Source of the DNA: Ginglymostoma cirratum
Taxonomy: Eukaryota
Assembly (NCBI GenBank): GCA_024137785.1
Contig: JAHRHZ010000107.1
Span: 186,001-250,000 of the forward strand
Length of the DNA: 64,000 nt
Reading direction: 5' to 3'
Notes under the pieces: model-generated
Told to the model about the DNA's origin: nothing
Database searches by the model: none
What the model saw: the letters and a program-made list of their open reading frames with translations, nothing else
Shown: piece by piece, positions 1 through 64,000 of the stretch
Numbering within the stretch: position 1 is the stretch's first letter
Layout: every line of letters starts with the position of its first letter
Program-made: the position numbers and the translations under genes

Positions 1-90
1 AATTGCCAGTGCAATTGTATTCTAGAACCTTTGTTGAGATTGTTTTCTCAATGTGGCTAGTTTATAACAATATTCATCTTTTGATTGCAG

Positions 91-248
91 ACACCCCTGA
101 AATAATGGAAAGCCCGGAAGACTATGGCACAGAAGAAGATGAACTAGAAAATGTTAATGAAGATGCCAACAGTTCATTATCCATCGTGACTTTCGAGATC
201 TTGTTTATTCTCAGTATGCTGTACAGCACATTTGTAACTGTGCTTAAG
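91..248 (+). CDS. IgNAR: IgNAR membrane exon TM1 (cluster A; upstream exons lie outside the window)
   Basis: Acceptor ttgattgcag ends at 90 and donor AAG|gtaata follows 248. Phase-1 exon encodes (D)TPEIMESPEDYGTEEDELENVNEDANSSLSIVTFEILFILSMLYSTFVTVLK: acidic spacer plus the Ig transmembrane motif TF..LF..S..YST.VT. The IgNAR assignment rests on a paralogous copy that follows an IgNAR C5 exon at 22083. Confidence 0.88.
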
Positions 249-839
249 GTAATAACACATTTCAATAGCAATGCTTTCGGAGCTGAGAAGTTGCTAATCT
301 TCACCTCGTAATGCATACATTTTACTGAAGAATAGATGCTCCTATACAACAGAATGAAATTGGACTTGACTGATTAACTGTCTTCTTGAATATATCTCCT
401 AGATAGAATGATTGCACGGAAGAATGAATGCAAACATAAAATACTGTGGTATTTAGAAACAAAAATATGTCAGTAATGGGATAATGCTTAATTGTGAGCC
501 TCGGCTCATAGAAGGACATAATACAGGGTAAAAAAAGATTTGGTTCGTACTTATTGGTAATAAATCAGGCACAGTGAAATGTATTGAGACAAGAGGGTAT
601 GAATGAAACAAATAGATTGAAAAGAGTTCACAAATAACTGTTTTGAAATGATTCAGCATCTCCGCAATGGAATGAGGAAAACATCAGTTAATGAAGGATC
701 AGCGACAGATCAGTGTGAAGATACTGGGAAAGCATGGGTATGTTTGCATACAAAAATGACAGGCGAATTGATTTGTAACATGCAAGGTTTTTTTCCAGGA
801 CTTGGCAGGATAAATGCAGAGAACTGTTTATCCTGGAGG

Positions 840-1370
840 GAGAGTCATAGGCTCATGAAACACGGAAGAGGAACTTCGACCCATCGAGTCTGCACCGACC
901 TAAATACTCCAATCCCACCTTCCAGCATTTGCATTGAATGTTATGATAATTCAATTGCTCATCGACGTTCATATCAAAGGTCTACTCCCTTCCCAGGCTG
1001 TGTATTCCGGATTCCTATCACTGTCTGGATGAACAAATATTGCCTCAAATTTACTCTAACCCACCCGCCCTTCATTTTACAATTATGTCTCTCCCTCATT
1101 GACCATTCAACTCTGGGAAACAATAGTTTCTTACCTACCCTGTCCATGCCTCCCATAATCATATACAGCTCAACTACGTCCCCATTTGTTTTACCTTTTA
1201 AGGAAACGTACAGCCAATCTTCGTAACTAGAATGCTTCGGGTGTGGTGAATCTCTTAGACACTCCCTCTATTGCAACCACAACCTTCCTATTGTTTGGCG
1301 AGCAGAACTACACACAGTTATCTGCTGTGGCCTAATCGAAGTTTTGTATAGCTCCAATATAACCGCCCTG
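840..1370 (-). mobile_element. CR1-type LINE, decayed 3' fragment
   Basis: Begins with a gagtcatag tail-like motif and resembles the 3' part of the copy at 6690-7300. Confidence 0.55.
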
Positions 1371-1981
1371 GTCGTAACCCTAACCCTAACACGACACAAT
1401 ATATCCTGATAAAGTTGAGTGTCCAGACGCATTCATTAAAAAAAAGTGGCCAACGACATCCGCACAATGTTGAGAATGCGAATTCAATACCTCCAGCATC
1501 CTTTCTTTGAGGGAATGTTTCATCACATCTCTCCAAACAGGTTAGCGTTAAATATATTATTATCCCTCACAGTTGTGTAGTGTGTGATCAACAACATCAA
1601 TATCATCATCAGATAATGAGATGTAGTTACTACCTCAAAACATCATTTTCATCCATCTCAAGAATTGTCTTATTTCACTTAATTTCTCGAAGAGCTAATT
1701 TCAGCCACCTTGAATAATTGATCTTTGAATGAATTTCAGCCTAAACGCTGCAACCAACCCTCATGCGTTTCAGATGTTTAGGCATTGCATCGTTCTGGTG
1801 ACTCAGTGTAATGGACAATTTATGACAAATGCATCCACCTTGCAGTAAGGTCTGTCGAACCAAACACAAAATTAAGAGTTGTATGTAATTATAACAGAAT
1901 GTCTCGCTCTTTGCGTCTCATACACACACAGTCTTGAATTCGAAATCAGCGTTTTGTTCATGAAAAAGGAACAATACAGAC

Positions 1982-2115
1982 GTTCTGCAGAAAGGTCACT
2001 GCACCCAAAGCTTTAACGCTGCTTTCTCTCCACAGATGTTGCCAGACTCGCCGAGTTTTTCCAGAAATTTCTGTTTTAGGTTCACATTTCCAGTATCCAC
2101 AGTTATTTAGTTTTC
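1982..2115 (+). mobile_element. Short Penelope-derived element with decayed hammerhead motif
   Basis: gttctg..aaaggtcactgcacccaaagc..cacagatgttgccagac..tttctgttttag..ccagtatcc; same family as 22173-22312 and the tail of the Penelope element at 57560-57645. Confidence 0.7.
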
Positions 2116-3036
2116 TTGATTGATGAGAATGTGTTGTCTGACAAATATAATTTCTACATTCCAGCCATATGTTTTGCGAGTAGCTGGAAACCTCATTTCA
2201 CAAGACACCTGATTAAGTCAGAGAAGACATTTCATATTTTTTTGACATGTTCAAGGAACATGCAAGATCCTTTTTGCATTTTATTTTTAATCGCTTGTGT
2301 ATTGAATATCCCACACAGACATAAGTTGTCATCTGTTGATTTTTTCAGCAAAACAGGTTCTGTTGGAATTCCCTGCCCTAATTTTCGAAATTTAATTCTC
2401 ACCACTTTGTCGTTATATGCTGCAGGGTGTGCTGCTTCGTTTTTTTCATTAACTGGCCTCTGAAACACGTTATTCCCCCAGCACTTCCGCAACCAGTAAT
2501 CACATTGTCAACTGAAAACACGGTTTTCCTTGAGCTATTTCAAGTGACACGCCAATTGCAGGATCATGGTGTGGAGTGAAAATTAATTCAATTAATTTAA
2601 CAACAGGAATTTATCATTTGTTAATGTTTATAAATCAAATTTGCTCTGTGTTTGGCAACGGTAAATGACCTGACACTTGCCCACACGGGCCTTGATCTAC
2701 CTTTATTTCCTCTTTCTCGTTTGATCTGCTGAATTGCTAGAAAAGTTCGCTGCACACTACTTGCTATGCTTCTAAACTTTATCTTCTGTGAAAACTTGAA
2801 TCTCGGCTCCATTCGTCTTTCTTCCAAGTCCAGATTGTTCTTTGTCCTTTGCATACTTGAAGAAACATCTGACAGTGTTGAGGCTACCTCGGCATAAGCT
2901 TTGGTCAACCATTTCCAGATCATATATCAGATCTCTTGATTTCATAACTACAGTCTGGCTTTTTTGTGTATGCAATATTGATGGTGTTTGTATATTTTAT
3001 TTCAGTAATTATTGTTTCTCCCCCTCCCCCCTGCAG

Positions 3037-3045
3037 GTGAACTGA
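3037..3045 (+). CDS. IgNAR: IgNAR membrane exon TM2, coding part (VN-stop; cytoplasmic tail KVN)
   Basis: Strong pyrimidine tract tttctcccccctcccccctgcag, then GTG AAC TGA. Phase 0 matches the TM1 donor and gives a KVK-like Ig tail. Confidence 0.8.
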   Translation: MN

Positions 3046-3330
3046 CCACTGCTGTTGAAGACAAATACATCTGGTTTCATGGAAATCTTATGACTGAAAC
3101 CCCATCAGATACTGATCGCAAATGGAATTGAGTTGATTTTTCCTCTCAACCATATCAGCTGTTCCCTGGCATTACGTCAGTGTGTGTTCCTATGTGTCTC
3201 AACTTCGGAATGAGAACTGCTTGCACGTTTTCGGTCATGAGCGTTTGCCTTTGCTTTTTTTTTTACCTGTTAGTTTTCAAGAAATCCAACTTAACTGCTG
3301 CAAACTGAGGAAATTACACGTCCACAGTTA

Positions 3331-3336
3331 AATAAA
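3331..3336 (+). terminator. Candidate poly(A) signal for the membrane-form mRNA
   Basis: AATAAA about 285 nt after the TM2 stop. Confidence 0.5.
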
Positions 3337-4904
3337 CTGAAGGTAAATCTTAGAAATTTGTCACGTGTCAGTATAACATTTTGGAAGAGTGGAGATGTAT
3401 CTTATGTAACTGACCTGTTAGAGATTTGTGCAATATAACTTTGAGACTAGTAATCAGATCAACTTTCCTTATAGAACCAGTAGGCAGGCTGTCAAAAATA
3501 TAATTTTTACACAAGAGCATTGGGTAGACAAAAGCCCATTGATTTCACAAGAGTGTTCATTCACTCCTATAGAAAAAAAAGTACATCATCCAAATATTGC
3601 ATAGAAAAGTTTTGAAATGTACCTACAAGTATGAAATTTCTTCTCGCCACTGTTGTTATTAATAACCTGACTGTGCAAGCCGAAGTTTTCCCCTGTTTGG
3701 CATTTTTATTTGCTAAGTACTGAGGCTATCAGTGCTCAATGTGAGTAATAATGTCGTTTTCTAGAACCAGCAGAGGAAATGTTTGGGAATATCTTCAGTT
3801 TTTCACTGCATACAGAGCCCAGACAACACTTAATAAAAGGTCATGTATTACATTCAGTTTGATTCCATCTTGGCACAGTCTCAGGATTTCATACTCTCGC
3901 AGAAATCTCATAAATGCGATAGACTGCTATTACTATCCGTAATCGCCTTGAGAGATTATCGCAGCCCCTTTTCTTTATCCACTACAACCTATGTCACGTA
4001 GAGGACTGCACTACCCTTATATGCAGAAAAGTGTTGCAAATATGATTCCTTGTTTCAAACCATGCTGACGAATTCCCATGAAGTATGTTGTCAGATAATA
4101 GTTGCTCCAAAGCAATTGCTGTGAGGGATATTTTCCAACATACTATAAAATGATTCGCTGTCTCTCTCTACCAAAAAAATGACAAAGCAAAGGCAAACCG
4201 ACAACAGACACTGCGTAACATCGCAGTTAACATTGAAATAGTAGATTTCGCTGCTGTCTTTTGAACTGCAAATCTTGCGAGTTACTTTGAAAGTGATTAG
4301 TTGTTATATCAGAGAATAAATCTTGTTTTGAATGAGTCAGGTATTCAATCTTGGCAAGAATACGCTGTTCAACCGCTTGTGCCATTTTTGTCATTTTTAA
4401 AGCTTCTGTTTGTTGACTACCGTCACTCTGTTTCCGAACATTTGAATTAACTTCATTAAAAAGACTATAATTCTTGTAATTTACAAAAAAAGAAGTGACA
4501 TTAACTTTGGAAGCTTGCAATAATTTCCCCAAACTGTGGAAATATAATGTTGCCATATATAGATTTAAATATGTCTTTGCCTTCAATGTTGCTGTTGTAT
4601 TGTTATTTAGTTATTACCTTCATATTCAGTCAACGCAGAGGTGTGAAATGTAGCTGTTATTATCTCCTTCATGTTGCCATTCATTCAAGTTTTGCTGAAA
4701 TCCTGATCTTAAATCAAGCACGTGTTTTCAGAACGCAATTTCTTTCAGTTTGTTCCAATGGGTGTGTCAGTATTCGCCTAATATGTGGTGCTCCTTGAGC
4801 AAATAAAATCAAATTAATCATTTTGTAAACTGAGCAGTCGGTGTTCAGAACCCTATTCATTTACTTCCAATGTTTACTCCATGAGATTGAATCACAACTC
4901 ATTC

Positions 4905-5275
4905 CTGCAAAGTGGGCAGCATTGACAATTTCATTGCCCATCTCCAATTCCTCCTTGAGAGATTAATAGTGGCCTGTTTTCTTTATTCATTACAATCTAT
5001 GTTACATAGAGGACTGCACAAAACTGTCGACTTGCATGTCAGCATAGTTCGTGAATTGAAGAGGAATTGGCAAGCACTCATTTATCGAATGCATCGGATG
5101 ACCTTGCACTTCCAGAGAGTAGAGCAACGTCGTTCGGAATTTGCCACACGGCAAAGAAGAGGCACAGAAAGCCATTGCATCGGCGTCATGAATTCTAGCT
5201 GCCATCAGCATCCAGTCTTCAATTCTTCATTCTTCATGAAAGACAGAAATCATTTTATCGATCTGTATTGAATTG
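4905..5275 (-). mobile_element. Decayed SINE fragments
   Basis: Motifs cattgcccatctccaattcctccttgag and tgaattctag..tgcc, also seen at 57030-57385 and 50190-50330. Confidence 0.4.
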
Positions 5276-5729
5276 CTAGTTCTATTCAGTAATGAATGAA
5301 TCAATTACTCAAAAATTCTTAGCAGATCTTGATGACTTGGTACTGGATATTATCGACAGTGCTGATTTAATTATTTCACTTTTTAGAAGTGAAATTGGGT
5401 TTATTGTTGCAAGAAGGCAGAGGTTTGAAATTCTGCAGTGGGTAAATCCTGAATTCTGTAATTCCTGAAGGGCCAGATCAATAAAAGTGGCCTCAGCTGA
5501 GATGCAAAGATTCCAGGGACGACATTTAAAATTATTTTTAAAATGTCTTTTAAACAACCTTATAAGACGTCATGCCAAAATATTACTGCAGTTAGCCACA
5601 TTGTCAATTTTCAGTGGCACAAAACAAGAAAGTTTGATAGTCCAAAGATTTCTTGGCATCACTCAAAAGCTCACTCTCAATGCAGTCCCTTGTTTCCTTA
5701 TGTCTACAGTTTGAAGGTTGGCCTCACGT

Positions 5730-5795
5730 TTCCAACCAGTCCTACCAGTTTACAACAACCAGTTTACTTCCAACGTCCTACCAGTTTACAACAAC
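5730..5795 (+). repeat. Short tandem duplication
   Basis: gtcctaccagtttacaacaac occurs twice with ccagtttac between the copies. Confidence 0.75.
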
Positions 5796-6689
5796 ATCTG
5801 CGTTTCATGCAGTCCCTGGACATTGCGAATGACCCAAAGGCTCTTGAATAGAAGCCTTAAGAGACAGAAAATGATATCACCCTCCAAAATCAGATTTCAG
5901 TCAGTAATTTACAATAGTCATTAGCTATACATTCAAGCATCATCGAAAGTTATGGGGAAAGGCCAAAGCGATCCTTCACCAACATTTCCTGCAAGCAAAA
6001 TCTTCAACAATTTACTTGAAATGGCTTCACTCCCTGTCATGTTTTAAAAAATACGGATGGAGGTGACATAATATTGGATTCCACGAACAGATTTTGATAC
6101 CCTGCAGAGCCCAAGAACACACGTGCAAAACAACTGAATGTATAATATTAGTTTCAATAGTCTGAAGTCAATGCAATTATATTCAAGGAACAATGAGATT
6201 GAATCCACCATGCAATCTCCCTGATTGCTGTTCTGGTCATATCATGTTAATCTTTTCCGATTTCAACAACCTGCTTCTTATCAATCACAGAAAACAAAAC
6301 AAAACCTGCCAGTAAATCTTCCATGTATAATTTCTTTCCTCATTTATCGTATTCAAACTGACCATTTCAATTGGATTCAACAGAAGCAAAACTCTGTTGA
6401 AGTTATTCAGCTTTTTATCTCAGGAGATAACTTAAGCCACAATCTTTCTATACTTCGAAAAGAAGCCAAAATTAATGGATTTCCGGCAGAAAATTACACA
6501 TTGCAGCATGGTTAGGAATCAGTTTATGCTTGGTTGTGATGGTCCACTCCTGTAAAAAAAAATCAGTTGATATCACAGAATTTCTCTCCACCTAGAGACG
6601 AACGTTTGCCATTGCATGTCTGAGGAACAGGAGAAGGCATCTCAGATTGCATCGACAGGACTTCTGTTCACTTTGATCGTAAATAATTT

Positions 6690-8900
6690 CAGAAAGTCAT
6701 ACAGTTGTACAACACGGAGACAGGCCCTTCGGTGCAAACTGGTCCATGCTGATGAAAATGTCCATCCACGTTTATCCCATTTCCTTGCACTTGGCTCATA
6801 ACTTTCTGAAGCTTTCCTATCCATGTGTTCGTTCAAATGCCTTTTAAATACTGTTAACACCTCAATGACTTTGGCTGGCAGCTCATTCCATATGCGCACC
6901 ACCCTCTGTGTAAAAAAGTTGCCCCTCAGGTTCCTATGTATTCTTTTCCCTCTTACCTCAAACTGATGCTTTCTCCACCTCGATTACCTCACCTTGGGAA
7001 AAGAACTGAGCGCATTCACCCTATCCATGCCTCTCGTGATCTTATTTACATGTATGAGATCCACCGTCAGTATCCTATGCTCTAAAGAAAGCAGTTATAG
7101 CTTGTTCAACATCTCCCTTTAACTCAATCTCTTGAGTCCTGGCAACATCCTTGTAAATTTCTTCTGCACTCTTTCCATTTCAACAACATCCTTCTTACTG
7201 CAAGGTGACCAAAACTGAACACAATACTCCACCGACCACCTGTACAACTGCAACATAACTTCCCAACTTCTATCCTTCATATCCTGACTGATAAAGGCCA
7301 GCGTGCCAAAAAACTTTCTTCACTGCCCTGTCTCCCTGTGACTCCACTTTCAGGGAACTACGCACCTGAACTCCATAGCCTCTCTAATCCATTACACTTC
7401 TTTAGGCCCTATCAGTCACCATGAAATTCCTGCCCTGATTAGACTTTCCAAAATGCATCACCTCACACTTTTGTACATTAAACTCCATTTGCCATTTCTG
7501 GCCCATTTCCCCAGCTGATCAAGATCCAGATGCAAGTTCTGATAATTTTCCTCACAGTCCACTATACCACCTATTTCAGAGTCATCCACTAACTTGCTAA
7601 TCATGTCTACACAAACTTCCTCATCATGTCTTGTGCATTTCATCCAAATCATTGAGAAAGGTTACAAACAGAATTGGGCCCAGCAACGACCTCGAGGTCC
7701 ACCACTGATCCCAGTCGTTCAATCAGACAAGCGTCCTTCCACTATTACTCTCTGGTGCCTACCATCAAGCCAATTGTCCAAAAGCCTTATTGAAATCCAT
7801 ATAGACTACATCTCTTGCCCTGTCCTCATCAACCTTCCCAGTAACTTCATCAAAGAACTCCAACAAATTTGTGAGGCATGATTTCCCACACACGAAGCTA
7901 TGCTAAATACTTCTAATCAAACCCTGTTTTTTTTCCCTAAATGCATGTATAACTTATCCAGCAGAATCTTCTCAAGTAACTTACCTACCTCAGGTGCTAA
8001 GCCTTCTGGTCTATAATTCCCAGGTTTTTCTTTGTCGCCCTTTTTGAAAAGGGCTCGACTTTCACTACTGTCCAGTCTTCTGGGATCTCACCACGGCTAA
8101 TGATGATGCAAATATATCAGCCAAGGTCCCCACAATTTCTTCTGTAGCCTTTTGAAGGATTCTTGGAAATATCTGATCAGGACCAAGAGATTTATAAAAG
8201 CTGAAAGAGCTGTGGATGTGGTAAATCAGGAACAAAAACAGAAAGTTCTGCAAAAGCTCAGCAGGTCTGGCAGCATTTGTCAAGAAAAGATCAGAGGACC
8301 CGAAACTTTCATTCTGACTTTTTCTTCACAGTTGCTGTCAGACCTGCTGAGCTTTTCCTGCAACTTTTGTTTTTGTTCCAGGAGATTTATCCACCTTTAT
8401 ACATTCTAATACGACCAAAGCCTCCTCTACCGTTATTTGGACTGTCCCCAAGATATCAACACTAACTGACCCAAGTTCCCAAGTTTTCTTGTGGTCTCCA
8501 CGGTAAACACAGAAGAGAAATATTCATTGAGGACCTCACCCATCTCCTGCAATTCCACACATGCATGTCCACTTTGGTCATTGAGGAGTCCTGTTCTCTT
8601 TCTCGTCATTCTATTTCCTTTAGTATACTTAAAGAATCTCTTTGGATTCACACTAATCTTCTCAGCGAAACCGATCTTGAGCTTCCCTTTCGCCTGCCTG
8701 ATTTCCTTCTTCAGTAAAATCCTGTGTCCCTGATATACCTCGAGGGATTCCCTTGATCCGAGATGCCTGTTTCTGAGCTATGCTTCCTTCTTTTTCGAGT
8801 CAAAGCCTCAATACATCTTGTCATGGAGCGTTTCCTACTCCTGCCAAACTTGCTTCTGACCCTCACAAGAACATATATACCTTGGACTCGAGTTATCACA
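6690..8900 (-). mobile_element. CR1-type (HER1-like) LINE, 5'-truncated, degenerate ORF2
   Basis: Minus-strand ORF pieces NPKRFFKYTKG..EMGEVLNEYFSSVFTVE, KSLGPDQIFPRIL..EEIVGTLADIF, ISKLVDDSEIGG..DLDQLGKWA and VRIWNELPAKV are typical CR1 ORF2 motifs. 3' tail near 6695. Confidence 0.88.
8196..8377. mobile_element. Penelope-derived insertion with inverted halves, nested in CR1
   Basis: 13-bp target duplication ccaagagatttat (8183-8195) / ccaggagatttat (8378-8390); internal inverted arms of about 65 bp. Confidence 0.8.
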
Positions 8901-9484
8901 CTTTTAAATTCTACCTTCTTGAACTGATCGTGAATCCCAGAATGCTCCAAGAACAGTCAATCACAAACTTGAACGTATTCAGCTGATGATGTTGAGCTCT
9001 CTGTGCAATTAATTACAATGATTAAATAACAACTGTATGCTGAACATTTCCTGTCATGCTTTTGAAACTCACTGATATCTCATAATGACAAAAAGAAAGC
9101 AGGCTCAAGACATTCTAGACAGGTAGAAGCTCCGAACATATACCTTAACAAAATCTCAAAAAGTCTAATTCTGTCAATTGCAAACATCTCATTCCTCAAA
9201 CTCCGAAGAATGTCGGAGCAATTTACACAGTCTCACAAAAGGAGCATTCCCAACACATTCGCTCTCACAATTTTTGTTTGAATACAGCACGTAAAAACCT
9301 CATGTCCTGTGAGTTTCCAATCCAAGTTCCCGCTAAATTAGCTAAACTGGTAATGCATGAAAGATGATGGTTATTCAAACACTAGCCCACGAAGAAACAT
9401 AAACAGAGGCAGTCATCATGGCTGGAAAATAATTTCCTAACACATTGGCAACAACAGATTAGAGCTGCAACTGATTAGAAAGAA

Positions 9485-9745
9485 AAAAGAGCTAAAAACA
9501 GGTCAGCACATGATCAGGCCCTTTGCACCTCCCAGCCTGTGCAAAAACATTTTGGCCTTCCATACCAAAACTGTCCTCACCCACAGGAATTGTATCCCTG
9601 CATTCTGTTACTACCTATGTATCCATCTGTGTTGCTTGAATGCTGCTGTTTCTCTGCTTCCACCACCTCCTCCGGTAGCACATTCCAGGTACTCACACTC
9701 TTTGTGTGGAAGACGTGTCTCTTTTAAACTTGCCCCCATGATATG
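9485..9745 (-). mobile_element. CR1 3' fragment
   Basis: Similar to 6700-6960 (ggccctt..tatccatc..ggtagcacattcca..cactct..tgtg). Confidence 0.55.
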
Positions 9746-11388
9746 ATAATATGATAATTAACGTTCCCCAAATATTCCCAAGCCTATAAATATTCTTCCA
9801 ACCACATTTCATCCCGTAGTTCGAAATACAGTCTTTTGTTTGTATTGAGCAAACTGGAAGCATACTGTCCAATAAATGTTTCTTGTACACAATTGTACGC
9901 AAAAAAAGAAGCACGCGATCATGCTGGGAATTTTCCACAAAATAGAACACAAATAGAATAGACTGGAAATGCTCAGCAGGCTGAGCCACATCTGAGTAGA
10001 CGAAAACAAAGTGAACATTTCACATAATGAGTTTTGATCAGAACTCTTCTGTTGAAATATCATGACATGAAACTACAATCCTGGGAAATGATTCAGCTGC
10101 CTCGTAATTGTATCTACGACGATGTGCCTTCTGCCCCTCTGCCAAAGATTTTACATTTAAATGCGTCTGTATGAATCCGATTTCCAGATTCTTCAACCTC
10201 TCAAAACTTTCTTCCTGTGTGTAATTCGTTCATAATTTCAAACTTGTTACTATGTAGGCCAATATTCATAGACATTCCAATAAAAACAAAATTCAAATTT
10301 CATTTGTTATTTAAATAATTATGTCTACACGCCAGTCAACATTCTCATGAATCTCTGGTACAAACTCCGAAATCATAATTTTCAAACTCTTCGCTGGAGT
10401 TGAACACTGAAATTTTATAATCTGCAGCACCGGTTGAGATTTGTAGTTTACTCCAGCATCAATTTTAACCAAACCGTTTAATTGGACTTTTTCGAGTGTA
10501 TCAAGTTTTCACTCCCTGCATGCTGAAACATCTCTACCAGAGCCAACCAGCAAACTTCTGCAGATTCACAGAATATTGCCCTTTTGTTTAAAAACTGCGA
10601 GCTTTCTCAGAATTAATAGTGACTTGCATTTGCTAGTATTAACCAAATCGCTTCAATTTATGAGTTTCTCTTTGATATTCTAAATTAGTAACCGTAAAGT
10701 CTATCTTAATAAAACGTTCAAATTTTAACAGCACTCGGATTACATCCAAATCGTTGACATTCTTATCGAATGGAATTTGTCTGAGAAGCTAATCATGTGT
10801 GTCACCTCGATCCAGCTGAATATTATTTCTTCCTTCTCTATTCTTTGTTCTGATTTATTTTGATTGACTTCTACGTAATCTTCCACAATATGCAATTTTG
10901 AAAATCTACATTTACTTCAGAGCTAGTTAATGGTCAAAGTTTTCATTGTTCCAACGTATGTTTCAGTTTCTGTTATAAATGAACATGACACAACAAAATA
11001 AATTACGCTTTTCTATTGTTCTGACCAGGACAAAAGTTTCTACTCATAGATACGGCTTAGTGGAAGCTCAGTTGTCAGAATCACAGTATAGGGGCTCTCA
11101 GTCGTAATTATTTGCAATACCTGTGCTCTTTTGCCGACGAGTTCTCTGTCTTAAGACAGTAGGTGTTCCTGGATTTGAAATTAACATGTCACGATGTTCA
11201 TAAACGAAGAAATTAAGCACATGTGATCAATGCGGTCTAAAGAAATGTAACACAAACATTATGAAGTGTTTTCCACAGTACAATCATTATTCAGTTCATT
11301 CTAAATTGCCGATAGATTTCGGACACAAAACTCAGTCCATTACATTCCGTGAACAACGATCAATGTGACTAATCTCTTGGTGCACTCA

Positions 11389-11396
11389 ATGCAAAT
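11389..11396 (+). promoter_or_regulatory. Octamer ATGCAAAT of the pseudo-VNAR promoter region
   Basis: Exact octamer starting 65 bp upstream of V framework 1, followed by TATA-like GATAAAA at 11418. Confidence 0.55.
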
Positions 11397-11453
11397 CATG
11401 TCACTCTCCTCTTGATAGATAAAATTCGTGTATGAAATGTTACCAAATTCATT

Positions 11454-11699
11454 GCGTGGGTGAACCAAATACCAAGAACGACAATGACAGAGTTGGGAGA
11501 ATCAGTGACCATCAACTGTGTCCTAACAGATTCGAGCTGTGCATATTGGAATCAGACAATATTGTTCTCAACAATCAAGGAGATAATGTCAATTGGCGGA
11601 TGATATGTCGAATCAGTTAACAAGGGATCAGAATCATTTTCTCTATGAATAAGTGTCCTGAGAGTTCACGACAGTGGTAGTTATAAGTGGAATTCTTGG
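11454..11699 (+). pseudogene. IgNAR: Germline VNAR pseudogene (cluster B), type II/III-like (CDR1 Cys)
   Basis: Manual translation [80 protein letters not shown] aligns with the VNAR framework (no CDR2). Stops at 11601 and 11646 fall at Arg positions, the second Cys is Trp, and CDR1 has an in-frame deletion of about 4 codons. Confidence 0.94.
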
Positions 11700-11737
11700 C
11701 ACATTAATAACTCTGATGGTCTACCATTACAAAAACA
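11700..11737 (+). other. V recombination signal sequence (two-turn spacer)
   Basis: CACATTA + 22 nt + ACAAAAACA directly after the V coding end. Confidence 0.85.
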
Positions 11738-11938
11738 CCTTCAAATCTTCTGCGCAGCAAATTGGACTTTGTTTTGTTTTCTCAGTGCTCAAAATTAATT
11801 TTGAGGCTTCCAATTGTACGATGGAATAGCAGGATGCAGATTGTAAATAATTGATGCCCGACCTCAGCAGAAAAATAGAGGAAGGGGGAAATGGATATTT
11901 TGTACTGCTGTGTAATTTCAAGTAACATGCGATCCACT

Positions 11939-12021
11939 AACTACTGCACTGGAATGTATCACTGTGCAGCTGCGATGGTAGCCACAGCAATCAAGAAGAC
12001 AGTTCTCGTAATACAGCAACT
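11939..12021 (+). pseudogene. IgNAR D segment (12-D-23), coding 11967-11982 CAGCTGCGATGGTAGC
   Basis: Degenerate nonamer + 12 nt + CACTGTG (11960-11966); CACAGCA (11983-11989) + 23 nt + ACAGCAACT. Confidence 0.8.
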
Positions 12022-12399
12022 CCGACCACACATTGCTGCTGGAATCAGAAACACATTTATTTATTGGTTCTCACAATGAGTCACTCCACGTGAGCTCGGA
12101 AGGATATCAACGCTGCTTTGCTAATCCAACAGTTAGAAAACATGTTTTGGGAGGAAGACGGATTGCATTTTGCATTTTTACCAAAGAGATCCGACAAGTA
12201 CAGAAAAAGCAAATGAGCAACGAGAGACAGAATCTGGTCCCTTAAAGACCTACGAGGTCATCCATGTGTTGAAACTCAGGAGATGGGAGAGATACAAAAT
12301 GAATGCTTTGAGTCAGTTTTTCACTGTGCAGACTCTTCTAGGAGAGTCCACATTACAGAAGAGGGACGTCTCAGAAAAGAATAAGGTATGTCAGTCTCC

Positions 12400-13405
12400 T
12401 GAACGTGAACACGTGTATACCATGATCTTGTCGGGAGTAAGGGAAGAAATTGCCGGCCCCTAGCAGAAATATTTCTATCATCTATAGTCATGGATGAGGG
12501 GTTGGAAGACTGGAGAATGGATAATATTGGGGCTTTATTTAAGAAAGGCGAAAAGTGGAAACCTGGGAGCGATAAACCTGTGAGCCTGAAATTGCTTGTG
12601 GGCAAGTTGTTGAAGGTGATTCTGACAAATGGGATTGACATGCACTTGTACAGGCAAAGACTGATTAGGGATCATCAGCATTGTTTTGTGCGAGTGAAAT
12701 CGTTGTTCACAAACCATTTGACTTTTTTTTGAGAAAGTAGCCATAAAGATTGATGAGGGCAGAAAGGTCGACGTCATTTACATGAACTTTCGTAAAACCT
12801 TTGACAAGGCTCTGCATAATAGACTAATTAGTAAAGTTTGACCACATAAGATTCAGGTTGAGCTTGCCGATTGCATGCAAATTTGGCTTGATGGTCGGAA
12901 ACAGAGATTGGTGGTGGTCAGCTGTTTTTCGGAGTGGAGGCCCGCAACCAGCAGTGTTACACAATGATCAATAGTCAGTCCATTTTTGTTTCCCATCTAT
13001 ATAAACGATTTGTTTGAGAATACAGGAGAAATGATAAGGAAGTTCGAAGATTACACCAAAAATGTTAGCATACTGGACAGTGAAGAAGACTTTCTCAGAT
13101 TATAAAGACATCTTGATCATTGGGTCAATGGGCTGAGGAGTGGCAGATGCAGCTTAATTTCTGAGGAGGAATATTTAAGGACTTCAGGGGCAATTATTTT
13201 ACACAGGGAGTGGTTTTTGTGTACAATGAATTACCACAGGCGGTTATGGATGCGGGTATAGTTATAATATTTAAAAGATACATGGATAAGTACATGAATA
13301 GGAAAGGTTTGTAGTGATATCGGTCAAGCACAGGCAAATGAAACGAGTTCAGATTGAGAAAAATTTTGGTGTGTACTATTCGGAGCGCATGGCCTATTTC
13401 CATGT
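12400..13405 (+). mobile_element. CR1 LINE fragment inserted between D segments
   Basis: ORF pieces LEDWRMDNIGALFKKG..PG..PVSL..VGKLL..QHCF, an RT YMxFxKxFDK-like motif, and a 3' tail tatgagtctatgact. Confidence 0.85.
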
Positions 13406-13466
13406 TGTATGAGTCTATGACTCTGTCACTCGCTGACCTGCGGCTTTTCCAGGAATGTACTTTGGA

Positions 13467-13511
13467 CGTTTTTGCATTGATCTGTGTGACTGTGTGACGG
13501 GTTGCACCATG
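13467..13511 (+). pseudogene. Candidate second D segment (decayed)
   Basis: CGTTTTTGC + 12 nt + GACTGTG (13488-13494), core TGACGGGTTG, weak 3' heptamer CACCATG. Confidence 0.5.
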
Positions 13512-13646
13512 TAAACGAATCATTTTACCCGTCGTACATACATCGTCCCAGCAACTCTTCATGCATATTCCTGTCTCCATGCCTAAGCACCTCATAATTA
13601 AATATTTCTTGCAACCACCAGGAACGTGCTGGTGCTTTAGAATGAC

Positions 13647-13721
13647 TTTATTGCTCATTTACGTGATTACTGTGTGAATTCTATTGTCAGATTCACACTG
13701 GAAAGTTCATAATTCTCCAAC
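13647..13721 (+). pseudogene. Candidate third D segment (decayed)
   Basis: TACTGTG (13668-13674) + 19 nt core + CACACTG (13694-13700); nonamers are poor. Confidence 0.5.
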
Positions 13722-13895
13722 ATTTGGTGTGGGACTAAGAATGCTAAATGTCTACTTGAAACTCAATATCAAGAGAAGGAATAGCACTATGTTTGCTGCA
13801 CCAGTTCAATAACATCCTGGAAGATCTGTAAGTTTTTCTGCAATAATTACAACATGGATTTCATGTCATGATGTGCCATGTTGTATACTTATCTC

Positions 13896-13929
13896 TACGG
13901 TGTTGATGCGATATGAATTGAGATTCCTG
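13896..13929 (+). pseudogene. Candidate J segment relic
   Basis: tacggtgttgatgcgatatgaattgagattcctg|gc is colinear with the VNAR J motif YGGGTVVTVNP-G. The donor reads GC, a nonamer-like AGTTTTTCT lies at 13831, and the position after the D segments is as expected. Confidence 0.4.
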
Positions 13930-14824
13930 GCAATTGAATTTAATTACAGATGCATCGGTCACGTTTTGTTGAAAATAATGAAGCATTGTTGTTTTGCTTG
14001 AAAGACTTTGAAGTGCAGAGTTCAAGAAACTATTATCTTTGAACTTACTTGAACTGCTGTATTTTTTTTCGTTAAAATTAAAGCATAATTTCCAGATTTG
14101 GATCTGGAATAAGATTTGTGAGTATTTAAATTCATTACTTAGTTTTGAACAACCCTGTTTAAAAATAAACGTTTACCAGCGTAGGATAACTAAAATAAAT
14201 ATTTGAACAGATTGAGAAAGCTTATATTGTTGCAACTCGACCAAACTGATGCAGTTCTTCCTGACAGAGGTCTTTCCGCACATTGCCCTGATGCAGTACG
14301 TTGGCATGGAAGAATTACTTAATTCAGTGTTTAAGAATTTTTTCAGAAAGCATTGTAGTTTTTAAAAAGGGCGTGTCATTTGAAATTCCTGTCGCTCTAA
14401 AAACATGCTTAACTGAGCGAAAAAAGTAACTGTTTCAGCAAAATTTGCATAAATCCTTTGAATGGTTCATTCATTTATAATTTAAGCCTTTGAATCTTGA
14501 CTAACGTTGAGCATGCCGAAGCAAGGGAGAAGCTGAATAATCGGGAATGAATTGAGACTCACTCATTAAAGCGAAATGAGTAATAAATTTTGTACTGTGT
14601 ACTATGTTGCGACAAGTTTTTGATAGCCATTAAATGAAAAAGTTACAAAAGATTTTTTTTCGATTCTAACCATAATGAAAAACATAGCCTGTCTCAAAAA
14701 TGGGCCTCTTGTATCAGTCAATCAATGAGAATGAAGAATTGAACACGTGATTTGTGCGAACGCGATTCCACCAGGGTCTCATTTCATGTGGTTGTCAGCA
14801 GCTGACTTCACGCGATGGACTGTG

Positions 14825-15137
14825 GAATTAGAATCCCTACAGTGTGGAAACAGGCCCTTTAGCCCAACAAGTCCACACCAAACCTTGGAGAATCCCAGCC
14901 ACACCCGTCCCCGTGTAACCTAATCTACACATCCCTGAACACTACAGGCAATTTAGCATGGCTAATCCACCTAACCTGCACATCTTTGAATTGTGGGGGG
15001 GAAACCGGAGCACCTAAAGGAAACCCATGCAGACATAGGGAGAATGCACAAACTCCACACAGGAAGTCATAGAGGCTAGAATTGAACCTGGGTCTCTGGT
15101 GCTAGGAGGCAGCAGTGCTAACCACTGAGCCACCATG
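14825..15137 (-). mobile_element. HE1-like tRNA-derived shark SINE
   Basis: Reverse complement of the 52861-53170 copy: CR1-like tail, central core, tRNA head ..aaccactgagccacc. Confidence 0.85.
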
Positions 15138-16973
15138 TAGTTTAACAAGAAGTCTTGTTACAGATCAATCAGTCTCCGTAATATTTATGTATGTGTGAAT
15201 CAAATTGCCCTGATGATGAGATTGTGTCCAAGGACAGGGTCTTTTGAGGCTTCATTAGTTGAATTGTTAGCCATGCATATTCATATGAAGCAGAAGTGAA
15301 ATAAACTGTTTCTTCGTTAGTTATAAAGAAACAGCTTATCTTCATAGGAATAGTAAGTCTTTGACCTACGGATTATACTCTTGTGATTTGTTATTTATTG
15401 ATTTAAGAAACAAACGGTCGATTTCGCTTTGAGTCTGTGTCTTTGTTGCAAAGACTACATATTCAAGCGTTATTTCAAACAGATTATCAGTGCTGCTGTG
15501 TACGATGAGGTTTTGCTATTGCTTTCCATTTGTCTTGCTGGGTAAGGCTACTTGTTGACGGAAGCATTTGGAGGTGTTTCAAAACACAAGCAGCAAGGGA
15601 AACGGACATAAGGGAAAATGTCTTGGACGCTTCTGAGCTAATGAAGGCGTGACTTTCATCTGTCACTTCCCTAAAATTGATTAAAGCTTTGGCAGTTTTG
15701 GTTTTACAAAGGAATGTAGAAAACACAGATTTTGCCGTCAGTGTTCCAATGCTCCTCTTTGGGTGCGGCATACATTTTCTCAAAGAAGGCAATCTGTCTT
15801 GCCACAAAAAAGGAGAACGTCCATTGCTTTGTCTTTAGCCTGATAGCAGAAATTCAGCAGACTGCATCAGCTAAATGTACTGGTTTTTTTTAGAAGAATA
15901 CTCAATTCAACTTATGTCACAAAAGAACATTTACGGTACAAATTCAATTTGTCCCTTGACATCTTGCAAGTTCCCTTTGTCCCTTCAGAATGATTTGGAT
16001 ATAATTTTTGATATATTGACAAATTATAGTTTCAACAGTATCATTTATTATTGTTTTTATTGTTATAGTTCCGTAATATTCAAGTTTTACCCAGTATATG
16101 GGTTGTGTACCCGAGAACTTATGCTATGTCGGGGAATTTATGTGGTAGTAGATATTCCAACACAGGCAGGAGTGAGAAAATAACTTCACGTTTATGTTTT
16201 TGGGAAGCACGGACAGGATTGATTGGAAATTGGTGAAGTCAGGCAGTCATTAGAAAAGCATTGCAGTAACGTTTATGCTTCTGGGATGTGTGCGTTAGAG
16301 GTGACTAATGTGTGTGCAAAAGTTTGCTTTGCAACTCAGTTCAGTTAATACAGAAAATGTGCGGCTGGGGAGAGGGGTGCGGAAGTAGACGCTCTTTCCA
16401 ATAAAATGGTACATAAGATGTATCAGGAATCTGCGATAATAAGGAAGCCAGAGTCTGTGGCTGTCTGCTGAGCCTGAGACAATAGCTTGGGAGGTAGTGA
16501 AATTGGTGATTAGAATTCCATTTGTTAAATTGATAAGAAAGATAATTCAAACTAACCAATGCCACCTGCTTTAATAGGATATCGCAGATCGAGTTGGACG
16601 AAGAATTGCTTGATGATCATTACAAAGAAATGTTCATTGTTAAGCTTGCATTCGAGTTGCTCTTTGTGTATTCACTGTTTCCTTCGTAACTGACACTAAC
16701 ACGATACCTTACATCTTAATAAAATGTACTAATCTGCCAGAATAAATTACTGGGTATTTCTGATTTGGCGCTATTGGTTCTGTATTGAAAATTTGATTGA
16801 GTTATTTGTTGGGGCATTGAAGAGTCGCTGTGGATCTCTCATTTGATGTTCGGTTTTCTTTAAAATATACATTCGTACGATGACTTTGTCAGTGGCTAGG
16901 CCAGCCTTTCTTGCTCATCCTTGGGTTCCCAGAGGCCACCAAAGAGTCAAACACATTGCTGTATGTCTTGGAC

Positions 16974-17070
16974 AACAAGCATGGGGCTGGATGAACACAG
17001 CAGGTCAAGCAGCATCATAGGAGCAGGAAAACTTGACGTTTCGGGCCTAAACCCTTCATCAGAAAAAAAA
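16974..17070 (-). mobile_element. Young Penelope terminal repeat bordering an assembly gap
   Basis: Near-identical to 49540-49621, 50022-50117 and 53829-53938. Confidence 0.85.
17032..17065 (-). ncRNA. Minimal type I hammerhead ribozyme motif with intact core
   Basis: Minus strand reads ttt-CTGATGA-a-GGG tttagg CCC-GAAA-CG-TC-aag. Confidence 0.65.
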
Positions 17071-17470
17071 NNNNNNNNNNNNNNNNNNNNNNNNNNNNNN
17101 NNNNNNNNNNNNNNNNNNNNNNNNNNNNNNNNNNNNNNNNNNNNNNNNNNNNNNNNNNNNNNNNNNNNNNNNNNNNNNNNNNNNNNNNNNNNNNNNNNNN
17201 NNNNNNNNNNNNNNNNNNNNNNNNNNNNNNNNNNNNNNNNNNNNNNNNNNNNNNNNNNNNNNNNNNNNNNNNNNNNNNNNNNNNNNNNNNNNNNNNNNNN
17301 NNNNNNNNNNNNNNNNNNNNNNNNNNNNNNNNNNNNNNNNNNNNNNNNNNNNNNNNNNNNNNNNNNNNNNNNNNNNNNNNNNNNNNNNNNNNNNNNNNNN
17401 NNNNNNNNNNNNNNNNNNNNNNNNNNNNNNNNNNNNNNNNNNNNNNNNNNNNNNNNNNNNNNNNNNNNNN
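17071..17470. other. Assembly gap (400 N)
   Basis: Run of N. Confidence 1.
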
Positions 17471-19328
17471 ACAAATTATACCCAACTTGTTTAGGGAAAC
17501 TTATTGCGTTGTAAAGACTTAAGCAAAGACGTGAAAAGGAATTTAGATTCTCGAGAGGAAGTAAAGGAAATTGTTTGTAATTGTACAAGCGGGATCTCAA
17601 TTTTGAGGTGGTTTGACGAAATAGCACAACTGTATCACCTGTCAGATGTAGAAGCTCTATCTACAGAGTTATCAGGAACTATGATGTGCTGTTTAGAAGT
17701 GCAGTAGAAGCATCTTGAGTGCTAACTTTCCAAGGAAAATTTTAGTTTACAACTGCTTGAAATCGCTTCGCTGCAAGATAAATTGTGAGTTATGAAGTTT
17801 GCAAGGTACCAGAGAAAAACAGGCAACAGGAATAATGGGATTATTTCTTCAAAGAACCGCGCACTGAAAGCAACATAGTTTTTTTTCTGTGCTGTATTAT
17901 TTTATGTTTCGATAATGTAAGACGTTAATTCGAACAGCTGAAGACTTTACATAGCAGGACAGCACCAGAACAGTCATGAGAATTAATAACGACATGGATG
18001 AAAGCTTCAGCCGGAGCAAGGGCCGAAGATTGGACATGTTACCAAGAATGGAAAATGACTTTGTGATTATGGGAGGAAGGAGAGAAAACATTTCCAATGG
18101 TTAAGTGTGATGTAGATTTTTTTTAGTTAAACTTGAGCAGTTATCAGTGGTCATGACCATTCTGATGCTGTCTGCATGGATTACACTAGGGCTAAATGCT
18201 TTTTTAAAAGTTGCTTCAAAATTCTGCTGCCTCGGATAGTCATGCAGTCCGTTTCGAAATAAATGATTTTTGGACTCTTTCAATGAAGGAAAATTTAAAG
18301 ATACGGTAAAATGATGTGGGATTTGCATAAGTACAATGTGAACAAATCTAATTGCACACATATCAGTAAACAACGGGCAATATATCAAAACCAACTGTCA
18401 AACACGAAGAGAGAGATTAAGTGAGAATTTTTACGTTGAAGAAAGTCGTTTCGTTTGTCAGCCCCCTCCAAAAATCGATAATGCTAGCCGAGTCACTTTC
18501 TTTTCATGAATATTGCCAAACATTTGTAAAACAAAGTTTGCAAAAAACACAGGGCAAGAAGGCTTGAAGATAAAATTGATTTTGCACATCTCCCTGGCTT
18601 CACAGTGAGTGTATGTCGAGAAATGAGTGAGACTAGTGCCTGATGCTCCTCACTATACCAGCATTGTGGCAAATAAAAAACACTTTCAGTGATGAAGGGT
18701 AGGTATTACCTAAGCTTCTCAAGTAATATAGTCAGATGATTGCTTTCTCTGCTGTTTTGTGTTCAAGCTCACTGATGCAGACTCTTAAAAAGTCAAAGTT
18801 CACCACTCCGTTTGGCTCCAATGTCACCCTTGAGGGAAAGAAATTAAATTACTGTATACACCAGAAAATAGGCTGGCGATTACTAAAATGTTCTATCTGC
18901 AAAGCTGCTTGAGGGAATGAATCATCCCAAGGTTCTTCATAGAATGGTTGCAAATGGAAATGTAACACAAGCTTCTTGAATCAGGTAGCCAATTTGTGTT
19001 ATATAAATTGGTAAACTTTAAAATAATACAGTATTTAAAAGAGTCAGAGTAAGTAGAAAACTAGAATTGTGAAAGACCCAAAACTCGAATGTGGAAGGCC
19101 TTGCAGCAATTGAAGCTGAAATTTATTAAACATTGAACAATGGTTCCTAGAACAGATGAGCTGATGGAGGAGTGAAATTGAATGCTGCGACTGATGCAAA
19201 ACATGAGTACTGCAAGTATCAGCGCCAAATCTGCAGTCAGAAGCTGTTACCAGAACGAAATACGGCACAAAAATTGTGAAGTCTGCTTTTGAATCAGGCA
19301 GTCAATGGGAAGAGTTTTGAAATCGCAG

Positions 19329-19697
19329 TTGGTGAAATACATCCTCCTAACGTTTACGTCCTGCCCCGATCCATGACAGAAATTAACGCTGAGAAGAAGG
19401 CTAACTTGGTGGATCGAGCCAACGGCTTTTACCCTGCTGAGATTTACTTTGGTTGGAAGGACAAAAATACACCTTTGAACTTTGAGTACAGGTGCCATGT
19501 GGAGATCAACCAGGGAAATGGTCCGAGCTCCATTATCAGTGCATTGAGGCTCACTGCAGCAGAGTGCAACTGTGGAAACAATTTGCTTCTGTTTAGTGCG
19601 ACACCCATCCCTTAGCAGAAATTTAATGAGGAGTATCAATATTTCACATGGCAACACAACATTTGTTCTAACGGACAGTTTCAAACCCTATTCATAA
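19329..19697 (+). pseudogene. IgNAR: IgNAR C5/secretory-tail exon, degenerate (cluster B)
   Basis: Acceptor cgcag ends at 19328. GEIHPPNVYVL..GFYPAEIYFGW..SALRLTAAE aligns without gaps to the C5 exon at 62263. First Cys lost; +1 frameshift near 19580, then CLVRHPSLSRNLMRSINISHGNTTFVLTDSFKPYS*. Internal TM donor reads GC at 19651; AATAAA at 19846. Confidence 0.92.
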
Positions 19698-22082
19698 TCT
19701 GAGATGTGTGTATTATAGTTTCCTATGTATGTGTTAAAACAATATCTAAGCAACTGAGTTGGATATGGATATTCTGAAAAGCTCAGTAGGGTTCAATGGC
19801 ATTGCTAGACGAAGATGGAATTCTTTTTGTGGCTTTGTTCAATGCAATAAATGAAGAAATACTTCCATACCCGAGATTTGCATGCATGTTACTTTGCAAA
19901 AATTACCTTACGTTTGATCCAAATGTATATATTATCTAGTGTGACATGTGAGCAACACAATACGTCCGGTGCCCAAAGCTTTACGTCGATTACAGTTGTT
20001 GTTAATCACTTGCTCCTTAGTGCAATAAAAAAAACAGATTCCACGTGTATGTTGATGAGACCTGGCTCTCTCTCAACATTCTCTAAATTGATACCACTGC
20101 TGCCTTCTGAATAATGCTTGTGCAGTAAATACTCGTGGACGAGCAGAAATTTCCAACGATTAAACAGTACAGCGACTACCAAAACTAATGTCTTATGTGC
20201 CTGCCAAAACGTCAGTTTCTCAATTACCTGATCCATCCTTCTCCCTGACCATTGTCCGAGGCTAAACCTGGATTCAGAGGCTTGGCATCCTAATCAAAAC
20301 TGAGCGATCTCCAAACACATATTGACTCCACCACTGTGACTCTCTGCTTGCCACTCTGAATTTCAATTGACTCTCACCTCCTCTTAGCTCCCCTGCTGCT
20401 GAAAATGTCACCCATTCCTTTGACGCCTTTCAATTTGACCATTACAGATCTCTCTTGGAATAACTCCAATATTATTGCACATTTAACCATATCCTTTTTC
20501 ATGCTTTTCGCCCTTCCACATTATTCATTTATGGTTTCTAAATTTGCAGCCAATAAAACTTTCAGTAAACTATCAGGACAGGCGGTGGTTTAATGGAGAT
20601 ATAACTGCAGTATTAATGCAGTCCCGCAGATTGGTGAACTAAATTGTAATTGTCCCACAGTTGCTGGTCGAATTGAAGGTCCGTTGACATGCCTGGAATT
20701 ACTTTTAGCAGTAGCGAGCATGACGCTCTGTTATAAAACACCACTGATTCATTGCAATTCCGGTTATTAAACAAAGTTTGATACGCCTTATACAGTTTGT
20801 ACGGCTATTTTATATCATTTCCCTGAAATAGTCTAGGGAGTGATTTAATTCATGGACAATTCGAGTTCGGCAAATAACGCTTGCGCCTCCATCTTTTGAA
20901 ACAGTAGAGAATAGAGACATTTTCGTAGTCCTGTCGTACTGGCCTCTTCTCCATCCTGCTTTTGTATTTTCTGATTGGCGGAAGTCAATGCCAAATGGAG
21001 TTACATTCACAAAAATAATTTTTTTTAAAAAATTCTATGCGGTTCCATGACTACAATGAACGTGCGAATTCAATCGTTGCCAAAGTCGTGGTGTTACATG
21101 CTCATGTCACACGGGACACCAGATCGTTGTTTAATCTGTATTGATGATACATCATATGCACAATTTCACGCTGGAACCTCTGCCACAGGTTAAGGAATTG
21201 ATTTACATGCTGCTGTCCAGGTCCATCCCTTCAGAAAATCCCACGTTGTGATTGGAGGAGATAACCATTGTTTCCATAAAAAGTCACAGCAGCAATCCGT
21301 TCCTGCAAGTGCCAGATTTTGCATGGGGGATTGTTGGTTAAGTGTCTCGAATACCATGATTTACTGAATGCAGTAAAAAGAAGGAATGCAAACAATTAGC
21401 TTGTTATAGATGAGATAATCTGTCATGTGAAGGAATCAGGCCAGAGAATTCACTAACCAACTTTGCACGATATATGCCTGACCAGCCGACAGTGACACAA
21501 GGATGGGAGAGGCCTTTTATGACAACAGTTAGTGCACTGTTCTATGTAACGTAGAGATGTTTATGCTGGCCATGTCACTGTGACTTTACGGAACATTGCC
21601 CTCTGAGATGTACTATCTGTCCATCCTGGAGGCTGTCTGCTCGATGGTCTTTCGTCCCTGCTAATGCTGGAGCAACCCTCTCTGATTGGAAGAAGTGCTG
21701 CTCTGTGACAAGTGGTGCAGATATCTTTGTTGGTGGCTGTTTTAGAATGGGGAAGCTTTGGTCGCACAAGATGTGTCAGCTATGCATGCAGAGGATGTTT
21801 CTCTGAGTGGGAGAAACGCAGATCACATATAAAATTAGTACTGTGTCTTACACGATGCGAACTCTACTCCTCTGACACAATAATTACTTTTGTTCATTAT
21901 TATGGCCATTGTGTCAATCAATATCAAGCTGGCAAAAGTAACAGCTAAGTTTTAATGATTGGTAGGTTCAACTACAATTATATCACCAAACCCGTGATTG
22001 CCGGGTTCATTTCATCAACACGACATTGTATTCTGCTTTCAACGTGAACACATTTATAACAAGAATCATCAATTCCATCCAG

Positions 22083-22389
22083 AAATCCCTGACGTGGAGG
22101 ATGACCCAGATGTCTATGAAGTAGAAGAAGATACTTTGGAAAGTTTTAATGACGATACCGACTTTGCATTAAAGGTTCTGAGGAAGGGTCACTGGACCCA
22201 AAACGTTAACTCTGTTTTTTTCCTTCACAGATGCTGCCAGAGCTGCTGAGCATTTCCAGAAACTTTGTTTTAGTTCCTGATTTACAGCATCCGCAGTTAT
22301 TTTGGTTTTTATTTTGAACTAATGTTGATCGTTTTCGACATCTGTTCACTCTCAGCATGAGGTACAACGCGTTTGTGACAACGCTGAAG
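22083..22389 (+). pseudogene. IgNAR: IgNAR TM1 exon, interrupted and degenerate (cluster B)
   Basis: EIPDVEDDPDVYEVEEDTLESFNDDTDFAL-[insertion]-MLIVFDI/LFTLSMRYNAFVTTLK. The upstream intron tttataacaa..tcatc..ag matches 61-90, the donor is mutated to CG, and the downstream intron at about 22765-22805 resembles 668-708. Confidence 0.88.
22173..22312 (+). mobile_element. Short Penelope-derived hammerhead element inside the TM1 exon
   Basis: CTGAGGA-a-GGGTC actg GACCC-aAAA-CGTT; decayed target duplication tttgcattaa (22163-22172) / tttgaactaa (22313-22322). Confidence 0.85.
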
Positions 22390-22992
22390 CGAAGAACCCA
22401 TTTCGGCGATACCATAGCATTGTGAAAATTTACAGGAAATTTGTATACGTAACAAAGATAAACATTTCTTGCGCCCCACATCATAAATGGGACATCATTA
22501 ATCGTTTACATGAGATTTACTGACAAGTTCAATAAGCCTATGCACATGATGTTTTAAAAGAATACTTGAGAGGGCATGTGACATATGAGAATTAAACTCT
22601 ACAATCGAGGGAGGTCATTGCCTTGCCTGTATATTGTGGTTATTGGAAGCACAGAAAATAGAAAACCGGTTTACAGTTATATTTGGGAATATTGAGCATA
22701 ATAAATCAAAAGCGAGACGAAGGACGAAGACAAACAGACGTTCCAAATACTCACGATGAATGTGAAGGAATGTGAAAAGCATTAACTGATGAAGGATTAC
22801 AGACATAGGAGATTATTTGCAAGTCGGCATCAGGCTATGTTTAGTCCGTGTCGGAATTAATTATACACATTGTAATTACATGTCTCCTAATAATACTGTG
22901 TGGCAAAAAAATATATCAATCACTGTTTTCACTTTTCTAATCAGTCACTAACTGCACAGGATTTGTGAGGAGGAGAATTTGAAATACAACTA

Positions 22993-23025
22993 TTCTTCAG
23001 GTGAATAAATATTCCCTGGCATTAC
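22993..23025 (+). pseudogene. Possible TM2/3'UTR relic of cluster B
   Basis: ttcttcag|GTGAAT followed by ttccctggcattac, a 14-mer identical to 3162-3175 in the cluster A TM2 3'UTR. Confidence 0.4.
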
Positions 23026-23219
23026 CCTCAACCGGCTGGTGCGAATTTTAGTTTTATTGTCACATTCTTCTGAGCTCCGTCAACATCATTAGAGTATAAA
23101 GTTTCTCTCCATAAATCGTCTGCATTTTGAATGACCTTGAACAGATCAATTCTATGGATAAATTCTTGAATTATGGAGTGTTACAGTTGCTTCCATGCAT
23201 TCGTCACAAAAAAGTTAGT

Positions 23220-24200
23220 ACTCAGATGTAGCACAATGTCAAGAAGGCCATGGGATCTTATCTTTTATTATGGGAAGAATTGACCAGAGCAGAAAGGGGT
23301 TTCTGCTTCACTTAAAATGAATATTGGTGAGGCTATGTCTCGAAGGCTATGTTGAATTTTTGTCTCTGTTTTTTGTTTAAGAAAGGAGGAATGTACATGC
23401 ATTAGATATTGTTCAGACAAGTTTAACTGGATTTACAGTTTAAATGAAAGAGCTGTTTTATGAAGGTATTCTAACAAACTCGGCTTAAATCTAATGACGT
23501 CCACAAAAGAGCGCAATGACTTTGCTTGGGTCGATAAGACCCTGAATACTCATGATAACAAAAATTCGAAGTTAGGTTTCTCATAAAAATGTGAGGTGAG
23601 GTACTTTGGAAGAAGTAGTGAGGCAAGAGATTACTCAATGAATAGTCGGACATAAGGAAGTTTTGATTGGGTATTTGCCCACAGAACTTTGAAGGCGGAA
23701 GGAGAGGTTGCTTTAAGAAATCTTAGCACAGATTATAAAACGAGGGAGATTATGTTGGAACTGTGGAAAACTTTTGTTCAGGCACAACTGGAGAACTGTG
23801 CGCATTACCAGTCAGCACATGATAGGAGTGACGGAACACCACTGAAAAAATATCTGAAAGAACTGCGAATGGTGGAAATCTGAGACAAAAGCAAAACAAA
23901 AAAAGCTGGAAAATCTCAGCACATCTGGCAGCATCACTGGACAGAAATCAAAGATAACGTTTAGGGTCCAGTGACTCTTCTTCGGAACCAGATCTGCATA
24001 GATTTTCCAGAAATTTCTGTTTTTGTTTGGAATTTCAGTTGTATGGCTGCAAGAAAGGCTCACCAGGATGTTGCCTGCATGGGAGCATTTTATCAATAAA
24101 TAGAGGCTGGAAAAGCTGTTTTCGTTAGCGCAGAGCAAGCTGAGTGAGAACCTTATTGCGATGTTGGAGATTATGATGGCCATGTGCACAAGGATAGTAG
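23220..24200 (+). mobile_element. Decayed CR1 3' fragments with a nested Penelope-derived element (about 23858-24040)
   Basis: YKTREIMLELWKTFVQAQLENCAHY matches the CR1 ORF2 C-terminus; the nested element has inverted halves. Confidence 0.65.
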
Positions 24201-27200
24201 AGGTGTCCTGTGATGATAGTCGACAGCGCTTCCTTATTGTCCCACTTTGAGTTCCTAGACCTGTTCCAAGTCCATCACTTTTGCCACGGCAACAGTTGTA
24301 CACGCTACAATGGTGGGTATACTCACTATGGCAATGGGATTGTGCACTGGTAACTGTTACCTTCACTGTTATTTACAGGTGCAGTTGCGGAAGGCAGATT
24401 AGTGAGGATGAGCACAAGTATGTTTTTCCTTCTTGTTGGCTCCCTCACCACCTGCTCTAAATCTGAACACTGTCTCGTGTTTCTGCCACTTAGTGCTCAA
24501 CATATGGCAGTATTAATTCATTCGCTGAGAACGTTGCCTTGCATATTTTTGACCTAATGCCACCAGACTTCATGAAGTTTCGAGTCAATGTAGTGGTGTA
24601 CTAAGTCAACTCCCTGCGACCTGACCTTCCACTGTCACTAACTTTGCTGGGTATGTCCTATCAATGGGACGTGAATTACTTAGAGATGGTGACTGAGGCA
24701 TTTGGGACATTGATTCTGTGCATATGACAATGTTCAATCATATTGACTGGAGTTCCGAGGAAGGGTCAATGGTCCTGATACGTTAACTTAGAATTTTCTT
24801 CACAGATGCTGCCAAAACTTATGAGCATTTCCAGTGACTTCTGTTTTCGTTTCTTTTTGACTCGTCTGTGAGACAGTTTCACCAACTCAGTCGTTAAATC
24901 CCAGATAAAAGGGATTATGACATGTTGGTTCGACCGGGCTGGGCTTGCTGTTTCCGTTTCTTGGGCCTTCGTGCCATTTTTCTGATTTGAATTGACAACT
25001 TTATGAAGTCGATAAAACTGAATGGTTTGTGAGACAGTTTCAAAGCGCATTTAAAAGTCAATCACATGTCTCAGGGCAATCAGAGACCTCAACACCGAGC
25101 ACTGTATTTTCCAGTGTGCTACCCCTCCCAATCCCTACTATAACAAAGGAAAGTTTCTTGCCTTCCATCTTAATGTTCCTTATTTCTGCTTCAAATTTAC
25201 AGACCGTCAACGTTAGTAGAGGGGAAAGACAGCTTATAGTAATTAAAGTAATGTTTGTGCTTGCTTCAAGCAAAATATACCAATGATGAACGATAACTAC
25301 TGAGGGAACTCCCAACTAAAAGGGTCGGAAAGCCAAGAGATGGCTTTAAATAACTTAAAGTGCGATTAAAGTCAAGCTGTTTGTGTTGGAAACAAACTTT
25401 TTCTTTTTCACACGAATACAGGATCCACTGAACATAAATATCGAATACATTTGGGTTTAAGTTGTTCTGTTCAATGCTGTTGTACAATGATTTCGTTTCA
25501 GAACGAATGGATTCATTGAAGAGTTCCCTCAATCATAGAGAATGGTGCACGCCATTGAAATAGCATGTTAATCACGTCGTGAAAATGTTCATTTAAAATT
25601 CCATGGAATGCGATGAAAATTAGGTTATGATCGAATTACTTGAAGTCAAGGAGAGCTTGCCTGAAAACATCTTGCATTTTTTGTCAAGAATTAATGGTTT
25701 TGAATTCTCCTGTATGCTTTTTGGCTATTCAGCGTTACTATAATCAGCCTTTTCCTATTTCTGATTGGCTTCTCTTTCTACAATTGCTTCTATAGAGGGT
25801 CAAGACGTTTAATTCTGGCTCGTGTTTAAAACTGGTATGGGAACCTGCGACAATGAAGACCTTAGAGCAGTGGCACGATTATCAGCCATTGCACCGTGTA
25901 TCTCAATATAGTCACAATTAAACAATGGAAATGGCTTGCTTAACTTTTGCTATTAACTTGCATATTAAATCTTCCTTCGTTTAGTTTTCGTGTTAAGTCG
26001 AATTCTACATAAATGCAAAAAAAAAACAAAGAACTGGGGAAATTACAAAGATTAAATCCAAACAGATTGGAAATGACTGTTCATATGATTAGGTCGGATA
26101 TTCGAAGAGAGACAGAGTTTCTGGTCCTGGCCTTCATTAATGATCAAGATAGTTGCGAAAAGTAATGTCAAAAAACCACCTACCACTTCTTGAACTCAGA
26201 GATACAATATCCCAGAATGTAAAACTCCCTCGTCATCTTGAATTCCTTAACAACGCAGTATCCAGATACTCCCTATGGAGCAATAGAGCTTAGAATTAAT
26301 TCAAAGATTACATAGCAGAACAGTCCAAAGCAACATTTATAGCTGGAAGTAAATATTCCTTTGGTCATTAGTTTGCATCACCAAAGAATCCATCGACATG
26401 GTATTCTGTGGAGAGAAGAGATGGTCTGAGCTAATTATTGGTGACAATTACATCAGGGAACATAACAGGGAGCCTTCAAGAAAGCCTTCACATCTAAAGA
26501 TAAACATTGGCAAGAAAGGCAACTTTATGTTGTAGCATCCACTTTGAATCAGTCTCAAGATCTCGTATAACTGCAAAAAAACTAGATCGCTTTCGAAGAC
26601 GCAATACGACCAGATCTTCGTTGTCACTGAATGAAAATCCTGAATGGAGTGCAAGGCAATATTTTGAGTGGTTTCCTTAAATGAGCAGCCGCAAGCAATA
26701 TGAACGTTTGCTCATTTGATCGCCCTGTGCAATTGAAGTGCAGCCAACGATATATTTCATGTGCATTCTTGCTTTGAACATTACTATCCTTTTATTTTAT
26801 GATCAAAATTCTTTGACTGCCAACTGACTGTTAAACTTCGTGAACATAATGTGTTGGGCTGTAACAAAAATTTTTGGTGTTATATTTCTGTTTTCCACTG
26901 GTATCCTGTATTTTAATCTAACAAATATTTTAGAATATACCTTTTCCAATTTCCAGTTTCCCTCAACGATTACATTTATAAAATTCGTCCTGAATTGTCA
27001 TAACCTTTACAACAGACATGAATGAATTCATGTAGGGGAAAAATTCAATCAAACGAACAATGTTCAAAATCACTTTCATTTCGCGAAGTTTGGAGAGCTG
27101 TAAATTGATTTTATATTTCATTTCATTCTTGGGATATGCTTGAGACGGGTATGGTAATTCGTTATGCATAACCAATTGCCTTTGATTCGATTCTAGTGAG

Positions 27201-29619
27201 CCCATTATTTGAACTTCTGAAATCTATGTCGTGTAGCTGCTCATGTAAATATGTCAGGAAGGGGGGTTTCAAGATTTTCATTCAGTGTCAATGTAGGTGT
27301 GGCCGATAGAATTCCATGTCAATATGGTCAGTGACTTGCATGGGAACATATATGCAGCAGTGTTCCCTTGCTCATTCTTCCCATTTAGTTCGAGGTTACA
27401 CACTTCAAGAAGCTGAAATTAAAGCGCTTAAAGTTTCAAATCATAGTAAATGGAAACCCATAGACAGGGACTGCGTCAGCGTAGCAGAACTTCACAGGCA
27501 ACAAAATCGAGTCTTTAATTCCAAGGAATTTACGACAGAACTGAATGCTTAAAGCTAACTGAATTGAATTTAAGGCTTCATTTCACTGAATCTTCAATCC
27601 ACTCTTTATAGTAATTGCCAGATTTCGAAACTAAAACCCGAATGTATGGGTCATTCTGGCAACTATTTGAGTAATACAATTGACCAAAGATTTACATGGA
27701 CACGCCATTTAATGTAAAACCAAGGACTCCAGATGCTGCAAATCTGAAAGCCGGAGAAACTCAAAATACCTAGCAGCATCTGTGGAGAAAAAGCAGAGTT
27801 AATGTTGCGAGTCGAGAGAATCCTCTTCAGCCTTCATATTCTGGCTAAAAGAAGAGTCCATAGATGAGAAATTCATTGGTGGATGAGTGAGCACTGAGCT
27901 CCCCAAAGGCCAAGGAATGGGTATATACTGATCGTAGGAATAGTGATGATATAGTCCCAATAAAGAATTCAGAAAATAACGGTTGAAACAACTCTTTTCG
28001 GAAATCAATTCAAAATATTCATGCAATAGTGTAATTTGGAAACTTCCAGAGGTACAAGCTTGAAATGATCAGAAGGATTAAGAGTGCAAAGACAATTTAG
28101 CATTTTTTTTGGTTCATACTTCGCAGTTTTTCCATGGTCCTTTGAGGCATGCATTTCACTGCCAATTTTCAGCATGCTACCGTTTTTAAATCATACCTTT
28201 CAAGTATCTTTGCTTTTAGTCCCCCAGACGTCCTGTTTGTGCAGCGTTATTTTAAAACAAAAACTACCATCAATAAAATAAATTGAACTTCAGTATGTAA
28301 TGTTCAACAACTTATGTTTAAAATTGCATTTTTAAAATTCACCAAACTGGAAACTGATTGAAGGTACTCCCACCTGAGCATAGTAACTTCGTTGGGTTCT
28401 CTTTTAGGAAGCGAACTTTACTTCCTACAATATCTGGAATGTCTCCAAGGAAAAGTGCTTCTGCGCTATATTTCTGGAAGCACTATCTCATTAAATATGA
28501 GTAGGTTCTCATGACACCTAAAAGTGAAATTACATGAACGCTGAACAATTTGTCTTGGTCAGTGTCAAACGAATTGCTTGAAAACAAGTAATGACGTAAA
28601 ATTATGTCAAAATAGTTTGAAATTCAAACGAAGAAGTCATGAAGTAAGTGGTAAAATGTGCTTACAATGCTATTTGTCAGAATCAGAACACGCTGCATTT
28701 TACACGGTTTCAATAAAGTACCTCTGTCTTTTCACATGGACTGAGAAAACGGCCAGGAAATTCCAAAGGCATAATGCATTCGTTATTTTTGAGGGTTTAA
28801 TGCTTGCTTTCAAATGAAATAAATTTTGGAGTCTTAAGCGTTTTCCTCAGAAAGCAAAACTAATCAATTACTGGTCTATCAAAATTAACGAAAGTCAATT
28901 GAGTCGATATCTAGCAGAAAGGGTGATATGTTGTGGTGTCACCAGAGTGCAGTTGGTGATTTGTCGTTGTTGATGCGTTGCAATTTGATTTCAGGAGCAG
29001 CATCGTGTGCCATCTTGTGCCTAATTCGAGTAATGTAGGCTCTGAGGAACTGAAGAAAGCTGCTCATCTTTGGTCTGTTCCTCCATGAACTCAGAGCTTG
29101 TTTAACTTGTGTCTTACATCAATTCAGCAATCTTGCCTTTATATGGTACAAACCTCCTTAAGCAAAGATTGAGCAAAACCATTTGTTACCATTCCCATAA
29201 CCTACTAACTTTTGAAAGAGCTATCATCTGATTTCAATTTTCCTCTTCGTGACAATACCTTGACTCCTGAATGTGCTAGGCGTAGTCCTAGGATCACAGC
29301 AGCAAGACAAGTTTCAGAACATCTATTTTGAAATTGTTACCATTCTTTCGTTTTGTTTAAATAGCTCCTCCTCCTTCCATGCGTCACTGAGCACACCCTT
29401 TGTTTCTGGATCCTGGTTCTCGTAATGTAACCCTAAGCACAGAAATAATTTTTCCTTAAAATTTTAAGATGCACCTCCAACAGCGAAGTATGGTTGAATA
29501 GTGACCAGAAATAATGAAATTATGGTGGAATATTCCAGGCAAAATTCTCCACAGCAAACAATCACTTGTTCTGTATTCCAGTCCTCTTGACTCATTGCTC
29601 TGTCTGTCTGCCATTTATT

Positions 29620-29885
29620 ATAGAATCCCAACATTGTGGAAACAGAGCCTTTGCCCCATTGAGTTCACACAGAACGTCCGAAGAGCATCCCACCCGATCC
29701 ATGTCCTATCGTATCTCTGCACCTCTGCACTCCCCATGGCTAATCCATCTGCACATTCTTAGATTGTGGGAGGAAACAAGAAAGCCCAGAGGTGACAGGA
29801 GAATGTGCAAACTCCACACAGACAGTCGCCGAGGTTTCAGATGCTGCGAGGCAGCTGCGCCAACCTCTGACGCATCATGCTACCC
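29620..29885 (-). mobile_element. HE1-like SINE
   Basis: atagaatccc..gtggaaacag..ggagaatgtgcaaactccacacagacagtcgcc, as at 14825-15137. Confidence 0.75.
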
Positions 29886-31289
29886 TACCTTTTGATTGTC
29901 AAACAAGGTAGCCTCCTTCTCTTTGTCATTTGACTCTGTCTGTCATTGCTTTTACCTATTGCCTCAATCTGTCCCTGTTCATTTATCTCACTCAGTGATG
30001 CATAACACGCCGTGCCTCCTAACTGGTTCACGCATTACTTAATTACAAAAATATGAGTACAGTACAGGATTCTTTACGCAATCAGGTCACGTGACTTCAC
30101 AACAGTATTTTTAACAGAAAACTTGCCGATTCTGCGTGCAGATCTCACTTTTTCCAATCACAGTCGTAATCAAAAGTACATATCTAGGTCAGTTATTCTG
30201 CATTTCGTGGCTTCTGAAACCGTCGCAAACTCTGTCCCTAATCCTCTCCTCCTATCTACTCATTTCTATCTCTCTTTGTAGTTTTTGTCTTCATCATTCC
30301 TCAGATTCATAAAGACAGAAAATGCTTGATCAAAAGGCTTGGGAAACGTGAATTAGGTTTAACATTAAGACTACACAATTCCTTCTTGCTCCCTGACGAT
30401 GAACATTTAACTGATATAAGTGCACAAAACCGTTGAAAAATCACGGTATTGCATTGTTTCCGTCTCCCCAGAAAAGGTGCAACGATTTTTCAGTGACAAT
30501 TCATTAAATGTCATGTAAAGGGCTAACCACCCTGATGTTTCTTTTCTACCAAAGAGATGTATGTCACCACTCTGTACAAGCTACTCCTAAACGACAGGAT
30601 TTGAGACAAGTACAATCTGCAAGTTAATGTATCATTTGTACGTGCATTAGCTTCTGGGCTATTTCCCTTTGGTAAACAGCCAGGTCACCAGGAATTTGTT
30701 TACACAGCGTCTGGCTTTTCCTTCATTGCTTCTGTAATTTTAGACAAGATTAAACAAACCATTGCTGATCATATCTCAAATCACCCAGCCCAGCTCCAGG
30801 TGAGCTTTTGGATACATGTAGATTTTTTTGCTCTGTTACCTTGAGGACTGATTATACAACCTCGACAGAAAGCCAAAGGTTGAACTTCGTATATAACTGC
30901 TATCCATTATCGAAAAGATGTACTACATACAGCATGTCAAAACCCAAAAGCTTTTGAAATGGATTCCTCTTGTGATCGTGTAATTTGATCACATGAACAT
31001 TTTATTCAGCCATGTGATATATTAACTAATAAAGAAACAAACTGAGATCATAAACCATGTAAGGGGCCAAAATGAAAGCAGCAAATTCAAGATCTGGCAA
31101 ACCAAACGTCTGACATGCAATTGGTTCGTCCTTGGGAACAGTTGTATGCTGGCGTTTACCACCAATCATCCCAAATCCCTGCCCCAAAAGTGATCTAACC
31201 AATTATCCATGTCATGGATAGCAATCATAAAGGAGAAGTTCTGTGAAGTTTTCTATTATTTTCCTTTTCCATTATGTCTAGAAACCTCT

Positions 31290-31730
31290 CTGATTCCTGG
31301 AATGTCAGGGATGACTTATGAAGGAAGACTGGATCGCTTCAAAATATGTTCACTGGAGTTTATATGAAGGGTGATCTCATAGAAACCTGTTCAGTTCTGA
31401 CAGGAGTAGATAAGGTATATGTAGGAAGGATGTTGTCGATAACCAGGGTGCCTAGAGATTAGGGATACGGGGTAGGACATTGAGAACTGAGAAGGAAAGA
31501 ATTATTTTCCGCAGGACATGATGATTCTTCTTCCAAAAAATTTTGAGGTTAAACATTGAGTGCGTTCAGCAAGGGATTCGATATCGTTCTTCGGACTAAA
31601 GGGGTCAAAGATTGTAGAGTGAAAGCAGAAAGCTGGTACAGAGTTGGAATACCAGCCATGACCATATTGAATGGTCGAACAGGTTTGAAAGGCCCAATGA
31701 CCTGCCCCTAAACTCCTATTTTCAACGTTT
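31290..31730 (+). mobile_element. CR1 3' fragment
   Basis: tatgaaggaagactggat..gggtgatctcatagaaacct..cagccatga..attgaatgg..ctcctatt. Confidence 0.7.
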
Positions 31731-33488
31731 TGATGAAAACAGGTAATAGCTAATCAAAGGAAATGAATGCTTCGGTTTTGTTAAAAATGCAAACATCGGA
31801 ATCACAAAGGAATGACATTGAAATCCTCCCATCATTACCACGAGAATAGTTCAAATACCAGAATTAATGCGGCTCCATGAAACATTTTTTATCGTTTTGG
31901 TTTAATTTAAAGCATATTTAAAAGAAGAAATTGAAAAGTGGGTTAATTTTGATGTTGTCAATCAAATCGTACCGGAAGACTTTCCTCCCTGCAATAATTC
32001 TTTCGATTCCATCCAGAAGGAATTACACTCACATATTTTTCTGAGATTTCTACTTGCACAGTGAAATCATGGCAGTTTAAAAGGTACAAAGTGCCTTCGA
32101 GAAATTCATATATTCATTAGGACACGAAATTATGTCTCAATTATCAATGTGATTGAAATTGGAATCAGCTCTCAACTGCTATAAGGTTATGAGACAACAC
32201 AAAGTAATGTTATGTATGTTCAATATAGAATTATACATACAGGATGAGGTCATGGCATGGTTTATGGATTTACTTGCTTCTCGAGATTGTGTGGCACTGA
32301 GTGATTCGTTGGTATTTATACAGAGCTACAATGAGAGAGGCGAATCAGATTTTCATTGTGAAATGGAGGCTGAGAAAACCTTGTCGTCAGGTTGGCACAT
32401 ATGTAAGGCATTACAAAGAGAAGTGGCCAGTGAGTTTAACGTAGTATTGGTACAGCGTGCTGAGAGAAGGCAGAACATTTAATTTAGTGAGGACACTAGA
32501 CCATGATCTGACGACTGAGCAATTTCGTTCACAGGCACTTTTACAGTCGATAGAGAGTAAGGGAATTGCGGGACTATTTTAGAATCGTGAGAATGTATGA
32601 TGAGGCAGTAGGCAGTGAGGGTATTTTCAGAGCGAATAACAGGTCAGGCAGAGAGTGTTGAGCTCAGCTATTGTTGGTTAGGACACCAGGTAGAGTGGGG
32701 TGTAAAATAGAGTTAATTGTAATTATTTGCTTCATCAAAGACATTCCTTCCATCAGAATGTCAGAAATTGCAATGATTGTTTCTTACTGTACGAATTTTA
32801 GCACAATCTGACACTCCTCAGATTCTGAAACAGTCCACAGGAAAACAGAGAAAGACTTTGACAACATTCAGGCTTTGCACCTCAGTGGCAAGAAGGACGC
32901 CAAACAAATTTGAAGCAAGAACTCAACTCTATCAATAGAAAATCTCAACATTGTCTCTTGACGTTTAATGTAATTACCTTCGAGAAATTGCCGTTTCCAA
33001 AATCTTTGGTGGCTACGAATTACCAGAAATTGCCTGCAACAACCATATAAACACTGTAGCTGCACGAACACGTCCAAAAGTGGCAATTTTGCATCGCATA
33101 ATTCACCTCCTGTTTCCAGAATATTTTTCCCACAACTATAAATCAGAAGTCCTGTGTGTGATGGAGGTTTTCCATTGGCTTAGATGAGTACACTTTAATC
33201 AACACAAAAGAAGTTTACACCAGCCAAGACAAAGCAGTCCATTGTATTGAAGCCCAATCAACCACCTTCACTCTCGTCACAGACAGCGAGAATTGCAACA
33301 GGGATGTGTGACTGGTTTCAAACTTTTAGAGGGTTAAAGGGTGGGCAGAGTCAGAATAAAATGGATACAGATTTTTATTTGCAAAACGTCATATTATCGG
33401 GAAGTTCGGGTACCGTTCTGTTTTCGTACGTGGCGACACTAATACATATTTTCCTCTGTCACTTCCCTGTTTTTCTTCCAAGACTTGT

Positions 33489-33502
33489 GTTACCATAGCA
33501 AC
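33489..33502. promoter_or_regulatory. RFX X-box consensus motif
   Basis: GTTACCATAGCAAC matches GTNRCC-N2-RGYAAC; function unproven. Confidence 0.35.
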
Positions 33503-36500
33503 TGTTCACCGCAGTAATCAGTGACAGGCTGCTTTCCTGCACAGACTCGCTAGCTTGTTGAAAACTCTCAGTGCCAAAAGGAAATGGCCCATCGTAGTCT
33601 GCAAGCCGTTGACATTTAACGCTTATAATCAACTTGGAGTAGTGGGGTCATTCTAAACTTAACCACAGATTGTTGTGATGTTTGTGCGGAATATTCTTAT
33701 CGAGTTCTGCAAGCTGCTGTATGTTTGCACGTTGTATCCCGCATTTTGACATTTCCTTTCGTAAATCATTCTGTTAGATTGACTTAGCTTGGGTTGAGAA
33801 ATGCGCTGAAAAAATGGATGCATACTAGTTGTGTTTAAAAACACTTTCGGCCCAAAAGCGTCGTCCTTGATTTCCCTGTCTTCCAACGTGTTGCTCATCA
33901 TACCACGAAGCATATTTTATAGATACTTCAATTCCCTTCTCGAAATATTTGGACACACTTTTAGGGCAGTAGAGACTTGAGCCTAGAGCGGTTGTCCATC
34001 CTTTATATGATATTACAGCGAAGACACAAAGTTTGAATGGTCTGTCATTTGATTTTACTCATAATATTTGAATCGTTTTCCAGCCAGTGCCTCAAAATAA
34101 TTTTGTGCTTTCCTTTCTTAGAAATCACCATGATCTTTTCTTATTCAGATATGATTATTTTCTTTCAAGTTCTCAGAACAGTGCAACAGTAGTAGAAATG
34201 AGAATATTTTTATGTTCCTATCAATAGAGAAATCAAACAGACCAGACCAGATATTTTGGAAACACCTGCTTATTTCCATAACTCCATATAATTATTGATC
34301 ATCTGCCTCTATTTCATTGACTATCGTGCATCCCAGAGGTAATTCATCCATGGTGATTCCAAATTCAGTTTCAAATGAAAGTAAACATTGCACAAACCAC
34401 ATGTCCAGCTACGAAGTGAAACACTGGAAGAGGAAACCAATCTATATTTTAAGCCTACACTGCCGCAGAGATATATTGTAGTTGTTGCAAACACTATCTG
34501 CTTGTTCTGGAACGGTAAGTGTTTGAACTGAATAGGTGTTGAATTGACCTCATTAAAATCAATGCACTTTGTCTTGAAATCTCCATTAAAACCACATGAT
34601 GGACAACTGAAATGAGTATCGCCCGTTTTGCAAATATGTTTACTCATTCCATTGTTACATTTGTTACCTCTAATTTTACAATTATGTTTGCCTGTAAAGA
34701 GCAAAGAACAATAGAAATATTCACTGAAAGTTCAATTTTGGCATTTGCACCGCTAGAACAAAACACTTCTTTCGGGTTTATATTCTTTTGAATACAAACC
34801 AAGGTTATGCAAATCGTTTTCACAAATTTAACTGTGAAGATATGGTGCAGAGTTATGAATCTGCACTTCACACTCTGCCATAGGACACCAAACAGAGTGT
34901 GAACAAGACACTCGTTAAGTGAAAGATAAGCATGTCGGAAGATCCGAAACAAAATTAAAATCATCGGTATTCTGATTCCATTTTGTATCTACTTCTACAG
35001 CCTCCTTGATTCAACATTGAGCTTCACAACTGCAGAGCATGAACAACGTCATTGATTTTGAAGATTTTTTTCCTCAGTGTTTCTTTTTCCTTTCCTCAGA
35101 AATTAAAAAAAGAAAGCTTTACTCAGAGTGATTCACATCATTTGGAACTTAAGTTCGCACTACCATTTCATCTACTCTGGACCAATATTTTGTCTTGCCT
35201 GCATAATTATCTTAACTCCTTTAATTTTTGTTGATCGTGCAATATGATCTGTGTTCAGCCTCGCCCTCTAATTTTTCCTGGAGTTTCCATCTTGTTCATC
35301 GAATTTTCCCTTTAGGAACTTCCCAGACTCCAAGACTCAATATTGAACTCCATAGATTCACAGAAGATAACATGATGTCTATTATCAATTTTGCTCGCAT
35401 TATCCCCCACCGTCCCACGCAGACGTTGGCGTTATGTATTTACTTTGCTTTTCTCTCAGCAGGGAGCACCCGTTTTCTTTGCTTGACATGTCAATGTGTG
35501 CCCATTTTAAATCTCTATTTCTCTTTAAACTGAATTGTCAACTCACTTGCTTTTGCGCCAGGCCTTCAGATTACTTGTTCGCTTCGCTCCTTCTCTGCCT
35601 AGTCAGAAACATGAAATAAAAATTCTATTCAATACATTTCACTTCTGGAGAACAGTCACGCTGCACTGGAAGTATTAGCTGTGTTTTTTTCTTCACAGAT
35701 GCTGCCCGATATATTGCGTTTATCCAGTAATCCCTGTGTTGTTTCATAATTCTGGATTATCAGTCTGTTACCCCTTTCAATACGTTTCATGACAAGTGGT
35801 AAGTGCGAGGGATTTTCCTGGTCAGGCATCCTGCAGCAAAGCAATGACAACTTACCGCAGCACTCCTTCCACTGTCCTGGATCAATCCATACAAGGAAGA
35901 CAAGAAACTGCCGACTTTATCAAGAAGTCTCATGCTAATTTCTAAAAACAATGACCGGAAGCAGCATGAAAAAAAAACCTTCTGATTTTCTAACAGAAGT
36001 TAGTATCTGCTGCAAGCACAATTTGAGGCTGTGGCAAAGAATGCAAATTTCAGTTTTATTTCATGGACAATTATACAAAGCCACAATATAGACATGCAAA
36101 AACAATATAAGGCTATGTGGAATTCACACTGCATCGTACGTAGGTACATAACAGCACAAGTAAAGCTTGAGGTTATCCATGACAAAGCCTTATGTTTGTC
36201 GAGAAGAGTCTATTGAATTCGAAACTATCACCTCGGAAACCTTTCAGATAACAGTTCACAAACTACAGGGAGAATGGTGAATATTCTCTGCCATTTCTTT
36301 GCAGCTACAGATATCGTCAATGTCAGGCAGCATCCCAGTGAGTATTGAGGTGTTGTAATATTGAGCGATCTTGCACAGAATATATTCAAATGCTCAACGG
36401 CAGATGGTTGAACAAAAGATCCTCTCGTATTCTAGTTTGTTATTGGAAGGTGGATAGGCGACAGATGTACATATCGTGTACTTACTAACAAACATCTAAA

Positions 36501-37309
36501 AACCAAATGACGCTTGGAAGTTACAATAACCATCTTTGGGTAGAAATTTGCTTTCGTTTGCAGATTATTCTGTGGACATGGAAAATATTCCAAATCCTCA
36601 GCAGTGTTTGAAAATCTCATTGTGATGTCTGCATAAATATATATGCCTCGACTGTGTAACTGCACAAATATTTATTGGAAAATTGAGCGCAAGATCCCTG
36701 ACTAAAAGTGGCTCAACAAATAGTTAAATGGACAGATAGGTAGATAGACGGATGGACAGAGGATTGGACTATTTTCCCGTGACAGGTGTTAAACTGAGAG
36801 TAGCATAGCTGTTTGGTTTCTACTCACGACCGTTCGTAAATATGTGAACGTCATCTGGGAACACCCCAAAGTGCAGTAAATAATCTCAACCGAAAAGGCT
36901 CACAGATCAAATACTTCATCTCCTAAACAGCTTCGGCTACCACATCGTGTACCTATTTTATGTGCTTTAATTCAAGCCAAAATGTATACAAAACTATGGA
37001 TAAATCTTTGAAAAATGACACGTTGATGTACAAAATAAATGGAGCAGAAACACAAAAAGTGACTTTAAAAATATCATTTTTGCAGTTCATGCGAAATTGT
37101 GGAAAATATTCAGTCACTACCAGATTATGGGAATTTTCGCGCGCCAATTTGCATGGCAGTAAATTTGAAAGCTAGATAAATGTGCAGATATATGCGGAGA
37201 AGTCAGGAACCACTTTACAGTGACAGTCTCATTAATAGTTGAGTATCTAACTAAGGGATGGGTAAATGGATAGAGAGAAAGATAGGTCGGTGAATTGATA
37301 GATAGGTGG

Positions 37310-37367
37310 AAAGAAAGAAAGAAAGAAGGAAGGAAGGAAAGAAAGAAAGAAAGAAAAAAAAAGAAAG
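37310..37367 (+). repeat. (GAAA/GGAA)n microsatellite
   Basis: Direct inspection. Confidence 0.95.
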
Positions 37368-37609
37368 ATTGGTAAAATTCTACGAGTGCTAGTAATCCGA
37401 AACAAATACAGAAAATGCTGGAGAAGCGTAACAGGTTTGACTGAATTTAAGGAAAGAAACTATCGTATTATTTTGAGGTTGATATCACTCGTCGTCAGAA
37501 CCGTTTCTGAAGAAGAGGAGTTATATCTTAGTTAATGAAGAAAATCTCCTCTTAGTTTTCTGCCTTTTGCCTTTAACATTTTTATTGACTTCTCTATTAA
37601 TCGAAAAAA

Positions 37610-38545
37610 TACCTCCCTATCCATCCTTTATGTGTACCTTTTCATCTTCTGCAGCTCAATCATGATTTTCTCTCAATCTTCAATGCTCAAAGGAAAGGAA
37701 CTGCAGTATATCCAATATTTCTCCCAGCTCATATCTATCAACTCAGTGTGCAACCTACTTCATCTCCTTTACACCTTCGCCAGTGCACTCACACCGTTCC
37801 CATGATTTAGTGACCAGAACTGGACACAGATCGTGAAGAGTGACTTGATCAGCAATTTATACATTTCCATAATAATGTCACGGCCTGTGTAATCTATTCT
37901 TTGGCCAACAGAGACAAATATTCCATCTTACTCATTAACTACAATTTCTACCTGACTCCTATCTTCAGGTATCAATTTCTATGCACAATCAGGTATGCCC
38001 GATTTTTCCACATTTTGTATTATGTTGACATTCATATCTTGCATGGTTTGCCCATCTACTCGTGTTGGAATTCTATTTACTATTGATGTGCATATTTGTA
38101 GAGTTTATCAATATCTTTATGACCGTTTACCACCACGCCAAACTTCATGACATTGTGACCTTCTTAATCATATTCCCTACATGTAAGACAAATCATAAAT
38201 GTACAGTACTTAATCACAGACACCAACATTGAGTCCTGTGAAATCTCACTGGAAACAGACGTCTAGTCACAGAAGGATTCATCTTCCATCAAACTCTATC
38301 CCTTCTGTCAGCGTTATTTGAACGCAACGTGCCACTTCACCTTGTCCCCACGGGCTCTTACTGTTTTGCCCTATCCGCCATCAGGAAACTCACCAAAAGC
38401 CTTGCTAACGTCGTCAAATCCTTCGCCAATAAGCCAATTACTTTTTTTTTAAAAAAATCTCATTTGTGAACGTTTCTTTAACAAATCCATGCTGACATTC
38501 CCTGATCCATCAGTGACGTTTCAAGTGTAGATGTACTCCATCACT
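37610..38545 (-). mobile_element. Old CR1 fragment
   Basis: gaccagaactggacacag, ccaacattgagtcctgtg, caaaagccttgctaacgtc and aaatccatgctgac parallel motifs in the 6690-8900 element. Confidence 0.6.
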
Positions 38546-40655
38546 CCTATTTATTTCTAATGCAATCACGACAAGTGATGCTGGACAGACAGTCGTGCAG
38601 TTTCCAAGGGGATCCTTTTATTACTCTTATTCGCAAATGATATGTCAAATTTAGAAGTACTCCATTCTTGCACTGGGAGGAAGAGGGAGAATTGGGATGA
38701 AGAAATAATGCGTCATCCATAGGGGAGATAATATTACAGAAGATGGGAAGGAGAGCACGAATTCTGAAGGGTCTGAATACAGATATAGCTTTCAGAGACA
38801 TGTCGTTGAGTGACTTTGTTAGAATATAGACACTTATTTGGAAAAGGAGCAGCTTCAATTTAAAAACAATGCTTCTCTTGGTAGAAATTCCTTATGGGAA
38901 AAGCAACGTCTGAAGTGCAAAAATGATGACTGGCATTTCGTTCTCCAACACACTGCACAACAACTTGTTTTAGTGCATTAATTAATTTAATCACATCTGT
39001 CTGTTTACAGGATTCTGTGTTCAACTTCATCAGTCCAATCTTTGATACGGAAATCATAACAAATTCTCAGATGTGTTTTCGGTTCAGAGAGGTATTTTGC
39101 TCTGTCTGTGTCAATTAGAGGGTTAGTGTGTTTGTGACCTAACTAAGAATTGTCAAAACCGATGATCTAACAGTGCAGAGTCGGTTTCTTTCCAAATTTA
39201 TCTTGCAATTTTCCCACACATGTCATCGTTTCCACTTTAGTATCGACAAAGGTAACAAATTGAAGTCTTGAGAGCTGGACACAGCAGTCACCAGATCCTG
39301 GCAGGAAGCAAATCAAACCGAAAATGGATGCATTGAGCATTCTACTGTAAGGGATTTGAAATCATGGGCAGAATTCAAAGCATCCTCCTTCCTTCTTTCC
39401 TTCACATTGTGGTTCTTCTGGGTATGGCTATGAACTCAATTGTACTTTTGCACATCAATGAAATGAAAAAAAAATCATCAAACGATGTCCTCCTTCTTGC
39501 CATCTTTTTGGTCATCCTGGCTTCCATGTTGTAGCTCATTCGATTTACACCGAAATGTAAGATGATGGAACCCATATTTAATTCTTATACTCTCTTTGGT
39601 GAAATCAATATTTTTGGAAACCCACCCTTTAAGAACTGCATTTCCATTAACCAAGAGATCTCTGTTACCCATGCAATCAGGTCTCGTTCCTGGCAAAACA
39701 TTTGATACTACGTCATCCTGTCTATTCTAACTTGGCTAGCACTTCTCGGATTAAAAACAAACATAGCTAATGACAATTTATGCAGGTTTAAATGATCAGT
39801 GTTTCGATAATGGCAACTCTTGAAGTTCTTTTGCGAAATTATATTTTTCGCTATCCCTTTCTTAATCCTATTGACTTCCTATGCCCTGACAACAAAGAAC
39901 TGTTCAGAATTAGAGCTGGAGAGGAATCCCGGAGTTGATGAACAGAAAGGTGTTGATAACCATTGGTAGTAACTTGGTCCTTGTCTTCTTTTGCTTTGCT
40001 CCTTATCACATACTGAAACTTTGCGTTTTAAGTAATGATCTGTTGTATTTAACATATCCAGTTTAATCTTTTTATATGTGCAATGTTTGGAATAATGCTT
40101 GGGCGCTTACTTACTTAACTGCCGTTTTCAGTCCATTACTGTACACTTTCAGATCGCAAAACCTTCAGTGGAAAACATACTGTTGTGTTGTGTAATATGC
40201 TCAAAATGTGGCTTTGACCTCAAAATCGACAGGGTTGACGTCGCTGACTAAAATATCACTGCCCTGTTTTCGACATTTAATTTCGAACAAATTTGTTTCT
40301 GAGATATTAGCTGAATAGTTTACACTCTGCCTTTGTTCAATTATAATTGTCCTTTGTGAATCTTTGCCCACGAAAGTCAAAGCTTGATGCGGAGTGAATA
40401 AATGGTGTGTCAATGTATCAAAGCACTGGCGTCCTTCCTTTCAACATCAAACATTAGGAAGATAATAATAGTCAGCTTGGCGTATGGCTGGAATTTCTAC
40501 CTGAGGTTTTTCTCCCAATAATGTATAAAACAGAATCAATGTGTGGTAGCTGTTTACAATTTTTATTTAAAGAGACGAATAATTGTATATAATAGTTGCA
40601 TCAGGAAAGATGAACATATAGATGTAGACATACTCATATCCATACATATATATAA

Positions 40656-40690
40656 TGTGTGTGTGTGCGTGTGTGTGTGTGTGTGTGTGT
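40656..40690 (+). repeat. (GT)n microsatellite
   Basis: Direct inspection. Confidence 0.95.
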
Positions 40691-42693
40691 ATGTACATAT
40701 ATATATTCCTATTCATAGATTATAGATAAAACATATCCATTCAGAGATAGATGAAGATTGATAGATTGGCTTGATGTGGGTGGTAAATGCATATGATGTT
40801 TACTCATTGTCAGGTAGACACATACAGACAGAAAAGCAATTGAAAATGTAGGCACTGAGAGAGAAAAGTGAAAAGATCGAGATATGTAAATGGAGGGATA
40901 AACACAAGAGGATAAACTAAAACTTGCACTCAAGGACAAAGAGAGACAAAGAGGGAGAGAGAGAAATAAAATATACAATATGAAAAGTCTTCATCAGTTA
41001 ATGTTAGGTATTGATGGGTGAGTACGCTTGCCAGTTCCTTATTTATTTGCCTGTCATGTTTCAACATGAAAAGGTTTTGATGTCACCATAAAAACCTGGA
41101 TAAATCATGGTGTGATCATATCTGACCTGCTGCATGATAAGACTGCAAAGGTGATTTTGCAATAATGTAACGGAATAAAGGAGACAGCAAATGAAAATCT
41201 CAGTGCGTAAAAGTCACGTGACTGATAGCAACACAGGACAAGCCTTCATAATCTGCGAAATGCAATGACAAAGGGAGACAGGAAATGGAAATCTCAATGT
41301 GCAATGACATTTGGTCTCTTCAGAGGGAATCAGGACCTGTCATAATGTAAACGGCAATTCAGTTAGGAGGTAGCTAAATACCTGGGGTACTGCATTGCAC
41401 TTTTTATGGAGAAGAACCTGAAATAATATAACATTCGTGAAATATCAATATGACATGAGATACACTGATGATTGGGCCAAGGGCATGTTTGGAACCAACG
41501 ATAGGAGAAAGAGTGGAAATTGAATCTTCAATGTTTTTAAAAATAATTTATATGAGATCTATCCCTTAATATGAATGACAGCTAGAATGTCAAGTGCTAA
41601 TTTGCAAGTGCTCACAATACTGTGTGACCAGAATCACTTGGAGGCCAGATCACGTGAGAGGAACAGTTTCCCTTCCCAAAGGAACAGGAGTGGACCAGAT
41701 TGGTTGGCAACAGTCACATTACATACGATAACAAGAACAGGATTCACTTCCAGGATTATTGGTTGTTTCAAAATCTTAACAGTTGTGTCAACACCTGATC
41801 TGCTGCAGTAAGACGAAGAGAACAATGATCTGCAATTATTAGTGATGAGGTTGGTTTCCAGCTCAACTGGACTTAAGCTACCAACAATTTTGGAAAACAT
41901 TTGAACTCGTGTTCTGAAAGCTGCAAGATTTGAATAATTGTCCAAACCGATCCCGATCAAACAAAGTTACTTTCTTCCCGTCAGCTCGCAGGTGTTTCGG
42001 TGCCAAGATGCATTCTGATGGGAGATTTCGAAGGATTTTCAGGCAGAAAATGCAGTTTGGAAAATGCAAAAGGTCGCTGATCCTTTTTGTTGATATTTTC
42101 CATTGTATGTCGACCCCACGTGCTGTACCTTCCTGAAGAAGACAGCTGACTATGTGTGTAGATATCGCATTTGGAAGAAAGGATCCGATGGACATCACTC
42201 TACAAATATTGCCTCGAAGTCGAGGGACAAAGCCATACCGTTCAGTGTGTAGATCCTTCCGTGAGAGAAAGGGGTTAAAGGTGGACGGGTAATATGCACA
42301 TATATTGTTTACGAATTTACACACGAATGAGATAACAAAGATCCTCTAAGACAAAAGCCTAAATTATGCCAATTTAATAACATCGCCTTGAGCAGAAGTG
42401 GGAACCAGATTTTATATAATATGGTATAAATGTCTTGGTGGTATCATCAGTCACTAAATATCTTCGCTCCTGTAGGGATTGAAGAGAGCAATCATTGTGC
42501 CAATATCTGTAGTAGTCATCTCAAGGCGGGATCAATACAGCTTATCAGGCTAATGAATTTTGGAAGCGGGTTTAAATCACATTCCGAATGGAATTTAAAT
42601 AAAACAGAAAATCATGGAATTGAAAACTGGTCTCAGTGAACAAGACTATGAATCTTAGAATCATAGAATCTTACAGTGCAGAAGGATGCTATC

Positions 42694-43682
42694 TGTTACG
42701 ATTCTTCGTGGATTGCGAGACTGGTAGTTAGAATTTGGTGTTTGTAAAAAGCTTGGGCGGGGGTGGGGATAGCAGTGCGTCATACCTTTGAAAGACGATG
42801 TGCTTTTTCTGCACTTAGAGATGTAAAATCTGTGACCAGCAACTTGAAGGTTTGTAAGCACACAGAGAGTTCCCGAATTGAAACATTTGTATCCTAATGC
42901 CGTACAGTCAGCTGGCTAAGCAGCAGTTTTGTTACCAAGACAACGAGTTTTTGAATTTAGCCAATCAATTTGAACCAGGTACTTGGATATTTAAATCCAA
43001 TTAAATTTAAATCTTATGGTTCGACATCATAAGATCAATCATATTGTCGGAAACTGATATGTCACCAAGAGTATAAAAAGGAGATGGCAGTTGTACAGAG
43101 AATGGAGAACTAACTGCCATCTGCCAGAGATAACACCTGTAAGTTGTCAAGACAGAATAGACGGCTGTCACACCCTCCTCTCGGTCTTCGAGAAAGCACC
43201 ATCTGAAAATCAAAGGTACCAATGGCACAATTACTTAATATTCCTTTAAAAAAATCGACAGAAAGGGTGTTCCTGACGGAACATTCGATGGAGAAGACGG
43301 GGAGCATTCTAGAAGACACTTAACCTGGCTGTGAAATGTCGAGAGACAACCTTCTTGATTTTCTTCTATTTTGTACAAGTGGTATTCGTATTTATTGGAA
43401 CTGCATGACATCAGAATATTGTTTTATTCGGGACAGTTAGTTGTTGAGGGTGTTAACTTCTGTTTAATAATTCAGCTATTTTGTTCACTGGTAGAGTTAG
43501 ATGTCACTTGTCACTCGTTGATTGTCAAGTAAGTGTCCGGGATTTGTTTATTTCACCACGAGATGTTGCTGAAAATCAGTTCACACAATTCTTCACAATC
43601 CTCTTACAGACTATAGGGCGAAGTTCTCCTGTTTGAATGTATCGGTTTTAGTTGTCCGAGGAGGAATTTCCACTTTGTAACA
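42694..43682 (+). mobile_element. 5' LTR of a truncated Gypsy-type retrotransposon
   Basis: Termini TGTTAC...GTAACA, followed by a PBS; it interrupts a CR1 tail (agaatcatagaatc..). Confidence 0.7.
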
Positions 43683-43685
43683 GAT

Positions 43686-43700
43686 TGGGGGCTCACCGGA
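43686..43700 (+). promoter_or_regulatory. tRNA-Pro-type primer binding site
   Basis: TGGGGGCTC(accgga), 3 nt after the LTR end. Confidence 0.7.
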
Positions 43701-43708
43701 GAGCCGAT

Positions 43709-43777
43709 CGGATTTGAACGGATCTGAACGGATTTGAATGGATTTTGAAGATTTTGACAGATTTGAACAGATTTAGT
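43709..43777 (+). repeat. Tandem 10-mer (CGGATTTGAA)-like array in the LTR element leader
   Basis: About 7 degenerate copies. Confidence 0.85.
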
Positions 43778-43909
43778 TTCCAAAAAGTCCCAGTAGATTT
43801 AAACAGACCTGGAGAATAGTATCCATGATTTTTAAATCAAACTTAACTGAGAAGTAGAAAATCTGTTTAATTTTGGTAGCTTGTTGTTCGTTAAATCAAA
43901 AGTGGGGAA

Positions 43910-44390
43910 ATGGCTCTGAATTGCGAAAGATGTTCTGGCAGTTGACGATGCTTCCCAAATTTGCCAATAATGTTTAGAAAGACAGAAAGAAGGACACTTT
44001 TAGAATTACCAGACAGGCTAGAATTAGGTTTAGCTGAGTATAAGAAGGAAGTTGAAATTTTATCAGAGTTTGTCAAGCATTTAGACATATCAGAGAAACA
44101 CTCAAGTGCATTGGAGTTAGAAAATAATGGCAAATTAAACGATTGGAGTTAGAAGATAAAGAAAGGGAATTAAGATTCCACGCTGAAGAAAAAGAAAGGA
44201 TATCCAGGGCACAAGAAAAAGAAAGGGAAAGAGCGTTCTTAGCTGAACAGAAAGAAAAGGAAAGAATCTCTCTTGTGGAGGAAAAACAAAAGGAAAGAAA
44301 TGCCCGAGCTGAACAAAAAGAAAGGGAGAGAATCGCACAGCAGAACAAAAAGAAAGAGAGGGACAGTTTGAACTTCGGAAGTTGCAAAGT
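43910..44390 (+). pseudogene. Frameshifted gag N-terminus with E/K/R coiled coil
   Basis: ORF pieces TLLELPDRLELGL..EILSEFVKHL and ELEDKERE..AEQKEKER (about 11-aa repeats) downstream of LTR and PBS; truncated afterwards. Confidence 0.7.
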
Positions 44391-45979
44391 AAGTGTCAGA
44401 TTATAGCGTGGGATGGTCCTCTTTGGGAGTTTTGGTTTTAGTTGTTAAAGGGAGGTCAACCTCCGTTTCAAAATATATTCTACCCAACATGCATGTACCA
44501 TAACACATTGTCGTTGTTGTAAAACTGTATACTTTTCACTAATTCCCACGATGGAAGGAAAACTGCTATGCTCACTGGTGGAGCCTTGCATGAGTCACAC
44601 AGCAATGCGGTTCAACCTGCAAATGCCCGCTAATATTTTTAGTTCCAGGAAAAGTACGAAGGGAAATAGATGCTAGTGATGAAATACTAAATAAAACCTT
44701 ATTCTTTTACTTGTTTTCCAAGTTATGATCGGAATTCTATTTTCTTGCAACAATGAGATCTTTAGTATTTATTGGTTCCTTGTTTTTCTTTTATGGAAAT
44801 GATAAATCATATCTGAATCCACAACATTTGTCACATCAGCGTGAGATGTGGCTTCTACCTTACATTATGTCACAAATTCCTCATCCTACCATTCAGTCTA
44901 CAACGCGGCCATCCACAATACAGGCTGTCATTGCTCATCTGATCATCTGAATTTCAACTTCATCTTCACCTTTAAGATCGATTTCTGGAAACGTTTCTCA
45001 CTTTCCGTTCTAACTCGAATTCCAAATCATTAACACATTTCAAAAATGTCAGTGGTACCATTATATGGACGCTCACAATTGTCACTGCATGCCTCCCTCC
45101 AGTCCCAAACATTTCCTTTCGCATCATGCATAAATAGACTTGGAAGCTTTGCACCAAATCATGAATGAGAAACGTTCATGGTGTAGCATTTAAGAGGTGA
45201 CAGGGCAATCTCCCAGCGACCTAATCCTCAAAAGAGTGTGAATAGCTGGGGACAGAGCTTCAGCAATTTATTCATGCTGTAGATCATGCTCAGGGAGCTG
45301 CAACCAATCTGTCATGAAGTAATTTGTAATAATGTACCGAGGAAACCAGATTGTGATCAGAAAATATCTTTGCGGCTTTGTCACAGAAATAGCTTTGTAC
45401 AAACTAGTTTGTATCTTAAGGGTGCATGCCTTAATAGACTTTCAGTAAAGTCAGTACATTTGATTTACCATAAGTCACTTGATAGGGAGGTCGAGACGCC
45501 GTTAATGCACAAATCAATGCTTTCTGGAGTCGTCCCTAATAAATTCGAAAAAATAAATTTGGTCAACATGCATAAAAAAGGAATAAAGCTGGAAATTGTT
45601 GGAAAAGCTCAAAAATAAGGCAATTATTATCAGCGCATTTCTGAGTTATGAAGAAATAAGTGATGATGCAAATTAGGTTACTAATGGGAATAAAGGAAAC
45701 AATATAGTTCGATCTAGAATTCCTAAATGTCAACCTGAGCCGTGAGGAAGAGACGAAGTGGTTGGAAGTCCGTATGGACAGCTTATGTGGCCACGAACAA
45801 AAGTGGGAAAGCACAAGCTTTGTCAGTAAATCTCGTCACTTTAGAATTCAGAACACAACAGGTACATTCCTTTTATAATGTTTTAAACTTTTAGTGATGA
45901 CTTTCCCGGAGCGGTATTACCGAAAAAAATGAATTAACACATAGTTGTGCAAGGTTATTTCGCAGACATTTTCCTTTCG

Positions 45980-46830
45980 GAACATTGGTACATAAGTAGA
46001 TCATATGACCCTTCCAATCAGCTGCGCCGTTCGCTAAGAACATAATTACAATTGCGATTACTTCTATCCCATAATACTCCATGCCTTTTTCCATGAAAAA
46101 CTTGAATCAACCTTGAATAATTTTAATGCTTCAATCCCCTTTAACTCATGGACAAAAAATTCCATTGTCCAATACCACTTAAAGAGATCAAAAAATATGC
46201 TCATCCCTTAAAATGGAGATCTCTTTACACTGGCCATAATTGCAGATTTTTTTCTACAAGAGGACTACTCGAATACAAAAGTCTTGCTACACTGCATGGA
46301 ATTTTGCTGAGACCATGCCTAGAGTCATGGATATACTTCTGGTCAGAATACACTTTGATATTCCTGCTTTCAAGGCTTCATTCGACATTTTCCCGAAAAT
46401 ATTTCTAGGAGCAAAGTGTTACCCTATGAAGAGAGGCTGAGCATATTTGGCTGAAACCTTTTATACTTCAGAAGAACAGGAAATTACCTTATCGAAATTT
46501 ATAACGTTCTGACGGTACTTGAAACAAGCAACTCGCTTCACATCACTGGGAAATTCAACTCGCTTGGCACAATCTCACGATCATGCTGATTAAGGTAGAG
46601 ATGAGGTGAAATTTCGTCACTCAGGTAATGGTAAATTTAGCTAATTGTGCACTTCTAAATGCACCATTGTTGGCCATGTTCAAAGCTGAGACCGGTGTTT
46701 TTGTCTTATCCCTCAATCAAGGAAAGAATATAACAAGAGAGCAGGAAGTGCCATCGAATGTAAAATCTGTGAATGTCTTATTGATTGGCAGTGAAGACTG
46801 GAAAGGCCCATTTCCCACTTCTGTTCTTCG
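45980..46830. mobile_element. Two old CR1 3' fragments (minus about 45980-46190; plus about 46250-46830)
   Basis: TRGLLEYKS..LLRPCLE..FWS motif on +; CR1 3'UTR-like sequence on -. Confidence 0.55.
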
Positions 46831-49539
46831 ACTCTAATCTTAATATTATTTAAGGACGTAACGATATCACTGTTGCAAGTTTTCTCATTCAGGCTCAGCG
46901 TCTTTATCAAGAGAGGAACGGAATATTAGTAAGGTAAATGAGCTCGCAGCTTAAAGCAAAACGATGAACCTTGTTCTTCCTAATTTTAGTGGGATGTGAA
47001 AGGCAACAGCTACGTCAAGTATTTGAAAGGTTCCATTCTCTTTAACCTCCTTCTAAAACAGATAGTTGGGGAAAACTGTGAAAGCTATCTTTAAAAGTAT
47101 TCACGGAAGAGGATATTTTGACTTTTGTGTCAAGGTATGCGAGCAACAATAGTACGCATACATTTGACGTTCCACCTTTAGTCCACTTTCATTTCTGTTT
47201 TATATTAATGAGTTGAACAATTGACCAAAACAGATATTTAATGGTGCTGATGAACTGTTCACTGAACTTGGACTGAGTCACAACTTAAATTTACCAGCAT
47301 GAATCAGATTTTTGAAAATATATATGAAGTGTTATGCACAGAGAGAGAAGGATTTATTGCTGAAATATTGTAAGAGAAAAAGTATACGACATTTGGTGGT
47401 CATAAAAATATGGAACTGCTGGAAATACCGAAGAGTAAAATCATAGACCTTCCTCGACTACCACCTCTGGGTCACTAAGATATTCTCCCTTGTTTTGATC
47501 CTTCAGAAATTGTTGGACTCGACTGACCACGAAAATGTATCTAATTGTCAAAGTATTGATAAACAAGATTAAAACAAATGGGAACGATGGGTTTATAACT
47601 ATATCGAAAGAATCAAATTCTGTCCAACCAGGCTCAGTGAAATAGCTTGGCTTGACCTAACAATGCCAAGGTACATTGTCAATTATTACTTTAGCTTCAT
47701 ATGCCATGTTGGGAGGATTTGTTTTTTTTTTTAAACAGAGGAGAGTGCAAGTTGTTGTTACTACCACAGCAGTGTTTCTGTCATTGCAGTATTTTGTTTT
47801 CAATTTATGGCAATAAATCCATCAAAGGAGAATATGACAGTGAACCACACTGACCAATCTTTGGACGAACAACTCAGGCAAAAGGTAACACAGCATACAG
47901 GGGTTATGGTTAGGAAAGATCCTGGGAAATAATATTACCTGATCTGTAATAGTATGCATTCAGTCGTAATGAACGGCAAATCAGCCGTTGCCATAACCAG
48001 CAGATAGCATGTGAAGAGTCCAGACTTCCTCCCCACAGCATCACAATAGCCACTATGTTAACTGTAAGACAGGGAAAATGAGACAAGCCTGGAAAATGAT
48101 GATTAAACATTTTGATGAGCTGAGTCAGGACAATAGATCGTGAATTTTTGCACAGAAATAGTTTAGATGGAATTAACTATGGTAATAATAATAATCCGCC
48201 TTTCACTTCATCCATCTCGAACACACCAATATCCAATTTTATTCGAAGGATTATGAGCAGAATTGAGCAACCTGCCACCTTGAGCACTTAAGTTAACAAT
48301 TTGGACCTTTTCGTTCAGTTGACGGCTTGTGAGTTAGCTGGAGAGCAATATTGGCTGTCACCGTTTCACAGGCTTTAATAAACTTGGTGTCGAATAGAAA
48401 TAACGAAAGAAAGACAGTAAAATGCAACCAAGGTGCTGCTTTTGCGAGACAGGACGAGCATGAATCCTTCCCTAAAAAGGAGCAAACAACGCCAGTACAC
48501 CAAGTCCACCAATCACTGAAATAATGTCGAAGACATCAGTTAAACTCACTCCGACATCTGGTTTTTCATTGATCTGAGAATTAAGCCTTCTCTGGAGTTC
48601 TCCCTCGCCAATCGATTGGAAATCAAGCCTGTCAAAGTGCTGATTTCTGTCAAGAATCTGCCAGCTCTTTCCTCAGAAATCATTGCCTGCTCTTCGGATG
48701 ATTTGTCAGAGGTGAGTGAACCCTGTCACGTGGCAACTTCACAACAGCCTGAGAAACCGTTCCATACCCTCATGATAAGTCGTACGCTTGCAACACCGTG
48801 TTCCTCTAAATGTTTTTTCCAATCCATGGAACGACATATCATCACAGGTGGTAAGAAAACACGAAGAATGTTGCAATCTTTGAGCAGATCAACTAGTATA
48901 TCTGGAAATGGAAGTAAAAATCATGTGCATAATCTTTCATGGCAATAGCCTTTCATCAGAAATGAAGGTTATCCGAGATTGACCATTTCAAAGCAATCAA
49001 CGAGATTGAGAACTTTTGGCTGCAACTGGAGGAAAGATCAAAATTTCAGATCAGTGGTCGAATGGAGGGCATTGGTGTTTTAAGTACAAGCTGTGTTATG
49101 GTTCAAAAGAAGCAAAACAACAAATTGAACTGCAGTTAAGTCCGGTGATGGTAGAAATGCTTATTGAATAAGAGACAATCACATTGGAAGGGAAAATCAG
49201 GCCAAAAGAAGAACGGGTCTGCGAATTGAACTCAGAAGAATGGGATCAAGACCTTCATTTACAAAAAGATGGAGGTGGGATAGAAATGACCACGTCTGTG
49301 GAGGGAGGGGCGAGGGAGGAGGGGAGGAAGGGAGGGATTGAAACCTTCTTGCCATGTGATTGCATCCACCTCCTCCAATTCACGCCTAAGCTGGCTTGAC
49401 ATGTTTTCATCCGGGTTGTCAGAGCAAATATAATATGTCAGAAACTATCCTGCTCATCCCGTTCACACCTCACTGTTTTGCTTTCTGAAAATAAAGTGGT
49501 ATTTAAGGTGAAAGTGGCAAGTGAATAAGGTATATAGTA

Positions 49540-50117
49540 TCAGAGATAAAAGGTACTGCAGATGCTGGAGAATCCGAGATAACAAGCATGGGGCTGGATG
49601 AACACAGCAGGTCAAGCAGCANNNNNNNNNNNNNNNNNNNNNNNNNNNNNNNNNNNNNNNNNNNNNNNNNNNNNNNNNNNNNNNNNNNNNNNNNNNNNNN
49701 NNNNNNNNNNNNNNNNNNNNNNNNNNNNNNNNNNNNNNNNNNNNNNNNNNNNNNNNNNNNNNNNNNNNNNNNNNNNNNNNNNNNNNNNNNNNNNNNNNNN
49801 NNNNNNNNNNNNNNNNNNNNNNNNNNNNNNNNNNNNNNNNNNNNNNNNNNNNNNNNNNNNNNNNNNNNNNNNNNNNNNNNNNNNNNNNNNNNNNNNNNNN
49901 NNNNNNNNNNNNNNNNNNNNNNNNNNNNNNNNNNNNNNNNNNNNNNNNNNNNNNNNNNNNNNNNNNNNNNNNNNNNNNNNNNNNNNNNNNNNNNNNNNNN
50001 NNNNNNNNNNNNNNNNNNNNNCTTTCTGGTGAAGGGTTTAGGCCCGAAACGTCAAGTTTTCCTGCTCCTATGATGCTGCTTGACCTGCTGTGTTCATCCA
50101 GCCCCATGCTTGTTATC
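49540..50117. mobile_element. Young Penelope-like insertion with inverted termini spanning a 400-N gap (49622-50021)
   Basis: The same repeat lies in opposite orientation on each side of the gap; target duplication aaggtatatagta (49527-49539) / aaggcatatagta (50118-50130); hammerhead core at 50026-50053 reads CTGGTGA. Confidence 0.85.
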
Positions 50118-50864
50118 AAGGCATATAGTAGATGCCAGACTTTTGACCCGTTTTTAATTTTTCATCCATTCAGATATTGTGAGCATCTTCAGCTGAAACT
50201 GCATTTACTCCCTGTTACTAATTGCCTTTGAAAAATTGGTAATGAGTGGCCTTCCTGAAACCCAATACCCAAACAGGTTCACAGACAGCCACATCTGGGG
50301 GAATTTCCAGGATTTTGATCCAGTGACAATCAAGGAACATCCTAAACTTCCAAGTTGGAAAAGTGAGTAATTTGAAGGTGGACTTACAGATCTTGGTTTT
50401 CCCAAAAAGCTCCTGCCCTTAATCCTCGAATGGAACAGGTTTTGTAAGATGTTGTACAAGTGGTCTTTGTGATTTTCTGTGGTGGGGTGGATCTTGTAGA
50501 TGCCACATTCGGTTTCTGCTTGTGACAATGCTGGGGGAGATTTGAGGTTTGAGGATGTGGTGCCACTCAGGAGGGTTACTTTACTTGGATGGAACAAGTT
50601 TCTCGATTGATGTTTAAGATGCACTCGACGAGGTACGTGAGGAGTATTCTAACATTCTTTTCACTTCGACGAGGTAGTTGGCGGCCACCCAAGTGAAGAG
50701 GTGAGTTAATAACTGTAGGATTCCTAGCCTCTAGCCTGCTCTTGTTTGATCCACATCGGTTGCCGATGAATTTTATAGCCGAAGATGTTGAGGGCCTTAA
50801 TCCTCCAATTCAATGGTAATTAAGACTCTCAGTTTGCCTTCCGAGCATTGAATGCTGCAAAAGG

Positions 50865-51165
50865 GTTTGGTATAGCGCAGTGGTTCTCTCCTTATTTTTG
50901 CATCAGGAGACCTGGAGTCAAGGCACGCTTGATTCAGAATTATGTAATAACATCTTTCAACAGCTTTATTAGAATATATTATAAACGCTGAAAGGCCTCT
51001 GAGACAGACAGTCGGGTTTCACATCTCAATTGCTGCAGAGATACGTAATAATATCTTTGAACAGGATGTCTTAGAAATACCCATAACACCAGAAAGATCC
51101 TTTGGCGCTGTGGAAATGTCCTTAACTCCGAGCCAGAAAGGCTGATTTCAAATCACACCTCTTTT
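50865..51165 (+). repeat. Tandem decayed short tRNA-like SINE units (about 110 bp)
   Basis: Repeated taataa.atcttt.aacag..ttagaa and gcgcagtgg-like heads; another copy at 59610-59715. Confidence 0.45.
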
Positions 51166-52860
51166 GAAATGATCCCTTTTATCTTCTGAGTTCGGGTCAC
51201 TGAGCTAGAAACATTACCTCTGCCTTCTCTACACATATGCTGCCAAAATGCCCCGTTTGTCGAGCAGTTTATGTTTCTGATTGCAATATTGATCTTGAAT
51301 AAGAGAAATAATAATGACATTTGCATCCATGGCTTATAAAGAGCTTGTTGTGGGAACGGGATGAATAAACAACATAATCAACTGAACATTACTGTGGTCA
51401 CAGTCGGAAGTAAATTAAGGCAATAGTATGTTTCATTGAGATTGTACTACTGTTTACCTTCCAACAAACATAAATTCTGTCTTTGTAACTGCAATTTATG
51501 AGCAAACAGAGAAATGTGAGAGCATTTTTGACACTTTTTAGTAACGAACCTCAAACGAAATTGAACCACATTGAAACCTGGGACAGAAGAAATATGTTGT
51601 GAAACTAAAACAGAGTGAAAAACATTTTGAAGAAATTTAGCGCTTCAAAGTAATGCAATGTTCCACCCCACTTAGTGGCCAAGACTCAGTCCAAAAAGCA
51701 CTGAGAGTTAAAGCTTGGAATGCACAACCCCTGGTATCAGGTGTTACTTCACAGTTGAAAGAAGAAGACTACATAGGAATTGTTGGAAGGAGCTCTCAGT
51801 AATAGAGTAAACATGATCATTGGGATAGAAATTTGCAAACGCAGGAAGCGTTCACATTATTGTTATTGATCCACATTCAGCACATTTCCACATGACTGAA
51901 ACTCGATTAACAGATAGTGATCACTGCTGTTTGGTAACCAAAGGATGGGAAAGGGTGTGATGGAATACTGGTAGAGATCGTGGGTATGGAAGACCCCAAT
52001 GAAAGAGTCCCGGTTTGATGTTGCAGTACATCTAGCAGTTGTAAGAATGCTGCTGACACTGTGCAATGGTGGTGCAGAGACTGAACAGTTTAGGTGCTGA
52101 AGAAGGTATCTAATCAAACAGGTTTCTTCCTCTGTGATGACGGGATCCTCTTAAATTTATATGAGTTTATATGATCCAGGACAGTAGACGTCAGTACATT
52201 AATTCTGCCTTGAACCTGGTCAATATTCGGGCAGCTATATGCCAATGAGTTCTCGTTCTGTAGCCTTTTCTTGAAACCACAGTTTATGTTAGGTATGACG
52301 CAACAGGAGTTAATAGTTGGGCGTTTCTGCGGTGGAAAAGTTATTGAATTGTAAGGGATGATTGATAATTGCTTTGCACCTTTCTAGCACAAATGTTACT
52401 TCCCCTACCCAAACCACCCCCAAAGGTGTAGTGCAAATTTACGGCGATGGACAATATTTGGAAAGCATAATCGACGGATTCGGACCCATCAATTCAGTTA
52501 CATTATGAACTAACCAAAGCCTTTTCCACCCTGACCTGTTCAATTCTTCAATGGTAGATGCAATTTCCCATGCATTTTCAAAGCAGCCAGGCGTTTTTTG
52601 CTTGAATTTGTAACCTATAGGCGGTGTGCTTTTATTGTGGCAGGTGATCTCAGTGATGCATGGCCAGTAGAAGACATGATTTCATCAGGTCAGCATAATT
52701 CTCAGTTTAATGTGACACCATTACGGCACTGGAGTCGGGAGTTTGACTCTTTTCAGCATCCTTTTTTTTTTGCGATTCTATAAAAAATATTTACCTCTTC
52801 AATACATTGTCAATGGAGAAAGGACTTCCAATCAAGTTCGTGATTGCCACTTAGCATAAT

Positions 52861-53170
52861 GCGGTGGCGTGGTGGCTCAGTAGTTAGTGCTGCTGCCTCA
52901 CAGCTCTTGGGACTCCGGTTAGATTCTACTGTCAGGTGAATGTCTGCGTGCAGTTTGCATATTCTCCCAGGTGCTCCAGTTTCTTCCCACAGTGCAAAGA
53001 TGTGCAGGGTAGGTGGATTGGTCATACTAAATTGATCATAGTGTCCAGGGATGCTTAGGGTTAGACATGGGAAATGCAGAGTTAGAGGGTTGGGTCTGGG
53101 TGGGATGCTCTTTGGAGAGGCTGAGTGGACTTGTTGTGTCAAATGGCCTGTTTCCACACTCTGGATTCTC
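52861..53170 (+). mobile_element. HE1-like SINE
   Basis: ggtggctcagtagttag..gctgcctcacagc head, central core and ggcctgtttccacact tail. Confidence 0.85.
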
Positions 53171-53828
53171 TATGAATACAACTATCAAAACTCACCCACT
53201 AGTCCATTCTCTCATAAGTTTTTCATTACAAACTTATTCAACAATACATGGTTTTGTATTGAAGTGACTAGCCAGATTATTCAACTTATTTTAAAATTAT
53301 AATGCCGTTTATTTTCATAAAAGATCATGAAACACAAGTACAGAGATCTTTCTGGGCATACATTAACAAATTGTAAATTAATCTATGACGGTCAATAAAG
53401 AATCAGCATGCAACATCAACAAATGCAGTTAAAATCAAAAGTCAAATCTCTAACAGATTTACGGATGCTTAATAATGATAGTGACTGTCCAGAAGCACTA
53501 ATGACTGCAAGCATCATGTAGTATATTTCGCAACTCCTTAGTACGTTGCCAGCATTTTCGCTGCAAGATGATTAGTTCCCGTGTGAAAAACCAATCACTG
53601 TGATTCAAAAAATGTTCGCAGAGCCGCTATATTTATACCACTGTGATATCTACTGGGACCCCTGGGTTACAATATCATTCAAACGGTTTTTTCTTCCAGA
53701 ATTTGAACAGATCATGACACCAATGTCAAGTCCTCTTTCCAAGGAAATGTATTTGGTGCTGAATTCAAATGGAAAAATGCAGAAAATGCGCAATTAAAAA
53801 TCATGATAAACATCTTACGAGAATTTTG

Positions 53829-53938
53829 TATCAGAGATAAAAGGTACTGCAGATGCTGGAGAATCCGAGATAACAAGCATGGGGCTGGATGAACACAGCA
53901 GGTCAAGCAGCATCATAGGAGCAGGAAAACCGTTTCGG
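53829..53938 (-). mobile_element. Young short Penelope-derived element
   Basis: Matches 49538-49621 over about 80 bp and continues into sequence shared with 17010-17045. Confidence 0.85.
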
Positions 53939-54059
53939 TGTTATCACAGCAATCGTTGTATTGTTCAAACACCAAGTCTTTTAAGGTAATGTATCATGTC
54001 AAATCAAGGAAGAAATGCAATCTAATACAGTCCTTTAAATAAACGCAGTGCATTAATTT

Positions 54060-54960
54060 CATGTACTTAAAGAGGAAGAAGTGTTAGATCAGTCCCTTGA
54101 GGCTGCTGTGCAATTTTGTAACTTGTGGCGGTCTAACGACTCCATATTCCTGCCATTTCTGTTAACTCCTGATCCCCTTATTCCTGAAGCATCAATTTAC
54201 CCCTGCATTTAAAATATTCGAAGTCTGCATCCAGTACCCTTTAAGGAAAGAAGGTTCCAAGTGATGAAGATCAATGCTGAGAAAAGAATCTGCATTTGCA
54301 TGTTCAACAGTGACCCCGCATTCAATATCTTCCAACAACTACAAGCATGATTTCCTAATCCAACAAATAAAGACAATTTCTGATCTTGAATTTTAACTCA
54401 ATTCTCCTCTTACCCTTATAAACTTCAGCAGATACAAGACGACCCTGTCAAAATATCCTCATAAGGTAATCATTGTTTATTTATCTAATAAACATTCCGT
54501 GAACTGTCTCTGAAAATTTATGCTCATGGCATTCAGATGTTGCCTGACGAGTGTCTTGTATTACTGAAACATAATATTTCTATTTTTGGATACAATAAGC
54601 CTTGCAATAAATGTTCAAATCGTATTAGCTTTCCTAAATTATATTTGAGAGCATAATTTTCTCTTATTCCTTCAAATGGAGCCCCAAATTGCTCTGCATT
54701 GCAGAAAATTTGAAATACTTATCATTTAGATCCAATGCTTCCTTCTGATTCTTCTTCACGAATTGGAAAATTTGACATTGTGTACTCCGTTTTGCCAGGT
54801 TTTGCCTGTCTCAAAATACTTATGTCATTTTTAAAATGTCTTTATGGCCCCTGCCCACACCTTGCTTTCATCCTTGTCTTTGTACCTTCACCAAGACTAT
54901 CAGCCATAAATATCATAAATTTCTTCAAGTCACTTATCAAATTGGGTTATATTAATGTCC
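54060..54960 (-). mobile_element. Old CR1 3' fragment
   Basis: agatcagtcccttgag.ctgct, cctgatcccctt and later RT-antisense motifs; heavily decayed. Confidence 0.5.
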
Positions 54961-55139
54961 CATATTGATCGCTGTGACACACAACTGAAGACACCTTTCC
55001 AATCAGGAAGAGCGTTAAGGGCTTGGTTAGGAAGAACTTGTTAAATGTGTTCGATAAAACTCTCTCAATCAATACTTAGGTGGCCCTACTACAGAAGGAG
55101 TAAGACTCGACCTCTTCGTGGGAAATAAAGCAGGACAAG

Positions 55140-55771
55140 TGTGACGATGCTGTGACTTTCATAAATTATTTTGTCCTTTTTTATAAGACAGGTTGTCAGG
55201 CAGAGGCGCAAGCTGTCTACCAGAAAGACTGGAGTAAACGCCTTGGGAGACCTTTAGTATTTTTTAACAGCTTGAAGGGGTGTGGCCAGCTCTCACCGAT
55301 CAGGATTTCTGAGTTTTGGGGTTCAGCTTTAAGCAGAAGCTACTGGGGTATGAACATAATTTGTAACTTGAGTGTATTTCTCCTGCTATTATAACTTCTG
55401 AATGTTCTCTTGCTGTATTTTTGCCTCCTGGATTGGAGAACTGCATGCGAGAATCTTTGTCTGATTTTGCCTCTTTGCAAAGACGTGTGTTTGTGAGATG
55501 TTACTATCGTGAAACATTTAATTAGTAATAGTTATTGTACTCATTATTCTGCTAAGTTTTCTAACAGAGCTGTTATTCCAAATCGACTTTTCTTTGATTA
55601 TATATTAATAAACAGTATTTAATTAAATTGCCCTTTACTTAACGTCAAGTAGATTGATGAGTCCATGCATCTGGAACAGACACTGCACAATTGCGTTTAA
55701 AAAAAGGAAATTTTTAGGGTCTAAGCCACATTCTTAAAGTATTTTGAGGAGATCTGGTCTGGTCCATAACA
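55140..55771 (+). mobile_element. Solo LTR inserted in a CR1 fragment
   Basis: Termini TGTGAC...ATAACA and an internal AATAAA; the flanks rejoin as CR1-like gggaaataaagcaggacaag / tgattgaggtgtc. Confidence 0.6.
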
Positions 55772-55789
55772 CCTGTGATTGAGGTGTCC

Positions 55790-57645
55790 GAACGAGAAAG
55801 GAACAGACTGTCTCTTCGTGAGGTATGTGGAACATTCCTTGTTCCAGTCCTATTCCAACCCACACCGACAGTTCTTTCTCTGATATCATGTCATCGGTGC
55901 TGCCACCATTTCTCGTACAAAATTGGAAAAGTTCATTGACTTCCAATTTCCACCCTGCACTCAATTTCACCTGGTCTTTCTCGGACTTCTTCATTCCCTT
56001 GCTGGACATGTCTGTTTCCATTTCTGGGGATAGACTGACCACTAATATCCACAACAAATCCATCAACTCCCACAACTACCTGGACTATATGTCTTCGCAA
56101 CCTGCTTCATGATTAAATTCCATCCCATTTTCTCAATTACTCCACCTCCATTGCATATGTTCAGCCGAGGCCAACTTTGACAAGGGGGACTGCAAAATGC
56201 CCACCTTCTTCCTCAACTGAAGATTCCCCATCACCATTGCCGACAGGGCTCTCAACCGGGACCGGTCCATCTCCTGCACTTCTGCCCTCACCCGCTTTCA
56301 TCACTCCTGCAAAAACAATGTGTTCCCTTTGTCCTTACCTACCATCCAACCAGCATCCACATTCAAAAAATCATCAGACGCCATTTTCGCCACCTCCAGC
56401 AAGATGCCACCACCAGATACGTATTCCCCTCCGCTCCCTTGTCTGCCTTCCGCTGGGGCCACTCCCTCCTGGAAATCCTGGTCCACTCTTCCTTCATTCC
56501 CAACACACTACCACTTTGCCGCGGCAACTTCCCCTGAAACTTGTAAAGGTGAAACACCTGCCCATTTACCTCCTCCCACAGCATCCAAGGGCCAAACATA
56601 CCGTCCAGATGAAGCAACACTTCACCTGCACTTTCCAAAATCTCGTCTCCTGTGTTCGCTGCTCACAATGTGGTCTCCTCTACACTGGGGAAACGAAGCA
56701 TAGATTAGATGTCCGCTTCGCAGAAAATCTATGCTTTGCTCACGAAAAAAGACTCTGAGCTTCCTGTTGCCTGCCTCTTTAAAATACCACCCTATTCCCT
56801 CGCCAACATTTCTGTCTCAGTCTTGCTGGAGGGTTCCACTGAAGCTCAGCACAAGTTGGAAAAACAAAGCCTCTTTTTCCACTCGGTGACCCTGCAGCCT
56901 TCTGAACTGAACATGGAGTTCAATAAATTTAGGGCTTAACCTCTTCCATGTTCAGACCCCTACCCCACACACCAGGTCTTGTTATTACATCACCTGCCAT
57001 TCCAAAATACCTGTTGTTTGCCACTACCTTTTACTCATTCACAGGATGAGGGCGTTGCTGGATCAACCAGCATTTATTGCCCATCCCTAATTGTCCAGAG
57101 GGCAGTTAAGAGTCAATCACATTGTTTGGGTCTGGAGTCACATGTAGACCAGACCAGGTAAAAATGGCAGTTTCCTTCCCAGAAGTACATGAGTGAACCA
57201 GATGTGTTTATTCCAACAATTTACAATGGATTCCTGGACATCATTTGATTCTTAATTCCAGATGTCTCATTGAATTCAAATTCCACCATCTGCCAATACA
57301 GAATTCGAGCCCAGGTATCCGAAATGGTATCTGCGTCTCTGGATTAATGGTCTAGCAATAAAACCACCAGGCCATTGCCTCACCTAACAGTCCCCATTAA
57401 CAGCTATTCAACATTCTAGCCAGATAGTTAACAACTCCTCTGTCTATCCATTGTTCTTCTCTCTCTTTGGGCTTTCTCCTTTACCTATTGTTTACTCACT
57501 ACCCCATCCCCCACCCTGTGGTCTACATATAAACTACCATTTTCTTTGCTGACATCAGTTCTGAGCAAGAAAACCGGACCCTTTTTTTTGTTTTGTTTTC
57601 TCAGAGGTGCTGCCAGACCTTTTCCGGCAACTTTTGTTTTTGTTC
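55790..57645 (+). mobile_element. Penelope-like retroelement, 3' half (RT C-terminus, GIY-YIG endonuclease, terminal repeat)
   Basis: SNFHPALNFTWS..PLLDMSVSISGDRLTT.IH.K..NSHNYLDY.S and HFTCTFQNLVSCVRCSQCGLLYTGETKHRL..RFAE are Penelope RT/thumb and GIY-YIG motifs; frameshifted; the tail at 57560-57645 matches the short elements. Confidence 0.9.
57029..57385 (-). mobile_element. SINE nested in the Penelope 3' region
   Basis: catttattgcccatccctaattg..ttgaattcaaattccaccatctgcc..antisense tRNA-like head; partial copy at 16870-16965. Confidence 0.7.
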
Positions 57646-57984
57646 GACAATGTGTATTTCTACTTCTGATACTAATAATGATTTAGTTTATTCTACTGCT
57701 ATGTGCTACTATGCAATTCTGAATTGGAACGAAGACGCTGAGTGAAACTAACGGGAGATTCAGAGGAGTCTGGTGAGACAGACAGAAATGTACTATTGGA
57801 TGGGAATCGATGGAGACAACAAATATGCAACAATATGTTGTGTTGAAACATTCATTGAATAGATTGTAATAAGGACAAGACAAATATGGTTTACTGTACA
57901 GCACTTTTCAGTGACCTGTCAGGGATAATGATTTCAATGATCTTCTGTGCTTAAAATTCATCAAACCTCGCAGTGTGGTAAATT

Positions 57985-58440
57985 TTCTCTATCTCTCCAT
58001 GTCTCTCGTCCTCTCTCTCTCATCTTTTTTTACTGTCTGTCTCGCGCTGTCTCTGTCTATCCACCTGCCTGTCTGCGTCCACTAATCTCTCTCGTTCTGT
58101 TAGTTTATCTCTCCTTTCACTGACTGTGTGTTTATGTCTCGGTTTTTCTGTCTTCCACTTTCCATGTCAGAAATATTTCATCCTTTATTTTCCTATCAGT
58201 GTGGATTTAAATTAATGTTTGTTCATCATTCATTGCTTCTCCATGTGTTCCTATTTCTGGTTGCACCTGGCGCTCTACATGCCTCCATCTCTAATCTTCT
58301 TCATACTGTCTGACACTCTCCCTTTCTCTCTGGCTATCTTCTTCAATCTGTCACCATTCATTCTCCACATTTACGTCTCTCTATTTACATCTCACTATCT
58401 TAGTCTGCCTGTCTTTCCCCTCTCTCTCCCTGTGTCTCCC
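57985..58440 (+). repeat. CT-rich low-complexity tract
   Basis: Direct inspection. Confidence 0.7.
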
Positions 58441-58634
58441 CACCAGCATATATGATGCAAATCAACAAATATGATTACAGTAATGGCGCTTCAAATTCAA
58501 TACATATCAGTGAAGGATATGGTTTTATCTTACAATCCCTTTTCACTGGTTTTGAAATCCTTGCAACATTCCTGGTATTATTGTTATTATTGGAACATGG
58601 ACCCGAATTTAAATCTCTGATTTCTCATTCACAC

Positions 58635-58937
58635 AAATCACTGTATTACTTAGGAATCCATTTGTTGAAGGAATCTGGGTCAAGAGAAGTGCCAAGCTGG
58701 TTTGCAAAGTGCTTATTACAGATTCTGCTGGGGTAGTCATCTCTTGTGTGGTGGATGAAAAGTTAAGGAATGAAGGCGTTCAACTGGAAACAGCTAAAAT
58801 TGATAGAAACCAATATCTGACCATCAGCCGCTTGACCAGTAGCGTGGAGGAGTGGCAGAGTGGGATAGAATATACATACTCTGCAAAACAGGATCAAACA
58901 TCGACCTCAATATCAAAACGAACAAGGAAGACAAAAG
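58635..58937 (+). pseudogene. IgNAR: IgNAR C2 exon (cluster C), splice-defective
   Basis: ITVLLRNPFVEGIWVKRSAKLVCKVL..SAGVVISC..RNEGVQ..NQYLTISRLTSSVEEWQSGIEYTYSAKQDQ..KRTRK. Acceptor reads cacAC, donor reads GC, core Trp>Cys, second Cys>Tyr. Confidence 0.93.
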
Positions 58938-59041
58938 GCGAATTTAAAAATATATATAATATATGTATTTACATACACATATCATTTTGTTAACGAATGG
59001 TAACGGAGGAAAGAATAACATTGCCTTTAATTCTATTATCG

Positions 59042-59359
59042 TCGAGCCAATTAAGCCACATCTCCGCCTCCTTCCCCCATCATCAGAAGAGATTCGAAAC
59101 ACCAGCTCTGCTACTCTTACATGTTCGATAAAAGGATTCTATCCTGACAAAATAAGCATTTCCTGGGAGAAAGACAGAGCTTCTGTGAACGTGAACATCA
59201 TTAATTTCCCCACTGCTCTGGAATATGACCTGACCTTCAGTGCACAGGGCCTCCCCATTTTACCTATACTGGAATGGAAGAGCAGAGCAAAATACACCTG
59301 TACTGCCTCACACCCACCTTTGCAATCCACTGTGAAGAGTGTCATAAGGAACTTAATAG
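59042..59359 (+). pseudogene. IgNAR: IgNAR C3 exon (cluster C)
   Basis: EPIKPHLRLLPPSSEEI..SATLTC..GFYPDKI.ISW..YTCTASHPP..; both Cys intact; acceptor reads tatCG; donor G|gtaagg is intact. Confidence 0.93.
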
Positions 59360-61248
59360 GTAAGGACAGTTTTTCAGGAACCATTCTCTCCATTGATGCT
59401 TGGGATAAAAATAAACACAACACAAAACTGTAACCAAATATTTAAAGATTCCTGAAACTTTACAATGCACGACTCTTCGTTGAATAAAACAGCTTTAACA
59501 CAGAGCAGGCAGGTAGTTGCTAGACCGTAGAAGCAATAATATCCAACAATTATGCCACCTCAATCATGTGTGAGGACGGCTGACACAACAATTGATGCGG
59601 GGGTAGGGTGGGGGCTCTTGTGGCGCAGTGGTAATGCCCCTGGGGGCCTGAGTTCGTATAATCTGTTGCAGAGTTGTGTAATAACTTCTCTAAATAGGTT
59701 GATGAGAAAAATCAGTGAAGTTTATATTAGACTACAATTTGTATATCAACTTGACACCCCACATTTCTCTCCGTAGTGATGAAAAAAAATACGTGAAAAT
59801 GTGTTAGATGTGAGAGCTATTTCAAGTTTAGAGCATTAATGCTTAAAACCAGCTCACCTGTACGGGAAATACTGAGATTGTTTGCTTTAACAAAAATCAT
59901 TGTTAACCCTCCGATTTCTGATTTTAACAAGAAATGATTAATTTTATTGCAATCAGCTTTCTCACAACCCCATTCCCCTCCTGACATTTCGTTTTACTTT
60001 GAAGAAGCAGATACCACCAAAACCCTTCAGATGGGACTGATGTTGGAAAGTAAAATGTGGCATACATATTTAGTAAAGACATGATAATATAGTCTAACTA
60101 ACTCTGTTGTCAACTGACAACTTCATTTTAATCGTCTGCCAGATTGAACGCAGAGAAAGTGGACGAGATTAAGTAATGAATGCCAGCAGAAGTATATTCA
60201 CGCTGAGGGTTTGGAATGCGAGAAAGGAATATTAGTTAATACGATAGTACTTTCTGCAATTTTCTCCTATTCAACATGATCGAGGCACTGGCATCATTGC
60301 AAGAAATGCACAAATTTTATTGCATGCATTCAAAGTAAAATGGTGCGATTGGAGCTGCACAGTAGACAAGGAACATCCATTAAGTCAATAGATACTGGAA
60401 CTTTCAGAGTTAATTGGTTATGCGAATACAGTAAAGGTTGTAATTTTTAAGTTAACAATACAAGAATATCATCCCAGAATCTTCTTTGCATTTATGTTTT
60501 ACATGATGCATAAGGAAATTAACTATTCTTGCATTAAGAATGACCATTTTGCTCTAAGAAATCTAAAAGCATGGTTTCCCATGTCGGATACACCCCTTTA
60601 TAGTTGACCTAATTCTGACAAATATTAGCCTTGGCTATTCCCAGTGTCGAAGTTAAGCTGTCAAAGGTATGTGCTTAGAATATTATAGATTTTCTCACTT
60701 AATAACCCTCAAAGTATAGATCCTATACCACCATCTTCAGAGAACGCCCTTTACGAGATGTGAATTGTGCAGTAAGTATCACATTTTAGCCAGTAAAAAC
60801 ATTTTCTGAGGAAACAGAACAGCAAGAGTCGCGTCAAAGGAAGATAAAAATCAAAATGTAGACTGATAGCAGGGGAATTTCATTGGTTGGACAGAGCAAA
60901 AATAATTTTGGGTCTGGAATAGGGGGCGTTTATAATATGATTTTCCTCAGCTGGTATTGTATTCTGACAAATACAAACCATGCCGCAATAGCTATCCTCT
61001 TGCGTCAGTAACTGCAATAGGTAAAAGTGAAGCACCAGAAAGGAGACATTTAGGTCCCAGTATGTCCAAGCCAGAGCCATTTCCAAATTATGCATAATAC
61101 TTTGCAAATATTACTGTAGATGTATCCACCGTAGTCAGAGCTAACGGAAACATCAAGAACAGGAGAACACAGCGTCTATTTAGCTAAGCCAAAACAATCT
61201 GAGTAAACAGATAACAGATTACAGTAAATAAAAAATTCTCCAACTCTT

Positions 61249-61326
61249 TCAGAGATAGCAGGAACTGCAGATGCTGGAGATTCTCCGCTGCTTGGCCTGC
61301 TGTGTTCATCCAGCTCTACACTTGGT
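61249..61326. mobile_element. Mini Penelope-derived insertion with inverted junction
   Basis: Perfect 14-bp target duplication attctccaactctt (61235-61248 / 61327-61340). Confidence 0.85.
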
Positions 61327-61404
61327 ATTCTCCAACTCTTGTTGTGTTTTTGAATTGATATCAATACTACATCCTGAAAAATGTGCATTCCTTATTCTTT
61401 TCAG

Positions 61405-61726
61405 ATGATTGCAGTCGTCCAGACATTTCTGTCAATCTACTGAAACCACCTTTTGAAGAGATCTGGCCACAAAATACAGCGACTATTGTTTGCAAAATCG
61501 TTTATAGTGACTTAGAAAATATCAAAGTTTTCTGGCAAGGGAACGGGACTGGGAGAACAGAAGGAGTCGACACACAGAATCCTGAGTGGAGTGGAAGTAA
61601 ATCCACCATTGTGAGCAAACTTAAAGTCAAGGCTTCGGAGTTGGACAGTTGTGCCGAATATACCTGCTTGGTAGAAGACGGTGAATTGCCAACACCAATG
61701 AAAGCCTCTATCAGGAAGGTAAAATG
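61405..61726 (+). pseudogene. IgNAR: IgNAR C4 exon (cluster C)
   Basis: DCSRPDISVNLLKPPFEEIW..TATIVC.IVYSDLENIKVFW..EYTCLVED..ASIRK. Acceptor intact; an extra base before the gtaagt donor makes it phase 2, out of frame with C5. Confidence 0.92.
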
Positions 61727-62262
61727 GTAAGTGGGGATAATACTGCAAATAAGAGCAAAATACCATGAAGGTCAGAAATGAGAAGTGAAAAAATAAGTGC
61801 TGGACAAACTGAGCAGAATCTGTGGACAGACAAAGAAGGTGAACATTTCCAGCCCAGTATGGTTTCCTTTCAAAAAGAGAGTTTGTGTTACTAACTAGAT
61901 AAAACTGATTCAATAAATAACTATCTTATCAAAACATTAAATTTTTACGTTATACAGTCAGATGCCTAGTAGTCCGGAAACCTGCCATTCTGCAAAAGTA
62001 TAATGACAAACATGAAAACCTATAAGTAGGTCAATAATTTGTACCCCAAAAGCAGCAATCCTTTTCAAATATGTGATTGCCTCCAAGCTTTTTTTTTTCT
62101 TTTATCCAGCAAAGTAGGGATGAGAAATGGTCTAGTATTCAAAGATATTTGCACAGTCTTACAGATAGGGCACACTTCATAAACCACTTGCATTATTAAC
62201 AAAAGAAATTACAATGTCGATATAAGACGGGCTCAGTTAAATAAATATTGCTCTCTTTACAG

Positions 62263-62645
62263 TCAGTGAATTCCATCATCCTAAGGTTTATGTCCTACAT
62301 CCATCGACAGATAAGATTGACACTGAGAATTCAACTACACTGGTGCGTCTAGCCACCGACTTTTACCCCGCTGAGATTTACATTGGTTGGATGGCCAATG
62401 ACACCCTTTTGGATTCCAGGTACCAGACCCAACTGGAGAGCGAGAAGGGGAATGGTTCCACCTTCATCGTCAGCAGATTGAGACTCATAACGGCAGAATG
62501 GAACAGTGACACCACTTACTCCTGCTTAGTGTGGCACCCATCCCTCAGCTGGGATTTAATCAGACGTACAAATAAATTTCATGGTAAACCAACATTAGTT
62601 AATGCTTCAGATGTACTAAGCGACACTGTTAAATCCTGCACATAA
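62263..62645 (+). pseudogene. IgNAR: IgNAR C5 exon plus secretory tailpiece (cluster C)
   Basis: Acceptor tttacag; SEFHHPKVYVLHPSTD.IDTENS..LVRLATDFYPAEIYIGW..YSCLV.HPSL..GKPTLVNASDVLSDTVKSCT*. First Cys codon reads CGT (Arg); internal TM donor G|GTAAAC at 62584. Confidence 0.93.
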
Positions 62646-64000
62646 TTTGTGGTGATGGACTATGTTTTCCATGGATAGGTGAATGTCTATATGTAAATAA
62701 CTGTTTTGGGAACTGAACCAATGTATTTTCAATTCATTGCACTGCACATTCATACTTCTGATCAGTGAACACTTTTGTAACAAAAAGAAAATAGCCACTA
62801 TTTCAAATTCTATCTGCCGATAAAAGATAATTATGTTTAATATCTGAAATGCAAGGACAACTTTGTCTTGTGAGTGTAATCGTTCTGAAGATCGCTTGAA
62901 GAGTTCCACCCCGTTATTGAAAGAACGAGAAATTATGTTTGCGTCTGACTTACTTATTCTTGGTTTCTATGCATTGTACTTTCTCAAGGATAGTTTAGCC
63001 TTTGATTGAAACTTGTGTTATATCCATTTCTGATATGCCAGCGCTGCATCCAGCTTACGTGTGCAGAATTTCAGATCCACGAGGGTTGGTTCTGATCAGG
63101 TCACATTTATCCTAGCCGTTTCTGTTAGAACTCTTCTGTTATGCTTGGCATGTGGGGTATCTAGTTGCTGAATGGAATGATGCGATGCCAACTTATTTTG
63201 TATGACAATTGGTCATCCAAATTGCTGTTACCTTCTCTTCACCAGTTTTGTCAAGTATTCTACTGGAGTGACTTCCAGTTCCCGTCCACAGTTTTAGTGT
63301 TGCATCCTCGCAAAGATCCGTACTTGGGGCCTGATCCACATATAGCCTACACACTGCCCCTGATTGACATCAGGTGAGCTCAAATTGAATCTCGGCACTG
63401 ATCCCACATAACGCTCACTCACAGTCGTCCATTTCTTCTCTGTGACTGTCCAATACCTCTTGATAAGTGAACGTCAATCAAATAATGCTTTTTCCTCTAT
63501 TCTGGTTACAACCCCAGTTCGTCCCTTATTTGCACCATTGATTTCTCTGGCCATTCTGTGGCGAGGTTTACTTCGTTTTTTGACTCGACAGCCTACAAAT
63601 CTAGTTGAATGTCCAATCTTTTTGCTCACACCGACAGATGGCTGCCATTTCTTTCAGTTTATCTGTTTTCAACTAGCTCAACCAGTTCTTTGGTGCCTCT
63701 TGAGCCAACTGTTCATTTGTCTGTTTATCTGCCATATATTGTACAGTCTCAATAGCCTTAAATTGGCACAAAGCTCGATAAGTAGATTATGAATTCGCAG
63801 CAGTTCACAATCATTCATCACCAACATGCTCATTAAACCATACTCAATAATGTCTGTTAATTCTCTCCATACAAAATTATTCCTCACTTACCCAAATTCC
63901 TCCACATCTTCTTCCATCACTATTAATGTGATTCCTTCCAACTTTAATTTCACTAAACCTTCTGGGGGTTCTGGCCTCTTACGCATGCATATTTTTATTG

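What the first reader, a model, noticed from the sequence alone, without database searches (positions are those of the whole stretch)
91..62645. Three head-to-tail IgNAR clusters at different stages of decay
Seen: intact TM exons (A), an old V-D-D-D-J...C5-TM pseudo-cluster starting only about 8 kb downstream (B), and a younger C2-C5 pseudo-block (C), all on +. Established: shark Ig genes occur as miniclusters and IgNAR clusters are few. Inference: this is a birth-and-death tandem array in which B is a deeply diverged paralog that annotation would probably miss. Close same-orientation spacing could also permit inter-cluster recombination or splicing.
Basis: partly seen in the sequence, partly recalled or inferred. 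Interest (0 to 1): 0.7.

Follow-up and report, generated by a model that had tools for sequence, protein, structure and literature searches.

The report
Fossil shark nanobody genes in tandem
This stretch of shark DNA holds the tail of an intact single-chain antibody (IgNAR) gene followed by two broken relatives of different ages, and in the older one two gene segments sit fused in inherited DNA, likely joined by the antibody recombinase in germ cells before two shark species split.

Summary
The window has three same-strand IgNAR units: the TM exons of an intact cluster (A2, type III-like), an old relic B (promoter, V, D1, D2, fused D3-J, C5-Sec, SINE-split TM; no leader, no C1-C4) and a recently disabled C (C2-C5, TM beyond the window, no V-D-J-C1 found in the genome). 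The flanks show five units, A1-B1-A2-B2-C. One 115-kb tandem duplication (8% diverged, AAG at the junction, ending at window ~34,413) copied A together with an already dead B. Synonymous divergence from A: duplicates 0.11, C 0.33, B 0.66-0.99. New here: B lacks the ~390 bp between D3 and J, with both ends at RSS borders, in both copies and in a second species: a likely germline V(D)J join. A published nurse shark locus with three clusters fits A1, A2 and C; I found no mention of B. Weak points: C5 alone does not statistically exclude IgW, the gap between B and C is unbridged, and nothing supports inter-cluster recombination. The scan noted a germline-joined dead IgNAR exon in another genome before.

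The parts
1..34413 (+). Right-hand part of the second copy of a 115-kb tandem duplication (G000:C107:761-116178 copied to 116179-220413); ends at about window 34413
   Evidence: Self-alignment and junction analysis: 8.3% substitutions over 91,789 aligned bases, AAG shared at the junction
91..248 (+). Cluster A2 TM1 exon, intact; carries Glu inside the membrane span where A1 has Val
3037..3045 (+). Cluster A2 TM2 exon (Val-Asn-stop), AATAAA at 3331
9743..11408 (+). Relic B 5' flank and promoter remnant with octamer at 11389-11396; about 225-230 bp holding TATA region and leader exon deleted right after it
   Evidence: 64-67% identity to the A1 upstream region; promoter profile E 1e-5; split alignment
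11454..11699 (+). Relic B V exon: 4-codon deletion, two TGA stops (11601, 11646) shared with B1, splice acceptor lost
11700..11737 (+). V 3' RSS, 22-bp spacer, near-consensus nonamer
11960..11989 (+). D1 (coding 11967-11982) between its heptamers
   Evidence: alignment to A1
12181..13400 (+). High-copy repeat inserted between D1 and D2, shared with B1 (CR1-type LINE by recalled motif; Pfam gave no support on a 32-residue piece)
13488..13511 (+). D2 (coding 13495-13504) with a well-kept 5' 12-RSS
13858..13929 (+). D3 5' RSS (nonamer 13858, heptamer 13879-13885) abutting a fused D3-J coding remnant (13886-13929); J donor GT changed to GC
   Evidence: split alignment score 222 against 142 unsplit, 389-395 bp deleted, ends in D3 and J
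13930..14190 (+). Start of the J-C intron, homologous to A
   Evidence: local score 84 against a maximum of 51 in 200 shuffles
17071..17470 (.). 400-N gap inside B, spanned by the collinear B1 copy
19329..19697 (+). Relic B C5 plus secretory tail: 1-bp frameshift, first Cys lost, 15-bp deletion in the tail; no C1-C4 remnant upstream
22083..22383 (+). Relic B TM1 exon, split by a SINE-like repeat from 22175, donor lost
49622..50021 (.). 400-N gap between B and C, flanked by inverted copies of a young repeat; not bridged
57643..58634 (+). Start of C's homology to A, inside the C1-C2 intron; everything 5' of it (leader, V, D, J, C1) is missing
58635..58937 (+). Relic C, C2 exon: open frame, acceptor AG to AC, donor GT to GC, second Cys and the core Trp lost
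59042..59359 (+). Relic C, C3 exon: open frame, acceptor AG to CG
61405..61726 (+). Relic C, C4 exon: 322 nt against 321 in A1 and A2, so the splice to C5 is out of frame
62263..62645 (+). Relic C, C5 plus secretory tail: open frame, first Cys changed to Arg

Best explanation
The window is the 3' part of a shark IgNAR tandem array, A1-B1-A2-B2-C, in which B is a long-dead IgNAR paralog with D3 fused to J, likely by RAG acting in germ cells, and C is a broken paralog that likely died more recently. Order of events: (1) inferred: B split from the A/C line at dS about 0.7-0.9, after or near the split from a deeper, still intact cluster on contig C115; (2) shown: B lost the 390 bp between D3 and J with both inner RSS; inferred: a germline V(D)J join, which would have left a cluster that obeyed the 12/23 rule with three joints instead of four; (3) shown: B lost its leader and C1-C4 and gained stops, a frameshift and repeat insertions, all shared by both copies; (4) inferred: C split from A at dS about 0.33, before nurse and bamboo sharks parted; (5) shown: one 115-kb tandem duplication with 3-bp microhomology copied A and the dead B together (dS 0.11), after which A stayed under purifying selection and B drifted; (6) shown: A2 has a fused D1-D2 and Cys-Ala-Trp in CDR1, the type III marks; (7) shown: C lacks its 5' half and has dead splice sites while its exons stay open; inferred: a recent death. 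B and C most likely make no protein.
For: Exon map. Duplication: 8.3% over 91.8 kb with an exact junction; run X1 holds pieces with 0-1 differences from B2 and 5 of 5 tested divergent pieces with exactly the B1-B2 difference count, so both copies exist. B is IgNAR: V tree 96/96 with A, AU rejects B+NARTCR (p 0.036) and B+C115 (p 0.041); B C5 is 66-70% identical to IgNAR C5 and 54-56% to the genome's IgW; the IgW clade excludes B at 97/95; C5+TM DNA tree puts B with A/C at 93/92; non-coding homology to A1 but not IgW. Dead before duplication: shared lesions, B1-B2 dN/dS 0.79 against A1-A2 0.25, Fisher p 0.013. D3-J join: all 8 best splits against A1 end at 61435-61451 (D3 is 61439-61450) and restart at 61826-61847 (J starts 61830); contigs of a second species label, 6-8% from B2, run across the join (X3 13400-14823, X9 13599-14128). 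Germline joining by RAG in sharks: PMC2193156 (passages); type III D1-D2 fusion: PMC4622739 (passages).
Against: On C5 alone the AU test does not reject B+IgW (protein p 0.29; DNA p 0.20; C5+TM p 0.07) or B+IgM (p 0.17), and B's C5-TM intron aligns to A only weakly (score 104 against 48 shuffled), so the 3' half of B is placed less firmly than the 5' half. The D3-J junction is only about 10 decayed bases, and the two upstream heptamers share TGTG, so a plain microhomology deletion or a hybrid joint fits too. The gap at 49622-50021 between B and C is not bridged. C's branch shows no significant excess of amino-acid changes (16 synonymous:30 non-synonymous against 12:18 on A, p 0.81), so its time of death is inferred from open frames, not measured. 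X1 may not be independent of the assembly.
Confidence: 0.8

Rival explanations
1. B is IgNAR, but the D3-J fusion is an ordinary deletion between the short repeats in the D3 and J upstream heptamers, with no RAG involved, and may have happened after B died.
For: Both heptamers end in TGTG, and in the C115 cluster both are followed by TAG; B has other deletions (leader, C1-C4); B1's junction matches the 5' end of the C115 J at 8 of 10 bases, as if J began right at the heptamer.
Against: Both ends fall within about 20 bases of RSS borders in a 1.6-kb V-J region; the best split keeps part of D3 and trims J, as a coding joint does; the neighbour A2 carries a D1-D2 germline join.
Confidence: 0.2
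2. B is a chimera: the 5' half of an IgNAR cluster joined by a large deletion to the terminal exon and TM of another cluster, possibly IgW or a deeper IgNAR.
For: C1-C4 are gone and J-C5 is only 5.4 kb; AU tests on C5 and TM do not reject B+IgW or B+C115; non-coding homology to A is strong in the 5' half and weak in the 3' half.
Against: V and C5 give similar dS to A (0.66-0.75 and 0.71-0.99); C5 and TM are 10-15 points closer to IgNAR than to IgW; 180 bp of intron before TM1 aligns to A1 (E 1e-10 with the exon).
Confidence: 0.1
3. The array is partly an assembly product: C belongs elsewhere or has a complete 5' half hidden by the gap, so it is not a 5'-deleted neighbour of B.
For: Unbridged 400-N gap with inverted young repeats on its flanks; both A clusters have gaps in C2-C3, and V genes matching solved type I and type II domains were not found in the assembly, so it is likely incomplete.
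Against: C's loss of homology starts at 57643, 7.6 kb from the gap, in continuous sequence; C's splice defects and frameshift disable it anyway; C's 3' flank is collinear with A1's for 25 kb more; the first gap is spanned by B1.
Confidence: 0.1
4. B or C still serve the live clusters, as donors for inter-cluster rearrangement, gene conversion or switch-like splicing.
For: Same orientation and 8-kb spacing; B keeps a near-consensus V RSS and D2 RSS; C keeps open frames and live C4 and C5 acceptors; switch-like V-to-C exchange is described for nurse shark IgM/IgW (PMC4279169, passages).
Against: B drifts near neutrality; B's D and J lie downstream of A's constant region, so using them would delete A's C exons and lead to no C1-C4; reviews say IgNAR rearranges solely within a cluster; the third locus of PMC11641339 was undetectable in RNA-seq.
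Confidence: 0.05

Closest known systems
Nurse shark IgNAR loci GcIgNAR1-3 (Tang et al. 2024, PMC11641339; parts 1-3 of 4 of the text read, plus figure legends by search)
   Same: Three loci on one scaffold, all with gaps, two expressed and the third silent; this fits A1, A2 and C. A2's C4 matches PDB 2mkl at 102 of 103 residues (that 2mkl is nurse shark is recalled).
   Different: The paper's text has 0 hits for 'pseudogene' and 'duplication' and describes nothing like B1/B2, the D3-J join or the C115 cluster. It calls its expressed loci type I and II, whereas germline A1 here has no extra Cys in V and A2 has the type III marks. Whether it is the same assembly was not established; figures and supplement were not seen.
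Type III IgNAR cluster with fused D1-D2 (PMC4622739, passages)
   Same: A2 has Cys and Trp in CDR1 and a fused D1-D2.
   Different: B's join is D3-J, in a dead and far older paralog.
Germline-joined shark Ig clusters: VD-J, VD-DJ, VDJ in IgM (PMC5192425, passages); joined light chains (PMC2193156, passages)
   Same: Segments fused in inherited DNA with loss of the intervening DNA and both inner RSS.
   Different: A D-J join with V, D1 and D2 left split, in IgNAR; searches listed no such case. It is shared by a second species, whereas PMC4622739 suggests such joins may be species-specific.
White-spotted bamboo shark IgNAR region (PMC8692893, section 26 and passages)
   Same: Several clusters in one region: seven in 800 kb, three incomplete and without V (like C), three with pre-joined D segments.
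   Different: No cluster with a decayed V plus only C5-TM is described in the text; which D segments are joined is in a figure I could not see.

Membership tests
IgNAR cluster (relic B) | VNAR-type V closer to IgNAR than to NARTCR V | tested here: met
   DNA tree of 14 V rows: B with A1/A2 at 96/96; AU rejects B+NARTCR, p 0.036
IgNAR cluster (relic B) | One V, three D, one J with 23/12-type RSS | tested here: met
   V RSS, D1, D2, D3 5' RSS and J remnant in A's order, D3 fused to J
IgNAR cluster (relic B) | Five constant exons | tested here: not met
   Only C5-Sec; profiles of C1-C4 find nothing in B. Read as deletion: B is a remnant, not a complete cluster
IgNAR cluster (relic B) | Terminal C exon and TM group with IgNAR, not IgW or IgM | tested here: inconclusive
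   Best trees and identities favour IgNAR, but AU does not reject B+IgW (p 0.29, 0.20, 0.07) or B+IgM (p 0.17)
IgNAR cluster (relic C) | Constant exons orthologous to IgNAR C2-C5, Sec and TM | tested here: met
   68-81% identity to bamboo shark IgNAR P0001; inside the carpet-shark IgNAR clade at 100/100
IgNAR cluster (relic C) | Leader, V, D, J and C1 present; intact splice sites | tested here: not met
   None in C107:1-500000 beyond those of A and B, no further IgNAR V in the genome search; dead acceptors and a frameshift
IgNAR type III (cluster A2) | Cys and Trp in CDR1; D1-D2 fused in the germline | tested here: met
   CDR1 reads SCAWD; D1 5' heptamer, 19 fused bases, D2 3' heptamer; V-J span 1.34 kb against 1.59 kb in A1
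IgNAR type III (cluster A2) | Neonatal expression with restricted CDR3 | not tested
   No staged RNA was laid on A2
IgNAR | Heavy-chain homodimer without light chain | not testable with these tools
   Protein property; B and C are predicted to make no protein
Germline-joined Ig gene (B D3-J) | Intervening DNA and both inner RSS removed, ends at coding borders | tested here: met
   389-395 bp deleted, ends in D3 and at the J start
Germline-joined Ig gene (B D3-J) | Present in inherited DNA, not a lymphocyte product | tested here: met
   In both paralogs B1 and B2 and in contigs of a second species label
Germline-joined Ig gene (B D3-J) | RAG/TdT marks at the junction (P or N bases, trimming) | tested here: inconclusive
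   About 10 decayed bases; coding joint, hybrid joint and microhomology deletion score within 1-3 points

The most novel reading that the evidence does not exclude
B is the fossil of a once-working, ancient IgNAR lineage whose D3 and J were joined by RAG in the germ line before two living shark species parted, so that it rearranged with three joints; together with the type III join next door, the array records two independent germline recombinations of very different ages, and the genome also keeps an intact, deeper IgNAR cluster on C115 that the published three-locus map lacks.
Probability: 0.5. Interest if true: 0.6.

Novelty: new variant of a known kind. Interest (0 to 1): 0.42.

Why it matters
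IgNAR is the source of shark nanobodies, yet its germline map is unsettled. This array gives a dated order of births and deaths, shows that dead clusters multiply as passengers of 100-kb duplications, and offers an old, cross-species example of likely germline V(D)J joining, which bears on the open question of how long and how often RAG has edited shark germ lines. It also suggests that the published nurse shark locus types and counts need revision. B and C themselves are most likely functionless, which caps the interest.

Tried and rejected
A third duplicated unit beyond the contig start: first suspected, rejected when the junction showed a single duplication. B closer to the C115 cluster: suggested by a few residues, rejected for V (p-AU 0.041), not rejected for C5. 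B's 5' half as the missing 5' half of C: rejected, since B's V is at dS 0.66-0.75 from A and C's exons at 0.33, and B+C is rejected on C5 (p 0.004). B without J: suggested, overturned. Leader-like or C-like look-alikes seen by eye near 15500 and 18800-19250: no profile support. Non-coding BLAST distances for A-B (0.34-0.37) were set aside as biased low. Expression: no RNA holder was listed; one raw RNA run (24% read) put no reads on B's C5 and a few on its V, with no positive control for IgNAR in that run, so it is not used. Bridging the second gap: not obtained. Relaxed selection on C: not significant. Rfam found 0 matches; the 33 frames of 120 or more codons showed no further gene by eye; C2 and TM1 had no Pfam hit. 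Two papers on shark Ig rearrangement (PMC3190574, PMC4874517) were not held.
Full report
Setting. The window is G000:C107:186001-250000 in a 4.36-Gb genome. Its exons match shark IgNAR: the C3-like frame at 59041 hits four proteins at E <= 0.001, among them bamboo shark and Triakis IgNAR at 65-73%, and C4 of the upstream cluster matches PDB 2mkl at 102 of 103 residues. Nurse shark or near kin is an inference from that match (the species of 2mkl is recalled).

Observation. I fetched C107:1-500000 and mapped exons with IgNAR proteins and with DNA profiles built from the genome's own clusters. The order is A1 (V at 60245), B1 (V at 95011), A2 (V at 163188; TM exons at window 91-248 and 3037-3045), B2 (window 9743-22383) and C (window 57643 onward, TM1 and TM2 at window-equivalent 70.7 and 76.7 kb), all on +. 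No further Ig exon turned up to 500 kb.

Duplication. C107:761-116178 is repeated at 116179-220413 with 8.3% substitutions over 91,789 aligned bases in 25 pieces; start, junction and end share AAG, and a 16-kb piece is absent from the second copy. The copy ends at window ~34413. Divergence agrees across the unit: dS 0.107 for A1-A2, 0.113 for B1-B2, 0.089-0.095 non-coding. In run X1, two pieces differ from B2 at 0 and 1 places, and 5 of 5 divergent pieces tested have exactly the B1-B2 difference count, so both copies exist; X1 might share its source with the assembly.

Relic B. It keeps about 1.7 kb of 5' flank with the octamer, V, a 22-spacer RSS, D1, D2, a D3-J remnant, the start of the J-C intron, C5-Sec and TM1. 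It lacks the leader (225-230 bp deleted), C1-C4 and a recognisable TM2 coding part (only weak 3' UTR homology, E 0.006). Two stops and a 4-codon deletion in V, a frameshift in C5, the repeat between D1 and D2 and the SINE-like repeat in TM1 are shared by B1 and B2, and B1-B2 dN/dS is 0.79 against 0.25 for A1-A2 (13:37 against 24:23 changes, Fisher p 0.013). B was therefore dead before it was duplicated.

Is B IgNAR? The V tree (14 rows, 9 of them NARTCR-like V) places B with A1/A2 at 96/96 and rejects B+NARTCR (p-AU 0.036) and B+C115 (0.041). Non-coding DNA aligns to A1 at 64-67% over about 2.5 kb and to IgW only in repeats and the C exon. B's C5 is 66-70% identical to IgNAR C5, 54-56% to the genome's IgW and 46% to IgM. 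In the protein tree (26 rows; 16 of the 30 fetched proteins used) B is sister to the carpet-shark IgNARs at 84/89 and IgW is a clade without B at 97/95. Against this, AU tests on C5 do not reject B+IgW (p 0.29 protein, 0.20 DNA, 0.07 with TM added) or B+IgM (0.17); they do reject B as a recent offshoot of A (0.02) or of C (0.004). dS to A is 0.66-0.75 in V and 0.71-0.99 in C5.

The D3-J join. A J profile missed B, but homology to A runs up to the D3 5' RSS at 13858-13885 and resumes in J and its intron (score 84-86 against a maximum of 48-51 in 200 shuffles). A two-part alignment scores 222 against 142 unsplit; all 8 best splits of B2 against A1 delete 389-395 bp, ending at 61435-61451 (D3 is 61439-61450) and restarting at 61826-61847 (J begins at 61830). 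The last 35 bases match A's J without gaps at 20-21 places. This is what a germline coding joint leaves; a hybrid joint or a deletion between the shared TGTG of the two heptamers cannot be told apart on ten decayed bases. I put RAG at about 0.75. Contigs of runs X3 and X9, under a second species label, cover B at 6-8% difference from B2, match neither copy's difference count in 9 of 9 comparable pieces, and cross the join. They share B1's base at 37 of 39 listed sites (one of 40 rows, inside the repeat, was dropped; the list is selected for sites shared between runs). The join, and B's decay, thus likely predate the split of the two species.

Relic C. Its four constant exons are open, but the C2 and C3 acceptors are dead, the C2 and TM1 donors read GC, C4 is one base too long, and C2 and C5 each lack a canonical Cys. 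Homology to A starts inside the C1-C2 intron, and a genome search scored 70 candidates without finding a sixth IgNAR V. dS to A is 0.33, and A1+A2+C as a clade is rejected against bamboo shark IgNARs (p-AU 0.03), so C is an old paralog. Its branch shows no significant relaxation (p 0.81), which fits a recent death but does not measure it. The link from B to C crosses one unbridged gap (49622-50021) with inverted young repeats on its flanks.

Cluster A2. It has Cys and Trp in CDR1 and a fused D1-D2, the type III marks given in PMC4622739 (passages). The array thus holds two germline joins of different kinds and ages.

What is known. PMC11641339 (parts 1-3 of 4 read, legends by search) maps three nurse shark IgNAR loci on one scaffold, the third silent, which fits A1, A2 and C; its text does not mention B-like relics or a duplication. 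PMC8692893 (section and passages) gives seven bamboo shark clusters, three incomplete, three with pre-joined D segments. Germline VD-DJ joins are known in IgM (PMC5192425, passages), and RAG-made joins in shark germ cells from PMC2193156 (passages). PMC12227049 (section 6 and passages) links all IgH isotypes near TCR alpha/delta. Five searches listed no report of an IgNAR D3-J join or of this relic; subscription papers, figures and supplements that I did not see may hold one.

Verdict. The feature is real and the birth-and-death reading is right; the proposed inter-cluster recombination has no support. A and C are probably already mapped; B, its D3-J join and the duplication history appear new but concern dead genes. 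Interest 0.42; new variant of a known kind.

Noticed in passing
G000:C115:234386-261850 (-), loci L059-L062: A complete, deeply divergent IgNAR cluster (leader, V, two D segments seen, J, C1-C5, Sec, TM1) with open frames and canonical splice sites; dS 0.8-1.0 from A, branching outside the carpet-shark IgNAR clade, on a contig that also holds IgM exons and a NARTCR-like V. Not in the three-locus paper's text; expression untested.
   Followed up: partly
G000:C107:60248-60502 and 163188-163442 (L012, L022): A1's germline V has no extra Cys and a Trp where Gly is usual before the second Cys; A2 is type III-like. No V matching solved type I or type II domains was found in the genome search, so the assembly may lack the two adult clusters, and RNA assigned to A1/A2 as type I/II could be cross-mapped.
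   Followed up: partly
window 91-248: A2's TM1 has Glu within the membrane span (TFEIL) where A1 has Val; a charged residue could alter receptor assembly of the type III-like membrane form.
   Followed up: no
G000:C107:71831-71840 and 175426-175435: Both A clusters have a 10-N gap in the C2-C3 region, in place of several hundred bases.
   Followed up: no
window 16959-17070, 49537-49621, 50022-50128, 53828-53938: All five 400-N gaps inspected on C107 are flanked by the same young SINE-like repeat, mostly in inverted orientation; copies are 93-100% alike.
   Followed up: partly
G000:C282:48008-569030 (-) and C115:1243788-1244042 (-), loci L081-L089: Nine NARTCR-like V segments, two with stops.
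   Followed up: partly
G000:C221:59575-81651 (+), loci L090-L092: An IgW cluster with V, J, six C exons, Sec and TM, used as outgroup.
   Followed up: partly
window 44073-44444: Purine-rich 33-bp tandem repeat encoding an E/K/R-rich frame on +, probably a transposon gag-like remnant.
   Followed up: no
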